Shown here: positions 1 to 55,301 of the stretch, one piece after another
How positions within the stretch are numbered: the stretch's first letter is position 1
Layout: every line of letters starts with the position of its first letter
Source of the DNA: Candidatus Roizmanbacteria bacterium RIFCSPHIGHO2_12_FULL_37_23
GTDB lineage: Bacteria > Patescibacteriota > Microgenomatia > UBA1406 > HO2-37-13b
Assembly (NCBI GenBank): GCA_001788095.1
Contig: MFZX01000038.1
Coordinates: 1-55,301 of the forward strand
Length of the DNA: 55,301 bases
Direction of reading: 5' to 3'
The notes under the pieces: model-generated
Database searches by the model: none
What the model saw: the letters and a program-made list of their open reading frames with translations, nothing else
Told to the model about the DNA's origin: nothing
Position numbers and translations under genes: made by a program

Positions 1-934
1 CATATGCTTCGTTGATTTCTTGATCACTTACTGGGCCCTGACCTTCGGTACGAGATACACCTCCATCTGAAGTTACTCTTCGATCTACTGCTCCTGATGA
101 TAATTGAAAATCGTAGACAACAGTTCCAGAAACTAAGTCAACAAAATATATCCTACATATATCTTCATCTGCGCAGGTAGTTATCATTTGTGTAAAATAA
201 TTTGTGTTATCTTCACTTTCTCCAATGAGATTTAGATTAATAATAGATTGTTCTGAAGCCCTAACATTATATGAACCTGCTCCTTGCACATCTCTCTTTA
301 ATGTATCAAGTGCAATCTCATGAGCTTGCTCTTCTGATATTTGTGCAATGCACTCACTATCAGTTTTCAATAGAGCTCCTGAAATGCTATACACTTCAGT
401 ATCTTCTCCAACATGAAGATTGATATATGATCCATATACGGGAACATCATTGCAACGAATTTGTCTAAAATAATAGTGGGTAGCGTTAACAGAGATTTGT
501 GCTAACTGAAGATATTGAGCTTCTCGATCATCTAAACGTGCGGTTAAGGAAAGATGAGCAGGATCATCAGGGATAAGCTTTCGCGTCTCTTCACTGGGAA
601 TATCAGTACCACGGTATTGGATAGGGCTTGTTGTTGAATATACAGGTTCTCCAGACAAAAATTGAATAACGTTATTACTACTATCTTCTGCGAGAGTATA
701 TAATCCAACGTTTCGTGCTCCAGTAGTAATATAAAAAATTGCAGTCGAATCGTCTTCGATATAATTCGAATCTGTACTTACAACAGCTTCATTCATTGAT
801 AAAAGATTTGATGCTTGACTCTTTCTCTGTGGAAAGGGCTTGTTATCAATTGAATAATAGCGAGAAACAGCGAAGGCTACGATGAATAGAATAAGTATAA
901 CTATAAAAAGAAATGGAGACAGTTTATTTTTCAT
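1..934 (-). CDS. M4 (thermolysin-like) metallopeptidase precursor, truncated at window edge
   Basis: Not in the ORF track; translated by hand from ATG at 934 (GAGG RBS upstream). MKNKLSPFLFIVILILFIVAFAV TM, FTP-like propeptide (THYYFRQ...VPVYGSYINLHV), PepSY-like segment (ISEEQAHEIAL...YFVDLVSGTVV), start of M4 catalytic domain (RTEGQGPVSDQEINEAY). HExxH motif lies outside the window. Confidence 0.75.
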   Translation of the reverse strand, partial: MKNKLSPFLFIVILILFIVAFAVSRYYSIDNKPFPQRKSQASNLLSMNEAVVSTDSNYIEDDSTAIFYITTGARNVGLYTLAEDSSNNVIQFLSGEPVYSTTSPIQYRGTDIPSEETRKLIPDDPAHLSLTARLDDREAQYLQLAQISVNATHYYFRQIRCNDVPVYGSYINLHVGEDTEVYSISGALLKTDSECIAQISEEQAHEIALDTLKRDVQGAGSYNVRASEQSIINLNLIGESEDNTNYFTQMITTCADEDICRIYFVDLVSGTVVYDFQLSSGAVDRRVTSDGGVSRTEGQGPVSDQEINEAY

Positions 935-946
935 ATCAAGCCTCGG

Positions 947-1819
947 TTAGTTTTTAGGAGCAAATCTCAATACAACAGATTTCTCTTTAATGTCACTAAC
1001 CTCAAAAACATATCCAAAAGCTTCACTCGTTTTCAACTGTGCTCCACCTATTCCTCCAGTTATGAAACGAAGAGTCTCTTGTGATTTTCCGTTAGAAACC
1101 ACGAGTTCTACCGAAGTCTCACAGTCTTTACAAACTGGTTCGGGAATCTCAATAGATTTTAGAGTTACCTTCATGCTTGTTTGTGGTATAGAATATAGTT
1201 TTTGCAAAGTCAACGTAACATTTTCGCCAACATAAATAACAACTCCTTGCGCAGACCCTAGTATGTCTTCTGCTGCGACTGTCACAATATTTGAATCATT
1301 GGTTTTACCCGGTATAAAAACAAAAGATAACGGTGATAGTCCCTCATCGTCAGCAGTAAACGTCAATGTAGCAAGTGCAGTATTGGAAAGTTTATATATT
1401 TGTGTTGATTGTAGATTTTTTACACCAGTTAGAGACAAAACTCCCTTCTCTTTTTCACTAGTGAATAACTCGAATCCTTCAATGATATTCTCTCCTTTCT
1501 TGAAGGTAAGTACATTTGTATCATACGTAAGCACGCTATCATAACCACCTATTTCCTGCCCTTGAGAATCACCGTACAACACTATAGAAATCTCATCTCC
1601 TGGATTATATATGTTTTGTCCAAACTCAGTCTGAAGGAAAAATTTACCCTCAGTCTTTATCTTGTCTTGTTTGATTTGTGAATTTTGACTGTTTTTTATC
1701 CGCTCTTGAAATGATTGCTTTGAAGAAACAAAAAATATAATAAGAACGATCACACAACCCACCATAATGACGGGTAAAAGAAACCTATTTTTTTGTTTTG
1801 AGATTTTATTAGGTAACAT
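947..1819 (-). CDS. membrane-anchored cohesin-domain protein with an extra C-terminal beta domain
   Basis: N-terminal TM; cohesin-type motif GDEISIVL...IGGYDSVLTYDTNVL...LATLTFTA...LSFVF...SNIV. Confidence 0.65.
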   Translation of the reverse strand: MLPNKISKQKNRFLLPVIMVGCVIVLIIFFVSSKQSFQERIKNSQNSQIKQDKIKTEGKFFLQTEFGQNIYNPGDEISIVLYGDSQGQEIGGYDSVLTYDTNVLTFKKGENIIEGFELFTSEKEKGVLSLTGVKNLQSTQIYKLSNTALATLTFTADDEGLSPLSFVFIPGKTNDSNIVTVAAEDILGSAQGVVIYVGENVTLTLQKLYSIPQTSMKVTLKSIEIPEPVCKDCETSVELVVSNGKSQETLRFITGGIGGAQLKTSEAFGYVFEVSDIKEKSVVLRFAPKN

Positions 1820-1879
1820 AATGGCACATTGATATTAAAGGTTGGAGACCGAGTGGATTCCCACGACTCGACAAGTCCA

Positions 1880-3835
1880 CTACTCTGAATCGTATCGTTC
1901 GTTAAGCGCAGCAATGGCACATGCCCAGTCACTTGCGTTGACAATATTGTCAAAATTCGAATCTCCATTACGCACACATCCCTCATCTTTACTTCCAAGA
2001 CATAATCGAATCTTTGCCATATCAAATGAATTTACTACACCATCCTGATCTTCAAATGCAAGATCTCCAAAGAGTTGAACAATGTTGGACATGTCTATGA
2101 CGTTGTCTCCAGCTTTAAGATCTATTCTACCTCTATCGCATCGGTAAGCCCCAGGGAAATCTTCTTTTGGTGTAGCATCACAAATCTTTTCTCTCAAATG
2201 TCTCTTAAATTTGGAGTACACTGCATACCCTTCTTTTTCATTGGTATTAACATCAAAAGTAACTTCCCCATTAAGATGTCCTTTGTCATCAAATGTCAAT
2301 TCTACATCTTTAAATATTGGGGCTTTGAGTCCACCATCTTTTAATCCGATTTGTGCGGAAAACTTTTCAGGTGGATTTTTTGGTTTTTGAGGAACGCATT
2401 GTAATCGACCTTTAAGCTTCAAGGTAACATTCCCTTTTTCTTCTGCGCCTCCGCCAACTACGTATGCCGCTATGCCTTTATCAACTGTATATAAAGGACT
2501 ACCCTGAGGTCCAACCACCTGAATTGAAGCAATTGTGAGTTCGCCAGCACCATTACCAATTGCCTTAAGGCTCAACGTATTGGTGTATGAACTTAAAAGT
2601 TCATTCTGGGACTGATCGCATACTACTAATAATTCTATTTGACCAGCTTCATCATTGACATTAAACGCAACTACCTGACATCCTAATGAAAGGGGTGGTA
2701 CTCCTGATGGAAGGGGTGGGATAGTTAAGACTCCAGTTGGGACTTGTGATACCGGTGGAACTGGGGTCATTACAGGAGGCACGCACACACCTTGTGTTTG
2801 ACCCGGTTGAATATCACATCGAAGTCCGCATGTTGGATTTCCATTACAGTATTTATTAATACAGTCCTGGTCATTTGTACAAACAAGCGTATTAGGTATG
2901 GTTGTTGTGGGACTTGGTGTAGATGAAGTTGCTGGTGTACCTGGAGTTGGCGATGTAATAGCTGCTCCTGGACTTGGAGCCGCTTGTGCTAACTCACCGA
3001 GTACTACTGAAGTTCCAAGTCGAGCAGACATTGTACCGGATTGTATAGGTGTAACAGACAATGGTGGTAATGTTGGTCTATCTGGAAGTTCTATTCCAGG
3101 ACCTTTAACACTCTGTCCTTTAAGTATTCCTTTATCATAAGCCACTCTTACATAATATCCTGAAATCTTATCTTGTCCATTGTTTGCAGCGATTCTTAGC
3201 TTATAATCACACGTTGCTCCAACTTGGGTATCACACACTTCTGGAACGAAGGAAGCACTGATTTGACTAAATTCTTCTGGTGGTCCTTGTGGTGGTTCAC
3301 CCCCAGAACAGTCAAATGTTGCTGTAGCAACGTTTCCATAGCCATATTGTGTCCCATCAACATTACCAACAATTTGAGAGTTTTGTGAATCAAATGTAAC
3401 TTTGATAGGATCATTATTAGTACAAGCTACAGTGATTCCGATTACCACAGCGTTTGGTAATTCCTCATCTTTCTTAAGCACTGCGCAACCATACCTGCCT
3501 TTCGCACCGTTAGATTCAGAAATTAACTCACTAAAAATAGAGGTGTCGCCTGTTTCGAGATTAGCGCATCCATCTGAACCTATATAAAGACCATTTTCTA
3601 CGTTAAAAACAGCATCAACTGCAGATATTTTTTTTCCAGGTTCTTGCGGTTTAAATATTACTTGCATGGAAGTCTCGGGGACAGGACCACTGGATGGATT
3701 CATTTCGATATCGATATTGCTTACCGCAGCTTGTGATCGAAGTATATAAACTCTATATAACAGTCCAAAAAAAACAAGCGCAGCTATTGTCGCCACGACT
3801 AAAATATATGTTTTTGATTTCAAAACGGTAAACAT
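1880..3835 (-). CDS. surface protein with two cohesin-like domains, Pro/Thr and Cys-rich insert, C-terminal dockerin-like repeats
   Basis: TM; KISAVDAVF and KISGYYVRVAYDKGIL cohesin-like strands; C-terminal DQDGVVNSFD and DSNFDNIVNASD Ca-loop pair. Confidence 0.6.
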   Translation of the reverse strand: MFTVLKSKTYILVVATIAALVFFGLLYRVYILRSQAAVSNIDIEMNPSSGPVPETSMQVIFKPQEPGKKISAVDAVFNVENGLYIGSDGCANLETGDTSIFSELISESNGAKGRYGCAVLKKDEELPNAVVIGITVACTNNDPIKVTFDSQNSQIVGNVDGTQYGYGNVATATFDCSGGEPPQGPPEEFSQISASFVPEVCDTQVGATCDYKLRIAANNGQDKISGYYVRVAYDKGILKGQSVKGPGIELPDRPTLPPLSVTPIQSGTMSARLGTSVVLGELAQAAPSPGAAITSPTPGTPATSSTPSPTTTIPNTLVCTNDQDCINKYCNGNPTCGLRCDIQPGQTQGVCVPPVMTPVPPVSQVPTGVLTIPPLPSGVPPLSLGCQVVAFNVNDEAGQIELLVVCDQSQNELLSSYTNTLSLKAIGNGAGELTIASIQVVGPQGSPLYTVDKGIAAYVVGGGAEEKGNVTLKLKGRLQCVPQKPKNPPEKFSAQIGLKDGGLKAPIFKDVELTFDDKGHLNGEVTFDVNTNEKEGYAVYSKFKRHLREKICDATPKEDFPGAYRCDRGRIDLKAGDNVIDMSNIVQLFGDLAFEDQDGVVNSFDMAKIRLCLGSKDEGCVRNGDSNFDNIVNASDWACAIAALNERYDSE

Positions 3836-3837
3836 AT

Positions 3838-4623
3838 TTATTGAATAAATTCGTTATTTATTAGCCATATACTTACATCAATATTGTTTGAGGCACCATC
3901 ACCGTTTACATCACACGTTGCTCCTTCTCCATTCATTGATGAGCGTATATTTTCCCAATCTTCAAGATCTATAGCCCCATCACAATTACAATCACCTTTG
4001 CTATATGTTGAACATCCCTTGTCTTTATCAATTGGTGGAGTCAATGATGGAATCGGTGCATCATCTGTTATGTTTATGGTAATCTGGGAAGAATCAGCAT
4101 TAACTACTAAAGGTTGAGCTCCAGCAGCTTTCCATAATGGACTATCAGCTAACTGTATAAATCCTTGGGCAGGGGTTGTGGTCCCACTTTTTGGTTGTAA
4201 AATAACGCCGGTAATACATTTTGCCCCACTCTCGAGTAAATCGTCCTTTCGTAGAGCCCCAAGCGCAAACTCTGCAGATCGCGAAGCTGGATCTATACGA
4301 AAACCAAGTTCTGTATCTAGTTTAAACGAAGCATTTTTACAAAATTCATCTTGTATAAGTCCAAGGACATCAATATTATCAGAATATCTAAAAGACCCTT
4401 GAACACCTGCAACACCAACTCCTGTATTGGTTGATCCAAAAATATGAGCAAGGCATAGTCCTTTTGCATTACAAGGGATGTCTTTTTCTGAAATAAAAAC
4501 TTTCATGTTTGTATCAAGTTGAGCTTTTGAAGGTAAAAGATAATTGTTTAACATCATCCAGAAAAATACTGTTGAGAGAACGAAGACGAGGCTTAAAATT
4601 GTAAATCGAACTTTTGAATCCAT
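3838..4623 (-). CDS. surface protein, cohesin-like domain plus C-terminal dockerin
   Basis: TM; VAGVQGSFRYSDNIDV beta strand; DCNCDGAIDLED and DVNGDGASNNID repeats. Confidence 0.6.
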   Translation of the reverse strand: MDSKVRFTILSLVFVLSTVFFWMMLNNYLLPSKAQLDTNMKVFISEKDIPCNAKGLCLAHIFGSTNTGVGVAGVQGSFRYSDNIDVLGLIQDEFCKNASFKLDTELGFRIDPASRSAEFALGALRKDDLLESGAKCITGVILQPKSGTTTPAQGFIQLADSPLWKAAGAQPLVVNADSSQITINITDDAPIPSLTPPIDKDKGCSTYSKGDCNCDGAIDLEDWENIRSSMNGEGATCDVNGDGASNNIDVSIWLINNEFIQ

Positions 4624-4629
4624 ATATTT

Positions 4630-5346
4630 TTAGATTTTAGATTGCGAAACGAATACCTTACGCAAGTCATTGAAATCAAAAATGTCAACAACACTATTGC
4701 CATCAAAATCACAAAAAAGAGTTTGAGACTGTTGATTGATTTCATTGCGTAACTGATCGATATCCAAAAGGTCAACTTTTCCATCTTTAATTCCGGGTCC
4801 TTGGCTACTCGCACAATCTCCGATTTGCCCTGTTGGTGGTGGTGTGGTTTGGGGAGGTGTGACAGTTAGACCGGAACCCATACACTGATTTGTGCAAAAT
4901 AATACCAACGGTTGTATATTTGCGTCTGAAGCAGCTTTTTGCTGTAAGATGTTAATATCATTTTGGTCAACAACTCCATTTCCATCAACATCACACATAC
5001 TACAATCATAAACTCCTGTTGGAACTACTACGCTTGGACGCGCAATAACACCAGTAACATTAGTGCTCGGGGCAGTGGGTATAGGTATGAGATTACAACA
5101 TGGATTACGACCATTACATGTTTGTCCAGGAGCTTGGTATACGCATACATAGCTACCAGATCTTGAACTATACATGCATTTAAGCCCAGTTGCGCATCCT
5201 CCATATCTAAGTCCGCATCTTTGTCCACATTGTCTACGTCCGCTTTGAGCGAGAATAGATGCGTTCTGTGTAGTGGCGAAAGAATCTTGTTTAAGAAAAA
5301 TAAAAAGAGCAATTAAAAAAAATGAGGCTAAAAGTACTTTTTTCAT
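4630..5346 (-). CDS. secreted Cys-rich protein with dockerin/EF-hand-like repeats
   Basis: Start moved to MKKVLL (5346); Cys-rich N-terminus; DVDGNGVVDQND, DGKVDLLD, DFDGNSVVDIFD. Confidence 0.6.
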   Translation of the reverse strand: MKKVLLASFFLIALFIFLKQDSFATTQNASILAQSGRRQCGQRCGLRYGGCATGLKCMYSSRSGSYVCVYQAPGQTCNGRNPCCNLIPIPTAPSTNVTGVIARPSVVVPTGVYDCSMCDVDGNGVVDQNDINILQQKAASDANIQPLVLFCTNQCMGSGLTVTPPQTTPPPTGQIGDCASSQGPGIKDGKVDLLDIDQLRNEINQQSQTLFCDFDGNSVVDIFDFNDLRKVFVSQSKI

Positions 5347-5368
5347 ATCAAATATATTGAATAGTTCC

Positions 5369-5398
5369 AGCATAACATATTATTTCTCCGTATGTCAA
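5369..5398 (-). promoter_or_regulatory. sigma70 promoter for the 5346 surface-protein operon
   Basis: TTGACA-N18-TATGCT with TG extended -10 on the minus strand. Confidence 0.5.
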
Positions 5399-5399
5399 C

Positions 5400-5431
5400 A
5401 AAAAAAGAGTCCTGATAAAGGACTCTTTTTC
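5400..5431 (-). terminator. intrinsic terminator of rplJ-rplL
   Basis: aaaaaagagtcct-gataa-aggactcttttt hairpin with A/T tracts on both sides. Confidence 0.75.
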
Positions 5432-5436
5432 TCAAT

Positions 5437-5471
5437 CCGATACCTAATACGTAATACCTAATACGTAATAC
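5437..5471. repeat. 7-bp-period TAATAC(G/C) intergenic repeat, copy 1
   Basis: ccgatacctaatacgtaatacctaatacgtaatac; first 28 bp identical to 42771-42798. Confidence 0.8.
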
Positions 5472-5480
5472 ATATTTGTG

Positions 5481-6026
5481 TTATTTCAGCTCTATCTTCC
5501 CACCTGCTTCTTCAATCTTTTTCTTTGCAGCTTCTGCATCGTCTTTTTTAACACCAGCTAATATCTCTTTTGGTGCTCCTTCAACGAGTTTCTTTGCATC
5601 CATAAGACCAAGATCAGGTTTGACTTCTCGTACTGCTTTAATAACAGCTAATTTATTACTTCCTGCATCAGCAAGTACAATAGTAAAGGTTGATTTAGCT
5701 TCAGCAGCTTCGCCTGTTTCACCACTAGCAGAAGCTCCTGCTGGAGCAGCTGCCATAGCAGGCATAGCTGAGACTCCAAAAACTTCTTCAAGATGACCGG
5801 CTAATTCTGAAAGCTCAAGCGCTGATAAGCCCTCAATTTCTTTAGCTATTTTTTCCACTTTTGCTGAAGCGGCTTTTGCTTGTTTCTTGGGCTCAAGTTT
5901 TTCTTCTTTTTGTTTCACTTCTTTCTCAGCTTTTTTTGTTTCCTCTTCTACTTTTTTTGTTTCTTCTACTTTATTTGGTTTCTCTGTTGCTTCGGCTTTT
6001 TGATCCTCTGATTTGTCATCTGCCAT
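5481..6026 (-). CDS. rplL: 50S ribosomal protein L7/L12 with Lys/Glu-rich N-terminal extension
   Basis: [49 protein letters not shown]; ATG at 6026 follows a GGGGGGTG SD. Confidence 0.95.
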
Positions 6027-6064
6027 AACGTTCACCCCCCTCGTTAATTTATAATTTATAAATC

Positions 6065-6622
6065 TTAATTTTTAATGCTTTTTTCGCTTGCATTCTTCAG
6101 GACCTGTATTAACTTCATTGAACTATAACGCATACTAAATACAGTTCTTGAATGTGGCGAGCGCAGTGATGTAATAATCTTCGCAATTAACTCGTTCTTT
6201 CCTGGTAAAACTGCTAGTTGCACAAGTTTTGCTTCTTCATAAATTTCGCCATCTAGTAGCCCGACCTTGAAAATTAAACCTTCTTCTTCTTTGGAGAATT
6301 GATGAAAAGCTTTAAGCCCACTCATCCAATCTTCAGAAAGAAATAAGAGCGCAGATTGTCCTCGCACATTTCCTTGTAAGGTTTTCACTACGTCTTTTGT
6401 GTACAAATTGTTTGAAAGTTGTAACTGTGAGAGTGCGACGTTTAAAAGAGTATTTTTTATAACAGTAAAATGGGCTTGATTCCCTGTTTCTCGAAGTTTT
6501 TTCCTAAGGTTTTCTAATCTTTTGTGACTAGATGTAGTAAAACCAACGAGTACAAAATGAGGATTATGAGCGAGTTGATTATATAATTGAGAAACGTATT
6601 CTCTTTTTTGTAAGTTTGGCAT
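6065..6622 (-). CDS. rplJ: 50S ribosomal protein L10
   Basis: [29 protein letters not shown] motifs; directly upstream of rplL. Confidence 0.92.
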
Positions 6623-6624
6623 AG

Positions 6625-6690
6625 TTTTCTCTCCCGCCGGAAAATGTTTTAATCCCGCCTCTGGCAGGAAACCTGCGATCTTTGAGACAA
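6625..6690 (-). ncRNA. probable L10 leader (autoregulatory cis-element)
   Basis: Minus strand AAGATCGCAGG-TTT-CCTGCCAGAGG resembles the AAGAC.GCAGG...CCUGC.AGA core of L10 leaders; lies between promoter and rplJ start. Confidence 0.55.
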
Positions 6691-6696
6691 AAGTAT

Positions 6697-6724
6697 ATTA
6701 TACAGAAGTAAAAGACAATTGCAA
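6697..6724 (-). promoter_or_regulatory. sigma70 promoter of rplJ
   Basis: TTGCAA-N16-TATAAT on the minus strand. Confidence 0.55.
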
Positions 6725-6827
6725 GACGAAAAGGTTTTAAACATCACATACGCGATGCATTATCTACTTTACACATCTACAATCACTACTACTTGAAATC
6801 ACCCGTCGAATTCTGTACTGTAGAATT

Positions 6828-7316
6828 ATGCAGAGAATTTTTTTTGCAACGATTTTGTTTCTTTTATTAATTGTTGGAGCACTTTTCTCTCCTCTTGTTT
6901 ACGCTCAAAATTCAGATGATAATAGTATTGAAGGCGAATATGTCAAAAATGAAGTGATTGTGAAGTATAAAGACAATCTGACACCAGATGAACTCGAGTT
7001 GCAGGTTAGTGAACGACAAAACATGAAGCGCTCTTTTGTAGGGAGAATTCAACTTTTCTTTGGTGATTTAAAGCTAAAATTTTCGAAACAGGATAATCCT
7101 GAGATACAACTTTCTCGACTGCAAAAGACCGATATTGAACTTGGAGTTATAGAGAAAGAGCGTTTGTTACAAGGATCGGCACAAGCTGGTCCAAATGTGT
7201 ATATAATAAGAACTGATGGATCAAAAACAGTACAGCAAATGATTAAAGCATATTCGTCATTGCCAGAAGTTGAATATGCAGAGGTACATAATATTTTACA
7301 ATTTTATCAACAATAA
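6828..7316 (+). CDS. secreted stand-alone S8 protease propeptide-like protein
   Basis: Signal peptide; YVKNEVIVKYKD...YSSLPEVEYAEVHNILQFY aligns by eye with the prodomain of the next gene. Confidence 0.65.
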   Translation: MQRIFFATILFLLLIVGALFSPLVYAQNSDDNSIEGEYVKNEVIVKYKDNLTPDELELQVSERQNMKRSFVGRIQLFFGDLKLKFSKQDNPEIQLSRLQKTDIELGVIEKERLLQGSAQAGPNVYIIRTDGSKTVQQMIKAYSSLPEVEYAEVHNILQFYQQ

Positions 7317-9007
7317 TGAGAAAAAGCTTACGTAATTCTTTTATACTCCTTGTTCTGGTTGGAGCTTTTCATAGTTCCGTTAATGCTCAATTTGATCCCT
7401 CTTCTCCACTCCCTCCTGATAATATTGTTGAAAATGAATATATTATTAAGTTTAAAGAGAATCAAACTCTTCAGGATGTTCAAACTCAAGTTGCTGTCAG
7501 ATCTAACCGGAGTCAAAACCCCTTAGGTATACTCCAAAACTTCCAGCAGGATCTTTCTTTACAGATCAAAGGTGAAGATAAACCGGAAGAAATTCTCACA
7601 CACTATCAATCTGTTGATACAAATATAGGAGTTACTACACGTGAGTCTCTAGAGCCACTTACAAATACGTTTGTATATAAAACAAATGGTACAGAAACCC
7701 TTCAGGAAGTCCTTGCCGCGTATGAGGATCTACCTATTGAGTATATTGAGCCCGTTAACCTGCTCTATTTTTATAACACACCAAATGATACTGATTACAA
7801 TTATCTATGGGGAATGGATAAAATCAATGCGGAAACTGCATGGGATCAGACAACGGGATCACAAAATGTTAAAGTGGCTGTTGTTGACTCAGGTGTTGAT
7901 AAAACACATCCAGATCTTCAAAATAATGTTATTTACACCAAACAAGTTGGCGCAGACTGCCCATCGCAAGGAGATCTTGTTGGTCATGGCACCCATGTGT
8001 CTGGTACTATCGGGGCTATGGGAAATAATAATCGTGGAGTCGCAGGTGTAAATTGGACAGTAAGCATCCTTGGGTATTGCGCAGGAACCGACGGTCTCCC
8101 AGAGACCTATATTATTCGCTCAATTCAGGATGCAGTTCAAAACGGTGCAAAAGTGATTAACATGAGTTTTGGTGGACCTGGTGATGATCCTTCGGTAAAA
8201 GCTATTATTCAACAAAATCCAAATGTTTTGTTTGTGGCATCTGCGGGAAACTGTGGCTATCTTCCCCCCAATCAAGGAGATCCGAATAATCCAGCATGTA
8301 CTCAAGGCGGTGATGCAAGTCACTATTTTCCTGCCCGATATGGAGCAACCATGGATAACGTTATTACCGTCGCTGCTACAGGACCAAATAACGAATGGGC
8401 TAAATACTCAAGTTATGGACAACCAGTCACTATAACAGCTCCAGGTGGAAATCCTCCAAATGGAAGTCGCACATGTGCAAATGATGGAAGTGACTGCATA
8501 CACTCTACTCTACCTGGCGGAGCGTATGATGCATGGGCAGGAACGAGTATGTCAGCTCCACACGTTACTGGTCTTGCGGCGCTCATGCTTTCAAAAGATT
8601 CTTCACTTACCCCTAAACAAATCAAGGAAAAACTTTCTCAAACAGCAGTGGATTTGGGACCAGCTGGTAGAGATGATAAATTTGGAAGTGGAATTATCAA
8701 CGCTCCTGCTGCACTTAATGCCATTGGCAATAATCCACCAACAGGTGGACCAACATCCCAGCCTACAAATCCTCCACAAGGGACTGCGACTCCTACCTTT
8801 AGTCCTGCCATCACTACCCCACAACCTACACCAAGCGTAGGTGGTACACATCCCTGCCCAGCTGAAGCTGAAAAAGGAAATTATGATTGTAATTCAGTCA
8901 CAGATGATAATGATCGGCTTGCTTGGGAGAGAGAATTTAAAGCTGGAACTGTAACACTTGGGCCTTTCTTCGAATGGATTAGAAGAGCACTCTACAATAG
9001 AAATTGA
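7316..9007 (+). CDS. S8 subtilisin-like serine protease with Pro/Thr linker and dockerin-like tail
   Basis: Catalytic motifs VAVVDSG, HGTHVSG, GTSMSAPHVTG; C-terminal GNYDCNSVTDDND. Confidence 0.92.
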   Translation: MRKSLRNSFILLVLVGAFHSSVNAQFDPSSPLPPDNIVENEYIIKFKENQTLQDVQTQVAVRSNRSQNPLGILQNFQQDLSLQIKGEDKPEEILTHYQSVDTNIGVTTRESLEPLTNTFVYKTNGTETLQEVLAAYEDLPIEYIEPVNLLYFYNTPNDTDYNYLWGMDKINAETAWDQTTGSQNVKVAVVDSGVDKTHPDLQNNVIYTKQVGADCPSQGDLVGHGTHVSGTIGAMGNNNRGVAGVNWTVSILGYCAGTDGLPETYIIRSIQDAVQNGAKVINMSFGGPGDDPSVKAIIQQNPNVLFVASAGNCGYLPPNQGDPNNPACTQGGDASHYFPARYGATMDNVITVAATGPNNEWAKYSSYGQPVTITAPGGNPPNGSRTCANDGSDCIHSTLPGGAYDAWAGTSMSAPHVTGLAALMLSKDSSLTPKQIKEKLSQTAVDLGPAGRDDKFGSGIINAPAALNAIGNNPPTGGPTSQPTNPPQGTATPTFSPAITTPQPTPSVGGTHPCPAEAEKGNYDCNSVTDDNDRLAWEREFKAGTVTLGPFFEWIRRALYNRN

Positions 9008-9076
9008 AATTTGAGATTTGAGATTTGAAAATGTAACTCCGGTATGCATTCTCAAATTTCCAATTTCAAATCTCAA
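9004..9076. repeat. imperfect 30-bp inverted repeat of 7-bp units (TTTGAGA) between convergent genes; probable terminator
   Basis: ttgaaatttgagatttgagatttgaaaatg versus cattctcaaatttccaatttcaaatctcaa. Confidence 0.65.
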
Positions 9077-9369
9077 ATAACTTTTACAGCCTTCAATAAA
9101 AAAAACGTAATAAAGTAGAATAAAAGCACCTGGAATAGTGGTAAAAATAATGTAAGAAATATTGCTGCAATTGCGTGTAAAAAAAATGCTTCGTTGTGAA
9201 GTGATGGCAAAAGTCCTTTAAGAATGAGCATTATTATTGTCAGGGTTAAAAGTGTTGGTTTATCAAACTCCCATAAAGGCCAGTTGAAATAAACAGCTGC
9301 TCCAATGAAAATGGCAGCAAGGAGAAGAAAAATTTCTTTTGTATCAAAATAGAATGGTCCGAGATACAT
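9073..9369 (-). CDS. small hypothetical membrane protein
   Basis: 98 aa, nearly all hydrophobic, 3-4 TM. Confidence 0.6.
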   Translation of the reverse strand: MYLGPFYFDTKEIFLLLAAIFIGAAVYFNWPLWEFDKPTLLTLTIIMLILKGLLPSLHNEAFFLHAIAAIFLTLFLPLFQVLLFYFITFFLLKAVKVI

Positions 9370-9457
9370 GTTAATTCTTAATGTACCATTCGTTGAAATC
9401 TATTGCAACTCATTAAGCTTGTATCTGAGGGGTGCAAATAAGACCATTCTGTCGCGC

Positions 9458-9486
9458 TTGACAACATTATGTTCGTTATCTATAAT
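9458..9486 (+). promoter_or_regulatory. consensus sigma70 promoter with internal palindrome
   Basis: TTGACA-N17-TATAAT; aacat-t-atgtt at 9463-9473; ATG 7 nt downstream. Confidence 0.75.
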
Positions 9487-9493
9487 ACCTACC

Positions 9494-9718
9494 ATGTCAA
9501 TTGAGAACACATCGAATAAAAAAATATCACTCGATGACTTACCGGATCTTTTAACAATTCGAGAAGTTGCAGAAATTCTACGAGTTTCTCCACTTACTAT
9601 TAAGCGCTGGGGTAAAAGAGGAAAACTCCCTGCAATTCGTATTAATTCTCGTGGCGATCGAAGATATCGCAAAGAAGTGATACTTCGTCTTCTTGGAGTC
9701 GAAAGCACTACAGTATAA
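9494..9718 (+). CDS. excisionase/MerR-like helix-turn-helix DNA-binding protein (HTH_17-type)
   Basis: LLTIREVAEILRVSPLTIKRWGKRGKLPAIRINSRGDRRY; start moved to the ATG after the promoter. Confidence 0.85.
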   Translation: MSIENTSNKKISLDDLPDLLTIREVAEILRVSPLTIKRWGKRGKLPAIRINSRGDRRYRKEVILRLLGVESTTV

Positions 9719-9739
9719 AATTGGTATATAATTGTACTA

Positions 9740-10399
9740 ATGATTTTGTATGTAGCTTTTTTCGCCCAAATTATCCTCATCTACTTCATTAGTCAGTGGA
9801 CTATACAGCATCTTTTTCGAGCCTTATATAGAATAACAAAAAGTACGTTCGTAAGTTCTTATATTCTCGCACTACTCTATTTTCCCGGTACTCTTCTTCA
9901 TGAGTTGTCTCACTTTATAACTGCGGTTGCTTTACTTCTCAATGTTAAAGAGATGGATCTCATTCCAGTAGTAAAAAAGTCAGATGATGATAAACGATAT
10001 GTAAAGTTAGGTTCTGTAGTATTTGAACAAAAGGATTATTTCAGGAGTATGCTCGTAGGCATTGCACCTTTTTTTGTAGGACTTGGTTTTTTCTTTTTTA
10101 TGTTTGAGTATGATATTTTCCCTAATGAAAACATATGGATAAATGTGCTTTCGCTCTATCTCCTCTTCTCTGTTTCTTCGAGTATGTTTTCGTCAAAAAA
10201 AGATTTGGAAGGTACAATCATTATTGTCCCGCTCATCATACTTATTTTTTCCATATTAGTAGGGTTTAATATCGATATCACACGAATATTTTTGTCTGAA
10301 ACTACGCTGGAAATCATGAGAAGATTGAATATGTACTTGCTGATTGCAACAGGTGGAAATTCACTAATTTACGTAATTCTACGTCTGTTTCGTATCTAA
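9740..10399 (+). CDS. M50-family membrane metallopeptidase-like protein
   Basis: Multi-TM; FPGTLLHELSH zinc motif; LVGIAPFF. Confidence 0.75.
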   Translation: MILYVAFFAQIILIYFISQWTIQHLFRALYRITKSTFVSSYILALLYFPGTLLHELSHFITAVALLLNVKEMDLIPVVKKSDDDKRYVKLGSVVFEQKDYFRSMLVGIAPFFVGLGFFFFMFEYDIFPNENIWINVLSLYLLFSVSSSMFSSKKDLEGTIIIVPLIILIFSILVGFNIDITRIFLSETTLEIMRRLNMYLLIATGGNSLIYVILRLFRI

Positions 10400-10442
10400 C
10401 CGAGATCTGGTTGTAATTGATTTTTTTTAGTACAATTCTTAT

Positions 10443-10598
10443 ATGCCAGATGAAGCAGATGTATTACCAAAAGGAGAAGCTCCTCCACAATTACCTGCAA
10501 TCGATCAAATCGTTGTTGATTATGAACATGGAACTACAACTTCAGCACATAGACAAGAAATGCTTGATCGATTGTTACAAAAGGCCGAAGAGAAATGA
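10443..10598 (+). CDS. small hypothetical protein (51 aa)
   Basis: Hand-translated MPDEADVLPKGEAPPQ...LLQKAEEK*; ATGA overlap with the next gene. Confidence 0.55.
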   Translation: MPDEADVLPKGEAPPQLPAIDQIVVDYEHGTTTSAHRQEMLDRLLQKAEEK

Positions 10599-10867
10599 AC
10601 ATAATCATATATACAGGGCGAGTATGTCCGTTTTCACAGCAGGTTGTGGATGATATGAAAAGTCAAAATGTGGATTTCATTCATAAGAAGGTCGATGAAG
10701 ATCCAGAAGCGCTTTTAGAAATGTATAAACTTACAAAAAAAATTGCAACACCTGTGATTACTATAGAAAAGGATGATCAAAAATATACACTACTTGGATA
10801 CACACAGGAGAATAAAAAAACGTTACAAAAAATCGTAGAGCTAGCTAAACAAAGTAAACAACTCTAA
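10595..10867 (+). CDS. glutaredoxin/NrdH-like protein (CPFS)
   Basis: IYTGRVCPFS, ATPVITI. Confidence 0.8.
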   Translation: MNIIIYTGRVCPFSQQVVDDMKSQNVDFIHKKVDEDPEALLEMYKLTKKIATPVITIEKDDQKYTLLGYTQENKKTLQKIVELAKQSKQL

Positions 10868-10934
10868 GTACTCTTTCTTGTATTTTTTATTCAGTTAAGA
10901 GAAATTTAATATATATTTGGTATACTCTCCCGCT

Positions 10935-11168
10935 ATGATAATTCTTGCGAATACTACAAAAAAACTTTTATCAGATTTTTGTCTTGATATCTCAAAAGCC
11001 TATTTTATAGTTACGTTTGTAAATCCCGTATTATCACTACAAGATATTACTATGCTTTTGGTTTTATTGACAAAGGGTATTATCAGTAGTACTATATTTT
11101 TAACTCTTTCATGGTTATTAATTCCTCATCGATATAATGGATCAAAATATTATCGTACAGGCATATAA
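10935..11168 (+). CDS. small hypothetical membrane protein
   Basis: Two hydrophobic helices; TGG-TATACT 8 nt before the ATG at 10935. Confidence 0.5.
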   Translation: MIILANTTKKLLSDFCLDISKAYFIVTFVNPVLSLQDITMLLVLLTKGIISSTIFLTLSWLLIPHRYNGSKYYRTGI

Positions 11169-11253
11169 CTCATTTACGTTTTTCGGACTTCTTGCGGCTA
11201 TCGCCATCTTACTGCTCGTTATTGCCGCTAAAAAAGAACCAGGCAAGAAGTGA
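11137..11253 (+). CDS. 38-aa single-TM peptide
   Basis: Hand-translated MDQNIIVQAYNSFTFFGLLAAIAILLLVIAAKKEPGKK*. Confidence 0.4.
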   Translation: MDQNIIVQAYNSFTFFGLLAAIAILLLVIAAKKEPGKK

Positions 11254-11294
11254 TTTCTTCACTTATCGATTGTAGGTTTTAGCAGAAACGACTT

Positions 11295-11372
11295 CGTGGG
11301 GACTCCGGGAAAACAACCGGTGTGTGATGCAGCGCATGCTGCGATCGACCGGATGATTCCGGAGTCCCCACG
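11295..11372. repeat. long multi-stem hairpin at the 3' end of the island operon
   Basis: cgtggggactccgg / ccggagtccccacg 14-bp stem enclosing ccggt/accgg and gcagc-gcat-gctgc stems. Confidence 0.7.
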
Positions 11373-11401
11373 CGAGCCGCACGTCATGTGTGCTTCCGTC
11401 C

Positions 11402-12013
11402 CTACGGGGCGGGTGGTGCCGGAGGCGGTGGGGGCGGATCGATTCGCCCGAAACTCTGGGCAACAGACCAACGCCATCGGCGCGTTCCTCCACGCTTGGC
11501 GTAGATACGCCAGCGGACGTACGCGCCTCGACCTCCGTCGATCACTCCTCGACGTGCCTCCAGCTCGAGATCCAGAACTTCGACCACGAACCAGAACCAC
11601 AGGAAGCCGAGACCGACGACGAGGAGAACCGTCCACGGAAGTCCCGCCCAGACAGCGACGGTCAGCGCCAGCAGGAACGCCGCCAGAAGGTACTTCCGTA
11701 ACACGAAGGCTACGACACCTCCTGCGCCAAGCGCAATCGCGCCGATGAGGCGGTAGACGTACTCGTCCATCAGGTGCAGGGCAGGGCCCTGCCAGGACGC
11801 GTACATCAGCCATCCGAGACCGATCAGGATCACAATCGCCACGGGCCACTCGCTCGGCGAGATGCGGCGGTCTTCCAAGACCAGCATCATCAAGCCGACC
11901 AGAATGGCGGCGAAGAGACCCGTCTCCGTGCCGAGTCCCATGACCCGGTCCAAGACGAACCAGACGATGGCCGCGATTGCGACCATTCCGACAAACTTCA
12001 GAAGCGTTCTCAT
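11402..12013 (-). CDS. hypothetical multi-TM membrane protein
   Basis: AAGGAG SD; about 6 hydrophobic segments; Arg-rich then poly-Pro tail. Confidence 0.65.
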   Translation of the reverse strand: MRTLLKFVGMVAIAAIVWFVLDRVMGLGTETGLFAAILVGLMMLVLEDRRISPSEWPVAIVILIGLGWLMYASWQGPALHLMDEYVYRLIGAIALGAGGVVAFVLRKYLLAAFLLALTVAVWAGLPWTVLLVVGLGFLWFWFVVEVLDLELEARRGVIDGGRGAYVRWRIYAKRGGTRRWRWSVAQSFGRIDPPPPPPAPPAP

Positions 12014-12055
12014 TGCCCCATGCTCCTTTCGTGAGTTGGGCAGGTTGGGTTGGTA

Positions 12056-12556
12056 CTACCTAGTTGACCTGCGCGCCACGGGCTTGTACATGAACACTCC
12101 GAGCGTTGCTAGCGTTCTTCCGTTGCGCTGAACGCGACCCCCGGCTCCCGCCGATCTCGCGTTCTTCTGTGGGTAGAAGCGATATCCGCGCGCGAGCGCG
12201 ACGACGAAGGCAGCCACGAGCACGAGCAGGATGATGAGCCAGATCGCAGAACTACCTCCTCCCTGCACCCTGATCGGCTCGATCGACAAACTGCTGACGG
12301 AGGTTCCGACGAACGGGTAGACAATCCACCCGACGACGGTGAGCACGACGACCAAGATCGCGACCAGCTTCCGCAGGCCGAGCGAGCCCAGTAGCACGAC
12401 GAGCGTGCTTACCAAGCCACACATCGACATGAGGAACAGGCCGACGATATACGGCAATGCTCCGATGGCGGTGACGAAAGCCACCACCACCTGCACTGCC
12501 ACGATGGCCACGAGAACGACGATCGCCTTGAGCGTGGACCACGTTCCGGGATTCAT
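12056..12556 (-). CDS. hypothetical membrane protein
   Basis: Start moved to MNPGTW (GGAGGAG SD; ATGA overlap with upstream ORF); about 4 TM. Confidence 0.65.
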   Translation of the reverse strand: MNPGTWSTLKAIVVLVAIVAVQVVVAFVTAIGALPYIVGLFLMSMCGLVSTLVVLLGSLGLRKLVAILVVVLTVVGWIVYPFVGTSVSSLSIEPIRVQGGGSSAIWLIILLVLVAAFVVALARGYRFYPQKNARSAGAGGRVQRNGRTLATLGVFMYKPVARRSTR

Positions 12557-12786
12557 TGCTCTTCTCCTCCCTGTGAGCACGGGTACTCGGCCGGTTGGTC
12601 GAGCATGATGAAGGTAACTGGTTGCTGCACGGTGAGCGCGCTGAGCTCGACTACTTCTGAGCTCGTTACGCTCGAAACGATGTGTCGGTCGATCACGGCG
12701 AATCCCGCGTACATGCCCACGAGGGGCAGCAGCAGGACCAGCGCGCAAAAGACCAGTAGGACTATTCTGTTGTGGGACGGATCCAT
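12553..12786 (-). CDS. hypothetical single-TM protein
   Basis: 77 aa; ATGA coupling to the downstream ORF. Confidence 0.5.
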   Translation of the reverse strand: MDPSHNRIVLLVFCALVLLLPLVGMYAGFAVIDRHIVSSVTSSEVVELSALTVQQPVTFIMLDQPAEYPCSQGGEEQ

Positions 12787-12964
12787 GGGGCGGTGTCTCT
12801 CTTTCTTTTTTGTCTCTAGACGTTAGAGACTGGAAACTAGAAGCTTTATCTAGCTTCCAGATTCCAGCCTCCAACTCTAAAAAAAAACGTGCGACCCGAT
12901 TTTCAAAGAACAAAATAAGCACGAGAATGGGACGCAAATCTCCCATCATGTGCCTAAATATAGC

Positions 12965-12997
12965 CTATAGTATACTATAGCTAGTATAAAAAGTCAA
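12965..12997 (-). promoter_or_regulatory. sigma70 promoter facing the GC-rich island, -10 inside a 16-bp palindrome
   Basis: TTGACT-N17-TATACT on the minus strand; ctatagtatactatag at 12965-12980. Confidence 0.6.
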
Positions 12998-13041
12998 GAT
13001 TTGACAATCCAATATAGAAAGTAAAAACCCGAATTTTCTAT

Positions 13042-13590
13042 TTACCTTGCAGGTCCACCACGAGCTCGGACGAATATAGTTTCTGGTTGCATACGAAATC
13101 CTAAATATGTAAGATCAACACCTTTTGCTCTTAGCCCAAATTGTAGACCTTCAAATAACAGGTCATTTATAGCATCTCCCTCTATATGAGGTGCTACTCG
13201 ACCTCGAATATCTATACCAAAAAATGAATCTGGTTCAAAATCAAAATCAGGTACGAATAATCTCCCTGGCTTAGTGTCTTGTCGAATACCTGCAGAAAGT
13301 TCATAAGCAATACTTGGTGTCCATATGCCAGGCGCCACTCTCTTCTGTGCTTGACCGCTTGAAGTAACCAAAACCCGACCTTCACGTATTGGTGTTTTTA
13401 CATCCATAATACTGAGCTTAACTCCTCTACGTTGCTCCAATGCGTCAGCATAGGTGGATAAACCTCCTCGAACAAGCATAGAAAAATCATTTCCAGTAAA
13501 TTCCCGGTCAAATGGTCTACCTTTTCTGAGGGTTTCAACGATAAGTGATTCAGCGCGGGAAAACTTAAGTTCTTCTGGTGATGGATGCAT
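13042..13590 (-). CDS. hypothetical protein
   Basis: 182-aa ORF co-oriented with the upstream run. Confidence 0.6.
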   Translation of the reverse strand: MHPSPEELKFSRAESLIVETLRKGRPFDREFTGNDFSMLVRGGLSTYADALEQRRGVKLSIMDVKTPIREGRVLVTSSGQAQKRVAPGIWTPSIAYELSAGIRQDTKPGRLFVPDFDFEPDSFFGIDIRGRVAPHIEGDAINDLLFEGLQFGLRAKGVDLTYLGFRMQPETIFVRARGGPAR

Positions 13591-13618
13591 GATTTTGGAT
13601 TATACCATGTCCTATTTA

Positions 13619-16600
13619 TTAAGCTACTTTTGTATAACCACCATATTTTTTACTAGAACCAGCAGATGGAGCAATATATACGAGAGGACTTCGCCAGGAA
13701 CTTTCCCCTGGATCTATCTGGCGTTCACCATAGAAGACTGGTAACTGAATATCAGTATTTGTACTTTTCTGGATAGCTAATGTTAAAACTCTTCGTTCAT
13801 CTCCCATAGATGTCGTCGTATGCATTGCTGGATAAAATCTATATCCTAAATCGAGAGTATTGAGGTATTCAAAAAACTTTACCGGATCCATAGGTCTACC
13901 ATCTCCATCGAGAAACAAATTATCAAAACTATAACTTACATTTTCTTGTATATCTCCAATAAAAGCCCAACCTCCATTTCTCAATGCATTTGATGTTTGC
14001 ACAACTGCACCAAGTGGATCCCAAAAAAACTTATAGGCAGCTTCAGATATGATAAGATCTTGCTTCTCTCTACCTAAAACTTGTGTTAAGGTATGGACAT
14101 CAGCCATATGGTGTTCAACAGGAATTAAATGACAATCAGCAAACCTTGTAGCCATGTCGTCTGCAGCGATTGAGGAAAGATGTAGGCGCGAACCTGGAAC
14201 GCGCATTCCGATTACTTGACCCGCTTGTTGGAGAGCAACGTCAAACGTTCCGCCTTCATCTAATATATACATAATTTTACCCTGCTGTTTTCTTCTTCGG
14301 GCAATATCAAAAACCACATCAGCAAAATTCACATCAGGAATTAATGAATATTCTTGTTCATAACGCTTCAGACTTCCCCTATTTCGTGCATAGACAAGAA
14401 AACGATATGCAGGATTTTCTAGATTAGGTTCACGGAATTGTTGTGGTCTAGCTCGATGGGCTACAACCAATCTGTCAATATGGCGACGAAGTTCAAAATC
14501 TGCAAGCCTGACATTTGGATCTCTCTTCAACACCTGAAAAAGAGCTTCTTTTGAAGCTCGATCGCCTGATTGTACAGCGGCGTGTAGAACGTCTTGAATT
14601 TCTACATATCGATCTCGAGCTGTCACAAATTCCTGATCTTCTCTAGTTAACCCTTTTACATAAAAATCCCTAAACCAATCAACCGCTCTCTGAAATCTTC
14701 CTTTAAGAAGACTGTCAATTTTACCTCGTGATAATGGCTGCGTTTGAATCCTTTCAGCTCTACGTAGAGGTTCTGGTGTGGGTTGTCCGGACGACGACTG
14801 CGCTTCACTACGTATATCAACAAGGGTTTCTCTTAATTGATCTCTAAGCCATTGACCTCGTGCTTCACTAATCTCACCTGTAGCAAGCCACTGCATTGAG
14901 GCAAAAATCGTTGATAATCGATACATATTGAATCTTGTACGAGCATTCGGGTCATCAAGTAAATCCGGCCTTCCATATCCCCGCAAGAGCTCTCTAAATC
15001 CATCAGTTCCAGTATTCGGCCTATCGAAAATCGAGAAATACGCGAGATCCAATAAGGGGTCTCCAGCTTTTGCATTTTCAAAATCAAAAATTCCTGTTAG
15101 CCTGCCATTCTGAGAAACCATATTTGAAAGTGAAAAATCACCATGAAGCAATTGTTGCGGTGCGGAGCCTAGAAGTCGTCTATTAGTATTTACATATTCC
15201 AACGCTGCTGCGATATCTGCTGCATCAATAAATCCAGCATCTACAAATGATTGGGCGTGATCTCTTTGCATCGTTCCCGTTATGAAACTTTCCCAGTCTG
15301 GGCTCATTCCTCTCCCATTTCCATCAAGAAAACCATAGCCTGCTGGAACTGGTACGGCATGTATTTTCCTCAGCGCTCTTCCAGCTTGTCTTAAGGAATC
15401 GCGAGTGATATTTCTCCTTACAATTTCTCCGGGTGCTTTTTCAATAACTGATATACACATCCCCTTTATAACAGATCCAGCACTCTCGACTTTAACTACG
15501 GCTGGTACTGGTATCCCCTGTCTCCGAGCTTGATCCATTGCCCATTCTTCAGCGCTATATTTATCTCGACCACTTCTATTATTTATTCTTACTATAAGTT
15601 CTCTGCCATCAGCTGTCCTTACAGAATAAACCCTATTATTAGTCCCTACTTTGTACTCTTGCGCCGAAGTTATATCAACTCCAAGCCAAGAACCAATTGT
15701 TCTGAGCTCATCTGGAAAATTTGCGATTTCTCTCGTATGAGCACGAGGTTCCACACTATGGACCCTTCTCATCCCTTCCTCGAATGCAGATGTATCTGTA
15801 ATTCTAAAATTTCCATCAATTACTTCATACTTCACACCCAGTAATCTCATCGCTGTATTAAAAGCATCAAGACCGCCTCTCGCTCTCCATGATAAGGCGC
15901 TGTGGTAAAATGCAGCTGCTTGACGCTCAAACTCCCTTCGATTAAATCCACCATGACCCTCTCTAACAGCTTTCTCTGTTAATTCTTCACCTGCTTTGCC
16001 CCTGACTGAATCATCTCTATCGAACGCTGAATATTGACTTTGTATAAGTTCTTTCCCTAGAATTCTCACGAGGTCTCTCCTAGGATCCGACAACACAGAA
16101 ATTCTACCGCAATACCTCACGCGATTATTTTCTTGATTTTCACCACCCTTAATCCGTGCTCTCTCAAATCTTCTTCTAACCGGATCCCAGCTTCTTACCC
16201 ATTTAATTTTATTACCTATTTCAACGTCTTCTCCTGCTACGTCATTTTGGTCATAATTCCCAACTGCAGCAACCATTTTCAAGCGCATGGCTGAATTACG
16301 ACCAACAAGGAACGGCTCTCTTGATGTTTTTTTCATATGAGCAAGATCCATTAGTTGCCAAAGTCTACGTGTTGCAAACTGGACTGGTACTCTAGCCATT
16401 AACTCACGGGGGAAATCTATTTTTCCAGCCATTGCATCCATGACTGGATGAGTGTCAAATTCATGAATTATATCGGCAACATATGTAGGCTTTAAAGCTC
16501 CTTGCGGCATGTCAGCATCATTACTTACATAAATCAAATCACTAGAGGGTTTTTTTCTATGTCTAGCAGCATTATCAATAACTGCTGCTGTTGCAATATT

Positions 16601-17497
16601 TCTAATGTTGCCAATCGTCTGAGCACGTGGATCCATCACTCCCTTTACATAATCTATTTGTAACCCCGGAGCTAGACGACGAGCTTCTTCAATCAACCTT
16701 CTTACTTCAGCTCCAGTTTGATCCCGTCTACCACTTGCTGGCCAATTATCAAAAACAACAACCCGAAGTTGACTATAATCAAGCGGTGTGCCATCTCTAT
16801 TTGTTTGACCAACAAAATTCCGTAAAGTTCTATAAATATTTCCCCCTTCTCGAAAAGCAGGCATACAAACAACCGCACGTACGCCATCACCTAACGGTTG
16901 CATTTGATCTGATAAAGACCTCACCTCTCTTAGTCTCTCGGGTGATAGAGAACCAATGTACCACTGATATTCTTCACCTTCTCGTAATTCAGCATCTGGA
17001 CTACTTCTAAGCCTCGGAGACAATTGTTCCCATTTGTCTAGAGGAAGTGCTTGACCATTGTGTCTCTCATCCTTTTTCCATACTCTTCTGTCTCTGGACC
17101 GTATTAAAGGTCCTGTTTTTCGTAGTTGATCTCTACGCTCAAGTAACAACTGTCTTCTCGTCTCTAATCCTTTTCGAGCAAGATTATCATGAGGAGATAA
17201 AGCTTTAAGTTCAGCTTCTACTTGAGCAAGTCTATCTTTAATAGTTTGAGGATTTGGGGCTTCTCTATCTCCCCGTAAAAGTGTTGCTCGAGCTGATATT
17301 ATTGCAACTTCGGCTGCAAGACGATCTCTTTCACCTGCATTTTCTGGTGCTGCACTTCCATTACTTAATACTCCGAGTCGTTTTCTTCTCCACATTAAGT
17401 GGTGTGAAAAGCCTTCGGGATCATAAAGAAGAACACGTTGCTCAATTGGTAATGGACCTGTTTGAAGCTCAAGTGCAGGGGTTGTAGATTCTTGCAT
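13619..17497 (-). CDS. multidomain protein: GT-A (GT2-like) glycosyltransferase + APH/choline-kinase-like phosphotransferase + class I methyltransferase-like domain
   Basis: VVCMPAFRE...VVVFDN...SNDAD...GEDVEIG; LLHGDFSLSN, IFDFE, GDPLLDLA; ILDEGG...QDLIISE...SNALRNGGWAFI. Confidence 0.7.
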   Translation of the reverse strand: MQESTTPALELQTGPLPIEQRVLLYDPEGFSHHLMWRRKRLGVLSNGSAAPENAGERDRLAAEVAIISARATLLRGDREAPNPQTIKDRLAQVEAELKALSPHDNLARKGLETRRQLLLERRDQLRKTGPLIRSRDRRVWKKDERHNGQALPLDKWEQLSPRLRSSPDAELREGEEYQWYIGSLSPERLREVRSLSDQMQPLGDGVRAVVCMPAFREGGNIYRTLRNFVGQTNRDGTPLDYSQLRVVVFDNWPASGRRDQTGAEVRRLIEEARRLAPGLQIDYVKGVMDPRAQTIGNIRNIATAAVIDNAARHRKKPSSDLIYVSNDADMPQGALKPTYVADIIHEFDTHPVMDAMAGKIDFPRELMARVPVQFATRRLWQLMDLAHMKKTSREPFLVGRNSAMRLKMVAAVGNYDQNDVAGEDVEIGNKIKWVRSWDPVRRRFERARIKGGENQENNRVRYCGRISVLSDPRRDLVRILGKELIQSQYSAFDRDDSVRGKAGEELTEKAVREGHGGFNRREFERQAAAFYHSALSWRARGGLDAFNTAMRLLGVKYEVIDGNFRITDTSAFEEGMRRVHSVEPRAHTREIANFPDELRTIGSWLGVDITSAQEYKVGTNNRVYSVRTADGRELIVRINNRSGRDKYSAEEWAMDQARRQGIPVPAVVKVESAGSVIKGMCISVIEKAPGEIVRRNITRDSLRQAGRALRKIHAVPVPAGYGFLDGNGRGMSPDWESFITGTMQRDHAQSFVDAGFIDAADIAAALEYVNTNRRLLGSAPQQLLHGDFSLSNMVSQNGRLTGIFDFENAKAGDPLLDLAYFSIFDRPNTGTDGFRELLRGYGRPDLLDDPNARTRFNMYRLSTIFASMQWLATGEISEARGQWLRDQLRETLVDIRSEAQSSSGQPTPEPLRRAERIQTQPLSRGKIDSLLKGRFQRAVDWFRDFYVKGLTREDQEFVTARDRYVEIQDVLHAAVQSGDRASKEALFQVLKRDPNVRLADFELRRHIDRLVVAHRARPQQFREPNLENPAYRFLVYARNRGSLKRYEQEYSLIPDVNFADVVFDIARRRKQQGKIMYILDEGGTFDVALQQAGQVIGMRVPGSRLHLSSIAADDMATRFADCHLIPVEHHMADVHTLTQVLGREKQDLIISEAAYKFFWDPLGAVVQTSNALRNGGWAFIGDIQENVSYSFDNLFLDGDGRPMDPVKFFEYLNTLDLGYRFYPAMHTTTSMGDERRVLTLAIQKSTNTDIQLPVFYGERQIDPGESSWRSPLVYIAPSAGSSKKYGGYTKVA

Positions 17498-17515
17498 ATA
17501 AGTAAGCTAATATCA

Positions 17516-20500
17516 TCATATTGGACTTAAAATTGATCGCACTGATCGATATGCAGCTACAAGGGCTTTTAATTTTCTCTCATCACCTGATGTTGCATAC
17601 GCTGCGTAACCAGGATTTACCGCGATAAACTTTCCAAGTGCTTGGACATATCTATTACGTTCAGTATCATCGGCTGTTATTGGCGCAATTATTGGTTCAA
17701 GTTGAGCTTTTACTGTATTTGACAGGGTTCCATCATCTCTCTCTAGAGCATCGAAGTCTGCGTTGCTCTCAAGGAATGACCAAAGATTATTAAAAAAACG
17801 CTCTGCTTCTTGTGCTGATATTTCTCTTAATTCTCGACTTGATAAATAGTCATTTATTTTTCGTTTTGCATCATCTTTTTCTGTATCTAGAAGAAGTGGA
17901 GTATTATCAATGTGAACATGAAGTCTCGATCTAACCTCGGAATATTCTTCTCTTCTTTGTTCGTCACCTATTTGCCCATATCCTGTTTCATATTGTGTGT
18001 ATGGAGTTGGTACTTCTTCTTCTGGCGGCTCGCGTCTTGTTCCTGGTTCCATCTCCTCCAGCGGTTTGCGGCGGATCATGGGGATTGGTATTATTGGAAT
18101 AGGTTCGCCTCCTGGAACTGCTTCGTGAATAATCTGGGGAATATCTTTTGTTATATCACCACACAGATCTATGAGCGGTTCTGTTCCTATCTGACCCCCA
18201 CCCAATTCCCCTGTTCCCATACCGGTTGCAAAGACTTTAAGTACTTTTTCTCCATCTTGTTCTGTATACCAGCTTGGTTCCCAAAATCCTCTTTTTCCAT
18301 CTACGCCAAGCCTAAAAACTTCACGTCTGCCATAATATTCAGTTCCAATATTGCCGTCAGCGTATTGATTAAGAGCATCCTGATCTACTAACATACGTGA
18401 GACTTCACCCAACGTTGTTCGTGTTCCATCTGACAATTCTATTTCTGCTGTACTACTTGGGTCCAAATGAAGTAAACCATCTGCGACTCCATCTGCACTA
18501 TCAGGAATCCAGATAGGTTTATCGGTCATACCTGGTAGACTAAAGGCAAAACCCGCTTGTCCCCCGCTTATAACTTGTTGTACATCAATAGGATTTGGGC
18601 TCAATCCTTTTTGCCATCCAACAGCCATTTTGCTCATATCTAATATCAAGGTATTCCCTCTTTTTATGGTATATGCACGTAGTTCGTTGTTCTGGGAACC
18701 TGCCTGGTCATATGCATACCACTCTCTTCGATCAATTTCCGTATGGGCTTTATCCCAAAAAGCCAAGGCATCATCTTTTGTAGCAATATGTGTCCCTCCT
18801 TCGGTGATATTAATCGTGGTATCATCCATGCCTGGACCATATGTCCAGCCTGGCACTATCTCGCCGGTCTGAGGATCAAAACTAAGGTCTTCAACAAGCA
18901 CGTGTGTTGGGTCGCTTTGCAACACCAAATCCCATTTCGCAGGATCAACAGGATCGGGAATCAAGGTGGTGCCTTCAGGAATATGGACGTTTTGTCCAGT
19001 GGCATTAAAAACATATGAATCTCTATCTTCAAGAATGACTTCCTTTAAAGGAGGGAATTTGGTGAGATCGCTCGTATCAATTTGGTGAATATCGAATCCG
19101 GCATTTTCTAGGGCTTCCTGAATATCTGGGTCTAATTCACCAAAAATAGAAAGGTTACCATCAGCATCTAGTACTATATCAGGAAGATCACCAGCAAGCG
19201 GTAAGTGGGTATCTGCATCCCACAGCTCAATTGCCCCTGTACCAGGATCGATAACAGCTTCATACTCAATACCATTAACTTCACCAAGATCTAAAACACC
19301 TCCGGCTTTAAGCTGGGCAACTAATTCTTCTCTGGTAAAACCTGTAGGTGGGAGATTTTCAAAAGGACCACCGAGCTCAGAAAGTTTCTCGAGTACTTCT
19401 CGAACTCCAGGCGTGTGTTCAAGAGCGGTTAATGTTGAAGCGCGAATATGTCTCATCACGCCAAGCTCTCCTAATTCTTGTAAAACAATACCTGAAACTA
19501 AACCAGTTATGGCTCCTTCTCCCGCAGCGATAGAAGTTTGTTTGAGCTGGAACCATTTATAGGCACGATCTTTAGAAGCTTTATCACTAATGAGTCTGTC
19601 AAGCCATTGACTCTCAAAATCACCAGTAATTCTTGTAACATCAGCGTCGCTCATCCCAGCTCTGCGAAGGGCAACTTTTGCAGCAGCGATGTTTCTAACA
19701 AGCTCAAATCTCTCTTGTTCAACAGTTTCTCGGGATGAAAAACTAATAAGATCAATTTTGTCTCCTGTCGATTTATCAAGACGTGTGCGTATTTCAGCAA
19801 CACGGGAAAGTATATCTTGTCGTAATTCATCATTGGTAGGATTGGTACTAAGACGATCGAGCATGGCTTGTAATCCTTCTCTATCTTTTCCGCGAACTTC
19901 ATCTCGATTTCCACCATCGAGAAGATCTGCTGCTTGAGCCATGTCATAGGTAAGCGTATCCATTTCTTTTCTTCTCTTTGCTGTGTCAGGAGAAACCATA
20001 CCATACGCTCGTTCACCCATATGCATAGCGCGGTCAATCTTGACTTCCCGCCAGCGTCGTAGAGCCCCATACCCTGCGCCCACCAAAGAACCGGCAAGTG
20101 GCGCAGCCATCATCGCACGAAGCGTAGTTCGGGGAATTCGAAGAACTGCCGTTGTACCTATAGCTGTTGCTGCCCCAAGAAATGCAGGAGTCCAAAAGGG
20201 TGCAGTATATTTATTTTTTCTCCCAAATGCAGCCATTTTGTCTGCAAGCGTCTCATTAATTTCTGTTTGTCTCGCCCACTGCGCATTTGAAAGCTTGATG
20301 GATATTTTTTGATCAAGTTGATCGAGTGAATAACGATGAGCAGCAATATCTGCACGTACTATACTACCCATCTCTAAAAGATCTGTAGCAAAAAGTTTCG
20401 CTGCTTCTCCATATTGATTTGCTTCTATGCCAAATAGCCTCCTAACAACATCTTCGTCCCCATGAGCTTCCATAAATTCCGCAAGTCTCTTCTGTATATC

Positions 20501-21058
20501 TTCCTCATTTGTTATGGTTCCATTAACTACTGGGCGAATGATTTCATCTAAAAGAAGTCTCTTGAGTTCATCTTCTGCTTCAACCACTCCGGCGCGATCG
20601 GCTCCTCTTTCCTCTACTTCAGTTTTCAATTCTCCAATTTTGGCTTGGCCAGATTCGAAATATTTATCACTTTCATGGGTGGCATCTGCTGCAATTCCGC
20701 GAACAAAATCCATTGATAGAAACGAGTTGTTATTATTATTCATCGCCTCAACAGTCGATTCTGTCCATTTTTGGCGATAGTATTCCTCAAAAACATGAAA
20801 TTTCTTTCTCTGTAAAAAGCTAGAGACACGCTCAGACCATGTCCACGGTTTATACCATTTTCTTTCTGAAGGACCAGCCTCCCGCTGTTGGTGACGAATT
20901 TCTTCTTCAGTAAGTTCTCGAGCTCTTTTTCGAACATCAATAGTACGATTGACGATATAGAACTCGCGACGAAGATGAGCGAGATCACCAGGATCTTCTA
21001 CTGGCTCAGGTATTGGTTCTGGTTCTCCCCCTATTGGTGGTGCTTCTAAGTCTTGCAT
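17516..21058 (-). CDS. large hypothetical membrane protein with Gly/Ala-rich helices and an acidic central domain
   Basis: 1180 aa; AFLGAATAIGTTAV, PLAGSLVGAGYGA, IAAGEGAITGLVSGIV segments. Confidence 0.7.
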   Translation of the reverse strand: MQDLEAPPIGGEPEPIPEPVEDPGDLAHLRREFYIVNRTIDVRKRARELTEEEIRHQQREAGPSERKWYKPWTWSERVSSFLQRKKFHVFEEYYRQKWTESTVEAMNNNNNSFLSMDFVRGIAADATHESDKYFESGQAKIGELKTEVEERGADRAGVVEAEDELKRLLLDEIIRPVVNGTITNEEDIQKRLAEFMEAHGDEDVVRRLFGIEANQYGEAAKLFATDLLEMGSIVRADIAAHRYSLDQLDQKISIKLSNAQWARQTEINETLADKMAAFGRKNKYTAPFWTPAFLGAATAIGTTAVLRIPRTTLRAMMAAPLAGSLVGAGYGALRRWREVKIDRAMHMGERAYGMVSPDTAKRRKEMDTLTYDMAQAADLLDGGNRDEVRGKDREGLQAMLDRLSTNPTNDELRQDILSRVAEIRTRLDKSTGDKIDLISFSSRETVEQERFELVRNIAAAKVALRRAGMSDADVTRITGDFESQWLDRLISDKASKDRAYKWFQLKQTSIAAGEGAITGLVSGIVLQELGELGVMRHIRASTLTALEHTPGVREVLEKLSELGGPFENLPPTGFTREELVAQLKAGGVLDLGEVNGIEYEAVIDPGTGAIELWDADTHLPLAGDLPDIVLDADGNLSIFGELDPDIQEALENAGFDIHQIDTSDLTKFPPLKEVILEDRDSYVFNATGQNVHIPEGTTLIPDPVDPAKWDLVLQSDPTHVLVEDLSFDPQTGEIVPGWTYGPGMDDTTINITEGGTHIATKDDALAFWDKAHTEIDRREWYAYDQAGSQNNELRAYTIKRGNTLILDMSKMAVGWQKGLSPNPIDVQQVISGGQAGFAFSLPGMTDKPIWIPDSADGVADGLLHLDPSSTAEIELSDGTRTTLGEVSRMLVDQDALNQYADGNIGTEYYGRREVFRLGVDGKRGFWEPSWYTEQDGEKVLKVFATGMGTGELGGGQIGTEPLIDLCGDITKDIPQIIHEAVPGGEPIPIIPIPMIRRKPLEEMEPGTRREPPEEEVPTPYTQYETGYGQIGDEQRREEYSEVRSRLHVHIDNTPLLLDTEKDDAKRKINDYLSSRELREISAQEAERFFNNLWSFLESNADFDALERDDGTLSNTVKAQLEPIIAPITADDTERNRYVQALGKFIAVNPGYAAYATSGDERKLKALVAAYRSVRSILSPI

Positions 21059-21105
21059 AATCCTTTATAGTCAAACCACAATTACCAAGCTCCAATTCAC
21101 AAATA

Positions 21106-21188
21106 ACTTACAACCTATAAGCTCCAACTTACAACTTTCCTATTGTGAGTTCTGGTTATCTGTTAGTTGGAACTTGTTGGTTGTAAGT
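21106..21188. repeat. 24-bp imperfect inverted repeat after the DUF5663-like gene
   Basis: acttacaacctataagctccaact versus reverse complement of agttggaacttgttggttgtaagt (21/24 match). Confidence 0.65.
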
Positions 21189-21189
21189 T

Positions 21190-21564
21190 TTAATTTGCTC
21201 CTTCCCCTTCCCGAGCTTTTTTAACGTTCCCCAGATATAACTGTCTAAAATCTGCAAATGCCTTTGCAAAAACCTCTTTTGAATGAGGCATGTTGTCTAT
21301 CAAAAATTTTTCAATCTCTTCTCTCGACTTCTTCTCTTCGTTCATTTTGATAAATTCATCCAAATGCATTTTTGGTAAAGCGGTTGCAACAACGGATGTG
21401 ATATATGCATCAAGTCTTAAATAGAGTTCTTTTATCATCTCCTCTTTCATATCATCATCTTCCATGGTCATTCCTGCATCCTGAAGCATCCCCTCTAAAT
21501 ATGTACGTACTTCTTGAGGTATGGTGAGCTGGTTATTCTGTTGTTGTGTATTTTGATCGTCCAT
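21190..21564 (-). CDS. DUF5663-like CPR protein
   Basis: YLEGMLQDAG...EMIKEL...LDAYI...FAKAFADFRQLYL pattern recalled from CPR proteins; AGGGGGTGA SD. Confidence 0.6.
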   Translation of the reverse strand: MDDQNTQQQNNQLTIPQEVRTYLEGMLQDAGMTMEDDDMKEEMIKELYLRLDAYITSVVATALPKMHLDEFIKMNEEKKSREEIEKFLIDNMPHSKEVFAKAFADFRQLYLGNVKKAREGEGAN

Positions 21565-21713
21565 ATCTTCACCCCCTTTCCACGGTTACAATAGGTTGAA
21601 ATAGGTTATAATATGTTTTTGTGCTATGCTACTCTCAATGTAGCAAACTCATTAATCAAAAGTCAACAGGAACCTATTCTTAACTTATTACAACATATTT
21701 CAACCCCGTATCC

Positions 21714-22784
21714 TTATCCTTGTTGCATCTGGCCAGCTCTATTTCTCTGAGATGCAGCCCAGCCTAAAGCCAGCAAAATCGCACCAAGTGACACACCAAT
21801 TGCTGCAAGTTTAGAATCTTTGCTGTGATAGGATGATTCTAAAGCAGTCCGAACTTCATCGGCTTGTTCATTATTCATGAGTCCTGACCCAGCAAGATTG
21901 GTGACCAATTCTCTGATTCTCTGTGGATTAGCTGGATCTACGACTTCTGAAAGCAACTCTTCAAGTACATTCAATGGTTCTGTTGCAAGACGTTGTAGTT
22001 GTTCATCAGTCATCCGGTGACCAATCACCTCTTCAACTTTGCTTTTTTCAATTATTGCTCTCACGCCCGGTGGCATTTGATCTTCAATAGTAGTATCATT
22101 TTCATCCTTTATTTGCTCACGCAACTGTTGTTGTTCCTGAAGCGCTTGTGTTTTATCTGCAATGCGTTTATCAATCTCAGTTGTATCTCCACCTGTTTCT
22201 CGTAATAGCCTACGCTCCATTTCGAGTCCTTGAATTTCCATTTTTTCAAGATGTATGTCTAGGTCAGCTCCCAAAGCTCTATCATGCGGATCTTCGCTTG
22301 ATCGAAGAGCCTCCTGCATTTTATTCATCTGGGCTTTTTTTCTATCGATCGTTGTATAGACCTTTCCAAGTATCTCATTAGCTTGTTTGAGCGACATACG
22401 ATGAGAATCAACCTCTATTTTCAACGTTCTTCTCATAGTTTGGTAGCGAGATTCAAGTCCGTGGATACTTGTTTGCATCGAACTCAATAACATTAATTGG
22501 CGAGCAGTTTCGGTACTTGCATCAAGAGCTAACCATTGTTCTATAGGAATAGATTCTTCTGGAGTTTCAGGAGGAGCTTCTCTACGTTCATGTGCTGCTG
22601 GTTCAGCTGTTACGGCTTCCGGGCCATCTTCTCTTGCTGGCTCTCGCGGTGATCCATCCACGAGCGGAACTCCTTGTCTCTCAAGCTGTCGAGCTAATCG
22701 TTCCTGGACAGCTGTTAAAGTAGGTCGTGGTGGTTCTACGGTGACTACCTGCGCTGGTGGTTCTACACGTGGACCTTCTACCAT
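21714..22784 (-). CDS. hypothetical coiled-coil protein with C-terminal TM
   Basis: Glu/Gln/Arg-rich heptads; LAAIGVSLGAILLALGWAA. Confidence 0.7.
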   Translation of the reverse strand: MVEGPRVEPPAQVVTVEPPRPTLTAVQERLARQLERQGVPLVDGSPREPAREDGPEAVTAEPAAHERREAPPETPEESIPIEQWLALDASTETARQLMLLSSMQTSIHGLESRYQTMRRTLKIEVDSHRMSLKQANEILGKVYTTIDRKKAQMNKMQEALRSSEDPHDRALGADLDIHLEKMEIQGLEMERRLLRETGGDTTEIDKRIADKTQALQEQQQLREQIKDENDTTIEDQMPPGVRAIIEKSKVEEVIGHRMTDEQLQRLATEPLNVLEELLSEVVDPANPQRIRELVTNLAGSGLMNNEQADEVRTALESSYHSKDSKLAAIGVSLGAILLALGWAASQRNRAGQMQQG

Positions 22785-22806
22785 AAATTAAGTAAAAAAA
22801 ATTGAG

Positions 22807-22836
22807 CTTCACACATGCGGTGTGTGAAGTACGAAA
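22807..22836. repeat. REP-like palindrome, GTGTGAAGTAC family
   Basis: cttcacaca-tgcgg-tgtgtgaag followed by tacgaaa. Confidence 0.65.
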
Positions 22837-22841
22837 TTTTC

Positions 22842-23312
22842 TTATTCGCTCATTTTAAACTCAAGCACTTTCTTCACAACATCCTCAGCCTCATCATATT
22901 TTCCATTTTCTACAAGATCAGTTACTTGTTCTATAGCTTTATACTTGTATTTTTGTTCATATTCTTTCATTAACTTGATTACAAGAGGGTCGAGCTCAGG
23001 ATACCCATCGTTCAACTTTATTGCTGCTTGGAACAAGGCTCCCATAGTCATTCCTGGTTTAATCAGGTCCAAAGTTCGATTTGCGATTTCCTGTATACGT
23101 TTGCTTTGGACATCTTTTCGACCTACTAGTTCCTTCATTATCTTAAGTACTTCCATTTCTATCCATTTCCGAAACGCTTCGCTGGGTTGTTCGTTAAGTG
23201 AATGCGAATTGGAGCTTGGAGGTTGCGCGCCCCGGCGTAGCCCTAGTGCGAAGCGGGGTGAATTTCTTGTATCTTGGGGCTTGTAGGTTGCAGATTGATC
23301 ACCATCTATCAT
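22842..23312 (-). CDS. hypothetical protein
   Basis: 156 aa, helical C-terminal half; promoter 6 nt upstream. Confidence 0.65.
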   Translation of the reverse strand: MIDGDQSATYKPQDTRNSPRFALGLRRGAQPPSSNSHSLNEQPSEAFRKWIEMEVLKIMKELVGRKDVQSKRIQEIANRTLDLIKPGMTMGALFQAAIKLNDGYPELDPLVIKLMKEYEQKYKYKAIEQVTDLVENGKYDEAEDVVKKVLEFKMSE

Positions 23313-23318
23313 ATATTC

Positions 23319-23347
23319 TTTATACGCGGAAGAAATAACTATTGCAA
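23319..23347 (-). promoter_or_regulatory. sigma70 promoter, leaderless
   Basis: TTGCAA-N17-TATAAA, 6 nt before the ATG at 23312. Confidence 0.55.
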
Positions 23348-23361
23348 GAGTGGAATCTCAT

Positions 23362-24045
23362 TTATTTCGCTGGAAAGTCTGGAATTTTAGGACCTTGCGG
23401 CGCTGGAGGAGTCTGAGGAATTGGTTCTTTAGGTTTCTCAGGTGTTAAAGGAACCTGTGGCATCTGGGGAACTGCAGGAGTCACTGGTTCTTGAGGGGCT
23501 TGAGGTGCCGGTGGAGTTTGTGGAGTTTGGGTCGGCTGGACTCCTAAATCTACACCGCCTTTTGATTTAAGATCATTTAAAATTCCATCAAGCTCTTCCT
23601 GTGCTTTGGTTGTCTGATTAACTTTGATGCCATCTGAGCTCTTTGGATCTTGTAGATTTGTAGTAGTTTGCTGGTTAGAACTTGGAGGTTGTCCTGCTTG
23701 AACAGCTTGCTTTGCTTGTTGCACATTCTGATTTACTGGAGTACTCGTTCCGGCACTTTGTGGTTTGGTTGGTTCACCCGCTTTTGCTGCTTCGGTTGTC
23801 AAGGCTGTATCAAACTCAGGTTGTGTAAATCCCTTAAGCATAACTTTCTGTCCATCATCCTTTTCAATTACAGTGAAAGGGACTCCAGCAAAATTATTTG
23901 AGACTGTAAGCATTGCAGAGAGAGCTTCACGATCTTGATCTACTCTTTTTTCATCAAATGGAAGACTTTTGCTTGTCAAATACGCTTTTACATCTTTACA
24001 AAATGCGCTTTTATCATCTGCTATGGTATATAAGGTAATTTTCAT
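23362..24045 (-). CDS. glutaredoxin-like domain (SxxC) with Pro/Gln-rich tail
   Basis: ITLYT...SAFCKDVKAYL...GVPFTVIE...LKGF. Confidence 0.7.
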   Translation of the reverse strand: MKITLYTIADDKSAFCKDVKAYLTSKSLPFDEKRVDQDREALSAMLTVSNNFAGVPFTVIEKDDGQKVMLKGFTQPEFDTALTTEAAKAGEPTKPQSAGTSTPVNQNVQQAKQAVQAGQPPSSNQQTTTNLQDPKSSDGIKVNQTTKAQEELDGILNDLKSKGGVDLGVQPTQTPQTPPAPQAPQEPVTPAVPQMPQVPLTPEKPKEPIPQTPPAPQGPKIPDFPAK

Positions 24046-24057
24046 GCAATTAGTTTC

Positions 24058-24086
24058 ATGTTAGAGAAGTTTTTTAGGAATGTCAA
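24058..24086 (-). promoter_or_regulatory. sigma70 promoter
   Basis: TTGACA-N17-TAACAT on the minus strand. Confidence 0.55.
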
Positions 24087-24090
24087 GAGT

Positions 24091-24125
24091 TAATACGTAT
24101 TACGTATTATGTATTAGGTATTAGG
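24091..24125. repeat. TAATAC(G/C) 7-bp-period repeat, reverse orientation
   Basis: taatacgtattacgtattatgtattaggtattagg. Confidence 0.7.
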
Positions 24126-24140
24126 CAGAACAAACGTGCT

Positions 24141-24704
24141 TTATTCCTCGCTATACAATTCCGCCATATCTAGCAGGTTTACGCATCCATCCTGATTAAC
24201 ATCGAGTGCAGGATCGAATCCTTCATCTTCCTGACAGAGCCATAAAGCATCTTCGGTAAATGAATTAAAACTAAGTGAGAATAATCGGTTATCAGGCGCA
24301 GCAGGTATATAGGCTAATGTTGGACTTGCTAGTCCTGTGTGTATTCGTACATAATAACCTGTTCCTGGATTAAGATTCACAGGTGGATCGAGGTCTTGGT
24401 TTGAAAGATCATGAGTAATTGTTGCTTTGGAATCTTCTGCACATCTAAACTGCGCTCCATCAATACCAATTGAACAGTCAACTGTAGCGCGTACCTCTAG
24501 GTCTGTCACGAATGAAATTCTAAATCCTGTTCCTGAAACCCTCTCAGTCGTAATATTGGTCGGTTTAGAAGCAAATTCTGCTTTTGGTCTGAAGCGTGTA
24601 ACGACAAAAGCACTAACAACTAAAAACGGAAGCAGTACAACCAAAAGAACGATTCCTAAAAGTCGTTTATCAGATTTCAATTTTAACAAAAATTCTTTTC
24701 CCAT
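24141..24704 (-). CDS. TM-anchored FN3-like domain protein with a single dockerin/EF-hand loop
   Basis: ISFVTD...LNPGTGYYVRI; DVNQDGCVNLLD. Confidence 0.55.
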   Translation of the reverse strand: MGKEFLLKLKSDKRLLGIVLLVVLLPFLVVSAFVVTRFRPKAEFASKPTNITTERVSGTGFRISFVTDLEVRATVDCSIGIDGAQFRCAEDSKATITHDLSNQDLDPPVNLNPGTGYYVRIHTGLASPTLAYIPAAPDNRLFSLSFNSFTEDALWLCQEDEGFDPALDVNQDGCVNLLDMAELYSEE

Positions 24705-24710
24705 ACTCCC

Positions 24711-25553
24711 CTATAGTATCAATACTTTGACTATTATACTAATAACAACTAATAATATACCAACTCCAATCGCTGTACCCGTTGTTCTTAGAATACCTGT
24801 TGCCGGAAGTCCTGATGGTGTAGGACTTATGCTCACTGGAGACGGTGTCGCGCTTGCTGTAGCTACAGGTGCTATAGAAGGCGTGATAGTAATTGAAGGA
24901 GTAATTGTTCGAGTAGGTGTAATTGAAGGAGTGATTCGACCAGTTGGCGTAATACTTGACCTTGGAGATGGTATTCGCGTTGGGATAATATCACCTGTTG
25001 GACGTGGTGTTGGTGTTGCGCTCCCCCCTACTCCAGACACTATGAAAGTTGCTTCGTTAAGCTTGCTACATTCGATAATATCTGTAGGTCGAGCACCTTT
25101 TTTCACATTGATGTTTGAATCCCGTGTATCACCAGGCTGACATAAAAAATTAACAACATTACTGCTTTCAAGAACACCCTCAAAAACAATAGTGCCAATG
25201 AGTCCCTCTCCGGATTTCCCATCTGCAGCTCCGGGATTTATTGATGCTCCCATGTTTACTTTATTGTTCATGATTTTTTTAAAAAAAAGCGGAAAAAATT
25301 TTTCACTATCAGACGGTTCTTTTATACTTGCAATGCGTAATTGTGATTCATCATATAATATAACAGCTTCAACTGTTTTTGGCGCTTCTCCTTCAGTATT
25401 AATTTTTACATTAACATCAAATTGCTCTCCTTTTCGCACCGTTTTTGAGCTTGGTTCCAAAGTGAAATATGCCGCGTATGCACTCGAGGAGAATCCGAGA
25501 AGAAATATTGTTGCAACAACTATAAACAGCGTATATCTCGCATGCAATTGCAT
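24711..25553 (-). CDS. cohesin-domain protein with Pro/Thr linker and C-terminal TM anchor
   Basis: Start moved to MQLHARY; GEQFDVNVKINT...VEAVILYDESQLRI...GTIVFEG; LPATG followed by a hydrophobic tail. Confidence 0.7.
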   Translation of the reverse strand: MQLHARYTLFIVVATIFLLGFSSSAYAAYFTLEPSSKTVRKGEQFDVNVKINTEGEAPKTVEAVILYDESQLRIASIKEPSDSEKFFPLFFKKIMNNKVNMGASINPGAADGKSGEGLIGTIVFEGVLESSNVVNFLCQPGDTRDSNINVKKGARPTDIIECSKLNEATFIVSGVGGSATPTPRPTGDIIPTRIPSPRSSITPTGRITPSITPTRTITPSITITPSIAPVATASATPSPVSISPTPSGLPATGILRTTGTAIGVGILLVVISIIVKVLIL

Positions 25554-25622
25554 ATAAGAGATGGTACATGATACCGGCGAATTAAACAAGAGGTTCGGAT
25601 CGGATATGGTATGATAAAAGAT

Positions 25623-28208
25623 ATGGTAAAGGATACAAAATCTATTCATGGTGAAGTTGCAACAGTCCTTACCTTAATCGCTCTTTTGGTCACAAGCATT
25701 GGTCTTATTATTGGATATCAAGCCACACAATACGCCAGTTCTTTTCAAAGAAATTCTCAAGCTTCTGAACAATTTATTCCTTTACCCTTTAATATCAATC
25801 TGGAAAGTATATTGCGTTCGCATGTCGAAGAAGATGATAAAAACAATAATGAACCTGTCATCACCGAGCCTGTTAATGTTCACAGCGAAGTTTGTTTTCC
25901 AATGGGAACACGAGGTAATGCTGTTATCGACCCATACTGTAGAGGAAGACTCTACCCTAACCAACTTGATGACCTCATTGAGAATGGTGGAAGTAATGTA
26001 CGCGCTATCTTTAATAGACTTGGAAGAGATGAAAACAATCCTAATCCAGCGATCGTCGCAACAACTCGGGGAGATCAAAGAACTATTAATATATACGGTT
26101 CTGTGTGCTTAAATGATAATTCATTGGGAAGAAGTAGCGTTATCCCAACAGAAGGTACAAAAATCTTCTTAAGTACATTTTCTGTACGAAAATACGCAGA
26201 TGAAGGTGGAAACATTGGGGTTGTACCTAACGATATAAACACAGCACTCGAAGGACTTGTCGCAAGCGCAGAAGATAAGCGAGGATCAGCTCAAGATACA
26301 CTTGCACTTGTTCACGAGGATCAATCAGTGTGTACTTTCACCAACGGACGTGATTCTTATCAAAATCTCGGAAACCCACTTATTTTCAACATCCAGTTTT
26401 CAGTGAGCCAGCTTGTTGAAAAAATTGAAACAATCGGTGGACGATCATTTAGACGTCCTGACAGGACGTTTGATACAAAAGAATGTAGCGTCTATGTGCA
26501 CTTACGATATAACGGACGAGGTGATGGACCAAAAGATACATATAACCTTATACGCATTCACCTTGCAGATTTACTTGAAAAGCCTGATCTTGATCGTATT
26601 TGTCCTGGAGCTTCACCTACTCCAACATATACTCCTACTCCAACACCATCTGATACACCAACCCCTACACCAACTATCTCAGTAACTCCAACTGATACGC
26701 CCACGCCAACTATTACATTAACACCAACCATAACATCAACGCCAACTATTACACCTACTCCAGAACCTCGAGTATGTACGTTTGAAGCGCTTGCTTTTGT
26801 ACAAGAATGTACTGAGTGGGAAAATGAAGAACTGGCCATATGTAAAAAGGATCAGAAAGGACACTTGATTGGTAAACCAGTCGTTTTACCCCAATATTCG
26901 CAAAATACCCAACCTCCTCAACATACTCTCGAATTCCCCTTATGGTCAAATACCAATAATAAAAGCGCACGAAGCGGCAAGATTATTTTTTATAACAACC
27001 CTCCAGTAAGCCCCAAACCTCTTGCTGGATTATTATCTGGTGAACCAATAACAGCAACGTATTATGGAACTAACAATTATAATATAAGCCCGTATCTTCC
27101 AGGCGAAGATGCACATGTATCTATAACCATAGATGGTGACCGGTATAATTTCCTCCCATCAGGAGGTAAGGAAATACGTATGTGTGAAAATAAAGACATT
27201 GGTTTAACTGGAACTGATGCATGCAATATAAATGCATTTGAACAGAATCGTAGTGATGTTGATACTGTTCACGGTCTTACTATTAATTGTGGACAAGACA
27301 TCGTGTATGGATGGACTTTGCAAAAATGTCAGCAGGTCTTTGATTATATTTTTGTCGTGGATACTTCTACATCAATGGCAAACTTCGATGATCCTTTTTA
27401 TGGAAAGCGCAAAATTGAAGTGCTAAAAGACAATCTCACAGGTTTTATAGATAATATAAGTAGAAGTACCGTCGACAACAGGGTCGCACTTATACAATTT
27501 AATAAAATGAGCGCTGTAAGAAGTTCTTTTTCAAGAGATTTTAATGGTTTGCAGGATATAGCGCGCAATGGACTTATTGTGAGAGAGGGAACGTGTATTG
27601 AATGCGGCATTGATGAAGCTCGAAATCTTATTCTAAGTCGCGCTGACACCTCAAGAAAACCAGTGGTTATTATACTCACTGACGGTCTTCCTAATAGCAA
27701 CCCGGGTGGGGCCGGGCCAGCTGAGGGATACATACCCGGTGTTCTTAGAGCTGCAAACCGACTTAAAAGTATTTCGGACATAACCATTGCTTCAATTGGA
27801 TATGGAGATCCTCTAAAAGCTGGTTCGGATATACGTGAACTTCCCAGAGCACAGTTTTACGAGACTATTATTAAACCAATTGCCACCGATGAAACATGGG
27901 CTTTCTCAACTGACACAAATCGAGCACAACAAGCAGGCACAATAAATGAAATTTATTCTAAGATTGGTGACCGACTCAATTCATGCGCGGTAAGTAGACT
28001 CAATTATGCACGATATGTAAAATCAAAGGATCTTAACGATGATGGAATTATTAACTCAGTAGATCTTCTTCTTATTTTCGAAGCTTATTTTCAACAAGGT
28101 AATAATCTGTCAGAAGATATTAATGGTGATGATATCGTAAATTCTCTCGATTCCTCACTCATTTTCCTTGATTATGGACAAGAAATTGATTTGCTTCTTG
28201 ACAAATAA
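25623..28208 (+). CDS. large prepilin-like surface protein with VWA domain and C-terminal dockerin
   Basis: HG|EVATVLTLIALLV; PT repeats; YIFVVDTSTSM MIDAS and ILTDGLPN; DLNDDGIINSVD / DINGDDIVNSLD. Confidence 0.75.
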   Translation: MVKDTKSIHGEVATVLTLIALLVTSIGLIIGYQATQYASSFQRNSQASEQFIPLPFNINLESILRSHVEEDDKNNNEPVITEPVNVHSEVCFPMGTRGNAVIDPYCRGRLYPNQLDDLIENGGSNVRAIFNRLGRDENNPNPAIVATTRGDQRTINIYGSVCLNDNSLGRSSVIPTEGTKIFLSTFSVRKYADEGGNIGVVPNDINTALEGLVASAEDKRGSAQDTLALVHEDQSVCTFTNGRDSYQNLGNPLIFNIQFSVSQLVEKIETIGGRSFRRPDRTFDTKECSVYVHLRYNGRGDGPKDTYNLIRIHLADLLEKPDLDRICPGASPTPTYTPTPTPSDTPTPTPTISVTPTDTPTPTITLTPTITSTPTITPTPEPRVCTFEALAFVQECTEWENEELAICKKDQKGHLIGKPVVLPQYSQNTQPPQHTLEFPLWSNTNNKSARSGKIIFYNNPPVSPKPLAGLLSGEPITATYYGTNNYNISPYLPGEDAHVSITIDGDRYNFLPSGGKEIRMCENKDIGLTGTDACNINAFEQNRSDVDTVHGLTINCGQDIVYGWTLQKCQQVFDYIFVVDTSTSMANFDDPFYGKRKIEVLKDNLTGFIDNISRSTVDNRVALIQFNKMSAVRSSFSRDFNGLQDIARNGLIVREGTCIECGIDEARNLILSRADTSRKPVVIILTDGLPNSNPGGAGPAEGYIPGVLRAANRLKSISDITIASIGYGDPLKAGSDIRELPRAQFYETIIKPIATDETWAFSTDTNRAQQAGTINEIYSKIGDRLNSCAVSRLNYARYVKSKDLNDDGIINSVDLLLIFEAYFQQGNNLSEDINGDDIVNSLDSSLIFLDYGQEIDLLLDK

Positions 28209-28216
28209 ATTGTAGT

Positions 28217-28816
28217 ATGGGTAGAATGAAGAGCATGGATGACGTTTCAAAAGACATTAAGGATTTTCACAAGCTGAATCCTAATAGAAAACTTGCTATT
28301 CTAGGAATCTTTCTTTTCGTTTTCGTTTCTGCAATTCTCATCGGCGTTTATCTTTCTAAAGGTAAAACTTCACTTCCTTCATTACAAGAAGGCACAACTC
28401 AACAAACACAGGAGGCTGATAAAACAACTCTTTCTATGACGTCAAGCGCAACAGAAGTTGCAGTTGGTGACACTGTAACAGTAACCGTAGCACTCGCACA
28501 AACTCCTGTACAAGCAGTCGATTTGGTTGTGAATTTTGATCCAACCATGTTCAAAGCTTCAAATGTTGTAAACGGTACCGTATATGATGATATTTTGAGA
28601 AGTGAGGTTAAAGACGGACAGGTTGTTGTATCAGCTACAGTAAGTCCAAGCGATCCAACAAACTTAAAAACCGGTGACGTATTCACATTTACACTTCAAG
28701 CTCTTAAAGCTGGAAAAGGAGTACTTGAGTTTGATCCTAAACTTACAATTACCGCGAAAAATGGTGTGAATACATTAGGAACTGCTGGAGGAGCAACGAT
28801 CACAGTCGCACGATAA
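28217..28816 (+). CDS. TM-anchored single cohesin protein
   Basis: VGDTVTVTVAL...VQAVDLVVNFDP...VFTFTLQAL...LEFD. Confidence 0.75.
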   Translation: MGRMKSMDDVSKDIKDFHKLNPNRKLAILGIFLFVFVSAILIGVYLSKGKTSLPSLQEGTTQQTQEADKTTLSMTSSATEVAVGDTVTVTVALAQTPVQAVDLVVNFDPTMFKASNVVNGTVYDDILRSEVKDGQVVVSATVSPSDPTNLKTGDVFTFTLQALKAGKGVLEFDPKLTITAKNGVNTLGTAGGATITVAR

Positions 28817-28827
28817 TACGCTGTAAC

Positions 28828-31782
28828 ATGAAATTAGACAGTCGATTCAATCAAAAAGGCGAAATTGCCACATTATTGACCATTGTTTCAATGGTCGTTA
28901 TTGCGTTTGGACTCTTTGTGGGATCACAGGTAAGTCGTCAGGCTGGTCCTATCAATGTTCCCCCACGAGCCGCAGGACCTTCACCAACTCCAAAAATATT
29001 CAGCCTTATTACAGTTCCGGTTCCCGAACACGACGAAGCATGCTATCCATTTGGAGATACAGACAATCCGATCTTTGATCCATTTTGTCGAACACGACTA
29101 TACCCTGGCTCTTTTAGAACTGTTGAAACAGTAGTACGATCAACACAGGATGAATTAATAAAACCTGTGCGTAACGCAAGTGTCCCAGCAATAGTTTTTA
29201 ATCCTCTCAATTATAGTGGGAGTGGTCCTCAATCTATAGATGTTTATGGTACTCTGTGTTTAAAAAGAAATACAGGTACGGATACGAGAAATTTCAACTT
29301 GGGAACAGCTGATCTGTACATGAGTCCATATGCAGTGCAAAAATATGTAACTGAAGATGGTGAAATAGGTATCGTTCCTCTTGATATGACAAAAGCTCAA
29401 AAAGTATTAAAGAGCGCACAGGACTCTGATGGAACGCTTACTGTTGCTCGCCCAGGACAAGAGGTCTGTTCGTTCCAAGGTAATGATCGAGACAATCCTG
29501 TTTACGATGAAAGTAAATCTCGCTATCAAGCAAAAAACAATCCATTACTATTCAAGATTCATCTTGAGAGAAGTGATTTTATTCGAGATATTGAAATTGC
29601 AAAAAATGATACAAGCAGACCTTATAATACTGAAGAATGTGCTGTTTATATTCATCTTGAGAGGGATGGAAAACTCGATACGTTCAATATATTAAAGATT
29701 GATCTGGAAGATTTGGTTGGAGAAGAGGAAAAAAATAGATTATGTCCCAAAGATACACCTACACCAACTCCTCCCACAGAGACTCCAACCGAGACACCCA
29801 CAGAAACACCTACGCTCACTCCTACAGAAACTCCCCCTCCTCCCTTTGAAGCTGCGTGTTATGAGGAATGTAGTGTAAGAGATCCTCAAATAACGTGTAG
29901 AGATGAAGTAATTCCTGGAAAAGGACCACTTCGATGTTATGAAGTAGAAACAGATATCACACCTACTCCTCCCCGATTCCCAGCGGATGATACTTCGGAT
30001 AGCTTCTCAGAAGATCGAAGTGGACGCGGACCTTCTGGAACTGGTCCTCAAGTAGTAGGTAACTGTACAGCGAGTTCTGCTGAATGTCTTTGTCTTCCAA
30101 CATCATGCGCAAGTGGTGATGACTGCTCATCGCCAAAACTTGCTTGTGAACCACCAACGACTACGCCAACAGACACACCTACACCAACAGAAGTTCCTCC
30201 TCAAGCATGTACATATAATGCGATAGCTTATATTCAAGAGTGTGCTGATTTTGATTTTGCGCAAAACATATGTAAATCTGCAAAGCCACTTGAACCTACA
30301 GAACTTAGAAATGCAAAAAAATGGGGCATTGCAAACAACCTACAGATCAAAAATCGTGGAGACGCGCTTGTCGATCCTGTTCTCCCACCGCATCCGTTGG
30401 TAGGTACAAAGTTTAGAAACTTGAGGACCGAAGTAGACAGTAGAGGAACGACTAGAGATTTCTTTGCGAGACCAGTTGATGTCTCATTTAATCTGCTTCC
30501 TGGACAAAATCCAACTGATCTAGGAAAAGATAGTGGAATTAAAATCTTTGAACCAAATGACAATTCTCCTGAAGATTCTCCTGAAGCTGAAAAGTACTTT
30601 AATGGTGAAACTGCCTTTTCACGACTTTACTTAGATGAAGATGAATATAGGATTATTCCAAATAAAGGAAGTTACCCAGGAAATGCGATTCTAAGATGTG
30701 ACAATACTCATGGGCTTACAGCGTGTAATACAGAAGGTAATAGTCCTGTGGATACACAAGCATCACTCACTGATATCGGCAACTTCAATGTACAGTGTGG
30801 AGACGAAATCTTATATGGCTGGACTGTTCTAAAATGTATCGATAAACCACTTGATCTTGTGTTTGTGGTTGATACGTCATCTACAATGTTAGACAACACA
30901 GACAACAAGGGGGTAAAAAGAATTGTTGCTGCAAAAGCAATTCTTCAAGATTTTGTTGAAAACCAGCTCGCGTCATTTAATAATATAAATCAAATAGGAT
31001 TAGTATCGTTTAATAGAGATGCCCGCGTTGAACTTCGCTTAACACCAAAAGAAAATACTTACGCAATTCTTGATATACTTTCAGACCCGAATCGTCTACA
31101 GAACCAAGAATTTACTGAGATTGATGAAGGTTTGGCTCTCACTGATGAAGTCTTCACAAATGCAAATACAGAAAAAGTTATTATTCTTATAACCGATGGT
31201 GGGGTCAATCCATGCCATACTCGCTATGGATGCCCACCTCTTGATCCACAAAATGATGCTCGAAGAGTGCTTGTTGGGGAACAAAAACTTTACGACATTG
31301 CGAACAGATTAAAGAATACTCAAGGAAGAGTCATTATTTCAATGGCGATTGGTAACGATAGTGATAAAGTAACCTTTAGACCTGATATTCTCGGAAAAGT
31401 CGCTTCGTGTATTGATGGTAGTGACTGCCCAAGCAATGATCAATTTAGATACAATGATCCAAACTTAGGCTTGGTTCTTGAAAAGAAGCACTATTTGTCT
31501 AATCCAAATGCTACAACAGTTACAGCTGTTGTAGATGGTCTTATTAAAGGACTTAACACCTGTAACCTTATGCAAGCTAACTTTGTGAAATCACTTAAGT
31601 CTAAAGATGTTAACGGTGATGGAATCATCAATAGCGTCGATCTATTCCTCATATTTGATAATTACTTTGCTCAAGGTGAAAACATTCCCGAAGACGTTAA
31701 TAGCGACGGAATTGTGAATTCTCTTGATGTGACTGAGATATTTGCTGACTATGGTACGGTAGTTCCAACGGAAACCAAGTAA
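28828..31782 (+). CDS. large prepilin-like surface protein with VWA domain and C-terminal dockerin (paralog of 25623)
   Basis: QKG|EIATLLTIV; LVFVVDTSSTM, ILITDG; DVNGDGIINSVD / DVNSDGIVNSLD. Confidence 0.75.
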   Translation: MKLDSRFNQKGEIATLLTIVSMVVIAFGLFVGSQVSRQAGPINVPPRAAGPSPTPKIFSLITVPVPEHDEACYPFGDTDNPIFDPFCRTRLYPGSFRTVETVVRSTQDELIKPVRNASVPAIVFNPLNYSGSGPQSIDVYGTLCLKRNTGTDTRNFNLGTADLYMSPYAVQKYVTEDGEIGIVPLDMTKAQKVLKSAQDSDGTLTVARPGQEVCSFQGNDRDNPVYDESKSRYQAKNNPLLFKIHLERSDFIRDIEIAKNDTSRPYNTEECAVYIHLERDGKLDTFNILKIDLEDLVGEEEKNRLCPKDTPTPTPPTETPTETPTETPTLTPTETPPPPFEAACYEECSVRDPQITCRDEVIPGKGPLRCYEVETDITPTPPRFPADDTSDSFSEDRSGRGPSGTGPQVVGNCTASSAECLCLPTSCASGDDCSSPKLACEPPTTTPTDTPTPTEVPPQACTYNAIAYIQECADFDFAQNICKSAKPLEPTELRNAKKWGIANNLQIKNRGDALVDPVLPPHPLVGTKFRNLRTEVDSRGTTRDFFARPVDVSFNLLPGQNPTDLGKDSGIKIFEPNDNSPEDSPEAEKYFNGETAFSRLYLDEDEYRIIPNKGSYPGNAILRCDNTHGLTACNTEGNSPVDTQASLTDIGNFNVQCGDEILYGWTVLKCIDKPLDLVFVVDTSSTMLDNTDNKGVKRIVAAKAILQDFVENQLASFNNINQIGLVSFNRDARVELRLTPKENTYAILDILSDPNRLQNQEFTEIDEGLALTDEVFTNANTEKVIILITDGGVNPCHTRYGCPPLDPQNDARRVLVGEQKLYDIANRLKNTQGRVIISMAIGNDSDKVTFRPDILGKVASCIDGSDCPSNDQFRYNDPNLGLVLEKKHYLSNPNATTVTAVVDGLIKGLNTCNLMQANFVKSLKSKDVNGDGIINSVDLFLIFDNYFAQGENIPEDVNSDGIVNSLDVTEIFADYGTVVPTETK

Positions 31783-31784
31783 TT

Positions 31785-32612
31785 GTGAAACCAACTGCTA
31801 CGACATCTGTTTTATTACTCTCAATGCTCATCTTTATAATATTGGTTCTCGTAGCAGGTGTTTCGTTTCTCAGAAGTGGAAATTTCCTAAGCACGAATCC
31901 ACGCGCACAAAATCAAGAAAATATTACATCAAATACCTTTTCCCTACCCCAGTGCCCACTTCGTATAAATATCCATGTTAAAGAAGCCACAGAAGACGGC
32001 GAGGAAATACTTTTACAGATGTCCGATGTTCGCGAGGATGATGTTCAATGGGGATTTGTGGATGCCTTACACACTTCTACCGGAGATAGAAAAGCGATTT
32101 CATTTAATCATGATACATATGTCCAATATTCTATGTACGCGAGCGAATTATCATTTGTGCCTTTTCCTGAAGTAGATGAGGTTTATGAGGAGGGCTCAAA
32201 TACGTTCGTACGTTTTTTGTATAACCAAAATAACTTTGATATTTTGAGAAAAGAAGTAATTCGATGCAACTCAACAGAAAGCGAACAATGGCTATGTAAG
32301 CCAGATCTACAAGAAAATTTAGACACTATTTCTGGAATAACGCTTAAATGTAATATGGATTTAGACCTTGGATGGGTTGTTTTACGAAAATCGGAAACTG
32401 TTCAAAATACTTCCTCATTTTCCAAAAATCGTAAAGCCGTGTTCAAAACGTGCGATTTGAATGACGATAGTGCATGTAACACTATTGACCTCCTTATCGT
32501 GCTGGAATCGTATGGCAAACGCGGCTCAGATACTTCTGTAGCAGATCTCAATAATGACTCTCGAGTAGATGCGCTCGATTACACAATTGTCTTTGACCAA
32601 GTAGTAAACTAA
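31785..32612 (+). CDS. TM protein with the shared CGxDxxYGW-type domain and a dockerin
   Basis: ITLKCNMDLDLGW; DLNDDSACNTID / DLNNDSRVDALD. Confidence 0.7.
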   Translation: MKPTATTSVLLLSMLIFIILVLVAGVSFLRSGNFLSTNPRAQNQENITSNTFSLPQCPLRINIHVKEATEDGEEILLQMSDVREDDVQWGFVDALHTSTGDRKAISFNHDTYVQYSMYASELSFVPFPEVDEVYEEGSNTFVRFLYNQNNFDILRKEVIRCNSTESEQWLCKPDLQENLDTISGITLKCNMDLDLGWVVLRKSETVQNTSSFSKNRKAVFKTCDLNDDSACNTIDLLIVLESYGKRGSDTSVADLNNDSRVDALDYTIVFDQVVN

Positions 32613-32632
32613 TAAGCTAGCCTCAGCTTCGC

Positions 32633-32663
32633 CTCAAATCCCACCTCGGGAGTGGGATTTGAG
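32633..32663. repeat. REP palindrome, left of RAYT
   Basis: ctcaaatcccac-ctcggga-gtgggatttgag. Confidence 0.85.
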
Positions 32664-33323
32664 CTTGGAGTTCGACTTTAGCCTCTTTTGATAGTCCGCT
32701 CTATCTAAAACGAATTTCATGTATGAATCTCTGTTTGAAAAATAAGACAAAATTTTCTCTGTAGCTATTAAATCGTCTTTCTCCTTGCCAGAATAGAAAG
32801 AAAGCGATGAATATTTATATTGCAGAAGCTCTTCAGTTGAAGACAAGACTCCTGAACTATAAGGATTGAGATGAATATAGGCAGAAGTGTGAATAAATTG
32901 TTCTCTAGTTTTAATATGTTGGGTTTTAAACCTACCTTGATATAGAGGCCCAACTCTTTCTATCGCTGTATTTAGATAGCGAGCATAACTATTCTCAAAA
33001 TTTGACATAAATATAGAAATACCATGATCGGATAATTGTTTGAGCTGAAAATGAAAATGATTAGGCATTAATACAAAACTTAAAATTTCAACGTGGAATT
33101 TCTTTTCTGAGCGGGTTTTATCAAAAAGTACTTGCTGCTCACAGGGTGGTAATTTATTAAAATCTGATAACTTCATAGGTAGATTGACATTTTGATAAAA
33201 AAATATTGCTTTATAAGCTCTCTCGTATGATTCTCTACCTGAAAAAATCTTTTGGCGATTAACACCTCTATTATAGACGTGATAATATTCTCCTTGAATT
33301 AGTGGAATCTTTCTTCCTGGCAT
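32634..33323 (-). mobile_element. REP-associated tyrosine transposase (RAYT, IS200/Y1 family)
   Basis: YYHVYNRG, FVLMPNHFH (HUH), YQGRFK, YIHLNP; flanked by two REPs. Confidence 0.88.
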
Positions 33324-33378
33324 TTTCGCTAATATATCAGAAAGTTATTAAATTTCTATTAGAGCCCCGTTATTCTGC

Positions 33379-33409
33379 CTCAAATCCCACTCCCGAGGTG
33401 GGATTTGAG
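33379..33409. repeat. REP palindrome, right of RAYT
   Basis: ctcaaatcccac-tcccgag-gtgggatttgag, exact reverse complement of the left copy. Confidence 0.85.
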
Positions 33410-33538
33410 CTTAAACGAGCTTAAATGAAGCTTGACTTCCGTTGTTTTCTTCTCTACTATGAAGATATACCACTACGCCCCGATTCAATCGGGGCTACGT
33501 TAGGTATAGCCAATTTTTACAATAAAAGTGGTATAGGC

Positions 33539-36500
33539 ATGAATAGAAAACAAGGCTCCATTTCTGGTCTTCTGCTTGCAGGAATTAGTGTTGTTGCAAT
33601 AATTACTGCTGTAGCTGGTTTGCAGTTGAACAATAGAAGTCTCAATAAACAAGTTGAGGCTGATACTATGACTGCAGATGCTCGCTTAATAAAAGACAGC
33701 GCTACATTAACTAAAATTAAAGACAATCAAATACAAATTAGGGCATCATTTTGTTATGCTCAGGACTTACGATCAGGTGGTAGAGAGGAATGGCTTGTTT
33801 TCCCGAACTTATCTAACGGATTTGTACTTGAGGATGGGAAAACGAGCGCACATATTGATTCGGGTAAAATATATACGGGAACGGGATTTCCGGCATCGTG
33901 TGAATACTCAAATAGGGATACAGGTGAAGCTGATTATGACGCTGAGCGTGGGCAGTATTTTACTGTGACTGCGACCTTTCCCCAACCATTAAACAGCGAT
34001 TATTGTCCTGACGTGTATCTTGGGTATAAAGGTTTTTGGTTTCAAGATACTAACCGATTCGCAAAAATCATTTTAAAAAATCACGAAAACATCTGCACTC
34101 CAAAAGTGGTGCCTTCAGCAGTACCCAGTGCACCTGTAGCAACAAACACTCCTACGCCCTCACCCACCACACCCCCTGTTGCAACAGGCTCTATAGAAGG
34201 AAAAATTTCGGTTTATGCATGCAGTCAACCCGATGCAGTCCAACTTATTTACTGTGAAAACGCGACGTGTAATTTGAGTTCGCCCTTACGTAGTTCGGGG
34301 ACTTCTCCACAAGAACACGGCATTTGGTTGACTGATTCCAATGAAGATAATACATGGATTTACCAGTATAAGATCTCCAAAAATTCAAATGGTGAAAATC
34401 TTTCCCCGGAAAAAACGTATGAATTTAAGGGTGCTCGAGCTTATTTTGCTAATACACCATATTGGTCAGAAGGCGAGGATCCTCAAAATAAACTTCGTGT
34501 GAAAACTGGAGATAAAAGAGACTTTACTATAGATGCACAGAAAACATGTGGTTGTCCATTTAACGCAGTTTCTTATATTAAAGATGTGAATGGTAATTAT
34601 ATTTCAGCTCTTGATGGTAAACAAGGCCTTGCTGGGACGCACAACAATAAACAGCGTTTTGAAAAAGGAGATTTTCCTGTTCCTAACTTCCCTTTCAATC
34701 ATCTTGGAAATAATTCAGGTCGAATCGACGTACATTATACTGACCTTGGCGATTTTATGAGTGTGAGAAGTTTTGGTCATGACGCGCTCGCTTCTGTAAA
34801 GCTTATTGCACCAGGATACAAAGTCCTTCGCCAAGAATGCAAGAGTAACAATCCAGATGTCTCCGCTTGCCCTACGTACAAGAATAGCTATTCAGCCTCT
34901 GCGCAAGAGCTTATCCAACCGGAATTATTCCAAAACCTACGCGTTACATGCGGTACGGATCTCGATTATGGCTGGATAATAGAAGCAAAACCAACACCAA
35001 CCCCACAACCAAGTAACAAAGGTGAGCTTGAAGTTGCTGTGTTTGTTACAACAGATGGTAGAGCCCCAAACAGTTGTCATCTCAGAACACTACGAGATAC
35101 TGTTGGTGGTAATTCAGCATGGTTCCGTAGTGGATGTGAGATGAAACTTACTAACAAAAATACAGGTGAAACATTTGAACAAAATATTAAATCTTACAGT
35201 GATAAAAAGGGTCAGGAATCTGGCGGATGCGTTGGGTATAATTTTAGCAATTTACCTTTTGGGAGATATGAGTTAGAAATCAGCGTCGACCATGAAAGTA
35301 GATTGGATATTGCCAAACAATGTACAAGAGATGAACTTCCGGCTCCTTATTACCGAATGGACAATATTGAGATTACTAAAGGTGAAGATGCTCGAAATAA
35401 ATCATATACTGCGGTTGTTTATCAGCCTGATAGAGATAAATGTGAACTTAATGTAACTACTGGCGCGATTTGTGACCAGGATGGTGGAGACAAAATCGTT
35501 CGTTTAGGACCTTCTAGCTTCCTCTGCTGTATAGAAGAAGGAGGGAGTGGTGGAGGAGGCGGAGGCGGAGGTGGCGGAGGTAGCTCTGGGGGCGTGTGTC
35601 CACAATGGTGTGCTACTCCAGAATATTGTAGAAGTAGAGGTTTTGAACCAAGAGGACTCCCCCAAGGTGAATCATGTGGTGGTAGCAATGAACAATGGTG
35701 TTGCCCTCCGGGGACAGAGCTCCCAGGAGGCAGTGGTGGTGGCGCTGACCTGCCAGGTTGCTGCGATAGAAGCTTAGGCAATAGCCAATGTCCGAATGGA
35801 CAAACATGCTCCATTTCAAATGGTAGTTGCAGAAACGGTTTTTCATGCGATCCTGATTCTGGATCCGGTAGGGGGCCGGGTGGAGGTGCTGGACAATCAT
35901 GCAGTAATGGCCAAGGGACATGTAAATCTGCATGTGGATCAGGTGAGACTCCATTCCAAGGACCAGGTTTATGCAGTACAGGATTAACATGCTGTGGCAC
36001 CACTTCCACTGAGAGACCAGCGCAATGTGGACTTATTTATTCAAATGCAGGTACATGTAAAAGAGAAACATTGTGTCCATCTGATTGCATAGGTGCATCA
36101 GGCGGTGGATATCAATGTTGCAGATTTGCAACAAGAGAGGGTCAATGTAGAGCTGTAGGAAGTGGCAGATCAGCATGTAGCCAATGTGACGAATCTCGTG
36201 AGGACTGCACTGTTGATAACGCTTCAAACGCGGCGTTCTGCTGTCCGGAAGCAAATCAGCAACAAGAAACACTCCCCTGTTCAAATCCCATAAAATCATA
36301 TGGGAAAGATACTGGAGCATTTGTACAATGCATGAGAGATTCTGCATGTTCAGATGGAATTTGCAGCGCAAGTAATGTTGGAAGCTGGTTCTGTTGTCCT
36401 AAGAACCAACCGCCCCCACCTCCACCATCAAGCGGCGGATGTGAAAAAACTGGTTATGGAGCACATGAAATTCCACAATGCCATGATTATTGTGCGGGAA

Positions 36501-37000
36501 AAGGAAAAACATGCAGAATATTTAGCGAACCAGAAAGAAGTGGTTTATATTGCTGTGGTGAGGAACCTCCTTCAACACCACAACCACGTCAACAAGAATT
36601 TTGTACCAGTATGAATTTCGCATATAGAGAAAGAGGCAATGAGGCAGCAGCGCAAGAAACGTGTTCTTCAGTTTGCCGAGAATTTAGCTGTACTGAAAAA
36701 AGGGTCACTTATTTTTCAGATTACCGACCTGCGCACTGGTATTGTTGTGTGAAGTATATGGGAAGAGGATTAGCTTCTACTGAATCTTTAGATATTGATA
36801 TTAAAGATATGGATTTCGACGATAATCAAGTTATCAATAGTCTTGATGTTCTTTTTGTCATAGAACACTATGCGCAAGAAACAGTGCAAATCAAATCATT
36901 AGAATATGAAAAAACGCCTGACCTCAATCATGACGGTACCGTCAATGCTCTCGATATTACGTATGTTATAAGTGCATTTGGAACTGAAGTTGGAAATTAG
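33539..37000 (+). CDS. giant prepilin-like surface protein with Cys-rich repeats and dockerin
   Basis: Start moved to MNRKQG|SISGLLLAG; poly-Gly linker; nine Cys modules; DFDDNQVINSLD / DLNHDGTVNALD. Confidence 0.75.
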   Translation: MNRKQGSISGLLLAGISVVAIITAVAGLQLNNRSLNKQVEADTMTADARLIKDSATLTKIKDNQIQIRASFCYAQDLRSGGREEWLVFPNLSNGFVLEDGKTSAHIDSGKIYTGTGFPASCEYSNRDTGEADYDAERGQYFTVTATFPQPLNSDYCPDVYLGYKGFWFQDTNRFAKIILKNHENICTPKVVPSAVPSAPVATNTPTPSPTTPPVATGSIEGKISVYACSQPDAVQLIYCENATCNLSSPLRSSGTSPQEHGIWLTDSNEDNTWIYQYKISKNSNGENLSPEKTYEFKGARAYFANTPYWSEGEDPQNKLRVKTGDKRDFTIDAQKTCGCPFNAVSYIKDVNGNYISALDGKQGLAGTHNNKQRFEKGDFPVPNFPFNHLGNNSGRIDVHYTDLGDFMSVRSFGHDALASVKLIAPGYKVLRQECKSNNPDVSACPTYKNSYSASAQELIQPELFQNLRVTCGTDLDYGWIIEAKPTPTPQPSNKGELEVAVFVTTDGRAPNSCHLRTLRDTVGGNSAWFRSGCEMKLTNKNTGETFEQNIKSYSDKKGQESGGCVGYNFSNLPFGRYELEISVDHESRLDIAKQCTRDELPAPYYRMDNIEITKGEDARNKSYTAVVYQPDRDKCELNVTTGAICDQDGGDKIVRLGPSSFLCCIEEGGSGGGGGGGGGGGSSGGVCPQWCATPEYCRSRGFEPRGLPQGESCGGSNEQWCCPPGTELPGGSGGGADLPGCCDRSLGNSQCPNGQTCSISNGSCRNGFSCDPDSGSGRGPGGGAGQSCSNGQGTCKSACGSGETPFQGPGLCSTGLTCCGTTSTERPAQCGLIYSNAGTCKRETLCPSDCIGASGGGYQCCRFATREGQCRAVGSGRSACSQCDESREDCTVDNASNAAFCCPEANQQQETLPCSNPIKSYGKDTGAFVQCMRDSACSDGICSASNVGSWFCCPKNQPPPPPPSSGGCEKTGYGAHEIPQCHDYCAGKGKTCRIFSEPERSGLYCCGEEPPSTPQPRQQEFCTSMNFAYRERGNEAAAQETCSSVCREFSCTEKRVTYFSDYRPAHWYCCVKYMGRGLASTESLDIDIKDMDFDDNQVINSLDVLFVIEHYAQETVQIKSLEYEKTPDLNHDGTVNALDITYVISAFGTEVGN

Positions 37001-37002
37001 CG

Positions 37003-37046
37003 ATGTGTGAAGTACATCACACCTGACATGTGTGAAGTACGAAAAT
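37003..37046. repeat. REP-like GTGTGAAGTAC family, tandem copy
   Basis: atgtgtgaagtac at 37003 and 37028, then gaaaatt. Confidence 0.6.
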
Positions 37047-37047
37047 T

Positions 37048-39795
37048 ATGAAAACTATGAAAACTGAAAAAACCAAACAACAGAGACAACGTGGTGCTAT
37101 TTCTCTCCTTGCTTTATTTGCTCTTGTTGTTATAGCTGTAGGTTTTGTTGCTGGTCAAAAACTCGTACAGAATACCCTTAATACACGATCATTCGCAGAT
37201 ACTGAATTCATACATTTGATACCTAATCGTGATATTCAGAGTGAATTAGAAGATCCCATTCGTTCAAGAACCTGGGATTATATTTTGGGAGGTAATCTTT
37301 GTTTCACTTCTAATCCCCCATCTGCAAATGGTAAATTCCGAGTAGAACTCTCCATGAGATTAAAGGATAAAAACAACCCCGCTAATATTGTTGAGGAAAT
37401 TATTGGAGCGTCTGTGTCAAAACTCGTGACTCATCCTGCTACACTACGCTGTAACTCTGCAAATCTGCGTAGCGCAACGTTTAACGCGCCCTTTAACATT
37501 CCTGAAAAGGAGAGATGGCTTGAAGAATGTCCTGAAATCAGCGTAAAAGTAACAACAGAAGGTAACTGGCGTCCATTGCCTCAGCAGGAAATTGCAACAA
37601 TTGATAGATCTCTTCTATGCCCCAATGGCGTACCCACACCGATAACCCAACCTACAGCACAACCCACAACACAACAACCTGGAGCACCAACTCAAGTGCC
37701 ACCTACAGCTCAACCATCAATCGCACCAACATTAACACTAACACCTACACCCCCTCCTGTGTATATTACTGGACGCATTACGGTCTTAACCTGCGTTGAA
37801 CCGAGCAAGGTACAAATAACCTTATGTGATAAGATAAATTCCAATAAGTGCACAGACGTACCTTTTACATCTGGTCCCTCCACTCACGGAGTGTGGCTTA
37901 ATGATACTAGCAATGATAAAACCTATCTATATTCTTATAGCATAGCTTTCGATCCAAATGGAGATGCTCTGGAGCAAGGAAAAGAATATACCATTCATAG
38001 CGCAAATGCATTGGTTATTAATAAACCTTATGTATCTGAAAAAGAAGATAATAAAACTGTTTCTGCTGGAACAACTCAAGATCTAACGATTTTTGCTCAA
38101 GGAAGAACATGTCCTTGTCAATTCCATGCTATTTCAAATGTTTATGTTCGTGACAATAATGGAAACCTTACTAAAACAACAGATCTTGACGGCGGCAATA
38201 CAAAAGGATCAACAAATGATATACAAGTTATCAGACTTGATAATCCCACTGGTGACCCACAATATAGAGGCAGAGTAGTTTCACCCTTTAGAAACGGATC
38301 GCTGGATGTTTCCATAGATTTTGCTGCTGTTGATATCAATAATGATATTGACTTCATTTATGGACCATATGGAAGAGATGGTTTAGCATATGTAAGACTT
38401 TACGCGTCTGAATACGATGTCGTTGGTCAAATTTGTACTAGTACAGGTGGTATTCATGCATGTCCAAATGAATCGTATGAATGGGGAAAAAATTTCCCAG
38501 AAAAAGCAGAAACCAATAAGGATTTCTATGGTCTAAGGGTTACTTGTGGAACGGATATTTCTTATGGTTGGATACTGGAAAAAAAGCCTATACAAGCTTC
38601 ACCAACACCCATACCTACCATCTTACCATCGACTACTCCCCCACAAGCTAGTGACGATGTATTTTCTGATAAAACAGGCACTATGAAGGATGATTCTTGT
38701 ACCCCACGCGGATTTGAGGTTACTGAGGTTAAAAATTCAGGAACCGGTGTTAATTTCGAATGGGAAAGATTAACAAATTGTTCTCAGTTTAAAGATGGGA
38801 CAGATAGATACTGGATACTTATTAAAAACAGTAATGGTGTAATTGTCGCTTCAAAAAGAGGTATGAAAGATAATGATACTGACGTGAAAATTTCAGAAAA
38901 ACAGCGAGGTATTCTTCCCCCAAACATCCAAATAGCAGACGATAATGAATTTAAAGCTGGTGAACGCTATACTGCCTATCTCTATGCTTATCAAGATGCC
39001 AACGAACAAAACATAAGTAAACCTGATGCGGCGTCATTCACTGGTGTAGGTAGAAGTGGTGACGGCGGAGGTGGGGGTGGAGGCGGCGGTGGAGGTGGTG
39101 GTGGCGGAAGCGGCAGCGGACAATTTAATTCCTTTAATATGATACTTATGGATGCCGATGCTCAAGATGCACAATGTTATGCTGCTACCAACGGAAGTGG
39201 TAATCCTATACATGACCAAGGAACACGCAATCATTCAAAAGGTCAATATACCTGCGGATACAACATAGGAAATAACCAAATAACAGTTGGCTTCAAAAAC
39301 AACAGTATGAGAGGCTCACAAGATCCTGCTATCCGAAACAAAGATGCGATCCGTATTATGTGGCAAACACATCGTTGTGCCGATGGCTCACTCCCCTGCC
39401 AAGATAACGAAGATGGTGTTGATAGAATGACTGAAGCAGCTGATTGGTGGTGTCTTAATCCGGGGCAGGATATCAGCTGCACATGGGATACCACTAAGTG
39501 GAAATCTAATCCGCCTGCTGTACGATGTTTTATAAATGACCAGGAAGTCACATCGAGACGGAACTGTGTCTATAGCGGATTTACTACGCTTAATGGACAA
39601 GGCATTACTATTGATTTCAAAAAAATGGATTTCAATAACGATAAAATAATCAATACAAGCGATTTAATAGTCTGTCTTGATGAATATGGAAAGAACGGAT
39701 CTAATTTACAATGCGATTTCAATAAGGATAATGCTGTAAATGCACTTGATTCGTCAGTTATGATTTCTTCCCAAGGAAGCGAAGTGGAAGATTAA
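37048..39795 (+). CDS. large prepilin-like surface protein with FN3-like segment and dockerin
   Basis: QRG|AISLLALFALVV; FEWERL...YWILI...YTAYLYAY; poly-Gly; DFNNDKIINTSD / DFNKDNAVNALD. Confidence 0.75.
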   Translation: MKTMKTEKTKQQRQRGAISLLALFALVVIAVGFVAGQKLVQNTLNTRSFADTEFIHLIPNRDIQSELEDPIRSRTWDYILGGNLCFTSNPPSANGKFRVELSMRLKDKNNPANIVEEIIGASVSKLVTHPATLRCNSANLRSATFNAPFNIPEKERWLEECPEISVKVTTEGNWRPLPQQEIATIDRSLLCPNGVPTPITQPTAQPTTQQPGAPTQVPPTAQPSIAPTLTLTPTPPPVYITGRITVLTCVEPSKVQITLCDKINSNKCTDVPFTSGPSTHGVWLNDTSNDKTYLYSYSIAFDPNGDALEQGKEYTIHSANALVINKPYVSEKEDNKTVSAGTTQDLTIFAQGRTCPCQFHAISNVYVRDNNGNLTKTTDLDGGNTKGSTNDIQVIRLDNPTGDPQYRGRVVSPFRNGSLDVSIDFAAVDINNDIDFIYGPYGRDGLAYVRLYASEYDVVGQICTSTGGIHACPNESYEWGKNFPEKAETNKDFYGLRVTCGTDISYGWILEKKPIQASPTPIPTILPSTTPPQASDDVFSDKTGTMKDDSCTPRGFEVTEVKNSGTGVNFEWERLTNCSQFKDGTDRYWILIKNSNGVIVASKRGMKDNDTDVKISEKQRGILPPNIQIADDNEFKAGERYTAYLYAYQDANEQNISKPDAASFTGVGRSGDGGGGGGGGGGGGGGGSGSGQFNSFNMILMDADAQDAQCYAATNGSGNPIHDQGTRNHSKGQYTCGYNIGNNQITVGFKNNSMRGSQDPAIRNKDAIRIMWQTHRCADGSLPCQDNEDGVDRMTEAADWWCLNPGQDISCTWDTTKWKSNPPAVRCFINDQEVTSRRNCVYSGFTTLNGQGITIDFKKMDFNNDKIINTSDLIVCLDEYGKNGSNLQCDFNKDNAVNALDSSVMISSQGSEVED

Positions 39796-39796
39796 T

Positions 39797-40396
39797 ATGA
39801 AAAGCCTAGCTCAAATACTTGTATACGATGTTCGTGATTTCACAACGCTAAGTCCTCAAGTAAAATTCCTCCTTAGTATTCAACTCATCATCCTTTTTAT
39901 ACTAAGTATCCTTGTTGGTGTACTTTTTTCACCTAAATTTAAAGCGCAGGTACAACAGCAAAACGTTATACAACCATCACTTGTTGAAGAACAAACAGCG
40001 ACTTTATCATTTGAGCCAAAAGATATTATTTTAAAATCTGGGGAAGAAAAAAGTGTCTCTATTTTACTCTCAGGAAAACCAGCAAGTGCTGTTGATATAG
40101 TCTTATCATATGATCCTACATTACTTCAGATAACCAACATGACAAACGGTGATGTCTTTGATCAAGAAATTATCAACAAACAATCTCGTGGAAAAATTCA
40201 GTTCTCTGCGGCTCGCTCTGCTACAACTGCACAACAAAAAGAAGGTATCGTAGCAACTATGAAAATCACAGCTTTAAAAAAAACAGGTTCTACCGCTACC
40301 TCAATTAGCTTTATTAAAGACGAGACTATTGTTGCAGAAAGTGGTATAAATATACTAGGTCTTATGAATGAGGCCGTTGTACGAATATTTGATTGA
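39797..40396 (+). CDS. TM-anchored single cohesin protein (paralog of 28217)
   Basis: 199 aa; ASAVDIVLSYDPTLLQI...VATMKITAL...ISFIK. Confidence 0.75.
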   Translation: MKSLAQILVYDVRDFTTLSPQVKFLLSIQLIILFILSILVGVLFSPKFKAQVQQQNVIQPSLVEEQTATLSFEPKDIILKSGEEKSVSILLSGKPASAVDIVLSYDPTLLQITNMTNGDVFDQEIINKQSRGKIQFSAARSATTAQQKEGIVATMKITALKKTGSTATSISFIKDETIVAESGINILGLMNEAVVRIFD

Positions 40397-40408
40397 GAAT
40401 TAAAGATT

Positions 40409-42484
40409 ATGAGACTCCATACTACAAATAGCCGGAAGGGTGAAATCGCAACATCATTGACGTTTCTCGCGTTATTTGTCATAACGCTCGGTGTTTTTAT
40501 TGGCTCATCTTTAGTAACAAATCCGTCACAACAGACCACAGAAACACAGGCATTTGCACCTGAAGGAATTACTGATCTTGGTAATCGGCATATCAATGTA
40601 ACATATGAAGGAACACCTCGAAGACGAGACATTAACCCTCGACATGATATTGTTTCTGGAACGCTATGTTTTAATACAGTCACGCCCCCACAATATGGTA
40701 TATATCAAATCGAAACAATACTTGAAACACAAAGCGGACAAGAATATAAAATTGGATCTGCTATGGAAGAGCGTATAACTTCCCATCCAAATATATACGA
40801 GTGTAGTAGCCCAAACTCACGACCTCGACCATTCTCAGCAATTTATTGGAATAATCTCACAGATATTTCTGACAAGGTTGCGTCTGCATCTATAAGTTTT
40901 GCAGATGTTAAAGAGATAAGACTCCAAATGGCCATAAAACAAGGTACATGGGGTTATCGCTCAGAAGAAATTCCTGTAAAATTCGCAACACTTAATAAAG
41001 CCCTTTTTGTAGCAACGACTCCAGGTCCTACATCTACACCAAGTGCAACACCAACCACTGGACCTGCGCAACCTGCTGATGTTGAGGCGAAGGTAACAAT
41101 AAATGGTGAGCTCAAACAAGGATTTAATAAATTTGATTACATAATCGAAACATGCAATCTAAAAGCTGATGGGACCATTAATATTAGCGATTGCGGTAAA
41201 GGCGATAATAAAAGCACAGGTAATATAAGTGCTTCTGGCCCTTTCCCATACAACTCTTCACACACATTAAACGGAGTTGGAGGTGGTGAGCGTGGAATCG
41301 TGCTTTTTTATGGTTATTACACAGCTGATGGCAAGAAGGACGTTACAGGAGTTGTCGTGAATCGAGAATCTGGGCAATGCTCTGGTGTGTTGATAAATCC
41401 TGTCGGAGGAGATTTCAGATGCAAAATCACCGTAAATGGTCAAAAAATTGTTCAAGAATTCAATATAACATTACCTGATAAAAATGCACGTACATTTGAA
41501 CTCTTTTATGGAAAGGAAACCGATGCTAAACGCCTCCTGCAGAATTGCTCGATGACAGCTGATACGCTTAATAGTTCAAAAAACAGCGCTTCATCACCCT
41601 GTTCAGCTCAATTTGCCGATAACACCATTACATTAAACTATACAAATACATCTGCATCATCAAGTGCTGAAAAAATCTATTGGCAACTGCGTCGATGTAA
41701 CGGCAAACTCGATCAAAACTTTGAACATTGTATTAGAAACCAAACAGCACAAGGAATAGATATTGATAACGAGTTTCAGGAAGCATCGAGCTCTGCAATT
41801 CAACCACGACAAGTACGAACGTGTACTTTTAAACTTTCAGACTTTCCAGCAAATGAAACAGAGGAAAATATAAGAAATCTGTTTACCAATAAATGTACAA
41901 CTGCAACACCGAGTAATACACCCACACCATCGCCATCACCAACAGGAACAGCAGTCGTTGAAAGTTACTACGCAACTTTTGCCATCTATAACAATACACG
42001 AAAAAGCATATCTACAGTAAAAGTGAAAACGTGCTATGGTACAGCCCCTTGCACCACTGAATCTATTAATGCTTCAATTAAATCTACGCAGAGAGGTGTT
42101 GTCGAATATGAAATGAAGCTTCCATCAGGTGTTACATCATACAAAGTAGGATGTTCAATCATATATCAAGGAGAGTCACAAGACATAGCATGTCCGGACG
42201 AAGTGAGCACAACTATAAAACAAAATATTATTTATAAAATGGTAGCGCATGAAAACTCACTTACAGGAGGTGGTTTTACTGAACTTCAGGCAAGTGATGT
42301 AAATAGTGATGGTTGTACTAACGGAAGCGACTTCTCAGAAGTAACGAATCAATATGCCTTTGAAGTACCACCTACTGTTGTTAATAAAGGTGACATTAAC
42401 GGAGATGGAATCATTAACTCGCTTGATATCATATATACGCTAGAAAACCTTAATAAAGGTGATTCGTGTGCTTTTAATCAGTAG
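40409..42484 (+). CDS. large prepilin-like surface protein with dockerin
   Basis: RKG|EIATSLTFL; DVNSDGCTNGSD / DINGDGIINSLD. Confidence 0.75.
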   Translation: MRLHTTNSRKGEIATSLTFLALFVITLGVFIGSSLVTNPSQQTTETQAFAPEGITDLGNRHINVTYEGTPRRRDINPRHDIVSGTLCFNTVTPPQYGIYQIETILETQSGQEYKIGSAMEERITSHPNIYECSSPNSRPRPFSAIYWNNLTDISDKVASASISFADVKEIRLQMAIKQGTWGYRSEEIPVKFATLNKALFVATTPGPTSTPSATPTTGPAQPADVEAKVTINGELKQGFNKFDYIIETCNLKADGTINISDCGKGDNKSTGNISASGPFPYNSSHTLNGVGGGERGIVLFYGYYTADGKKDVTGVVVNRESGQCSGVLINPVGGDFRCKITVNGQKIVQEFNITLPDKNARTFELFYGKETDAKRLLQNCSMTADTLNSSKNSASSPCSAQFADNTITLNYTNTSASSSAEKIYWQLRRCNGKLDQNFEHCIRNQTAQGIDIDNEFQEASSSAIQPRQVRTCTFKLSDFPANETEENIRNLFTNKCTTATPSNTPTPSPSPTGTAVVESYYATFAIYNNTRKSISTVKVKTCYGTAPCTTESINASIKSTQRGVVEYEMKLPSGVTSYKVGCSIIYQGESQDIACPDEVSTTIKQNIIYKMVAHENSLTGGGFTELQASDVNSDGCTNGSDFSEVTNQYAFEVPPTVVNKGDINGDGIINSLDIIYTLENLNKGDSCAFNQ

Positions 42485-42743
42485 ATCGTTTGAACGCTCC
42501 TATTTCTTTAAGCTTCCACATAAATAAAGCTGCTTTTTTACGAGCTCCTGAATCTACAACAAATCTCAGTGCTTGTTCTAACACAGGACGTGGGATATCA
42601 CGAGAAAGCTTAATGTAGAGACTTTTGTGTTTGTGGTCATCGAGCTTTTCTGATAGATGCACACCAAATGACTGATATTCACGTGAAACGTACTTATCTT
42701 CTAAAGGATTAAAGTTTTTAAGAACGTCTTTTATTGATTTCAC
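42474..42743 (-). CDS. small hypothetical protein
   Basis: 89-aa basic ORF with GTG start. Confidence 0.55.
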   Translation of the reverse strand: MKSIKDVLKNFNPLEDKYVSREYQSFGVHLSEKLDDHKHKSLYIKLSRDIPRPVLEQALRFVVDSGARKKAALFMWKLKEIGAFKRSTD

Positions 42744-42770
42744 AAGTTTGTGTACCGTATCGTATGTTAA

Positions 42771-42798
42771 CCGATACCTAATACGTAATACCTAATAC
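42771..42798. repeat. TAATAC(G/C) repeat, identical to 5437-5464
   Basis: ccgatacctaatacgtaatacctaatac. Confidence 0.8.
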
Positions 42799-42835
42799 AT
42801 TATACCTTATAGAGTTCTCGTGATATAATATGCAC

Positions 42836-43543
42836 ATGTTCGAGACATTTGTACAGCATTTGATAGAGGCCCGTGTACCAGAGTACACTATTATTTTGCT
42901 ATTATATCTACCGCTTGTTTCATTGGTTGTGACATTTTCACGATATATCATTGGATGGAAAAGTCTCAGCATTTATTCATCAATACTCCTTACGTTCGCT
43001 TTATATCATATGTCGCGTGATGTTTCTGGTGAAGTTTTCTTGATTATAGGATTGGTGCAAGGTGGAATCCTGATATTCTTCTCTTCTCTAGTAGCTTTGC
43101 TCCTACAAATTTTTCTCGCTGAAATCCGATTACATTATCTTGCAAAAATAAGTATAGCAATGTCGTTTGTTACAATTGTGATTTTTATGTTGCTATATTT
43201 TGCGTCAGAAGTAGTGAATGATACATTCATAAAACTGAATCCAATATCGGTCCTTATTGTCATCGTTGTAATGGAAATTTTTATCAGAAGCTATATTCGT
43301 AAGGGATGGCGTAAGTCTCTTATATTGATTGCAAACACTATTGGCCTTTCTTATGTGATGTTTATTATTCTTGCACAAAATTCTTTTAAAGAATTTGTTT
43401 TAAAACATCCTGAAGTTATTATATACTCGATTGTTCTAAATATAATAATCGGTAGCTGGAGAGGTTTGCGTATAAGCGAATTTTTACGTTTTAAAGATAT
43501 ACATTCCACAACCTTCTATGATTCCGAATATCCTAAGGAATAA
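42836..43543 (+). CDS. 7TM-domain membrane protein of the ATP-grasp-associated (7TM_transglut-like) type
   Basis: LLLYLPLV..VVTFSRYIIG, IIGSWRGLRISEFLRF; TG-A-TATAAT abuts 42830, so the second ATG is preferred. Confidence 0.75.
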   Translation: MFETFVQHLIEARVPEYTIILLLYLPLVSLVVTFSRYIIGWKSLSIYSSILLTFALYHMSRDVSGEVFLIIGLVQGGILIFFSSLVALLLQIFLAEIRLHYLAKISIAMSFVTIVIFMLLYFASEVVNDTFIKLNPISVLIVIVVMEIFIRSYIRKGWRKSLILIANTIGLSYVMFIILAQNSFKEFVLKHPEVIIYSIVLNIIIGSWRGLRISEFLRFKDIHSTTFYDSEYPKE

Positions 43544-44954
43544 AAATCGTATTCTAGGAATCAACGAACGTAATTTTACGTATGTGAGGAAATATAATTC
43601 ACGTGTAGCTGCTCTTATCGCTGATAATAAAATTATCACCAAAGAGGTCCTTCAAAAGGGGGATATTCCGACAACAAAGATATTCAAAACAATAAAAAAC
43701 TTCAAAGAATTAGAGAATCTTGATTTTTCAAAACTCCCTACCGATTTCGTTATAAAACCTGTAAAAGGAGTTGAGGGTGGAGGCATTGAAATTATCTATA
43801 ATCGTGATAAAAGTGGACACTTTATTGGAACGCAATCAAAACGACTGACTGAAAGTGGAATCAAACTTTTTATGACAGATATTTTAGAAGGAAAATTTTC
43901 TCATAGTTACACTCCAGATCAGATCTTAATAGAAGAACGAGTAAAACCACATAAAAAATTTCGTCCGTTTATTTATAAGGGAACTCCTGATATTAGAGTC
44001 ATAATATTCCGCACAGTTCCTATCATGGCTATGATACGCTGGCCAACTCAAGATTCAAATGGTAAAGCAAATCTTTCCCAAGGAGCTGCAGCAAGCGGTG
44101 TTGATCTTGCAACGGGCATTACAACTCATACTATTAAGGCTACAAAAGAAGGACAAATTCATTTTGTGGATTTTGTACAAAATGAGAGAATTCGATATTC
44201 GGGTTTCAAGATTCCCTTTTGGGATAAAATTCTTACAAATGCCTCCAAAGCAAGCAAGATTGCAGGTCTTGGTTACTGTGCAGTTGACTTTCTCGTAGAC
44301 AAAGAAGATGGACCGCTTGTTGTTGAATTAAATGCCCGTCCTGGTTTAAGTATCCAACTTGCGAACCAAGACGGTCTTAAATGGAGGCTTGAACAGGTAA
44401 AACATCTCCAAATCAAATCTATGGTTCATGCTATCCGACTAGGTAAAGATCTTTTTGGTGGACAAGTAGAAGAAGAAATTGAAGCAATTGCAGGTAAAAA
44501 ACTCATTTCTATTATTCAGCCAGTTAAATTGTATTCAAAATCCGGTAAAAAAAGCGTCACAATTAAGGCAAAAGTTGACACAGGAGCATTTTATTCATCG
44601 CTTGACACAGAAATTGCCAAAGAGCTTGGGTATAAAGACGCAATTGATTTGTTCAAAAGCTACAATGTCCCTGAAACAATGAATTCAGAGAAAGAAGCAC
44701 GACAATGGAAAGAGAAACTCCATGAAGAACTACTTGCAAAAAATCCCTCTATTGTTAATACGCATACCATAAGCAGTAGTAGTGGCCATAGCTACCGTAT
44801 TGCGGTTGAACTTAAATGTCGTATCGGAGAAAAACCTCTTGATCTTGAGATCAACGTAAAAGACCGCAGTCAGTTGACATTCCCTATGCTTTTAGGAAGA
44901 AAAGATCTCAAGGAATTTCTTATTGACCCAACGAAAAAAATTCTCAACGTATGA
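43518..44954 (+). CDS. alpha-L-glutamate-ligase-like (sugar-transfer-associated) ATP-grasp fused to a retropepsin-like protease domain
   Basis: ILGINERN, FVIKP..G.GG.GI, DIRVIIF, GKANLSQG, VVELNARPGL; AKVDTGA...FPMLLGR. Confidence 0.85.
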   Translation: MIPNILRNKNRILGINERNFTYVRKYNSRVAALIADNKIITKEVLQKGDIPTTKIFKTIKNFKELENLDFSKLPTDFVIKPVKGVEGGGIEIIYNRDKSGHFIGTQSKRLTESGIKLFMTDILEGKFSHSYTPDQILIEERVKPHKKFRPFIYKGTPDIRVIIFRTVPIMAMIRWPTQDSNGKANLSQGAAASGVDLATGITTHTIKATKEGQIHFVDFVQNERIRYSGFKIPFWDKILTNASKASKIAGLGYCAVDFLVDKEDGPLVVELNARPGLSIQLANQDGLKWRLEQVKHLQIKSMVHAIRLGKDLFGGQVEEEIEAIAGKKLISIIQPVKLYSKSGKKSVTIKAKVDTGAFYSSLDTEIAKELGYKDAIDLFKSYNVPETMNSEKEARQWKEKLHEELLAKNPSIVNTHTISSSSGHSYRIAVELKCRIGEKPLDLEINVKDRSQLTFPMLLGRKDLKEFLIDPTKKILNV

Positions 44955-45835
44955 AAAAACAAAAAAAAATTCTGATACTTAGATCAATATATAGCCCTAT
45001 TGATGAAAAAAACTTACATCTTTTGACAAAAACCCCTGAGATTGAGCTTGGATACTATAAAGATCTGGTAATAGACTTCATGTCACATCCTAAAAAAACA
45101 TCCGTTAGTATAAATAACGTTCCATTAGAATCATATAAGCTAGTATATATGCGAACGTGGAAAAAACGTCATCTATTAACTCGCTCACTAGCGCAATATT
45201 TGCAACATCACAAGGTAATTCTCATTGATACTGAAAGCCTCAATGCGACACACGGAGACAAACTTATGCAATATATGATGTTTTATACTCATAAACTCCC
45301 TTTTCCCAAAACGCTTTATATACCACGAGAATCAATGTTAAAAAAAATAGAGCTCATCAAAAAGGCTTTTAAAACTCCTTTTATCATGAAAGCAACGTTT
45401 TCCTCAAAAGGAAAGGACAATTATCTCATTCGTGATTTTGATAGTGTAGAAAAGATTTTAACAAAGCATGATGAAGACGAAGATTTTCTCTTTCAGGAAT
45501 ATATACCGAACGATTTTGATTACCGCCTATATGTGTTTGGTTATAAAACAGTTGTTGCATATAAAAGAACTCGTTCAAAACGTTCACGAACTCATCTAAA
45601 CAATCTCAGTCAAGGAGCAGAAGGAGAAGAGGTTCCGCTCAAAAATATAAAAAAATTGTGTGTATTAGCAGAAAAAATTGCACGAATTTCTCGAATCGAA
45701 GTATGTGGTGTGGATATCGTAGAGAATAAATATACAAGAAAACCTTATTTATTTGAGATAAATATTGTCCCAGGATTAAGCCAAACCACCGCGCAGATGC
45801 ATCTAAAAAAATATTTGCTTTCTCTTGTTAAATAA
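44951..45835 (+). CDS. RimK-family ATP-grasp ligase
   Basis: FIMKATFSSKG, FQEYIPNDFDYR, NNLSQG, GVDIV, FEINIVPG. Confidence 0.8.
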   Translation: MKKQKKILILRSIYSPIDEKNLHLLTKTPEIELGYYKDLVIDFMSHPKKTSVSINNVPLESYKLVYMRTWKKRHLLTRSLAQYLQHHKVILIDTESLNATHGDKLMQYMMFYTHKLPFPKTLYIPRESMLKKIELIKKAFKTPFIMKATFSSKGKDNYLIRDFDSVEKILTKHDEDEDFLFQEYIPNDFDYRLYVFGYKTVVAYKRTRSKRSRTHLNNLSQGAEGEEVPLKNIKKLCVLAEKIARISRIEVCGVDIVENKYTRKPYLFEINIVPGLSQTTAQMHLKKYLLSLVK

Positions 45836-46913
45836 GCAGTCTTGCTGGTCCAAACAGTGAATTATCTTCAATATCAACAAACTGCATATTTCCTGCTGGA
45901 ACACCGAGTTTTTGTAAATAATCTCTCACCATATTACTATAGTTCCATCCCTTCCAGAATAAGCTTCCCTCCATTGCACAAACAAGATTTTTCTGTTTTT
46001 TATAGTGATATAGCCCTGCCATTTGAGTTGCAATAAGAGAAGCAGAACGTTCGAATAGTTTTTGTGCAACATACGCTTCCCTACCTTCACCTTGAGCAAC
46101 TTGTGAAAGCGCTTCTGTAGTAGCACAATGTGTTCCTTCAAGAAGGGTATTATAATGTTGAACGATATAACGTCCGGCTGTCTCTTTTTCGAATATAAAT
46201 TCTCCTGGCTTATTAGAATCTTTATCCACTGTTTTCCCAGTACTCGTTTGTTCAAATTTATCAAAATTTCCTGATTCAATGTTAATAATAGTATTGCTAT
46301 CTAGGAAAAATCCAAAATTCACGCCTGTGCCTACAATACCTCCAATAATTACTTCATATCTAGTCATCTGCAATCCTGAAAGCACAAGGCATACAATATC
46401 ATTTGCAACGGCAACTACAATATCTTTGTTATATTTACTTTTAATATGACGTTCAATTTGTTCACCAATTATTTTTTCTAAAAGTCCATCGAAACTATGT
46501 TCCTTACTTGCGTGTATTAATATTCCATCCAGCTTGCTGCCCCGTATTACTGGCTGAATGGCCTGCGCAAAATTAATTGCGAGATGTTTGATTGAATGGT
46601 CTATGTGTCTGTCAATGAATGCAAAAAAAATATCTTTGTCTTTAAAAATAGGAACTTTTTCCTCAGTTTTGTTATATATTTCTATAGTTCCACGGACGTT
46701 TATCATTCGTGCTTTTTTCATATGAGAGCCTCCAATAGAAATTACTTGAAATTCTTCATTCTCAGCAATAATTGGTCTTTGAGGAATAGTATTAGGTATA
46801 AATAAAAGACTTGTCTTTCGCCCTGATGCGCTATCTGTGAGTTCCTTTAGAAATCGATCTCGTATCTGCTGAAGCTCATCAAGAGTGTACATCTCAACCC
46901 CATTCTGTATCAT
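45828..46913 (-). CDS. hexokinase-family sugar kinase
   Basis: ISIGGSH, VAVANDIV, GGIVGTGVN, NIESGNF, FEKETAGRY, EGSLF. Confidence 0.75.
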   Translation of the reverse strand: MIQNGVEMYTLDELQQIRDRFLKELTDSASGRKTSLLFIPNTIPQRPIIAENEEFQVISIGGSHMKKARMINVRGTIEIYNKTEEKVPIFKDKDIFFAFIDRHIDHSIKHLAINFAQAIQPVIRGSKLDGILIHASKEHSFDGLLEKIIGEQIERHIKSKYNKDIVVAVANDIVCLVLSGLQMTRYEVIIGGIVGTGVNFGFFLDSNTIINIESGNFDKFEQTSTGKTVDKDSNKPGEFIFEKETAGRYIVQHYNTLLEGTHCATTEALSQVAQGEGREAYVAQKLFERSASLIATQMAGLYHYKKQKNLVCAMEGSLFWKGWNYSNMVRDYLQKLGVPAGNMQFVDIEDNSLFGPARLLI

Positions 46914-46945
46914 ATGTGTGATAACTTGATGATACTATATTTTAT

Positions 46946-47023
46946 GAAGTACTTGTGTACTTCACACACACCATGTGTGATGAGGCTCACACATGGTGTG
47001 AAATATGGCGTGTGTACGAAAAT
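46946..47023. repeat. REP-like GTGTGAAGTAC family composite palindrome
   Basis: gaagtac-ttgt-gtacttc, cacaccatgtgtga-tgaggc-tcacacatggtgtg, then gtgtgtacgaaaat. Confidence 0.7.
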
Positions 47024-47036
47024 ATGAACCTCAATA

Positions 47037-47852
47037 TCAGAGCAAACATTTAAGACGTCTCAGATTCTTTTTATCAGGTCCTTTTTTATCAAACCCAGGA
47101 GTCTCTAGAATAAATGGTTTATCCTGTAGAAGAGGTTGTTTAAGAATGTTGTGAAAACCTTCCTTACCTATCTTACCTTCCCCAATGTTTTCGTGCCGAT
47201 CATGGTGTGATCCAAGCTCGGTTTTTGAATCGTTTGCATGAATACATAATAATTTATCTATACCTATCTTCGAGTCAAATTCGTCAAGCCATTGTTTCAA
47301 TATGCTAAAATCTCTCACGTCCGTTCCTGATGCAAATAAATGTTGGGTGTCAATACAAAATCCTATCCTATCAGAATTTACCTCTTTATTAATATATATT
47401 AGTTCATCGATATTTGATCCCAGTCGTTTTTGAGAAGCCATGCTTTCGACAATAAAGTATTGACTTGATGGGGTGTGTAAAAGAACTGTTTTAATATCGC
47501 TAATAATATTCTCCCGATTAGTATCAGTTCCTAAATGTATGATTGTACCAATCGATCCAAGTTTATCTCCCATCTGCAGGTAATGAACGACCGATTCCCT
47601 GGATAACTCTCTTAATCTTTGATTGTGTGATCCAAAATTAATTAAATAAATTGCGTGGAAAAAAAGTCTCTTGAAGTTGAATTCTGCATACTGACTTCTA
47701 AATACTTTTATTTCCTCGTCCGTATATCTTGTAGTACGAAACGTTCGTGGTGAGGTGACAAATATTTGCAAAACGTCAAACCCTTCCTCCCTCCCCTTTA
47801 TTAATGCGTTGTGTAATCCCCCAGCAATAGATACATGACCGCCGAATATCAT
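47037..47852 (-). CDS. nfo: endonuclease IV
   Basis: GGHVSIAGG, FHAIYLIN, CIDTQHLF, HANDSK, DRHENIGEG, ILETP; start at MIFGGH. Confidence 0.92.
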   Translation of the reverse strand: MIFGGHVSIAGGLHNALIKGREEGFDVLQIFVTSPRTFRTTRYTDEEIKVFRSQYAEFNFKRLFFHAIYLINFGSHNQRLRELSRESVVHYLQMGDKLGSIGTIIHLGTDTNRENIISDIKTVLLHTPSSQYFIVESMASQKRLGSNIDELIYINKEVNSDRIGFCIDTQHLFASGTDVRDFSILKQWLDEFDSKIGIDKLLCIHANDSKTELGSHHDRHENIGEGKIGKEGFHNILKQPLLQDKPFILETPGFDKKGPDKKNLRRLKCLL

Positions 47853-47858
47853 AGTATG

Positions 47859-47868
47859 TAGTATACTA
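47859..47868. promoter_or_regulatory. palindromic bidirectional -10 element for nfo and pth
   Basis: TAGTATACTA gives TATACT on each strand, 6-7 nt before each ATG. Confidence 0.55.
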
Positions 47869-47873
47869 ACATT

Positions 47874-48371
47874 ATGAAGCTTATAGTAGGTTTTGGAAAT
47901 CCTGGTCATCAATATAATAAAAATCGTCATAATGTTGGGTGTATGTTTGTTGATTATCTTAAAGAGGAACAAAAATCAAATAATGACGATATGTGGAAGA
48001 AAATTGTTCTCATAAAGCCACAAACCTTTATGAATGAATCTGGAAAAGAAGTAGCAAAAAGTAGAAATTTTTATAAAATCTCTCCAGATAATATTTTTGT
48101 AGTTCATGATGATCTGGATATTCGTCTTGGAGAGTTTAAAATACAAAAAGGGAAAGGACCACGAATCCATAATGGTATACTTTCTGTTGAAAAAGAACTT
48201 AATACTCCTGATTTTTATCGAATTCGTATAGGGATTGACAATAGAAATCCTGAAAACAGGGTCGCAGGTCAACACTATGTTCTTACGGATTTTGATAAAG
48301 AAGAAATACATACTGTTAAAGAAGTCTTCAAGAAAATATATTCTGAGCTTAGACCTTTCCTATTAATGTAG
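47874..48371 (+). CDS. pth: peptidyl-tRNA hydrolase
   Basis: LIVGFGNPG, RHNVG, KPQTFMNESG, VHDDLD, HNG, RIRIGI. Confidence 0.95.
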   Translation: MKLIVGFGNPGHQYNKNRHNVGCMFVDYLKEEQKSNNDDMWKKIVLIKPQTFMNESGKEVAKSRNFYKISPDNIFVVHDDLDIRLGEFKIQKGKGPRIHNGILSVEKELNTPDFYRIRIGIDNRNPENRVAGQHYVLTDFDKEEIHTVKEVFKKIYSELRPFLLM

Positions 48372-48397
48372 AAAATACGGTATACTATACTATGATC

Positions 48398-48480
48398 GCC
48401 GGAGTGGCGAAATGGCAGACGCGCACGCTTCAGGAGCGTGTGTCCGTAAGGGCGTGGAGGTTCAAATCCTCTCTCCGGCA
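48398..48480 (+). tRNA. tRNA-Leu (CAG)
   Basis: gccggag acceptor, cacgc-ttCAGga-gcgtg anticodon arm, long variable arm, ggttcaaatcc T loop; CCA not encoded. Confidence 0.95.
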
Positions 48481-48531
48481 CACAATTTTACTAAAATGAG
48501 AGTATAAAATTCACGATCGTATTCTTATTAC

Positions 48532-49560
48532 CTACAATAAAATAAGAATCCCACTTATGAGACTACCCCACACTATAAAAATCACTTCATTTACTTTTTT
48601 CAGTATATTAAGTGGTAGAACTCGTTCTTGATTATTATCAGAAAGTATAAGATCATCAGGGTTTAATTTTCCAAACATATTTTCATTGGTTTCGTATAAA
48701 ATCAGTTTAGGTGAATCTTTTGACTGTGTTCCAAGAACACGAGATTGCAAATACGATTCTGCTTGTTTGTCAGCCTCACTTTTATTCATAATTTCAGGAA
48801 TTATGAGATATGATGCCTCAGCGTAATCTTTAAGAATATTGCTACCTTGACCATCGTTTGCAAGCACCATAGATGAAGGTAGGAATTTTACAGTAACTAC
48901 TCCTTGTGCTTTAGTTCTAAAAAGTATAGTTGCAAAATGCCCACTTTTACCTGAAAATCCCGGGTTTGGAAGCCCTCCGGTCAAACGCATAAATCCGCCC
49001 TGATTATTAACTTCTTCCTGTATAAAAACATCTGCAAAGGAGTCGTCTTTTAAGATCTTATACACCTCTAGAAGGTTTGGGTCAAAACCAATATCTGCTT
49101 GCACCGCGTTAATGGATTGTTGCATTTCTGCAACATCAATATTCATAGGAAATATTTCGTTGATGCGATATTGGCCCTTTGTAGGTATGGTGAATGAAGC
49201 TGTTTTCTTCGCCGGAATAACTCCCATATTAAAAAGGAGCTTAGATTCAATAAACACTACACCAAACGATGCGCCTGATAGTGTTAAAATTAATAATCCG
49301 TTTATAATTAAAGAACGAAAATTCTGTACAGGACGATTACCACCTTGAGTAATGATTCGATTGCAAGCAAAGCATACTTCACCTATCTTTCGTGTTTGGC
49401 AAAAAAAACAAGTCGTTTTTCTAGGTACAAAAAACCACCAAATCAGATATCCAACTGCAATAAAGATACCTAGGAGTGCAAAAACATGTACAGCGATCCA
49501 TGAGGTGATAGCGAGAATTGTAATTGTTCCTATTGTATAGATCCACGACATATTTCTCAT
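48532..49560 (-). CDS. membrane protein with Cys motif, cohesin domain and C-terminal tail
   Basis: TMs, CFFC..CFAC, INAVQADIGFDPNLLEV, FATILFRTK, VKFLPSSMVLANDG. Confidence 0.7.
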   Translation of the reverse strand: MRNMSWIYTIGTITILAITSWIAVHVFALLGIFIAVGYLIWWFFVPRKTTCFFCQTRKIGEVCFACNRIITQGGNRPVQNFRSLIINGLLILTLSGASFGVVFIESKLLFNMGVIPAKKTASFTIPTKGQYRINEIFPMNIDVAEMQQSINAVQADIGFDPNLLEVYKILKDDSFADVFIQEEVNNQGGFMRLTGGLPNPGFSGKSGHFATILFRTKAQGVVTVKFLPSSMVLANDGQGSNILKDYAEASYLIIPEIMNKSEADKQAESYLQSRVLGTQSKDSPKLILYETNENMFGKLNPDDLILSDNNQERVLPLNILKKVNEVIFIVWGSLISGILILL

Positions 49561-50237
49561 AAACTTACATAATAAAATATGATTGATAAATCAACGAGGC
49601 TACAAATATTGTCGTTGTTCACATCACACCGTTCATAAGATGTTTCGGTTAATGGAATTCTATCGTTAATAACCACTCTATCACGGATATATTCTACCCA
49701 TACGTCGTACCACTCTTTAACAACAGACGTTAATTCTGTTCTATTAATAGTTCCATCTCCATTTTGATCAAAAACTTGTACAGATAAAGGTATTGATGCA
49801 GTTTGTGGTTGTGGTGTAACATGAATGATTTGGCTTGTTTGTGTAGGTAGTAGTTGGGATGTTGGAGCTATTGTCGCCTGTGGTATAGAGGTATTACTTG
49901 GACTTGATGTCGATGTCGTAGATGATGTTGGAATTAGTGTTGGCGTTGGAGTGTTTGTAGGAACCGGAAGACATGCTAACGTATCAAATTCACACGAAAT
50001 ATCACACGAGAGATTCCCTGATCCAAACCCAAGAGAGCTGCACGTTTGAGAGTCAAGATCTGAGGTATCACATTCTTCTCCACCCTCTTTTATACTATTT
50101 CCGCAGACGCTTATCTTCACTGTTGAAGCAATATCATCACTTGCTGTTTGCCCAAATACAAATCTGTGCATGTTGGGAATGCCTGGTAAAACAAGAGAAA
50201 CAACTATTATGCATAGCAAAAACCATATGTATTTCAT
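49557..50237 (-). CDS. secreted protein with Cys-rich repeat, Pro/Thr linker and dockerin-like pair
   Basis: CGNSIKEGGEECD (myxobacterial Cys-rich repeat-like); DQNGDGTINRTE / DVNNDNICSLVD. Confidence 0.7.
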   Translation of the reverse strand: MKYIWFLLCIIVVSLVLPGIPNMHRFVFGQTASDDIASTVKISVCGNSIKEGGEECDTSDLDSQTCSSLGFGSGNLSCDISCEFDTLACLPVPTNTPTPTLIPTSSTTSTSSPSNTSIPQATIAPTSQLLPTQTSQIIHVTPQPQTASIPLSVQVFDQNGDGTINRTELTSVVKEWYDVWVEYIRDRVVINDRIPLTETSYERCDVNNDNICSLVDLSIIFYYVSL

Positions 50238-50878
50238 TCATGTGATTCCGTGTCTTTGTGAATTGATTTTTTCGAACTTATTTGAATATTAAAACGCTTT
50301 CTAAAGAGATAAATAACATAAAGCACTATCCCAACAGTAAGCAAAACCTTAGGCCACGGATCATAAACTTTCCAGAAAGACAGCGTTTTATAATAAACTG
50401 CAGAGAGGATATTTGCAGGTTCTACCGTAAAATAGAGCTTTGCAGCTGCCGCAACTCCAACAACCGCACCCCCTTTGTTCACACGCTTTGTTGGAGAACC
50501 TTCAAGGAAAGCAAAATAATCCCCAGGCTCCACTCGGAGTGGAAGATGTAATTTAATATCAACCGTCTGTGTCTCTTCTGGTTTTAGTGTGAATTTTGCT
50601 GGAGAAAATGTAAACCATTCTTTTGGAGGTGCAAGTTCTTTTTGCTTCTCACGATAAGCAGTTCCTACACGATATTCTGCTTTTTCATCTCCCGTATTTA
50701 CTACAGTTAAGGGTGGAAGTTCGTAAATAGTTCCTGGTCTAAGGATCTCATCAACTTGAATTTTACCTGTTGTAACTCCAACACCGATCCGGGCATAAAC
50801 ATTTGATGCATAAAGTGTGAAAAAATAAGTGGCAACAAATAGAAAGCTTGCAAGAAAGAGAATTCTGTATTTCAACAT
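50234..50878 (-). CDS. Ig-like (DUF916/chaperone-like) protein with C-terminal TM
   Basis: LTVVNTG, WFTFSPAKFTLKPEETQTV, PGDY; start at MLKYRIL. Confidence 0.55.
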   Translation of the reverse strand: MLKYRILFLASFLFVATYFFTLYASNVYARIGVGVTTGKIQVDEILRPGTIYELPPLTVVNTGDEKAEYRVGTAYREKQKELAPPKEWFTFSPAKFTLKPEETQTVDIKLHLPLRVEPGDYFAFLEGSPTKRVNKGGAVVGVAAAAKLYFTVEPANILSAVYYKTLSFWKVYDPWPKVLLTVGIVLYVIYLFRKRFNIQISSKKSIHKDTESHE

Positions 50879-50929
50879 AGCTCCAATAATACACCAACGT
50901 ATTTCATTTAGCAATGCATAGGTATCACC

Positions 50930-51448
50930 TTAAGACGCTGATGCAAGGACAGTGACTGTAGCTGTCTGCTGTGTGAAGGATGTTGATGAACTTGGTGTAT
51001 TAATACGAAGATCGAAAATTTGTGTCCCACTTGTTGCAACACCCGTTGCAAGTGCTTGATATGATGTTGTTAAGGCAGTCCATGTGGGAGTACTATCACA
51101 AGTTGTTATACAGAAATCGTGTTTGTATTGGTCTGCGCCAATTGAACCTGCAAGGGTCCATGCGGTAGTATTTTCTCCTTTAATGTCAAGGTCTTCTGAC
51201 ACGTTGCCGTCATTCGTTGCAGTTTGAGAATCATTTACTCCACCTGCTGTTGTGTCACCTTGTGCGCTTGTTGCAAGAGTACCATATGCTACAGATCCAT
51301 CGCTAACCGTTACAGAAATATTTTGAACTGTAACCGTTGCGGCAACCGTACCAGTCGTTGCTGCAGAAGCCTGGTTTATGAAGAAAAGGGATAAAAGTAT
51401 AAATCCAATAGTTCCAACAATTACTTTATAGTTGGTTAATATTTGCAT
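50930..51448 (-). CDS. secreted Thr-rich beta protein (small WxL/fimbrial-like subunit)
   Basis: Signal ending QASA; DGSVAYG, AWTL, FDLRINTP. Confidence 0.6.
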   Translation of the reverse strand: MQILTNYKVIVGTIGFILLSLFFINQASAATTGTVAATVTVQNISVTVSDGSVAYGTLATSAQGDTTAGGVNDSQTATNDGNVSEDLDIKGENTTAWTLAGSIGADQYKHDFCITTCDSTPTWTALTTSYQALATGVATSGTQIFDLRINTPSSSTSFTQQTATVTVLASAS

Positions 51449-51505
51449 GCTATATACATTAGAATAAATTTTAAACCTTTTGTCAAGGGGTATTTATACA
51501 CCTAA

Positions 51506-52477
51506 TTATGGAGCTGACGCAACAATAGTTATGGTTGTAGTGAATTGACTATAAGATGATGTAGCTGTGGGCGTTGTAAGGCGTAAGTACATATTCTGTG
51601 TGCTTCCTTGAGAGACATTTGTTGCAAGTGTATAGAGAGTATCTACAATAGCAAACGTGGTCCACGATGATCCGTTTGGAGAAAATTCCCACTTGACCTG
51701 ATTACTTCCATTTGAACTTCCTAACGACCATGTATTAGCACCTTCAGTGAAGTTTGTACTTCGTACATCAAGATCTGCAGGTCCGCTATCGACTCGAACT
51801 GTCTCGACGTCATTAATCCCTGATGATGTGGTATCTTGTGTTGTATTCGCAGCAAGATTACCAAATGAAATTGATCCGTCTGTTGTTAGACTAATAGAAA
51901 CTTCATTAGAATATGTAACGTCAGCATACATAGCATAGATATAATTTGTAGTTGGTCCCCCACCTCCAACTTTGGAATTCCTTAATCGCATTGAGAGAGA
52001 ATCAAGTTGAGCCTGTGTCAGTGATAGACCGGAGAATGTTACTGAGTGCCACGCATTTGAACTACTCGATGTAAAAGAAGCCTCAGATGAACGTGTTGTT
52101 GACTCATTATCGTCGTAAAGTTGGACATGAAATTGTCCGTTTGAACCATCATTATGATAAATCCAAACAACGATCTGTGACACACTACCTACGCCACTTA
52201 TAGTAGACATACGAAGAAAAGCAGTATCGGTTTTATTATTTAAATGATATATATAATCTGTGGTTGTAGGAGCATTTGGTTGCCTAATAGCTTCATCTAT
52301 TTCAGTGTAAAAACTAGAGCCGGTTGTATGCCAATCTATACCGATTGTACCATCAGTGTTTGGATCAATATAACCGTTTGTAGCATAAGCAGGAGATGTA
52401 ATAACTGGAGTAAAGTTAGCAAAAGTTATTATGAAAAAAAAGGTCGCTGCAAATAGTGCGAGTTTTCGAACACTCAT
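51506..52477 (-). CDS. secreted protein with extra N-domain plus a domain homologous to 50930-51448
   Basis: Signal ending PAYA; DGSISFG, TWSL, MYLRLTTP. Confidence 0.6.
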   Translation of the reverse strand: MSVRKLALFAATFFFIITFANFTPVITSPAYATNGYIDPNTDGTIGIDWHTTGSSFYTEIDEAIRQPNAPTTTDYIYHLNNKTDTAFLRMSTISGVGSVSQIVVWIYHNDGSNGQFHVQLYDDNESTTRSSEASFTSSSSNAWHSVTFSGLSLTQAQLDSLSMRLRNSKVGGGGPTTNYIYAMYADVTYSNEVSISLTTDGSISFGNLAANTTQDTTSSGINDVETVRVDSGPADLDVRSTNFTEGANTWSLGSSNGSNQVKWEFSPNGSSWTTFAIVDTLYTLATNVSQGSTQNMYLRLTTPTATSSYSQFTTTITIVASAP

Positions 52478-52554
52478 ACAATCATTATATCATGTTATAG
52501 GTTATGTATATTATGTTACTAGACTCATATCTGCTCTGTTGTAAGCAATGTTCA

Positions 52555-52583
52555 TTGACTTGTTTCAAGATACCGAATAGAAT
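52555..52583 (+). promoter_or_regulatory. sigma70 promoter, leaderless
   Basis: TTGACT-N17-TAGAAT, 6 nt before the ATG at 52590. Confidence 0.6.
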
Positions 52584-52589
52584 CAATGT

Positions 52590-54014
52590 ATGCAAGATGC
52601 TTTATTAGATCATCGACCACATCTAGAAGTTCTCGAAGGTGGAAAACCTCTCGAATTTCATGCTACAACACATGCTGGAGAATACAGAAATGTAACAGGA
52701 CGGGCTAATGAAGACTCATATGCAGTATTGCCACGAACCATGATTCTTGCAGATGGAGCAGGAGGTATAGCCGGTGGTGGTCAAGCATCAAGATCTGCTG
52801 TCGGAGAAGCCCAAAGATATCTATCTCAAACTATGAATAACTCCATGCGACAAGAAGATGCTCTTAGAGTACTTCGAGAAGCAATGCATCTTGCAAATCA
52901 AGCAGCATACGGAGGTGCCACAACATTGGACTTAGTACATGTTTGGGAAGGAGTTGTTGATGGTCAAAGAAAAAAAATGTTGCTGGGAATGACTGTAGGT
53001 GACAGTCCTGTGTATATCGTCCGAAAAGATCAAAATGGAAAGGTCTTACGTCTTGATAAGGTATCACAAGACGATAGCAAGTTTACTCCAGAACAACAAA
53101 GAATATTTGATAATGCGAGAAGATTTGAAGACTTGGGAACTGGAGCAATGGCTGAACTTTATCATAGGCGTAATGAGATAACACAAGCATTAGGAATGGG
53201 TCCTATAGATCCTCATACTATCGTTCAAGAATTGGGTGCTTTTGATCAAGTGTTAGCTGTCTCGGACTTCTATTCGGACAACTTTGCAATCGACGAAATA
53301 CGTGAAATGTTAGCACGATACCCTGATGATCCTGAAAAAGCACTGAATGAACTTCATGTTATAGGAAACCAAAGAGCTCGCAACGCTCATTTTAGAGGAA
53401 AAATCGATGATGCTACTGGAATTGTGTTGGAAACTAGGGAAAGAAAATTAGGAATGAAACCTCATAGAGCCCAAGAAGGTGCACAAAGAGGCGCAAGGAG
53501 ACCAGAATTAAGATTGATTGAAAGACTCGAGGCTCAACGACCTTCTCGAGAGGTACTTGAAATAATAGCTCAGACAGAATCTATCGATGTCGATACAATC
53601 AACAGGTTGGCAAACGACTCTTCAATCAGAAGGTGGGGAATAATTAATAGTCCTGAGATGTTAGAACAATCGTTAACTCAATGGGAAGGTGCAAGCCTTC
53701 AGTGGTTTGAAAATCAGCCTTTAAATATTCAACGAGATCTCATGGAAATTTTTTATCTATTAGGGGTAACTGAAAGAAATCAAGAATTGAATAAGGAAGT
53801 CATTAATTGGAGAAAATTTAGAGCGGAATATATTGTGGTCAACGGTGAATTTAACGCTAAGGTTTTTGTAGATGCTGTTAACCGAGAACCAAATATCAAA
53901 AACAAACACGAGGCCCTACGTAATCTAGCTGGCGTTTTTGGTGATGGTGCAGATTTGATGTTTCAACGACCTGAGATGGTTAGGCCCCAATCCGAACTGA
54001 GACAAGCTGCATGA
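52590..54014 (+). CDS. PP2C/PPM-family Ser/Thr phosphatase with unknown C-terminal domain
   Basis: NEDS, LADGAGG, GATTL, VGDS, RNEITQALG, SDFYSD, DDATGIV. Confidence 0.82.
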   Translation: MQDALLDHRPHLEVLEGGKPLEFHATTHAGEYRNVTGRANEDSYAVLPRTMILADGAGGIAGGGQASRSAVGEAQRYLSQTMNNSMRQEDALRVLREAMHLANQAAYGGATTLDLVHVWEGVVDGQRKKMLLGMTVGDSPVYIVRKDQNGKVLRLDKVSQDDSKFTPEQQRIFDNARRFEDLGTGAMAELYHRRNEITQALGMGPIDPHTIVQELGAFDQVLAVSDFYSDNFAIDEIREMLARYPDDPEKALNELHVIGNQRARNAHFRGKIDDATGIVLETRERKLGMKPHRAQEGAQRGARRPELRLIERLEAQRPSREVLEIIAQTESIDVDTINRLANDSSIRRWGIINSPEMLEQSLTQWEGASLQWFENQPLNIQRDLMEIFYLLGVTERNQELNKEVINWRKFRAEYIVVNGEFNAKVFVDAVNREPNIKNKHEALRNLAGVFGDGADLMFQRPEMVRPQSELRQAA

Positions 54015-54064
54015 TCGAGACCATCCTAATTCTTGACTCCCCTGACGTAATCCTGCATACTGAG

Positions 54065-54088
54065 ATTACGTATTAGGTATTAGGTATC
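54065..54088. repeat. TAATAC(G/C) repeat, reverse orientation
   Basis: attacgtattaggtattaggtatc. Confidence 0.7.
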
Positions 54089-54098
54089 TTGAGATCAC

Positions 54099-55061
54099 AT
54101 GTTAAGCATCAAGTCCCTGTTTAATCAGTCGCCTCCTCACATCAATATCGTGAAAAGACATACAGCCCTTCTTATGGGTCAGGCCATTGTATTGCTGTTT
54201 CTTGCAATCGTTTATGTTGGTCTTGAGTTTAAAGCAACGATCATGGAGGTAGGTGTTGAAAAGGGTGTCATGTCCCCTCTTGTTCTGGAGACCTCTCAAG
54301 ATGATGCAGTATTAGGATCTGAAACTGAAACCATACCGACGCCAGAATCTACACAAAATATAGTTGAAGAAGGAGTCGTTGAAGTTACACCAACACCTAG
54401 TCCTTTCCCTAAACCTTCTCAAAAAGAATACACAATTGCTGTGTATGGCGATTCTATGGAAGATACAATGGGTTCAGGACTGGAATATTTAGACCACGAA
54501 CTTACCACACGTTATCCCGAAACAACATTTCATTTCTATAATTATGGTATGGGTTCAAATAATGTACGCGATGGTCTGGAGAGATTTCATCGACCTTTTC
54601 ACTATCAAGATCGCGATTATAGGAAAATTGCTGATATTAAACCGGATATAATTGTCATGGGTTCCTTCGCTTATAATGTGCTTACGCCACACGACCGTGA
54701 CTCTCACTGGCTTGGGTTAACACATCTTGTTCAAGAAGCTCAAAAGATCACACCGCACGTGTATATATTGGCTGAAATTGCACCAAAAAGACGGGGGTTT
54801 GGATTTGGACCAAATGGCATAAATTGGGAACCAGCAACAGCCTATGAACATACAGGCAAAATTATTGAACAGCTTGAGAACGCAGTAGGACTTTCTCAGC
54901 CTTTGCATGTACCGCTTATCGATGCGTATACCCCGTCTCTTCAAGAAGAAAAAAAGGAAGGTCGACCTGAGCTCATAAATTCTTCCGATGGTATTCATCC
55001 TTCAGTAGAAGGTCATGAATTTATTGCTAAGATCATAGCAGATACTATTGAACTTCCATAA
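54099..55061 (+). CDS. membrane-anchored SGNH/GDSL hydrolase
   Basis: TM; AVYGDSM, NYGMGS, DGIHPSVEGH. Confidence 0.85.
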   Translation: MLSIKSLFNQSPPHINIVKRHTALLMGQAIVLLFLAIVYVGLEFKATIMEVGVEKGVMSPLVLETSQDDAVLGSETETIPTPESTQNIVEEGVVEVTPTPSPFPKPSQKEYTIAVYGDSMEDTMGSGLEYLDHELTTRYPETTFHFYNYGMGSNNVRDGLERFHRPFHYQDRDYRKIADIKPDIIVMGSFAYNVLTPHDRDSHWLGLTHLVQEAQKITPHVYILAEIAPKRRGFGFGPNGINWEPATAYEHTGKIIEQLENAVGLSQPLHVPLIDAYTPSLQEEKKEGRPELINSSDGIHPSVEGHEFIAKIIADTIELP

Positions 55062-55147
55062 AAAAATGCTCTTCAGAATCGGCCTGTAGAAATCTAATGT
55101 ATTAGGTAGATAGTCGTAAAAGAATGGGTTATACTATTATTCGCATA

Positions 55148-55234
55148 GGAGGTGTCGCATAGCTGGTCCATTGCACAGGTTTGCTAAACCTGCGAGCCCA
55201 AAAGCTCACGTGGGTTCGAATCCCACCACCTCCG
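55148..55234 (+). tRNA. tRNA-Ser (GCU)
   Basis: ggaggtg/cacctcc acceptor, caggt-ttGCTaa-acctg anticodon arm, long variable arm, gggttcgaatccc. Confidence 0.95.
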
Positions 55235-55301
55235 CCTTCGCAGAAGCGTCCACAAACTGGCACCTAGCAGTCAGAAATAGGTTGGTAGGACAATCCCGTG
55301 T

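Follow-up and report, generated by a model that had tools for sequence, protein, structure and literature searches.

The stretch of Candidatus Roizmanbacteria bacterium RIFCSPHIGHO2_12_FULL_37_23, an uncultured bacterium from groundwater, analysed here (the window: the whole 55,301 nucleotides of contig MFZX01000038.1) carries, on the minus strand between positions 2 and 5398, a promoter-like site followed by five closely packed genes, which we call A, B, C, D and E. Their open reading frames span 4630-5373 (or 4630-5346), 3838-4623, 1880-3835, 947-1819 and 2-934, the last being open at the contig end. The features, in the order in which they would be transcribed, are as follows.

5400-5425, minus strand: intrinsic terminator of rplL, a GAGTCCT-ttatc-AGGACTC hairpin followed by T7, read from the sequence
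5369-5398, minus strand: sigma-70-like promoter-like site, TTGACA-18 nt-(TG)TATGCT, a consensus match only
4630-5346, minus strand: gene A, 238 aa (247 aa if the start is at 5373); signal peptide, Cys-rich mini-domain, PT linkers and dockerin
3838-4623, minus strand: gene B, 261 aa; conserved N-terminal TM helix, cohesin (by predicted fold), PT linker and dockerin
1880-3835, minus strand: gene C, 651 aa; TM/signal helix, two cohesins, X beta-module and dockerin
947-1819, minus strand: gene D, 290 aa; N-terminal TM anchor (residues 13-31, by hydropathy), cohesin and conserved C-terminal domain
2-934, minus strand: gene E, the first 311 of 919 codons of an M4 peptidase, the rest lying on contig C27 (20316-22148, minus strand)

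Downstream of the rplL stop (5481) comes the rplL terminator, and the promoter-like site directly follows its hairpin and T7. An earlier note, made from the letters alone, had placed a promoter at 5369-5398; the site there holds up as promoter-like, with 10 of 12 consensus matches and an extended -10 TG. As a class, such sites are not enriched in the region (15 found versus 22 expected from shuffles). Because the first ATG of gene A (5373) falls inside the -10 hexamer, a start at 5346, which opens a signal peptide (MKKVLL...), is more sensible. From A to E the intergenic gaps are 6, 2, 60 and 12 nucleotides, and no terminator-like site separates D from the M4 gene. The order that the same note had described, a dockerin protein, a cohesin-like plus dockerin protein, a dual cohesin plus dockerin protein, a cohesin and an M4 metallopeptidase, all tightly spaced, is thus correct. 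An Rfam search of window positions 1-13000 gave no match.

In A, a lone F-hand loop (nt 4939-4995) precedes a complete dockerin at the C-terminus (nt 4663-4788), the latter found by Pfam (Dockerin_1, 27.4 bits), by hhalign to the dockerin of B (96%) and in aligned orthologues. In B, a dockerin at residues 209-256 (nt 3856-3999) scores 24.4 bits with Dockerin_1 and matches solved dockerins as a profile (E 6e-4). The N-terminal domain of B (residues ~38-187, nt 4063-4512) is a cohesin identified by predicted fold alone: in an AF2 model built from 7 sequences (pLDDT about 88), solved cohesins make up 49 of the 50 top Foldseek PDB hits (TM 0.6-0.75). Sequence profiles do not recognise it as a cohesin, and no hhalign comparison with cohesins of the operon exceeded 20%. 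Module borders in C were drawn from orthologue alignment, hhalign, and AF2 with Foldseek. They give a first cohesin at residues 38-176 (nt 3308-3724) and a second in two parts, 190-248 (nt 3092-3268) and 386-461 (nt 2453-2680), interrupted by a P/T-rich insert with a Cys-knot (nt 2681-3091); an X beta-module (468-590, nt 2066-2434) and a dockerin (591-648, nt 1892-2065) follow. The dockerin of C scores 17.1 Pfam bits alone, below the 22.9 cut-off, and 28.4 summed in frame, and a profile of 13 orthologues matches 16 solved dockerins (best E 2.7e-4). The top Foldseek PDB matches to the C model are CipA CohI9-X-DocII (4fl4_C/3kcp_A) and a ScaA cohesin dyad (3l8q). When B and C were searched against PDB by sequence, singly or as profiles, dockerins came up and cohesins did not. 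The cohesin of D (~65-197, nt 1229-1627) reaches 25.3 Pfam bits (cut-off 24.1), with hhalign values of 100% and 98.5% to two further operon cohesins, F and G, encoded beyond the window; a conserved C-terminal domain (200-290) follows it.

The window part of gene E contains a TM anchor (residues 5-23, nt 866-922) and an FTP propeptide motif (152-188, nt 371-481). Contig C27 shares a 10-nucleotide overlap with the window and bridges the contig break, and the resulting 919-aa protein is identical in three independent public assemblies (0 mismatches over 919 aa), in which the operon is contiguous. Its full layout is a TM anchor, FTP propeptide, M4 catalytic domain, M4_C, PT linker, cohesin-like module, X module and dockerin, with Pfam scores of 110.5 bits for M4_C, 40.5 for M4 and 27.9 for the dockerin. 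The catalytic motif HEYQH (H370/E371/H374), together with E398 and H455, is invariant in 10 M4 orthologues. With both M4 domains, HExxH, the downstream Glu and the His231 equivalent present, sequence places the product in peptidase family M4 (thermolysin) as a putative active enzyme. A dockerin was present in 10/10 orthologues examined, and the middle module aligns to G by hhalign at 98.2%, with Pfam cohesin found in 3 of the 10. The suggestion that the adjacent contig be read for HExxH and a dockerin therefore ended positively; of the two refuting outcomes that the earlier note had named, neither holds.

The whole operon comprises nine genes (A, B, C, D, M4, F, G, H and I), the window holding the upstream half. 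Beyond the M4 gene lie F, a membrane cohesin; G, with a signal peptide (SSAFA|AT), a single cohesin, LPQTG, a hydrophobic segment and K; and H/I, which are fn3-like membrane proteins. F and G score 25.8 and 44.5 bits with Pfam Cohesin (cut-off 24.1). The pattern LP[QKR][TS]G, hydrophobic segment and basic tail recurs in 11/11 G orthologues, and, with sortases in the genome, G has the features of a ScaE-type anchoring scaffoldin. A signal peptide, a cohesin and a conserved LPxTG sorting signal together predict attachment of G to the cell wall. Four Sortase-family genes occur in the genome, on contigs C9, C12, C25 and C35, and none in the operon. Anchored sockets are thus offered by three proteins: G through its sortase signal, and D and F as membrane-anchored cohesins. 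This anchoring half and the M4 protein's own cohesin-like module lay outside the view of the earlier note. A sortase-assembled Gram-positive pilus was considered and rejected, as LPXTG occurs in G only, no pilin motif was seen and the operon has no sortase.

On the dockerin family test (PF00404), A, B and M4 all exceed 22.9 bits, with DxNxDGxxD/NxxD loops visible; cohesins (PF00963) are recognised by Pfam in D, F and G, by AF2 and Foldseek in B and C, and by hhalign in M4. An NCBIfam search added nothing. The modules named in the earlier note are therefore real cohesins and dockerins, the structure predictions it had called for placing the folds of B and C with solved cohesins, and the likeness of B and C, which combine both modules, to adaptor scaffoldins stands. 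The C-termini of C and M4 form a homologous dyad of X module plus dockerin (hhalign 100% between the two X modules), and the dockerins of A and B are of another type, which contains Cys. Besides its dockerin, each of B, C and M4 has its own cohesin or cohesins. About 475 protein clusters carry the X-dockerin dyad as a tag at the C-terminus (E<=1e-10). A sample of 78 of these clusters included 12 M4 peptidases, the commonest recognisable catalytic cargo of this dockerin type, and 11 with cohesins. With few exceptions, the genome's cohesin and dockerin genes are confined to the window contig and C27. At neighbouring loci in the window, dockerins are attached to VWA adhesin-like proteins.

We gathered relatives by genome search; a homologous-protein search with C had given two matches only, and a listing of cluster members returned only "hypothetical protein". 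The order rplJ-rplL-A-B-C-D-[M4]-F-G-H/I is kept in 12 relatives from at least seven genera. In one genus (g7), the M4 gene is absent from the whole genome in 5/5 genomes, and A-B-C-D-F-G-I is intact in the three whose operon region was read. Given that this scaffold persists without M4, its role cannot be solely to position the protease. An S8 subtilase is a conserved divergent neighbour of the operon, and a dockerin in its tail is unsupported (hhalign at most 10%, no Pfam match). No paper on such an operon in CPR bacteria was found in the library searched.

We consider it reasonably probable that the operon encodes a cell-surface cohesin-dockerin assembly, transcribed from its own promoter after the rplJ-rplL terminator, in which the protease is optional cargo and not the purpose. 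All operon products begin with a signal or anchor helix, and Pfam found no GH, CE, PL or CBM domain in the nine operon proteins or at neighbouring loci. The assembly is probably a wall-anchored surface scaffold holding a thermolysin-like protease, not sugar-degrading enzymes; with no carbohydrate-active enzyme or CBM scaffoldin, it is not a cellulosome in the strict sense. Counting against the assembly are the N-terminal hydrophobic helices kept by B, C, D, F, H and I, which may or may not be cleaved, so that a protein could be held by an anchor at one end while docked at the other. By co-occurrence, the X-dockerins of C and the protease would plug calcium-dependently into anchored cohesins (G, or D/F), and the cohesins of C, the protease and B could in turn bind the small proteins A and B through their dockerins, and perhaps further dockerin-bearing proteins encoded elsewhere in the genome, giving a tiered, branched scaffold. 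The M4 enzyme would start as a zymogen tethered to the membrane. If maturation follows the thermolysin family, autoprocessing of the FTP propeptide would cut it from its N-terminal anchor, leaving the C-terminal dockerin to retain the mature enzyme at the cell surface.

The same modules might instead not pair with one another, the proteins acting as independent adhesins or surface proteins that attach to ligands of a host cell or matrix, or to partners on a different cell. Cohesin-like and dockerin-like modules are widespread outside cellulosomes, many without an identified partner, and non-cellulosomal dockerins may have partners other than cohesins. The dockerins on VWA adhesin-like proteins nearby fit this reading, as does the N-terminal anchor on every protein, which means that docking is not strictly needed for surface retention. 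We nevertheless find it unlikely, given seven cohesins and four to five dockerins in a single operon conserved across those genera, the confinement of nearly all such genes in the genome to two contigs, and the presence of two dockerin types alongside distinct cohesin types, the signature of matched pairs.

The earlier note had proposed a proteolytic analogue of a cellulosome. In its dedicated form, where the scaffold serves to line up proteases that degrade protein synergistically, this can draw on the M4 gene within the operon, its invariable dockerin, the prominence of M4 among sampled X-dockerin clusters and the conserved S8 neighbour. The dockerin-bearing M4 and the proteins with both modules are indeed there; however, the operon has one recognisable enzyme only, the S8 tail shows no dockerin by profile comparison or Pfam, no second dockerin-bearing peptidase was found in the genome, and the genus without M4 keeps the whole scaffold in the operons read. 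We therefore regard a dedicated protease array as improbable, and a sortase- and membrane-anchored cohesin-dockerin display system with an optional protease is the better description. Most doubtful of all is a self-polymerising lattice or fibre in which B, C and M4, each with both module types, chain head to tail into an envelope layer or filament attached to the wall by G, since every dockerin would have to bind the cohesin type of the protein that carries it, a pilus built by sortase is unlikely for the reasons above, and the Gram-positive pilin BcpA and integrin legs (strings of Ig-like domains) in the Foldseek list for C match at TM 0.1-0.3, as generic beta-sandwich repeats.

A life attached to other cells is generally assumed for CPR bacteria, and how they display surface proteins is little understood. 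A bolder extension of the display system, which we put forward tentatively, is a lineage-wide tiered surface organelle of ultra-small Microgenomates-type CPR bacteria for attaching to and digesting host or prey surfaces, whose anchored cohesins accept interchangeable X-dockerin cargo, the protease being both cargo and, via its own cohesin, adaptor. A connector best known from cellulose degradation organises a conserved operon in a genome of about 1.1 Mb. If the pairings are real, they would provide a compact group of orthogonal protein connectors amenable to experiment, and a concrete hypothesis for how, once the propeptide is cut, an episymbiont keeps the protease that it secretes on its own surface.

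Among known systems the nearest is the sca cluster of Ruminococcus flavefaciens (scaC-scaA-scaB-cttA-scaE), with its sortase-anchored ScaE cohesin (PMC2930009); scaffoldin genes are clustered in both. G is like ScaE (signal peptide, single cohesin, LPXTG), B like the small adaptor ScaC (one cohesin and one dockerin), and C and M4 like ScaB/CttA, with a module-plus-dockerin C-terminus predicted to bind the anchor (PMC2930009). Dockerin-bearing peptidases, including a metalloprotease, are also recorded in R. flavefaciens (PMC2930009). Unlike the sca cluster, the operon has no glycoside hydrolase, CBM or other carbohydrate-active module, includes additional membrane-anchored cohesins (D and F) and a cohesin on the enzyme itself, and resides in a CPR-type genome of roughly 1.1 Mb, not in a Firmicute. 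Sequence identity of the operon cohesins to solved cohesins is only 8-16% (Foldseek hits). The best structural match to C is Clostridium thermocellum CipA CohI9-X-DocII (PDB 3kcp, 4fl4; E about 1e-9), which has the same C-terminal order of cohesin, X module and dockerin. CipA is a cellulase carrier with nine cohesins and a CBM3, anchored through SLH proteins, whereas C has two cohesins, one split by an insert of roughly 140 residues, and an N-terminal hydrophobic helix. Gene E shares FTP, Peptidase_M4, Peptidase_M4_C, HExxH, the Glu ligand and the His231 equivalent with thermolysin-family (MEROPS M4) pre-pro-peptidases; in place of the usual PPC/PKD-type C-terminal domains it has an extension of about 370 residues (PT linker, cohesin-like module, X and dockerin). 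The Foldseek hits for B and C also include non-cellulosomal modules, an Archaeoglobus fulgidus cohesin (2xdh) and those of Clostridium perfringens (2vo8/2jh2). In non-cellulosomal pairs, including the R. bromii amylosome (PMC4611034), cohesin and dockerin assemble something besides cellulases, as they would here; unlike those pairs, the present modules form a conserved nine-gene operon beside ribosomal-protein genes, in an ultra-small genome and with a thermolysin-type protease as the presumed docked partner.

The window is one entire contig (C38) of a host genome of 1.09 Mb in 45 contigs that is 95% complete, and five minus-strand ORFs (A to E) occupy window 2-5373. The genes rplJ and rplL lie upstream of A on the same strand, and the gaps A-B, B-C, C-D and D-E are 6, 2, 60 and 12 nucleotides.

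Operon elements in the window
5425-5400, minus strand: hairpin of 7 bp followed by seven T, after the rplL stop (sequence reading)
5398-5369, minus strand: promoter-like TTGACA-18-(TG)TATGCT, directly after the rplL hairpin (consensus match)
4630-5373, or 4630-5346 with the second ATG, minus strand: ORF A
3838-4623, minus strand: ORF B
1880-3835, minus strand: ORF C
947-1819, minus strand: ORF D
2-934, open at the contig end, minus strand: ORF E

Promoter-like matches are not enriched across the region (15 found versus 22 expected), so the candidate promoter of A at 5398-5369 is plausible by its position rather than proven. The ATG at 5373 falls within its -10 hexamer; from the start at 5346, A has the N-terminus of a classic signal peptide (MKKVLLASFFLIALFIFLKQDSFA). 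A short tandem repeat sits between the stop of rplL and the hairpin (5440-5471, minus strand); in it, GTATTAC and GTATTAG alternate twice before a final GTAT.

The earlier note had read the five genes, from sequence alone, as encoding a dockerin protein, a cohesin-like plus dockerin protein, a dual cohesin plus dockerin protein, a cohesin and an M4 peptidase, a list borne out by Pfam, profile comparisons, hhalign, and AF2 models searched with Foldseek. Pfam recognizes Dockerin_1 in A (27.4 bits, plus a second single-loop stretch), in B (24.4 bits) and, under the cut-off, in C (17.1 bits), a Cohesin in D (25.3 bits versus a cut-off of 24.1), and an FTP propeptide motif in the part of E within the window. 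Profiles of orthologues from relatives matched solved dockerins in the PDB: 16 chains for the C family (alignment A1, 13 sequences; best E-value 2.7e-4) and 1daq for the B family (alignment A2, 7 sequences; 6e-4). In the AF2 model of C, domains are folded with pLDDT of about 80-90; the best Foldseek matches of the model in the PDB are CipA CohI9-X-DocII (4fl4_C, 3kcp_A) and the ScaA type II cohesin dyad 3l8q (E-value about 1e-9), followed by single cohesins (TM 0.56-0.65). By hhalign, the second cohesin of C is split: residues 185-245 resemble the first third of the cohesin of downstream gene G (95%) and residues 380-462 the corresponding part of the first C cohesin (87.5%), with a P/T-rich insert between the halves that holds a Cys-knot well modelled by AF2. 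The N-terminal domain of B matched no cohesin by hhalign profile; modelled by AF2 (pLDDT about 88 for this domain), it retrieves solved cohesins in 49 of the 50 top Foldseek hits (TM 0.6-0.75).

The Cys-rich mini-domain inside the second C cohesin (window 2770-2885, residues ~317-355; CTNDQDCINKYCNGNPTCGLRCD…GVC; AF2 pLDDT about 85) occurs, within the C family alignment, only in this genome, P0001 and one orthologue from the related genus g7. A different Cys-rich module is found at the N-terminus of A (window 5090-5230). The N-terminal TM helix of B (window 4540-4605, residues 7-28) has S17, T18, F20, F21, W22 and N26 invariant across genera, more conservation than a plain signal peptide would be expected to show, and may serve in recognition or interaction.

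The genome has a single copy each of Peptidase_M4 and Peptidase_M4_C, located at the end of contig C27. The last 10 bases of C27 are the first 10 of the window, and the reading frame is continuous (...INEAY/DILGD...). The region is uninterrupted in three independent public assemblies (JGI 3300025311, ENA ERZ27254844 and JGI 3300002105), all encoding a 919-residue M4 protein identical to the joined sequence (two with 0 mismatches, the third with one X). The HExxH motif and dockerin that the earlier note proposed to look for on the missing C-terminus are both present on the joined 919-residue protein.

Modules of the M4 protein
Residues 5-23: TM anchor
Residues 152-188: FTP propeptide motif
Residues 304-378: M4 catalytic domain with HEYQH
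Residues 390-547: M4_C
Between M4_C and the cohesin-like module: PT linker
Residues about 610-740: cohesin-like module (hhalign to G 98.2%, E-value 3e-14)
Residues 742-860: X beta-module (hhalign 100% to the module preceding the C dockerin)
Residues 866-909: dockerin (27.9 bits)

All ten M4 orthologues contain M4, M4_C and Dockerin_1, three have a Pfam Cohesin, and H370, E371, H374, E398 and H455 are invariant. In the related genus g4 (loci L022, L027 and L028), the cohesin of the M4 orthologue is recognized directly by Pfam and BLAST, with 36% identity to G.

On C27, and also on independent contigs, four genes follow M4, with gaps of 58 (M4-F), 22 (F-G), 5 (G-H) and 96 (H-I) nucleotides, and the block stops at a divergent gene for an M50 peptidase.

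Genes downstream of M4
F, 214 aa: TM anchor and cohesin (Pfam 25.8 bits)
G, 220 aa: signal peptide, cohesin (44.5 bits), LPQTG, hydrophobic stretch and basic tail
H and I: paralogous TM proteins with an fn3-like domain

All 11 G orthologues carry an LP[QKR][TS]G signal, and four sortase genes occur in the genome. Here, H and I form a tandem pair of paralogues (C27 17504-18919, equal to locus L004 7505-8920, minus strand); relatives have one H/I-like gene after G, often overlapping the G stop by 4 nucleotides.

The order rplJ-rplL-A-B-C-D-[M4]-F-G-H/I, then the M50 gene, recurs in twelve genomes of the same family, spanning at least seven genera. Where present, the M4 gene is single-copy and within the operon. 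In three g7 genomes among the twelve, F directly follows D, and M4_C had no match in any of the five g7 genomes searched, one of them a single contig. In g4, two short proteins (119-182 aa) replace A and B, and BLAST recognizes only a dockerin-like stretch in them.

Of the 61 genomes in the order, 58 carry the X-dockerin dyad. A search of 1.84 billion cluster representatives places it in 475 clusters (E<=1e-10), almost invariably at the extreme C-terminus. Of 78 such clusters sampled, 74 score with Dockerin_1, 12 belong to the M4 peptidases and 11 contain a Pfam cohesin; for the majority the cargo is not recognizable. By Pfam, about 12 ORFs of this genome contain dockerins and 6 contain cohesins; with one exception, they lie on C27 or the window's contig. 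Further cohesin-dockerin loci lie at window 24141-42484 and 48532-52477; VWA-plus-dockerin proteins (865 and 984 aa) and dockerin proteins (275, 1191 and 691 aa) are each near a 199-aa TM-cohesin protein, and an additional Pfam cohesin is at 48850-49191.

At window 6828-9007 (plus strand), a 563-aa S8 subtilase follows a 162-aa ORF for a separate Fervidolysin_NPro-like prodomain, the stop of that ORF overlapping the start of the subtilase; at least five relatives conserve these two genes next to rplJ in divergent orientation. The Cys-containing tail of the subtilase (…GNYDCNSVTDDNDRLAWEREF…) is conserved in one orthologue and reaches at most 10% by hhalign against the operon dockerins. A GC-rich patch at window 11000-12013 (0.47-0.63 versus about 0.37 elsewhere), with no Rfam match, contains a 203-aa multi-TM ORF (11402-12013, minus strand) ending in a proline run; its 5' part (nucleotides 1-418 of reverse-oriented locus L040) is also at the edge of an independent JGI contig. 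C27 has patches of 55-67% GC (1-1000, 5000-6000 and 8000-10500; rest about 38%), one with 11 N, that include a PT-rich, high-GC open frame at 2-1156; they may stem from a chimeric join, from foreign DNA or from masked sequence.

The modules, anchors, layout and conservation of this cohesin-dockerin operon are thus demonstrated. We favor, as reasonably probable, a protease-retaining assembly of anchored sockets, X-dockerin plugs and a second dockerin type. G, predicted to be wall-linked by sortase, and membrane-linked D and F would be the base sockets, into whose cohesins the homologous X-dockerins of C and the protease would plug. No cohesin gene is lost alongside M4 in g7, which suggests a common socket type for C and M4. 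The cohesins of C, M4 and B would take dockerins of the second type, found on A and B; by hhalign the dockerins of A and B match at 96%, those of C and E at 99.7%, but dockerins of different groups at only 66-95%. Thermolysin-family enzymes mature by propeptide autoprocessing. By analogy, this would detach the M4 enzyme from its N-terminal anchor, and the dockerin would then keep it on the surface. That the proteins are instead unpaired adhesins binding host or matrix ligands seems unlikely, a dedicated multi-protease complex somewhat more so, and a self-polymerizing lattice is improbable. A sortase pilus was rejected because only G has an LPXTG motif.

Since Pfam finds no carbohydrate-active or CBM module in the operon, it is not a cellulosome by definition; judged by sequence and predicted fold, its modules correspond to dockerins, cohesins, a ScaE-type anchor and an M4 peptidase. 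No account of an operon of this kind in CPR bacteria turned up in the literature searched. C has its best structural match in Coh-X-Doc of C. thermocellum CipA. The closest known system is the R. flavefaciens sca cluster, where sortase-anchored ScaE is bound by the ScaB and CttA dockerins; dockerin-bearing peptidases are on record in R. flavefaciens (PMC2930009).

What the first reader, a model, noticed from the sequence alone, without database searches (positions are those of the whole stretch)
13619..17497. Three-enzyme fusion: glycosyltransferase, phosphotransferase and methyltransferase-like domain
Seen: a GT-A with a DxD (NDAD) at about 16050-16880, an APH-like kinase with intact HGDxxxxN/DFE at about 14820-15700, and a Rossmann MTase-like domain with a degenerate motif I (DEGGT) at about 13750-14300. 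There is no signal peptide. Inference: either a single-polypeptide line for making a capped or modified glycan, or a multi-warhead effector. I do not recognise this architecture.
Basis: partly seen in the sequence, partly recalled or inferred. Interest (0 to 1): 0.62.

Follow-up and report, generated by a model that had tools for sequence, protein, structure and literature searches.

The report
Detached three-enzyme head of a CPR giant
A tiny uncultured bacterium (Patescibacteria) encodes a real 1292-residue protein joining a sugar-transferase, a small-molecule-type kinase and a methyltransferase-like domain. It appears to be the detached "enzyme head" of a widespread but unstudied two-gene system, and what it acts on is still unknown.

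Summary
Window 13619-17497 (-) is one intact 1292-aa ORF with no signal peptide or TM segment. It has four modules:
- a very divergent GT2-like GT-A domain (140-583), with NDAD invariant in 31/31 family copies and a GED motif;
- an APH-type kinase (601-899; Pfam E=2.5e-31; the nearest solved structure is hygromycin B 4-O-kinase);
- a helical bundle plus a class I methyltransferase fold (925-1292; pLDDT 89) with an atypical glycine loop (DEGGTFD).

The architecture is rare: about 15 clusters in 5.8 billion proteins, 1 of 401 sampled Patescibacteria species, and annotated at most as "phosphotransferase".

New here: in 22 other giant proteins the homologous GT is fused to a core homologous to the upstream neighbour (17516-21058). 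A DUF5663 gene precedes that core, as at 21190-21564. So this protein is a split-off head of the DUF5663-giant system.

The best guess (about 0.4) is a membrane-tethered, producer-side enzyme that adds a sugar and then phosphorylates and methylates it, as Klebsiella O7 ORF6 and E. coli WbdD do. A host-directed effector (about 0.25) is not excluded.

The parts
21190..21564 (-). DUF5663 small acidic helical protein (124 aa), first gene of the cassette
   Evidence: Pfam PF18908 E=5.6e-6, 27.3 bits against a cut-off of 23.7. It is the only copy in the genome. A DUF5663 hit lies 1.4-5 kb upstream on the same strand as the GT domain in 11 of 14 GT-positive genomes, one of those hits being below the family cut-off. 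It is also upstream in L005, L007, L008 and L023-L026.
17516..21058 (-). P0002, the 1180-aa 'core' protein. It comprises the P2N module (residues 31-559), a beta-rich acidic middle (558-990) and a helical tail (992-1180). It ends 18 bp before the tri-enzyme gene.
   Evidence: No Pfam, NCBIfam or PHROG hit. Homologues lie immediately upstream of the tri-enzyme gene in L004, L005, L007, L008 and L010. The P2N profile matches the N-terminal parts of 22 giants that end in the homologous GT domain, at E 7e-12 to 3e-35.
20060..20197 (-). Gly/Ala-rich hydrophobic pair in P0002 (residues 288-333), a possible membrane hairpin
   Evidence: Kyte-Doolittle 19-residue peaks of 1.31 and 1.31. Equivalent segments occur at about 250-300 in P0016, P0059, P0060 and P0072.
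19454..19537 (-). Third moderately hydrophobic segment of P0002 (residues 508-535)
   Evidence: Peak of 1.41, with equivalents at about 460-505 in fused homologues. Whether it spans a membrane is not settled.
17519..18085 (-). P2tail (residues 992-1180). It is a helical tail that begins at the junction motif IPMIRRKPLE and occupies the position where fused relatives carry the GT head. It is the proposed docking partner of the N-terminal module.
   Evidence: Alignment A7, mean column identity 53%. A P..R.PLE-type motif lies about 40 aa before the GT in 8 of 22 fused giants. The tail gives a strong match in 1 of 401 phylum genomes, the window's own.
13619..17497 (-). The tri-enzyme ORF (P0001, 1292 aa)
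   Evidence: There are 13 full-length homologues at 40-51% identity, plus a Daviesbacteria orthologue, P0049.
17084..17497 (-). N-terminal helical module (residues 1-138), a candidate docking or localisation domain
   Evidence: Alignment A4 has invariant P27, R37, E63, R70, L74, D77, R114, L118 and R121. An exhaustive profile search of 1.84 billion representatives found only about 10 clean clusters. It is shared with proteins carrying other C-terminal parts: P0025, P0027, P0028, P0029, P0031, P0032 and P0034.
15749..17080 (-). GT2-like GT-A glycosyltransferase domain (residues 140-583). The DxD motif (NDAD) is at 16511-16522 and GED at 16226-16234.
   Evidence: It is homologous to the C-terminal GT of P0016 and P0054-P0074.
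14801..15697 (-). APH-type kinase (residues 601-899). The catalytic loop HGDFSLSN is at 15122-15145 and DFE at 15077-15085.
   Evidence: Pfam PF01636 E=2.5e-31. The best PDB profile match is hygromycin B 4-O-kinase at E=1.9e-19. R637, E650, H785, D787, N792, D805 and E807 are invariant.
14288..14725 (-). Helical bundle (residues 925-1070) preceding the methyltransferase fold
   Evidence: The AF2 model shows helices H2-H147 at pLDDT mostly 85-98.
13622..14287 (-). Class I (Rossmann-type) methyltransferase fold (residues 1071-1292). The atypical motif I, ILDEGGTFD, is at 14240-14266.
   Evidence: AF2 pLDDT 89, with Foldseek matches to class I methyltransferases. D1080, G1082, G1083, T1084, D1086, D1113 and D1133 are invariant. 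The orthologue P0006 gives a sub-threshold Methyltransf_11 hit.

Best explanation
The gene encodes a cytoplasmic four-module protein: an N-terminal helical docking module, a GT2-like inverting glycosyltransferase, an APH(4)-like small-molecule kinase, and a helical bundle plus class I methyltransferase fold.

It is the detached enzyme 'head' of the Patescibacteria DUF5663 + giant-core system. In most relatives one GT head is fused covalently to the core. Here the core (P0002) ends in a 190-aa helical tail, and the head is a separate polypeptide that starts with the N-terminal module.

Most likely mechanism. P0002, helped by DUF5663 and held at the membrane by its Gly/Ala-rich hydrophobic helices, recruits the tri-enzyme to the cytoplasmic face of the producer's membrane. 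There the GT adds a sugar from a nucleotide-sugar to an envelope-bound acceptor. The kinase phosphorylates a sugar hydroxyl, and the methyltransferase-like domain methylates the phosphate or the sugar. The result is a decorated or capped glycoconjugate, analogous to methyl-phosphate capping by E. coli WbdD and Klebsiella O7 ORF6.

Shown: the domain identities, the intact and conserved catalytic motifs of the GT and the kinase, the MTase fold, the gene linkage, and the fusion evidence linking P0002 to the GT.

Inferred: the tail-to-N-module docking, the membrane side, the donor and acceptor, the order of reactions, and whether the third domain binds SAM.
For: 1. The domains are confirmed.
2. 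The catalytic motifs are under strong conservation. NDAD is present in 31/31 copies, ED in 26-28/31, and all kinase catalytic residues are invariant.
3. Fusion evidence: 22 giants read P2N-core ... GT, where the window has P0002 followed by the tri-enzyme. DUF5663 lies upstream in both layouts.
4. The kinase is nearest to enzymes that phosphorylate sugar hydroxyls (APH(4), E=1.9e-19).
5. A characterised precedent carries MTase, an aminoglycoside-kinase-like kinase, a coiled coil and GT2 modules in one polypeptide and makes a methyl-phosphate cap (PMC11231755). WbdD uses a eukaryotic-type kinase for the same chemistry (PMC3482155). This parallels relative P0059, whose head is GT plus a Pkinase domain.
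6. In P0027 the N-terminal module is followed by a hydrophobic anchor, a Pro/Thr linker and a GH5-like domain. There the module is probably a cytoplasmic part of a membrane protein rather than an export signal.
7. Glycan context in some loci. L006 and L009 hold a GT2 and a 1106-aa polytopic membrane protein. The N-module protein P0031 ends a cluster of GT2 genes with an MTase and a PIG-L gene.
8. No conserved immunity-like gene lies downstream.
9. The tail and the N-module share the same rare phyletic pattern: each gives a strong match only in the window's genome among 401 species.
Against: - No ABC transporter, flippase or sugar-nucleotide gene lies next to the window gene.
- There is no sequence similarity to WbdD. 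It is absent from the PDB profile hits at E<=1.
- The domain order differs from both ORF6 and WbdD.
- The glycine loop of the methyltransferase fold is atypical (GGTFD instead of GxGxG), so SAM binding is unproven. Foldseek also matches the non-catalytic pseudo-methyltransferase region of fatty acid synthase.
- If all three hydrophobic segments of the core span the membrane, the head position would lie outside the cell. A nucleotide-sugar enzyme would not suit that location.
- The distribution is patchy: 0 of 60 relatives, and the GT in 14 of 401 phylum genomes.
- N-module proteins occur in shuffled tandem arrays.
- One orthologue carries PP2C and one relative carries a Hanks kinase. These would also fit an effector or protein-modifying role.
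Confidence: 0.4

Rival explanations
1. Host-directed multi-enzyme effector. P0002, with DUF5663 as a chaperone, inserts its Gly/Ala-rich helices into a target membrane. It delivers the non-covalently docked tri-enzyme into the host bacterium, where host targets are glycosylated, phosphorylated and methylated using the host's own UDP-sugars, ATP and SAM.
For: - The N-terminal module is shared by proteins with different C-terminal parts (a GH5-like domain and several unknown domains). Some of these lie in tandem arrays beside the cassette.
- The distribution is patchy and accessory.
- The hydrophobic segments of the core are only moderately hydrophobic (1.2-1.9), as in proteins that insert conditionally.
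- PP2C and Hanks-kinase variants exist.
- A VirD4-type coupling protein lies next to the module in L026 and G365, and T4SS pilin genes lie within 7 kb in L004 and L022.
Against: - The T4SS linkage is not general. It holds in only 1 of 14 GT-positive genomes, and in the window's genome the T4SS genes are on other contigs.
- No conserved immunity gene lies downstream.
- The tri-enzyme is evenly conserved along its length at 40-51% identity, not polymorphic.
- In P0027 the N-module precedes a membrane anchor, so there it probably stays in the producer's cytoplasm.
- The kinase is of the small-molecule APH type.
Confidence: 0.25
2. Protein-modifying enzyme. The three domains post-translationally modify a protein by glycosylation, phosphorylation and methylation. 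The target could be the giant core P0002 itself or a surface protein before export. On this reading the cassette is a self-contained substrate-plus-modifier unit.
For: - The gene is tightly and exclusively linked to P0002 and DUF5663, with no glycan-export genes nearby.
- Relatives carry a Hanks Ser/Thr kinase or PP2C, which usually act on proteins.
Against: - The best kinase relatives act on small molecules.
- GT2-type GT-A enzymes mostly act on lipid-linked or glycan acceptors. This rests on general knowledge and was not tested here.
- No modification-site repeats were identified in P0002.
Confidence: 0.12
3. Xenobiotic-inactivating multi-enzyme. The three domains are independent drug-modifying activities (glycosylation, phosphorylation, methylation) that protect an epibiont living next to antibiotic producers, like the bifunctional AAC/APH resistance enzymes.
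For: The nearest solved kinase relatives are antibiotic kinases: APH(4), APH(2''), and the capreomycin, viomycin and macrolide phosphotransferases.
Against: - Every NCBIfam resistance model is far below its cut-off, for example APH(3') at 35 bits against 205.
- The GT is homologous to the heads of a membrane-core family, not to the GT-B drug glycosyltransferases.
- Obligatory linkage to P0002 and DUF5663 is unexplained on this reading.
Confidence: 0.05

Closest known systems
Klebsiella pneumoniae O7 ORF6, an O-polysaccharide polymerase-terminator (PMC11231755)
   Same: One polypeptide combines a class I methyltransferase, an aminoglycoside-kinase-like (AmiN-like) kinase, a helical or coiled-coil segment and GT2 modules. 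It is cytoplasmic, and its kinase acts on a sugar hydroxyl.
   Different: The order there is MTase-kinase-CBM-coiled coil-GT2-GT2, against N-module-GT2-kinase-helical bundle-MTase here. ORF6 lies in an ABC-transporter-dependent O-antigen cluster of a Gram-negative bacterium, and no such genes lie near the window gene. Sequence relatedness to ORF6 itself could not be tested, because it is not in the libraries searched. The motif I glycines are present in ORF6 but replaced here.
E. coli O9a WbdD, a bifunctional kinase-methyltransferase chain terminator (PMC3482155)
   Same: A kinase and a methyltransferase in one protein, with a helical extension that organises the complex. The product is a methyl-phosphate on a terminal sugar.
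   Different: The WbdD kinase has the eukaryotic protein kinase fold, the GT (WbdA) is a separate protein, and the coiled coil is C-terminal. WbdD was not among the PDB profile hits at E<=1.
DUF5663 + giant-core proteins of Patescibacteria with a C-terminal GT2-like head (uncharacterised; no paper mentions DUF5663)
   Same: The GT domain is homologous (25-35% identity, same invariant NDAD). A homologous core (P2N) is encoded next door, and DUF5663 lies upstream.
   Different: Here the head is a separate polypeptide. It carries two further enzyme domains plus a dedicated N-terminal module, and the core ends in a helical tail instead of an enzyme.
Hygromycin B 4-O-kinase APH(4)-Ia (PDB 3w0r, 3tyk)
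   Same: It is the best solved relative of the kinase domain (E=1.9e-19). The catalytic HxD....N and D-x-E motifs are shared.
   Different: Every NCBIfam aminoglycoside-kinase model matched, APH(4)-Ia included, scores far below its cut-off. The kinase here is embedded in a 1292-aa multi-domain protein, and its substrate is unknown.

Membership tests
GT-A fold / GT2-like glycosyltransferases | GT-A (Rossmann-like) nucleotide-sugar-binding fold | tested here: met
   The AF2 model of 139-600 has GT2/GT-A enzymes as its best Foldseek PDB matches (PcManGT 6yv7, TarP 6h4f, GtrB 9nye), with probability 0.98-1.0 over about 150 columns (410 for PcManGT) and E about 5e-4. The model is of only moderate confidence (pLDDT 67), and residues 392-470 are poorly modelled.
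GT-A fold / GT2-like glycosyltransferases | DxD metal- and nucleotide-binding motif | tested here: met
   N326-D327-A328-D329. N, D and D are present in 31/31 domain copies across the wider family.
GT-A fold / GT2-like glycosyltransferases | Acidic catalytic base in a (G/T)ED motif of the C-terminal half (inverting GT2) | tested here: inconclusive
   G422-E423-D424 is conserved (E in 26/31, D in 28/31) and lies within the weak Glyco_trans_2_3 match. This part of the model has low confidence, so its position in the active site is not shown.
GT-A fold / GT2-like glycosyltransferases | Score above the Pfam gathering threshold for a GT2 family | tested here: not met
   PF13632 scores 17.4 bits against a cut-off of 27. 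There is no PDB sequence hit with the family profile.
APH / phosphotransferase enzyme family (PF01636) | Score above the Pfam gathering threshold | tested here: met
   109.7 bits against 23.2, E=2.5e-31, residues 613-842.
APH / phosphotransferase enzyme family (PF01636) | Catalytic loop HxDxxxxN and the metal-binding D of the D-x-E (DFG-equivalent) motif | tested here: met
   H785, G786, D787, N792, D805 and E807 are invariant in 13 sequences.
Named aminoglycoside or macrolide resistance kinases (NCBIfam equivalogs) | Score above the curated NCBIfam cut-off | tested here: not met
   The best is APH(3') at 35.1 bits against 205. All others are far below their cut-offs.
Class I SAM-dependent methyltransferases | Seven-stranded Rossmann-like methyltransferase fold | tested here: met
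   The AF2 model has pLDDT 89.2. There are 392 PDB matches at E<=1e-3, and the 50 best listed are all class I methyltransferases apart from four chains of the fatty-acid-synthase Psi/KR tri-domain.
Class I SAM-dependent methyltransferases | Motif I glycine-rich loop (D/E)xGxGxG | tested here: not met
   The sequence is D1080-E-G-G-T-F-D1086. Only the first glycine position is kept. The loop is invariant in the family.
Class I SAM-dependent methyltransferases | Acidic residue after strand 2 (ribose) and after strand 3 (adenine) | tested here: inconclusive
   Invariant D1113 follows strand 1105-1111 and invariant D1133 follows strand 1127-1131. Contact with SAM was not modelled.
Class I SAM-dependent methyltransferases | SAM binding and methyl transfer | not testable with these tools
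   This needs ITC, DSF or an activity assay.
Kinase-methyltransferase glycan chain terminators (WbdD / ORF6-O7 type) | Kinase and methyltransferase in one polypeptide with a helical or coiled-coil element | tested here: met
   Whether the N-module forms a coiled coil was not tested.
Kinase-methyltransferase glycan chain terminators (WbdD / ORF6-O7 type) | Location in an ABC-transporter-dependent polysaccharide gene cluster | tested here: not met
   No ABC transporter or sugar-nucleotide genes were seen among the window ORFs scanned, which covered all ORFs of 150 aa or more.
Kinase-methyltransferase glycan chain terminators (WbdD / ORF6-O7 type) | Sequence homology to WbdD | tested here: not met
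   WbdD chains are absent from the PDB profile hits at E<=1.
Kinase-methyltransferase glycan chain terminators (WbdD / ORF6-O7 type) | Methyl-phosphate product on a terminal sugar | not testable with these tools
   This needs in vitro reactions followed by MS or NMR.
DUF5663 + giant-core system of Patescibacteria | DUF5663 gene directly upstream of a giant with the P2N core | tested here: met
   The order is window 21190-21564 (DUF5663), then P0002, then the tri-enzyme. The same order is seen in L005, L007, L008 and L023-L026 and in 11 of 14 genomes.
DUF5663 + giant-core system of Patescibacteria | Enzyme head homologous to the family's GT head | tested here: met
   The GT profile matches 22 fused giants at E 1e-24 to 4e-62.
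Polymorphic toxin / secreted effector systems | Shared N-terminal trafficking domain with variable C-terminal cargo | tested here: inconclusive
   The N-module is shared by about 10 clusters with different C-terminal parts. In P0027 it precedes a membrane anchor, which argues against an export signal.
Polymorphic toxin / secreted effector systems | Cognate immunity gene conserved immediately downstream | tested here: not met
   The downstream ORFs (182, 172, 188 and 208 aa) are not homologous to each other at E<=1e-3.
Polymorphic toxin / secreted effector systems | Consistent linkage to a secretion system | tested here: not met
   A VirD4-like gene is adjacent in L026 and G365 only. It is far away or on other contigs in the other genomes that have one, including the window's own.

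The most novel reading that the evidence does not exclude
The DUF5663 + giant core is a Patescibacteria-wide delivery or presentation platform. This window holds its 'plug-in' version: the core ends in an adaptor tail, and any protein that starts with the 115-aa N-terminal module can dock on it non-covalently. Such proteins include the tri-enzyme, a GH5-like hydrolase and several unknown domains. On this reading the tri-enzyme is a detachable three-activity cargo that is passed to the host bacterium and rewrites a host target by glycosylation, phosphorylation and methylation.
Probability: 0.2. Interest if true: 0.85.

Novelty: new variant of a known kind. Interest (0 to 1): 0.55.

Why it matters
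Patescibacteria make up a large share of bacterial diversity, yet little is known of how they build their envelopes or deal with their hosts. The DUF5663 + giant-core pair is widespread in the phylum and no paper in the searched library mentions DUF5663.

This locus is a natural 'split' of that system. It separates the core from its enzyme head and shows that the head can be a three-enzyme assembly with its own docking module. That gives an experimentally tractable handle: two small interacting pieces (tail and N-module) and three assayable activities. With it one can find out what the whole family does.

If the chemistry is GT, then kinase, then methyltransferase on a glycan, it would extend methyl-phosphate-type capping, known only from Gram-negative O antigens, to ultra-small monoderm-like bacteria.

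Tried and rejected
- **Sequence-level PDB relatives.** Family-profile searches gave none for the GT or the C-terminal domain. Only fold comparison worked.
- **PHROGs.** A scan of ten neighbouring ORFs gave no phage signal, apart from an excisionase-type HTH at 9368-9718 and a thioredoxin-like hit. A prophage origin is rejected.
- **T4SS linkage.** T4SS pilin and VirD4-like genes of the window's genome lie on other contigs. Among 14 GT-positive genomes only G365 has VirD4 adjacent. Together with L026 this is about what small genomes with several coupling-protein copies would give by chance, so no claim is made.
- **Genomic-island composition.** The tri-enzyme gene has 39-43% GC against about 36-40% in the flanks. 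The really deviant stretch, at 61-64% GC, is 11400-12600 and is a separate feature.
- **Paralogues.** There are none in the genome, apart from an unrelated APH-like pseudogene on C35.
- **Close relatives.** 0 of 60 genomes of the same family and order carry the C-terminal domain.
- **The C-terminal domain elsewhere.** It was found only in the tri-enzyme family.
- **Structure jobs.** P0002, DUF5663 and the N-module could therefore not be modelled.

Full report
**1. The observation**

Window 13619-17497 on the minus strand is a single intact ORF of 1292 codons. No 19-residue window reaches a hydropathy typical of a signal peptide or TM helix.

- **Kinase.** It is unambiguous. Pfam APH (PF01636) covers residues 613-842 at E=2.5e-31, 109.7 bits against a cut-off of 23.2. 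A profile of 13 homologues hits hygromycin B 4-O-kinase best among all PDB sequences (E=1.9e-19), followed by APH(2''), capreomycin, viomycin and macrolide kinases. The catalytic residues H785, D787, N792, D805 and E807, plus R637 and E650 in the N-lobe, are invariant. No NCBIfam resistance-kinase model comes near its cut-off.
- **Glycosyltransferase.** It is very divergent. The only Pfam hit is sub-threshold (Glyco_trans_2_3, residues 335-429, E=0.0039), and there is no PDB sequence relative. An AlphaFold2 model of residues 139-600 (pLDDT 67; core 75-90) has GT-A/GT2 enzymes as its best Foldseek matches: PcManGT, TarP, GtrB, GlcAT and COLGALT1. The NDAD motif is invariant.
- **C-terminal region.** It has no sequence relative in Pfam or the PDB. 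It models with high confidence (pLDDT 89.2, pTM 0.89) as a helical bundle (925-1070) followed by a class I methyltransferase fold. There are 392 PDB matches at E<=1e-3, and the 50 best listed are all class I methyltransferases apart from four chains of the human fatty-acid-synthase Psi/KR tri-domain. The loop and the acidic residues after strands 2 and 3 (D1113, D1133) are invariant in the family.

**2. How common it is**

A word-indexed search of 5.8 billion protein clusters found 13 full-length homologues at 40-51% identity, all from metagenomes or MAGs. A later search added a Daviesbacteria orthologue annotated only as 'phosphotransferase'. Named members are Patescibacteria.

The genome that holds the window is 1.09 Mb, 95% complete, and has one copy. 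None of 60 genomes of the same family or order has the C-terminal domain. The C-terminal domain was found in no other architecture.

**3. A fourth module**

Residues 1-138 form a conserved helical module with invariant P27, R37, E63, R70, L74, D77, R114, L118 and R121. BLAST among the ORFs of the homologues' contigs showed the same module at the N-terminus of two other proteins in locus L005, of 582 and 746 aa.

An exhaustive HMMER search of 1.84 billion representatives found only about ten clusters with a clean N-terminal match. Their C-terminal parts differ:

- P0027 has a hydrophobic anchor, a Pro/Thr linker and a GH5-like domain.
- P0029 has two N-modules in tandem.
- P0028, P0031, P0032 and P0034 carry unknown domains.

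These proteins can lie in tandem arrays beside the cassette (L005, L021).

**4. The neighbours and the fusion evidence**

The gene upstream is P0002 (17516-21058, 1180 aa, no family hit). It ends 18 bp before the tri-enzyme. It has homologues immediately upstream of the tri-enzyme in five of the seven other loci examined. Upstream of P0002 lies a 124-aa DUF5663 protein.

Searching with the GT region alone found a further 25 proteins that carry the GT domain outside the tri-enzyme family, most of them 1330-1740 aa; one search had already returned P0016. Local HMM profiles show that 22 of these 26 have the N-terminal core of P0002 (P2N) at their N-terminus (E 7e-12 to 3e-35) and the GT at their C-terminus (E 1e-24 to 4e-62). 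In the three such fused giants whose loci were fetched (P0016, P0060 and P0059; four loci, L023-L026) a DUF5663 gene lies directly upstream.

In a sample of 401 Patescibacteria species the GT occurs in 14, always in a giant ORF. A DUF5663 hit lies 1.4-5 kb upstream on the same strand in 11 of them, one of those hits being below the family cut-off.

So the tri-enzyme's GT is the 'head' of the DUF5663 + giant-core system, and the window holds a split version. P0002 keeps the core but ends, after a junction motif (IPMIRRKPLE, residues 992-1001), in a 190-aa helical tail. The same kind of motif lies about 40 aa before the GT in 8 of 22 fused giants.

The tail and the N-module each give a strong match in only one of the 401 species, the window's own genome, where they are encoded 18 bp apart. 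This shared rare pattern is what a docking pair would show. The interaction itself is inferred.

Other head variants exist:

- two GT copies in tandem (P0050-P0052);
- GT plus a Hanks-type protein kinase (P0059);
- GT plus APH (P0053);
- the tri-enzyme with an added PP2C phosphatase (P0006).

Across 31 GT copies, N326, D327 and D329 are invariant, and E423 and D424 are kept in 26 and 28. The GT is therefore very probably active.

**5. What it most likely does**

Two readings remain.

I rank first (about 0.4) a producer-side, membrane-tethered enzyme that builds and decorates a glycoconjugate. The GT adds a sugar, the APH(4)-like kinase phosphorylates a sugar hydroxyl, and the methyltransferase-like domain methylates the phosphate or the sugar.

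- The same module set in one polypeptide has been characterised in Klebsiella O7 ORF6. That protein combines a methyltransferase, an AmiN-like aminoglycoside-kinase-fold kinase, a coiled coil and two GT2 modules, and its product is a methyl-phosphate cap (PMC11231755).
- E. coli WbdD does the same chemistry with a eukaryotic-type kinase (PMC3482155). This mirrors the APH and Pkinase alternatives seen here.
- The N-module precedes a membrane anchor in P0027, so it probably is a cytoplasmic docking part rather than an export signal.
- Some loci have a glycan context. L006 and L009 hold a GT2 and a polytopic 1106-aa membrane protein. In L022 an N-module protein sits at the end of a cluster of GT2 genes with an MTase and a PIG-L gene.
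- No conserved immunity-like gene follows.

Against this reading:

- No exporter or sugar-nucleotide genes lie nearby.
- There is no sequence similarity to WbdD, and the domain order is different.
- The SAM loop is atypical.
- The membrane topology of the core is unresolved.

The second reading (about 0.25) is a host-directed effector, delivered with the help of P0002's Gly/Ala-rich helices and DUF5663.

- For it: the modular N-module repertoire, the patchy distribution, the PP2C and Hanks-kinase variants, and occasional neighbouring T4SS genes (L004, L022, L026, G365).

Protein modification (about 0.12) and drug inactivation (about 0.05) are less likely.

**6. Comparison with what is known, and novelty**

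Each catalytic domain belongs to a known fold class. The combination GT + kinase + MTase has a functional precedent in O-antigen terminators. Several things are new:

- the domain order;
- the extreme divergence of the GT and methyltransferase domains;
- the dedicated N-terminal module;
- above all, the link to the DUF5663 + giant-core system, for which no paper in the searched library mentions DUF5663.

Earlier notes of this scan had independently described the DUF5663-giant pair with exchangeable heads in many genomes. I reached the same conclusion from my own searches before reading them. They are not independent evidence. None of the notes shown describes a split head.

I class the finding as a new variant of a known kind, of moderate to good interest. 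It offers a tractable way into an unstudied, phylum-wide system.

Noticed in passing
window 11400-12600: A sharp GC-rich stretch (61-64% GC against about 35-43% around it) that carries TM-rich, Arg-rich overlapping ORFs (11402-12013 and 12056-12949, both on the minus strand). None has a family hit.
   Followed up: partly
window 9368-9718 (+): A 116-aa ORF with an excisionase/MerR-type HTH (PHROG hits to excisionases, E down to 1.5e-10). It lies between the subtilase gene and the block of unknown genes. No integrase was seen in the window.
   Followed up: no
window 10595-10867 (+) and 23362-24045 (-): Two glutaredoxin/thioredoxin-like ORFs flank the cassette region. The second carries a long Pro/Gln/Thr-rich tail (Pfam Glutaredoxin E=1.2e-5; PHROG thioredoxin domain).
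   Followed up: no
window 9740-10399 (+); L004 15587-16180: A 219-aa polytopic membrane protein has a 39%-identical homologue in locus L004. There it lies about 4 kb from the tri-enzyme gene and next to a run of four small homologous ORFs, three of which carry T4SS_pilin hits.
   Followed up: partly
L005 8761-15104 (-): A tandem array opposite the cassette. It holds two proteins with the N-terminal module (582 and 746 aa) and a 645-aa protein whose family also occurs in L004 and L010. N- and C-terminal pieces are shuffled among these proteins and L021.
   Followed up: partly
L010 584-5335 (P0006): One orthologue of the tri-enzyme carries an extra C-terminal PP2C phosphatase domain (PF13672, E=1.3e-5), which makes it a four-enzyme protein.
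   Followed up: partly
L026 5672-13790: A VirD4/TraG-type coupling protein (845 aa) is followed by DUF5663 and a 1742-aa giant with the P2N core, the GT and a Hanks-type kinase. All lie directly after the ribosomal protein/SecY operon.
   Followed up: partly
L006 5670-8993; L009 6367-9687: A conserved 1106-aa polytopic membrane protein with a large C-terminal domain and no Pfam hit lies near the tri-enzyme gene and a GT2 gene in two loci. It could be a GT-C-type transferase.
   Followed up: no
window 42830-45835 (+): A cluster of a 7TM_transglut membrane protein, a sugar-transfer-associated ATP-grasp fused to a Zn-protease-like domain, and a RimK-like ATP-grasp.
   Followed up: no
window 32634-33323 (-): An IS200-like (Y1 transposase) gene sits inside the cohesin-dockerin adhesin block.
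   Followed up: no
G000 C35:9060-9758 (-): The only other APH-like stretch in the genome is interrupted by a TAG stop. It may be a pseudogene.
   Followed up: no

What the first reader, a model, noticed from the sequence alone, without database searches (positions are those of the whole stretch)
24141..42484. Cellulosome-like cohesin-dockerin surface system built on prepilin-like giant proteins
Seen: six co-oriented genes (25623, 28828, 31785, 33539, 37048, 40409) each end in a duplicated DxNxDxxxNxxD Ca-loop pair. They are interleaved with two paralogous 199-aa TM-anchored cohesin genes (28217, 39797), and a further cohesin and dockerin gene lie divergently. Known: cohesin-dockerin pairs are the plug-and-socket of cellulosomes. 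Seen: no glycoside hydrolase is recognisable; the dockerin cargo is VWA, Cys-rich and unrecognised domains. Inference: a modular adhesin or host-attachment complex in a small-genome CPR epibiont, either tethering pilin-like adhesins to membrane cohesins or decorating pili.
Basis: partly seen in the sequence, partly recalled or inferred. Interest (0 to 1): 0.85.

Follow-up and report, generated by a model that had tools for sequence, protein, structure and literature searches.

The report
Cohesin-dockerin adhesin locus of Roizmanbacteria
A tiny-genome groundwater bacterium (Roizmanbacteria-like CPR) carries a conserved gene block in which six large adhesin-like surface proteins each end in a calcium-binding "plug" (dockerin), next to three anchored "socket" proteins (cohesins). 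It is a real but non-cellulose-degrading variant of the cellulosome connector, probably used to hold adhesins on the cell envelope.

Summary
All six co-oriented genes end in two DxNxDxxxNxxD loops 21-29 residues from the C-terminus. Genome-wide 9 ORFs show such pairs, against 0 in 50 shuffles. The tails match Pfam Dockerin_1, and a profile of them finds solved dockerins first and calmodulin-type EF-hands far lower. The two 199-aa proteins pass Pfam's Cohesin cut-off. The divergent cohesin carries an LPATG sortase signal. The divergent "dockerin" has only one loop.

No glycoside hydrolase or CBM is present. Cargo is VWA domains (MIDAS intact in one), Cys-rich modules and unrecognised domains.

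The whole block sits at the same chromosomal site in six further related loci. Dockerin tails there are class-specific: 49-63% identity within a class, 22-48% between classes. Across 301 Patescibacteria genomes, cohesin and dockerin co-occur (odds ratio about 6) and usually lie within 5 kb.

"Prepilin-like" is only weakly supported. A conserved basic-Gly-hydrophobic N-terminus exists and the genome has PilD, but Glu+5, profile similarity to the genome's own pilins and a pilin fold were not found.

Binding was not tested and the dockerin structure prediction failed. CPR "cellulosomes" are already in the literature (Roizmanbacterium, Shapirobacterales). This is a new variant of a known kind, of moderate interest.

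The parts
24141..24704 (-). 187-aa protein: N-terminal TM segment, fn3-like middle, degenerate half-dockerin (one Ca loop, DVNQDGCVNLLD)
   Evidence: (Dockerin_1 15 bits, fn3 13 bits). An ortholog sits next to the LPXTG cohesin in all five fetched relatives.
24711..25649 (-). Wall-anchored cohesin. The probable true start is Met33 (about 25553), giving a Sec signal ending ...SSSAYA|A, then a cohesin domain, a Pro/Thr stalk of about 90 aa, LPATG and a TM segment
   Evidence: Cohesin 16.1 bits; LPATG; E 8e-16 to the C27 LPQTG cohesin. The genome has 4 sortases. Orthologs with LPXTG appear.
25611..28208 (+). VWA-dockerin cargo 1 (865 aa; likely start 25623). Order of parts: basic-Gly-hydrophobic N-terminus, 6-Cys N-domain, PT linker, CxFxA...CGxDxxYGW domain, VWA with DTSTS/T/D MIDAS, dockerin
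   Evidence: (VWA_2 51.9 bits; Dockerin_1 17.5)
28217..28816 (+). cohA: 199-aa N-terminally TM-anchored single cohesin with a conserved cytoplasmic tail (DxxDFxxLxPxxK)
   Evidence: (Cohesin 34.7 bits)
28828..31782 (+). VWA-dockerin cargo 2 (984 aa), a paralog of cargo 1 (31% identity). Its dockerin halves are 12/22 identical
   Evidence: VWA_2 53.1; Dockerin_1 25.1; 2y3n_B dockerin E 7.6e-4
31785..32612 (+). 275-aa protein: plain N-terminal TM or signal segment, beta domain ending CN.DLDLGWVV, and a dockerin with a Cys pair in loop 1
   Evidence: (Dockerin_1 23.4). AF2 failed.
32634..33323 (-). IS200-like Y1 transposase (RAYT-like) inserted between two dockerin genes. It is not part of the system and is absent at this site in all related loci examined
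   Evidence: (Y1_Tnp 29.1 bits)
33539..37000 (+). Cys-rich dockerin cargo (1153 aa from Met at 33539; the longest ORF starts at 33425).
   Evidence: Dockerin_1 34.6 bits; the ortholog starts at the equivalent Met
37048..39795 (+). 915-aa dockerin cargo, paralogous to 33539 over about 500 N-terminal residues. Its dockerin has a class-specific Cys pair
   Evidence: 15.3 bits; 23.7 bits with neighbouring segments
39797..40396 (+). cohB: second 199-aa TM-anchored single cohesin, 28% identical to cohA
   Evidence: Cohesin 38.3 bits; 4ums_A
40409..42484 (+). 691-aa dockerin cargo with the most divergent dockerin class. Its tail is 90% identical to the L001 ortholog, against 53% for the rest of the protein
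   Evidence: (Dockerin_1 30.3 bits)
947..5373 (-). Second cohesin-dockerin block in the window: one cohesin (947-1819) and three dockerin proteins (1880-3835, 3838-4623, 4630-5373)
48532..50237 (-). Third block: a cohesin (48532-49560) and an EF-hand/dockerin-like Cys-rich protein (49557-50237), downstream of a fimbria-like gene trio

Best explanation
The region is a family-conserved, non-cellulosomal cohesin-dockerin surface-anchoring locus.

Six large exported proteins carry binding-type modules rather than enzymes: two VWA/MIDAS proteins, a Cys-rich module array and several unrecognised beta domains. Each ends in a Ca-binding type-I-like dockerin.

Three single-cohesin anchor proteins are encoded among them. 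Two are held in the membrane by an N-terminal TM helix (cohA, cohB). One is Sec-secreted, carries a Pro/Thr stalk and is probably linked to the cell wall by sortase (LPATG).

Proposed mechanism (inferred): after export, each dockerin plugs into its cognate cohesin, so the cargo is held at defined depths of the envelope. The VWA and Cys-rich modules then contact a partner cell or surface. Class-specific dockerin sequences suggest three or more separate plug-socket specificities.

Shown here: module identity, operon-like packing, synteny, co-occurrence, and differential conservation of the tails.
Inferred only: physical binding, Ca dependence, which dockerin fits which cohesin, what happens to the N-terminal hydrophobic segment, and the adhesin or host-attachment role.
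For: Module identity:
- Pfam Cohesin, Dockerin_1 and VWA hits.
- A profile of 11 dockerin tails finds 19 solved dockerins first (2y3n_B E 9e-10, both repeats aligned). Calmodulin-type EF-hand proteins score only 22-25 bits.
- The cohesin profile hits only cohesins in the PDB.

Not chance:
- Paired C-terminal loops occur in 9 ORFs, against 0 in shuffles.

Gene packing and anchoring:
- Cohesin genes are 1-12 nt from flanking dockerin genes.
- LPATG on the divergent cohesin, and 4 sortases in the genome.

Conservation:
- The same gene order lies between a glutaredoxin-like gene and 7TM/ATP-grasp genes in L001/L002 and in five genomes of the same family. Every cargo protein keeps two C-terminal loops.
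- Dockerin tails are better conserved than cargo in three of the four ortholog pairs checked (90 vs 53%, 76 vs 40%, 70 vs 53%).
- Tails are class-specific.
- The cohesin profile matches 49 of 61 relatives.

Phylum-wide:
- Cohesin in 64 and dockerin in 59 of 301 genomes, both in 30 (Fisher odds ratio about 6, p about 2e-8).
- They lie within 5 kb in 18 of the 29 other genomes that have both.

Cargo range:
- A C27 locus pairs two cohesins with an M4-protease-dockerin, which shows the connector is used for varied cargo.
Against: - No binding was predicted or measured. Only single-chain prediction was available, and the model containing a dockerin failed (pLDDT 43).
- Two of six dockerins and the LPATG cohesin fall below Pfam's cut-off on their own.
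- Five cargo proteins keep a long N-terminal hydrophobic segment. They might therefore be membrane-anchored already, which leaves unexplained why a C-terminal tether is needed.
- There are six to seven dockerins for three cohesins.
- No expression data: no RNA run holds the locus.
- The co-occurrence statistics ignore phylogenetic non-independence.
- The adhesin role of VWA and the Cys modules rests on general knowledge, not on a test.
Confidence: 0.65

Rival explanations
1. A true (mini-)cellulosome: the complex organises polysaccharide- or polymer-degrading enzymes on the cell surface. This is how cohesin and dockerin genes of Roizmanbacterium and Shapirobacterales have been read in the literature.
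For: - Bell et al. 2022 (PMC9123182) report expressed cohesin and dockerin proteins in Ca. Shapirobacterales. They cite Geesink et al. 2020 for 'cellulosomes' in Ca. Roizmanbacterium.
- In the more distant syntenic loci L003/L004 one protein of the block hits Pectate_lyase_4. Whether that protein carries a dockerin was not checked.
- The C27 locus carries an M4 protease with a dockerin.
Against: - None of the six cargo proteins here has a GH, PL, CE or CBM hit in Pfam or NCBIfam.
- There is no multi-cohesin scaffoldin. Every cohesin protein has one cohesin.
- The recognisable cargo is VWA/MIDAS and Cys-rich modules.
Confidence: 0.1
2. The five large proteins are class III (prepilin-type) substrates. 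PilD cleaves them after the conserved Gly, and they are mounted on or at the tip of type IV pili as modular minor pilins. Streptococcus sanguinis PilB with its vWA module is the model (own knowledge). The cohesin-dockerin contact then serves as a storage, hand-over or pilus-base tether.
For: - The Gly at the boundary of the basic and hydrophobic regions is invariant across the family at 25-37% identity, along with L17, G28 and G32.
- The hydrophobic stretch of about 21 residues is too long for a typical cleaved Sec signal, and no AXA site follows it.
- The genome has one PilD and 8 canonical pilins.
- Tip minor pilins such as GspK also lack Glu5 (own knowledge).
Against: - No Glu+5 in any of them.
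- No prepilin N-methylation domain hit.
- hhalign against the genome's own pilins gives 1.9% probability and aligns only the n-region and the Gly.
- The AF2 model has helix 11-37, then a disordered Pro-rich linker, then a beta domain. It is not a pilin lollipop and has no pilin match in Foldseek, but its pLDDT is only 62.7.
- No pilus assembly genes lie in the locus.
Confidence: 0.15
3. The C-terminal repeats are Ca-binding stabilising or ligand-binding modules that act without cohesins. The neighbouring cohesin-fold proteins are then unrelated Ig-like surface proteins.
For: - Dockerin-like modules without known cohesin partners are common in genomes (own knowledge; Peer et al. 2009).
- 29 of 59 dockerin-positive Patescibacteria genomes had no cohesin hit at E<=1e-5.
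Against: - Tight interleaving and conserved order of cohesin and dockerin genes in seven loci.
- Significant co-occurrence and adjacency across the phylum.
- Dockerin tails are conserved more strongly than cargo.
- The profile resembles cohesin-binding dockerins far more than generic EF-hand proteins.
Confidence: 0.08

Closest known systems
Ruminococcus flavefaciens ScaE anchoring system: a sortase-anchored single cohesin that holds ScaB and the adhesin CttA through their dockerins (own knowledge)
   Same: A single-cohesin protein with a C-terminal LPXTG sortase signal. It tethers dockerin-bearing proteins, including a non-enzymatic adhesin, to a Gram-positive-type wall.
   Different: Here there is no enzyme-integrating scaffoldin and no X-module was recognised. 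Two further cohesins are anchored by an N-terminal TM helix. The cargo is VWA and Cys-rich, not cellulose-binding. Five cargo proteins keep a long N-terminal hydrophobic segment.
Non-cellulosomal cohesin-dockerin pairs: Clostridium perfringens glycosidase/toxin complexes, the Archaeoglobus fulgidus pair, and the survey of Peer et al. 2009 (own knowledge)
   Same: Cohesin and dockerin modules used outside cellulose degradation, in organisms without cellulosomes.
   Different: Those cases are mostly isolated pairs on enzymes. Here an 11-gene, family-conserved operon-like block has three cohesin classes and at least four dockerin classes on adhesin-like cargo.
'Cellulosome' components reported in CPR: Ca. 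Roizmanbacterium ADI133 (Geesink et al. 2020, as cited in PMC9123182), Ca. Shapirobacterales (expressed proteins, PMC9123182), and a soil Saccharibacterium (bioRxiv 10.1101/211649)
   Same: The same phylum, and for Roizmanbacterium probably the same lineage. The same two module types, with protein-level expression in a Microgenomates relative.
   Different: Those reports read the genes as cellulose-degrading complexes. In this locus no carbohydrate-active domain is detectable and the architecture is anchoring-type.
Modular type IV pilins of Streptococcus sanguinis: PilB with a vWA module (own knowledge)
   Same: A large surface protein with an N-terminal basic-Gly-hydrophobic segment and a MIDAS-bearing vWA adhesion module, in a monoderm with type IV pili.
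   Different: No Glu+5 and no detectable pilin module. A C-terminal dockerin is added, and the locus has no linkage to pil genes.

Membership tests
Cohesin (Pfam PF00963) | Profile match above the curated gathering score (24.1 bits) | tested here: met
   28217: 34.7 bits. 39797: 38.3 bits. Also 947c: 25.3 and 48532c: 27.1. The LPATG protein scores only 16.1 bits but matches the 45.5-bit C27 cohesin at BLASTP E 8e-16.
Cohesin (Pfam PF00963) | Similarity to experimentally solved cohesins, nine-stranded jelly-roll fold | tested here: inconclusive
   The sequence profile hits only cohesins in the PDB, and weakly (4ums_A E 0.003, 3l8q_A, 5lxv_A). No structure model of the cohesin was made because both prediction jobs went to other parts.
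Dockerin type I (Pfam PF00404) | Two segments of about 22 residues, each a Ca loop (D1, N/D3, D/N5, D12) followed by a helix, at the protein's C-terminus | tested here: met
   All six proteins have both loops 29-36 residues apart and 21-29 residues from the end. Four of six pass the Pfam cut-off alone and six of six with summed segments. The profile finds solved dockerins at up to 41 bits, against 22-25 bits for calmodulin-type EF-hand proteins. The 187-aa protein has one loop only, so it does not meet this feature.
Dockerin type I (Pfam PF00404) | Predicted or solved dockerin fold (paired F-hands) | tested here: inconclusive
   The AF2 model of the 275-aa protein has pLDDT 43 overall and below 35 in the tail.
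Cohesin-dockerin system | Ca-dependent, specific physical binding of dockerin to cohesin | not testable with these tools
   Only single-chain prediction was available. Indirect support comes from synteny, co-occurrence, and tail conservation in three of four ortholog pairs.
Cellulosome (sensu stricto) | Scaffoldin with multiple cohesins that integrates dockerin-bearing carbohydrate-active enzymes, usually with a CBM | tested here: not met
   Every cohesin protein has a single cohesin. No GH, PL, CE or CBM hit in any of the ten locus proteins.
Type IV (pre)pilin / class III signal peptide | Basic n-region, Gly at -1, hydrophobic stretch of about 20 residues, Glu at +5, N-methylation motif (TIGR02532/PF07963) | tested here: not met
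   Gly and the hydrophobic stretch are present in five proteins. Glu+5 is absent, whereas the genome's 8 canonical pilins have G|F/V-T-L-x-E. No NCBIfam or Pfam prepilin hit. hhalign probability is 1.9%.
Type IV (pre)pilin / class III signal peptide | Pilin fold: long alpha-1 helix packed on a beta sheet | tested here: inconclusive
   AF2 pLDDT 62.7. Helix 11-37 is followed by a disordered linker and a separate beta domain. No pilin among the Foldseek PDB matches, none of which reach E<=1e-3.
Sortase-anchored surface protein | C-terminal LPXTG, then a hydrophobic segment, with a sortase in the genome | tested here: met
   The protein ends LPATG-ILRTTGTAIGVGILLVVISIIVKVLIL. Four sortase genes are present. 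LPXTG is kept in four of the five fetched relatives and in L001.
VWA domain with MIDAS | Pfam VWA above cut-off, with DxSxS...T...D metal-site residues | tested here: met
   VWA_2 scores 51.9 and 53.1 bits. 25611 has DTSTS...GTC... and ...LTDG. 28828 has the variant DTSST (read).

The most novel reading that the evidence does not exclude
The block is a lineage-defining, multi-specificity attachment organelle of Roizmanbacteria-type episymbionts. Giant adhesins carry a new Glu5-less class III-like signal (G|E-[IV]-A). They would be processed by PilD, extracted from the membrane, and then sorted by three or more orthogonal dockerin classes onto membrane-level (cohA, cohB) and wall-level (LPXTG) cohesin sockets. 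This would couple the prepilin pathway to cohesin-dockerin anchoring, a combination not described for either system.
Probability: 0.15. Interest if true: 0.8.

Novelty: new variant of a known kind. Interest (0 to 1): 0.5.

Why it matters
CPR/Patescibacteria are thought to live attached to host cells, but outside Saccharibacteria type IV pili almost nothing is known about what holds them there.

This locus is conserved at one chromosomal site across a family. It devotes about 18 kb of a 1.09 Mb genome to adhesin-like proteins joined to anchors by cohesin-dockerin pairs.

If binding is confirmed, three things follow. It would correct the habit of annotating such genes as 'cellulosomes' and inferring cellulose degradation. 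It would give concrete candidates for host-attachment proteins in Microgenomates. And it would supply several naturally orthogonal small plug-socket pairs.

Tried and rejected
1. AF2 of the 275-aa dockerin protein with a 5-sequence alignment gave pLDDT 43 and was unusable.
2. AF2 of the N-domain of 28828 gave pLDDT 62.7. Foldseek against the PDB gave nothing at E<=1e-3.
3. A word-based homolog search with residues 1-340 of 28828 found nothing. Exhaustive phmmer found only 11 representative clusters, so the N-domain is lineage-restricted.
4. The search for RNA runs holding the locus found none, only groundwater and soil DNA metagenomes.
5. The promoter and terminator scan was no better than shuffles.
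6. The Pam pilus preprint (bioRxiv 10.64898/2026.03.03.709456) was read for a cohesin-dockerin link. Neither word occurs in it. PDB sequence searches with two genes of the 48.5-52.5 kb block gave nothing.
7. A natural in-frame dockerin-cohesin read-through to fake a complex prediction was considered. The adjacent genes are in different frames, so it was not attempted.
8. The idea that the region is a hypervariable mobile island was rejected. It is syntenic and vertically conserved, and only the RAYT-like gene is an insertion.

Full report
**What is there**

The window is contig C38 of a 1.09 Mb, 45-contig, about 95% complete genome. The closest named relative of its cohesin is a Candidatus Roizmanbacteria (Microgenomates) protein at 60% identity. 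The locus occurs in groundwater and soil DNA metagenomes.

Between 24.1 and 42.5 kb lie the following genes:
- On the minus strand, a 187-aa and a 312-aa gene.
- On the plus strand, genes of 865, 199, 984 and 275 aa.
- A minus-strand IS200-like Y1 transposase.
- On the plus strand, genes of 1191 (more likely 1153), 915, 199 and 691 aa.

Plus-strand neighbours are packed 1-12 nt apart around the two 199-aa genes. This arrangement is operon-like.

**Checking the observation**

All six plus-strand large or medium proteins end in two matches to D.[ND].[DN]...[NDST]..[DE]. The matches are 29-36 residues apart, and the second lies 21-29 residues from the C-terminus. In all 3729 ORFs of the genome only nine have such a pair, and eight are on this contig. 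Fifty residue shuffles gave none.

Pfam Dockerin_1 is above its gathering score in four of the six proteins. With summed segments in the six-frame search it is above the score in all six.

I built a profile of eleven tails from the window and from the L001 orthologs and searched the PDB. The first 19 matches are solved dockerins. The best is 2y3n_B at E 9e-10 and 41 bits, with both repeats aligned over 53 of 67 profile positions. Calmodulin-type EF-hand proteins reach only 22-25 bits. At the sequence level these are dockerins.

The structural test failed. The AF2 model of the 275-aa protein had pLDDT 43.

The two 199-aa proteins pass Pfam Cohesin at 34.7 and 38.3 bits. They are 28% identical. 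Their family profile hits only cohesins in the PDB, though weakly. Each has an N-terminal hydrophobic helix preceded by a conserved cytoplasmic tail with D11, F15, L18, P20 and K23 invariant.

The divergent 312-aa protein is a sub-threshold cohesin at 16.1 bits. It is clearly homologous to a 45.5-bit cohesin on contig C27. It has the following features:
- a Sec-type signal if translation starts at Met33;
- a Pro/Thr stalk;
- an LPATG sortase signal followed by a TM segment.

The genome has four sortases.

The divergent 187-aa protein has only one Ca loop, so it is a degenerate half-dockerin.

**Cargo**

Two proteins carry VWA domains at 52-53 bits. 25611 has a complete DTSTS...T...D MIDAS, and 28828 has the variant DTSST. 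No glycoside hydrolase, lyase, esterase or CBM is detected by Pfam or NCBIfam in any of the ten proteins.

BLASTP shows old paralog pairs:
- 25611 and 28828, 31% identical.
- 33539 and 37048, 30% identical over about 500 residues.
- 37048 and 40409, similar over about 150 residues.

The N-domain of the VWA proteins is rare. There are 11 representative clusters among 1.84 billion proteins. Of the ten retrieved, the seven complete large proteins share the layout N-domain, PT linker, Cys domain, VWA, dockerin; the other three are one N-terminally cut protein, one in which only the N-terminal signal segment aligns, and one short fragment.

**Is the system conserved?**

Yes. Two metagenome contigs of a Roizmanbacteria relative (L001, L002) have the order cohLPXTG | cohA - VWA - doc273 - large - large - cohB - doc679 - 7TM_transglut - ATP-grasp. 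More distant contigs (L003, L004) share the block and its flanks, and one protein there hits Pectate_lyase_4.

I fetched the region from five genomes of the same family, G305, G306, G315, G320 and G324. In all five the block lies between the same glutaredoxin-like gene and the 7TM/ATP-grasp genes. Its order is cohLPXTG, fn3-half, cohA, VWA (about 1000 aa), cohA in four of the five genomes, VWA (about 850 aa), doc (about 265 aa), 37048-like, Cys-rich, cohB, 40409-like. Every cargo class keeps two C-terminal loops. None has the RAYT-like gene.

The cohesin profile matches 49 of 61 relatives. About 16 of 24 same-family genomes have full-length TM-cohesins, in 2-4 copies each.

Between the window and L001, dockerin tails are better conserved than the rest of the protein in three pairs and not in a fourth:

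| Ortholog pair | Tail identity | Rest of protein |
|---|---|---|
| 40409 | 90% | 53% |
| 28828 | 76% | 40% |
| 31785 | 70% | 53% |
| 37048 | 60% | 62% |

Across the seven loci the tails cluster by cargo class. Identity is 49-63% within a class and 22-48% between classes. Each class has its own Cys signature. The two VWA classes are closest to each other (48%), and the 40409 class is the most distinct. This fits several separate docking specificities, but it does not prove them.

**Phylum context**

In 301 evenly drawn genomes of the phylum, Cohesin is found in 64 and Dockerin_1 in 59, at E<=1e-5. Both are present in 30 (Fisher odds ratio about 6, p about 2e-8, not corrected for phylogeny). 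In 18 of the 29 other genomes with both, they lie within 5 kb.

This genome has the most cohesin hits in the sample (6). It also has a C27 locus with a TM-cohesin, an LPQTG-cohesin and an M4 (HExxH) protease carrying a dockerin.

**The 'prepilin-like' claim**

Five of the six cargo proteins start with a basic stretch, an invariant Gly, then E, A or S, then I or V, followed by about 21 hydrophobic residues. Orthologs and distant family members keep this, with G11, L17, G28 and G32 invariant. The genome has one PilD.

Against the claim:
- The genome's eight canonical pilins all have G|F/V-T-L-x-E, and these five proteins have no Glu+5.
- No prepilin model hits them.
- hhalign between the two sets of N-termini aligns only the n-region and the Gly, at 1.9% probability.
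- The AF2 model (pLDDT 62.7) shows helix 11-37, a disordered Pro-rich linker and a separate beta domain. It has no pilin match in Foldseek.

The segment may be a Glu5-less class III signal or a plain signal anchor. I put the pilin-pathway reading at about 15% as the main explanation. I put the chance that PilD cleaves these proteins at roughly 40%.

**Mechanism proposed**

Shown:
- Real cohesin and dockerin modules.
- Tight genetic coupling.
- Three anchor types: two TM cohesins and one sortase/LPXTG cohesin with a stalk.
- Adhesin-type cargo.
- Long-term conservation, with stronger constraint on most of the plugs.

Inferred:
- After export, each dockerin binds Ca2+ and plugs into a cognate single-cohesin anchor.
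- This fixes the cargo at membrane level or wall level, and the VWA and Cys-rich modules bind a partner surface.

Open questions:
- Why proteins that keep an N-terminal hydrophobic helix also need a C-terminal tether.
- How six to seven plugs are shared among three sockets.

**Comparison with what is known**

Cohesin-dockerin outside cellulosomes is established (own knowledge). Examples are the Peer et al. 2009 survey, the C. perfringens toxin complexes, the A. fulgidus pair, and R. flavefaciens ScaE, a sortase-anchored single cohesin that holds the adhesin CttA.

In CPR, three reports were found:
- Bell et al. 2022 detected expressed cohesin and dockerin proteins of Ca. Shapirobacterales. They cite Geesink et al. 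2020 for 'cellulosomes' in Ca. Roizmanbacterium (the Geesink paper is not held).
- Starr et al. described a 'two-subunit cellulosome' in a soil Saccharibacterium.
- Wang et al. 2023 list an essential dockerin protein in Southlakia.

None of the held papers analyses such a locus as an adhesin-anchoring system. Earlier notes of this scan report CPR cohesin-dockerin pairs in hundreds of genomes.

**Verdict**

This is a new variant of a known kind: anchoring-type, non-enzymatic, multi-class, and conserved across a family. It is not a cellulosome, and it is not shown to be pilin-based.

Noticed in passing
window 32634-33323 (-): An IS200-like Y1 transposase (RAYT-like; Pfam Y1_Tnp 29.1 bits) sits between two dockerin genes. 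It is absent from the same site in L001/L002 and in all five fetched relatives, so it is a lineage-specific insertion that splits the block.
   Followed up: partly
window 48532-52477 (-): Five genes in a row:
- two secreted proteins (323 and 172 aa) with a shared C-terminal domain;
- a 226-aa fn3_5-like protein with a C-terminal TM segment;
- a Cys-rich EF-hand/dockerin-like protein;
- a 342-aa cohesin (27.1 bits).
The block could be a Pam-like or WxL-like fibre operon ending in a dockerin-cohesin pair. The PDB sequence search gave no hit, and the Pam preprint does not mention cohesin or dockerin.
   Followed up: partly
window 947-5373 (-): A further block with one cohesin (25.3 bits) and three small or medium dockerin proteins (651, 261 and 247 aa). 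Two are Cys-rich. The cargo is unassigned.
   Followed up: partly
genome contig C27:17504-22148 (-): An M4 thermolysin-like protease (HEYQH, GGVHVNNG) with a C-terminal dockerin, cut off by the contig end. It is followed by a TM-anchored cohesin, an LPQTG sortase-anchored cohesin and two paralogous TM proteins of unrecognised domain content (no BLASTP match to the 187-aa protein). The same connector is therefore used for an enzyme elsewhere in the genome.
   Followed up: partly
window 28217-28300 and 39797-39870 (+): The cytoplasmic tails of the two TM-cohesins share an invariant motif (D11, F15, L18, P20, K23), although the proteins are only 28% identical. This suggests a conserved intracellular contact or a sorting signal.
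   Followed up: no
window 13619-21058 (-): Upstream lie a 1292-aa fusion protein (weak GT2 hit, APH phosphotransferase at 109.7 bits, further C-terminal part) and a 1180-aa protein with no family hit. Neither was examined further.
   Followed up: no
window 42830-45835 (+): A 7TM_transglut protein, an ATPgrasp_ST/RimB-like fusion and a RimK-like ATP-grasp protein directly follow the block. They flank it in every relative examined. A functional link, such as peptide or polyglutamate modification, is possible but untested.
   Followed up: no

Follow-up and report, generated by a model that had tools for sequence, protein, structure and literature searches.

Introduction

Dockerin proteins elsewhere use cleavable signals. 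Among the described systems closest to the locus reported here are the modular type IV pilins: Streptococcus sanguinis PilB combines a pilin module with a vWA module, and modular pilins with VWA domains exist (PMC8179133). The Sulfolobus sugar-binding proteins GlcS and AraS bear class III signals that are cut by PibD, and their function needs the Bas ATPase and platform (PMC3047682, PMC4471445). In Methanococcus maripaludis pilins, as these are cited in PMC4471445, Gln at +1 is turned into pyroglutamate. Here we describe five large proteins, P1–P5, whose N-termini share the layout of pilin signals, and compare them with these systems.

A cohesin–dockerin locus of large surface proteins

The window, the whole 55,301-nucleotide stretch analysed (contig C38), encodes P1–P5 together with small cohesin and dockerin proteins (Table 1). 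P1–P5 are probably large adhesin-like surface proteins of this tiny and uncultured Microgenomates (CPR) bacterium. Their ectodomains are chains of beta-sandwich domains, to which some add a VWA domain (P1, P2) or a Cys-rich region (P3), and a CxxDLDLGW domain is common to all five and the 275-aa dockerin protein. The closest database relative of P2, P0001, has the same N-terminus. The listed ORF of P3 is open from 33425; the extension carries no signal, and the sensible start is the Met at 33539. Dockerins had been assigned to all five proteins in a preliminary description of this DNA; those of P2, P3 and P5 exceed the Pfam cut-off for Dockerin_1, and those of P1 and P4 fall just under it.

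The N-terminal membrane anchor of the first cohesin protein lacks a Gly-Glu motif, and the 275-aa dockerin protein has an ordinary anchor without basic-Gly. The second cohesin gene lies directly upstream of P5, a gene order that is also found in genus g7. The divergently transcribed secreted protein additionally has a PT-rich stalk, an LPATG sortase signal and a weak cohesin-like domain (Pfam Cohesin 16.4 bits, below cut-off).

Table 1. Features of the surface-protein locus on contig C38 (a bar marks the putative cut point in N-terminal sequences)
Feature	Position	Strand	Remarks
Secreted protein, divergently transcribed	24711..25553	-	classical Sec signal (..SSSAYA|A)
P1, 865-aa surface protein	25611..28208, alternative start 25623	+	N-terminal module, beta-rich domains, PT linkers
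P1 N-terminal module	25611..25763	+	MIKDMVKDTKSIHG|EVATVLTLIALLVTSIGLIIG; leader MIKDMVKDTKSIHG; 21-residue tract EVATV...LIIG; polar spacer
P1 VWA domain	~27348-27812	+	Pfam VWA_2 1.4e-13
P1 C-terminal dockerin-like repeat	~28026-28160	+	Pfam Dockerin_1 17.5 bits, below cut-off
199-aa cohesin protein	28217..28816	+	Pfam Cohesin 34.7 bits vs cut-off 24.1
P2, 984-aa surface protein	28828..31782	+	starts with N-terminal module
P2 N-terminal module	28828..28971	+	MKLDSRFNQKG|EIATLLTIVSMVVIAFGLFVG, then polar Pro-rich spacer ending RAAG (Ala at +37)
P2 VWA domain	~30853-31209	+	Pfam VWA_2 5.4e-14
P2 dockerin	~31603-31737	+	Pfam Dockerin_1 25.1 bits
275-aa dockerin protein	31785..32612	+	Pfam Dockerin_1 23.4 bits
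P3, 1153-aa surface protein	33539..37000	+	S-type N-terminal module, long Cys-rich region
P3 N-terminus	from 33539	+	MNRKQG|SISGLLLAGISVVAIITAVAG, S-type
P3 dockerin	~36809-36973	+	Pfam Dockerin_1 34.6 bits
P4, 915-aa surface protein	37048..39795	+	A-type N-terminal module
P4 N-terminus	ORF 37048-39795	+	...QQRQRG|AISLLALFALVVIAVGFVAG, A-type
P4 dockerin-like C-terminus	~39625-39765	+	Pfam Dockerin_1 22.2 bits, just under cut-off
199-aa membrane-anchored cohesin	39797..40396	+	Pfam Cohesin 38.3 bits
P5, 691-aa surface protein	40409..42484	+	N-terminal module, then beta-sandwich domain chain
P5 N-terminal module	40409..40552	+	MRLHTTNSRKG|EIATSLTFLALFVITLGVFIG, then spacer SSLVTNPSQQTTETQAFA (Ala at +37)
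P5 dockerin	~42293-42430	+	Pfam Dockerin_1 30.3 bits

A conserved N-terminal module

The preliminary description had reported class III-like N-termini on all five proteins, with a short basic leader whose last residue is Gly, a hydrophobic helix of about 20 residues, no Glu at +5 and, in three proteins, Glu at +1. Our translations agree with the quoted sequences and with each of these features: the tract measures 21 residues in each protein, residue +5 reads V, L, L, L and S from P1 to P5, and Glu stands at +1 in three of the five. The module spans about 48 residues and consists of a basic leader of 5-20 residues with a [KR]-Gly end, the 21-residue helix and a polar spacer of fixed length with an Ala at about +37. 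In the main type the helix begins with Glu and reads E-[IV]-A-T-x-L-T-x-x-S-x-x-x-M-x-x-G-x-x-x-G; P3 has Ser and P4 Ala instead. In relatives, Gly-1 is retained by the P3 orthologues, whose +1 residue is S, T or N.

The G|E[IV]AT motif was cast as a 35-column profile (A1), which scores 53.6 bits on P1, 59.9 on P2 and 40.9 on P4. The profile finds the module in 22/25 genomes of the family (1-8 copies each, N-terminal on ORFs of 300-1800 aa) and in 32/401 genomes of the class, other families included. Among 1.84e9 proteins it matched 116 clusters, nearly all at residues 1-45; these proteins measure 300-1600 aa, and the module almost always starts at residue 1. Because the profile recurs in this way across the family and the clusters, the G|E[IV]AT N-terminus is a conserved module and not a product of chance. 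It matches no curated model.

Conservation is concentrated at a few positions. Gly-1 is present in 114/115 clusters (the exception has Ala), and Glu+1 in 113/115; Gly+17 and Gly+21 each occur in 114, with 114-115 clusters counted. The leader has a median of 10 residues and a net charge of +2.6, with a basic residue at -2 in 86%. Beyond the region covered by A1, A[AQ] occurs at +35..+38 in 58/115 clusters; an Ala column near +37 is at least 90% conserved, and A48 is near-invariant in the P5 alignment. The conservation moment of the helix peaks at 100 degrees. The module is attached to mutually unrelated ectodomains; of its 75 clusters that reach 450 aa or more, 49 carry a dockerin-like C-terminus.

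Relation to type IV pilins

The genome encodes type IV pilus machinery (a PilD of the bifunctional type, two PilB, PilT and two PilC) alongside roughly ten pilins of the canonical G|FTLIE type, so a genome devoid of such machinery, which would have spoken against a class III signal, is not what we find. As had been noted, the window carries no pilus ATPase or prepilin peptidase gene: T2SSE, T2SSF and Peptidase_A24 are unmatched on contig C38, their matches being located on C35, C9 and C25. PilD is present in 33/35 module-bearing genomes.

The pilin models N_methyl, PilX_N and TIGR02532 match none of P1–P5, although they do match the canonical pilins and the PilX_N protein of the same genome (31 bits, C31:48159); a Glu5-less large minor pilin encoded within the pilus operons (C35:34301) matches PilX_N weakly. 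Of 95 relatives, 2 gave Tad matches, at noise level only. With a gap of 4 residues, HHalign places the module Glu+1 opposite Glu+5 of pilins, at a probability of only 17.7%; PDB pilins were matched neither by fold nor by sequence profile. None of about 75 module genes in 33 genomes has pilB or pilT within 30 kb, the nearest lying 34-38 kb away.

Structure prediction did not return a pilin alpha1 helix. The AF2 model of P5 has a helix at 11-36, then coil, then beta domains, and AF2 with 62 sequences places the helix of the P5 N-terminal module at 10-36 (pLDDT 91-98); the models were built on shallow alignments, with low confidence for the P5 N-domain. In a pilin, a helix of 50 residues packs against a head domain; here the helix measures about 26 residues, and some 40 residues of coil come after it. 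Since the predicted helix stops about 25 residues past Gly and gives way to polar, partly Pro-rich coil, neither an alpha1-C half nor a pilin head is present. Foldseek matched P5 to multi-Ig-like proteins (alpha-2-macroglobulin/C3, SpaC) with low TM-scores.

The leader itself is missing in some related proteins. In the sister genus g7, three orthologues of P5 begin with MKTLSLAV..., without leader, Gly or Glu, and retain the helix, GxxxG and spacer; a protein of the genome itself, C43:29406, likewise retains these three and has no leader, Gly or Glu.

The earlier proposal of a class III signal on tip pilins is thus supported as to the formal, strongly conserved signal layout and not as to PilX/GspK/TadG-type identity. 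A reading as giant tip pilins finds no support, given the absent model matches, the short helix followed by coil, the lack of linkage to pilus genes, the leaderless orthologues and the Glu5-less large minor pilin that the pilus operons already encode. Structurally, P1–P5 are not type IV pilins, and nothing ties the proteins to a pilus tip.

Proposed function and alternatives

We consider it likely that the module is a lineage-specific anchor and sorting module in the shape of a class III signal, borne by cohesin–dockerin adhesins. The helix would enter the membrane N-in/C-out through SRP/Sec and there retain or sort the protein, and its conserved small/polar face (A3, L6/T7, S10, M14, G17xxxG21) may pack on a partner helix. 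The C-terminal dockerin could plug into the neighbouring small membrane-anchored cohesins or the nearby wall-anchored cohesin-like protein, so that helix anchor and dockerin–cohesin pairing together would form a cell-surface display system. That PilD removes the leader at the invariant Gly is quite possible, at somewhat under even chances; cleavage would expose an N-terminal Glu, which could be cyclised or methylated. Several observations sit uneasily with this proposal. An N-terminal helix and a C-terminal dockerin would fix both ends, an odd topology, and a passive anchor has no obvious need for an invariant Gly-1, a basic -2, a short variable leader and an exact 21-residue tract. Elsewhere in this genome, moreover, N-terminal basic-Gly-hydrophobic signatures occur only on canonical pilins or the PilX_N protein. 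The presence of PilD in nearly all module-bearing genomes, the HHalign alignment with pilin Glu+5, low as its probability is, the existence of modular pilins with VWA domains and the shallow alignments behind the AF2 models count on the same side.

It is unlikely that P1–P5 are true modular minor or tip pilins, in which PilD would cut after Gly, PilB/PilC would insert the 21-residue helix in the core of the pilus and the tip would show VWA, Cys-rich or Ig-like modules plus the dockerin. The class III format is conserved over more than 100 clusters, the machinery is complete, and modular pilins such as S. sanguinis PilB with its grafted vWA are widespread, CPR included (PMC8179133); processing can also dispense with Glu5, and Glu5-less subunits are able to co-assemble in filaments (PMC4471445). 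However, the pilin module, pilin-model matches, pilus-gene linkage and, in some orthologues, the leader are all missing, the pilus operons have a Glu5-less large minor pilin of their own, a PilX_N protein is encoded on C31, and a pilus tip is an implausible place for a dockerin whose targets are cohesins close to the membrane.

Quite unlikely, in our view, is a bindosome-like arrangement outside the pilus, with PilD trimming the leader and T4P-type machinery using the hydrophobic N-terminus as a handle to arrange non-pilin proteins in the envelope. It would account for a class III format on large proteins without a pilin fold, the conserved helix face suits helix–helix assembly, and GlcS and AraS set the precedent; yet those two proteins are archaeal, the module genes have no additional ATPase/platform pair of their own beside them, leaderless orthologues exist, and we know of no prepilin peptidase site with Glu at +1. 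Finally, the module would be a Sec-type signal of unusual length, cut by signal peptidase I, or by a protease devoted to it, on the outer face near Ala ~+37, leaving the released protein held only by dockerin–cohesin pairing, cellulosome fashion. The near-invariant Ala at +35..+38 keeps a constant spacing from the helix, in 43/84 clusters bearing A[AQ] the mature domain has its first Cys no more than 10 residues further on, contig C29 encodes a LepB-like signal peptidase I, and dockerin proteins elsewhere do have cleavable signals. We nevertheless find this distinctly improbable: the -3/-1 rule is often broken (-3 can be K, R or E, and -1 can be Q), the Pro after RAAG in P2 and after AFA in P5 blocks signal peptidase I, the cut would fall some 15 residues past the 21-residue h-region, far beyond the usual reach of the enzyme, ordinary Sec signals of the same genome are normal and short (as in ..SSSAYA|A), and the invariant Gly-Glu is left unexplained.

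The N-terminal membrane module is uncatalogued and, because it has a pilin-signal layout on proteins unlike pilus subunits, may mark an undescribed route for sorting surface proteins.

Comparison with known systems

Like class III signals (N_methyl PF07963, TIGR02532, IPR012902), the module has a short hydrophilic basic leader, an invariant Gly, exactly 21 mainly hydrophobic residues and one conserved acidic residue, and a peptidase to match is present in the genome. In the module the acidic residue occupies +1 instead of +5, and the conserved positions are A3, L6, T7, S10, G17 and G21 as opposed to F1, T2, L3, E5, G14 and P22 in pilins; the lack of a model match, the helix end at about +25, the missing head and the unlinked genes set it further apart. 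The modular pilins PilB and PilC of S. sanguinis (PMC8179133) are likewise large, with a pilin-style N-terminus bearing adhesion modules, and P1 and P2 share the VWA of PilB; PilB, however, has a canonical Glu5 signal and a crystallographically defined pilin module, whereas P1–P5 lack the pilin module and add a C-terminal dockerin. GspK/PilX-type Glu5-less minor pilins (PilX_N PF14341) share the basic-Gly start, the lack of Glu5 and the large size, and by eye the N-termini of P3 and P4 (QG|SISG.., RG|AISLL..) resemble them, but the two proteins that PilX_N does match lie in or near pilus operons.

GlcS and AraS of the Sulfolobus bindosome (PMC3047682) are also large non-pilin surface proteins with a class III-type signal without Glu5, and in both cases the hydrophobic N-terminus may serve for assembly or anchoring; they are archaeal and PibD-processed, with a dedicated Bas ATPase/platform operon, whereas no such operon is seen for P1–P5. 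In the M. maripaludis pilins, as cited in PMC4471445, a cyclisable residue also directly follows the cleavage-site Gly (Gln there, Glu in the module); those pilins are small and archaeal with demonstrated processing, and the parallel for the module is inferred. Cellulosomal and non-cellulosomal cohesin–dockerin systems share the C-terminal type I dockerin repeats and the small anchored cohesin proteins encoded alongside. Cellulosomal dockerin proteins pair ordinary cleavable Sec signals with enzymes, whereas P1–P5 pair a conserved membrane helix with adhesin-like domains.

A conserved N-terminal module on large surface proteins

A conserved, uncatalogued N-terminal unit of ~48 residues, class III-shaped and usually accompanied by a C-terminal dockerin, occurs in Microgenomates. 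This module consists of a basic leader, Gly at −1, a 21-residue helix (+1 to +21), a polar spacer and an Ala near +37. Translations reproduced exactly the five N-termini listed in the preliminary description for the large surface proteins P1–P5: a basic leader runs to the Gly and is followed by 21 hydrophobic residues that end in Gly+21. As stated there, none of the five has Glu+5 (P1 to P5 have, in order, V, L, L, L and S there), and P1, P2 and P5 carry Glu at +1.

Relatives encode 29 further large ORFs with the same start, from 16 loci. In the GTDB family of the source genome, a 35-column profile of the G-E-[IV]-A-T type of module (A1) matched 22 of 25 genomes, each with one to eight copies that nearly always begin ORFs of 300–1800 aa. 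It also matched 32 of the 401 genomes sampled from the class, three other families included. Scanned exhaustively with HMMER, 1.84 billion representative proteins yielded 116 clusters at E<=1e-3, and almost all matches lie within residues 1–45. Conservation across the family genomes and these clusters rules out a chance resemblance of the N-termini.

Profile searches favour profile-like sequences, so the following cluster counts are upper bounds: Gly−1 occurs in 114/115 clusters (Ala in the exception), Glu+1 in 113/115 (Asp in the other two), a basic residue preceding the Gly in 98/114, Leu+6 and Thr+7 in about 90% each and Ser+10 in 70%, Gly+17 and Gly+21 are invariant, and position +5 is T, L, I or F in 114 clusters. 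The leader has a median length of 10 residues and a mean net charge of +2.6, and polar residues begin at +22, directly after Gly+21. The conserved helix positions A3, L6/T7, S10, M14, G17 and G21 share one face, with the conservation moment maximal at 100 degrees, a value reached in 630 of 20,000 shuffles. Two features are unbiased because they lie outside the A1 profile. One is an A[AQ] motif, found at +35 to +38 in 58/115 clusters and exactly at +36 in 31 of those. The other is a dockerin-like C-terminus, present in 49 of the 75 clusters with 450 aa or more.

The regions after the module are otherwise unrelated and include Cys-rich repeats, Ig-like chains and VWA domains; the module therefore behaves like a sorting or anchoring signal. 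Every named module protein is annotated as "hypothetical protein". A word-indexed homologue search with P2 residues 1–330 gave one match, which makes this a rare family in that index. The search of genome contigs for related loci gave no match in its first run, and with alignment only the dockerin pattern matched, in unrelated phyla.

A cohesin–dockerin gene block

The source genome (1.09 Mb, 37.6% GC, 95% complete) belongs to a CPR/Patescibacteria organism and carries P1–P5 in a mostly co-directional gene block. Dockerin_1 scores exceed the Pfam cut-off of 22.9 bits in P2, P3 and P5 and fall below it in P1 and P4, and the two anchored cohesin proteins score 34.7 and 38.3 bits (Pfam cut-off 24.1). 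The block thus has type I dockerins on the cargo and cohesins on the anchored partners, as in a cohesin–dockerin system, with a predicted pairing between them.

Features of the window
Feature	Position	Strand	Remarks
Region of unusual genes	10000-22800		GC 0.41-0.47 (genome 0.376)
1292-aa protein	13619-17497	minus	
1180-aa protein	17516-21058	minus	
Gene block	24.1-42.5 kb		
187-aa anchored protein	24141-24704	minus	Dockerin-like tail (15 bits)
LPATG protein	24711-25553	minus	Sec signal, weak cohesin-like domain, PT-rich stalk, LPATG sortase motif
P1	25611 or 25623 to 28208		VWA, dockerin-like repeat (17.5 bits)
Membrane-anchored cohesin, 199 aa	28217-28816		
P2	28828-31782		VWA, dockerin (25.1 bits)
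Conserved Ala codon of P2	28969-28971		
Dockerin protein, 275 aa	31785-32612		
RAYT transposase, 229 aa	32634-33323	minus	REP-associated tyrosine transposase, IS200-like
P3	33539-37000		Cys-rich, dockerin (34.6 bits)
P4	37048-39795		Dockerin-like (22.2 bits)
Second cohesin	39797-40396		
P5	40409-42484		Dockerin (30.3 bits)
Conserved Ala codon of P5	40550-40552		
Three-gene group downstream of P5	42830-45835	plus	7TM_transglut membrane protein, ATPgrasp_ST + Zn_protease fusion, RimK-like ATP-grasp
Second cohesin/dockerin group	48532-52477	minus	Cohesin protein (27.1 bits), EF-hand/dockerin-like protein, Fn3-like protein, two secreted proteins without assignment

P1–P5 and the 275-aa dockerin protein share an internal domain ending in C-G-x-D-[IL]-x-Y-G-W (LDLGW in the small protein), for which Pfam gave no family match. 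The RAYT transposase (MPGRKIPLIQGEYYHVYNRG) separates P3 from the small dockerin gene. Upstream of P3 the frame stays open as far as 33425, its first start, and reaches the flank of the RAYT element; the sensible start is the tabulated Met.

The products of two minus-strand genes at the beginning of the block, the LPATG protein and the 187-aa anchored protein, may together supply the same cohesin–dockerin system with a wall-anchored socket. A second, small cohesin/dockerin group lies further along the window. The three genes directly downstream of P5 look like a peptide-ligase or modification cassette. The region of raised GC before the block, with its two very large proteins and several Arg/Pro-rich ORFs on the minus strand, may be an acquired island.

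Helix and spacer without the leader

Orthologues of P5 in three genomes of the sister genus g7 start with MKTLSLAV..., 4–7 nt after the cohesin stop codon; a stop codon rules out an upstream extension. They align from module position +4 and keep the GxxxG and the spacer, without leader, Gly and Glu. Two proteins encoded elsewhere in the source genome, of 482 aa (C43:29406, ..KKIALTLGAFVIITLGSIAGIQVLRNNLDIREQAAGPSC..) and 279 aa (C31:42364), have the same GxxxG helix and polar spacer without leader-Gly-Glu; in both, Cys comes after an ..EQAAG / ..PEAAG motif. Helix and spacer therefore also exist apart from the pilin-like start. Together, the sequences of the g7 orthologues and of the 482-aa protein indicate that helix and spacer can function without a prepilin-peptidase site.

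Comparison with pilin signals

A class III signal has a hydrophilic leader that ends in Gly, 21 mainly hydrophobic residues and a Glu5 that bacterial signals almost always have; within a helix of ~50 residues, the tract makes up the first half and the second half packs on the globular head (PMC4471445, PMC8179133). The module has the leader and the 21-residue tract. It lacks Glu+5, a match to N_methyl/TIGR02532 and, in structural models, the ~50-residue alpha1 packed on a beta head.

In Pfam, N_methyl (PF07963), PilX_N, TadE-type and archaeal class III models gave no match to the P1–P5 N-termini at E<=10. The same search scored two canonical pilins of the genome at 38.3 and 22.7 bits on N_methyl and a control protein on another contig (C31:48159) at 31.2 bits on PilX_N. 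NCBIfam, including TIGR02532, gave nothing at E<=1 for the P1–P5 N-termini, and none of 95 family N-termini matched N_methyl or PilX_N.

The pilin alpha1 helix that the tip-pilin idea called for did not appear: an AF2 model of full-length P5 (7-sequence alignment) places a helix at residues 11–36, followed by ~40 residues of low-confidence coil and then beta domains, and has no pilin layout. For the first 70 residues, modelled with 62 family sequences, AF2 predicts a helix at 10–36 (pLDDT 91–98) and then coil. Q, T, S and N abound in the spacer, and Pro is often present, consistent with the predicted coil. A Foldseek search with the P5 model matched chains of Ig-like domains (alpha-2-macroglobulin/complement, the sortase-pilus adhesin SpaC) at TM-scores of ~0.1, with no pilin among the matches, and a PDB profile search with the module gave no relevant match. 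Profile–profile alignment (hhalign) against the genome's own pilins set Gly on Gly and, via a four-residue gap, Glu+1 on the pilin Glu+5. The probability of 17.7% is too weak for homology, though the Gly/Glu register is suggestive.

Pilus machinery and gene linkage

The window was said to hold no pilus ATPase or prepilin peptidase gene, and this is correct: all are on other contigs (C25, C35 and C9). Type IV pilus machinery is present in the genome, so the pilin idea is not refuted on the ground named in the preliminary description, a genome that lacks such machinery. A single Peptidase_A24 gene (PilD), which also carries the bacterial N-terminal A24 domain, lies at 16155–16925 on C25. The genome further encodes two PilB-like and one PilT-like ATPase and two PilC-like platform proteins, in two operons (C35, C9) with PilM/N/O-like genes and small canonical pilins (G↓F-T-L-[IV]-E). 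A pilus operon also holds a Glu5-less 448-aa protein (C35:34301, MKKDLG↓SAAILI...) with 16.2 bits on PilX_N.

Gene linkage bears indirectly on incorporation into a filament: around ~75 module genes in 33 genomes, no pilB or pilT was found within 30 kb; the closest are 34–38 kb away (G003, G014). Two apparent pilus-less module carriers were rejected as evidence because both are assembly gaps. In G020, a 938-kb single contig of g7, PilB, PilC and RecG were not found while PilD and one pilin were. In G015, the sister genome, RecG adjoins the pilus operon, so the region seems to be missing from the assembly rather than lost. PilB, PilC and PilD were not found in G004, which has 8 N_methyl pilins.

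Processing of the module

Cleavage after the Gly by PilD is, from sequence, close to an even call that leans slightly against. In its favour are the invariant Gly with Ala as sole substitute, the preceding basic residue, the short variable leader and a tract of exactly 21 residues, a combination hard to explain for a passive anchor. Ala is the only other residue allowed at class III sites (PMC8179133), and Glu5 is dispensable for cleavage (PMC4471445). Elsewhere in this genome, the module-like basic-Gly-hydrophobic signature occurs only on pilins. In a Methanococcus pilin the N-terminal Gln becomes pyroglutamate (PMC4471445), and by analogy a comparable role could fall to the invariant Glu that immediately follows the Gly.

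The conserved Ala forms a column of at least 90% after alignment, at a fixed distance from the helix. It is possibly a second recognition site without a known enzyme. In Sec (class I) signals the layout is n-h-c, the c-region is short, and positions −3 and −1 hold small residues. Cleavage by signal peptidase I at the conserved Ala is unlikely: the −3/−1 rule is often broken, the candidate site lies ~15 residues beyond the 21-residue h-region, and Pro stands at +1, after RAAG in P2 and AFA in P5. The genome's normal Sec signals are ordinary in form, e.g. ..SSSAYA↓A.

Readings of the module

The preliminary description was right about the N-termini, which belong to a conserved module and are a stronger observation than was apparent then; its reading of P1–P5 as interchangeable giant tip pilins carrying dockerins fared worse. 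The prepilin-like start and the presence of pilus machinery speak for tip pilins. Four defining or expected pilin features are nevertheless lacking, and we regard this reading as improbable. The best-supported reading, which we consider probable by a modest degree, is that the module is a lineage-specific membrane anchor and sorting unit on cohesin–dockerin adhesins. The unrelated downstream regions, the recurrent dockerin-like C-terminus and the leaderless helix and spacer are consistent with it; the invariant Gly and its context fit it less easily.

A further proposal is that the module is a new Microgenomates-specific class III-type sorting signal, cut by PilD and serving as the handle of a surface array. 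PilD would cut between the invariant Gly and Glu and expose a Glu that corresponds to pilin Glu5 once F-T-L-I is lost; this terminal residue would undergo cyclisation or methylation. Through the 21-residue helix, a bindosome-like or pseudopilus-like array would thereafter be assembled. It would mount interchangeable cohesin–dockerin adhesins, and the conserved Ala might be the site of a second processing step. As a whole we hold this proposal to be rather unlikely.

CPR/Patescibacteria live attached to other cells, and no part of their small genomes is less understood or more lineage-specific than the surface proteins. A conserved N-terminal tag on >100 clusters of large hypothetical proteins is a simple marker of the Microgenomates surface proteome and could serve to build an annotation profile. 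Should the module not be processed by PilD, it would be a new type of conserved membrane anchor whose partner is still to be found. "Basic-Gly-hydrophobic" by itself is insufficient for calling pilins.

Comparison with known systems

Modular pilins such as S. sanguinis PilB join an N-terminal pilin module (IPR012902) to a functional one, for example vWA. P1 and P2 share the VWA domain with this type, but the pilin module is absent here. P1–P5 also differ from Glu5-less minor pilins of the PilX/GspK type (PF14341), as they have neither a PilX_N match nor a location among pilus genes. Large non-pilins with class III signals are known from Sulfolobus, where PibD cuts sugar-binding proteins and the Bas system organises them (PMC3047682). 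If PilD processes the module, the substrates of bacterial prepilin peptidases would be widened to proteins with Glu at +1, and the module proteins would constitute a bacterial counterpart of the archaeal bindosome.
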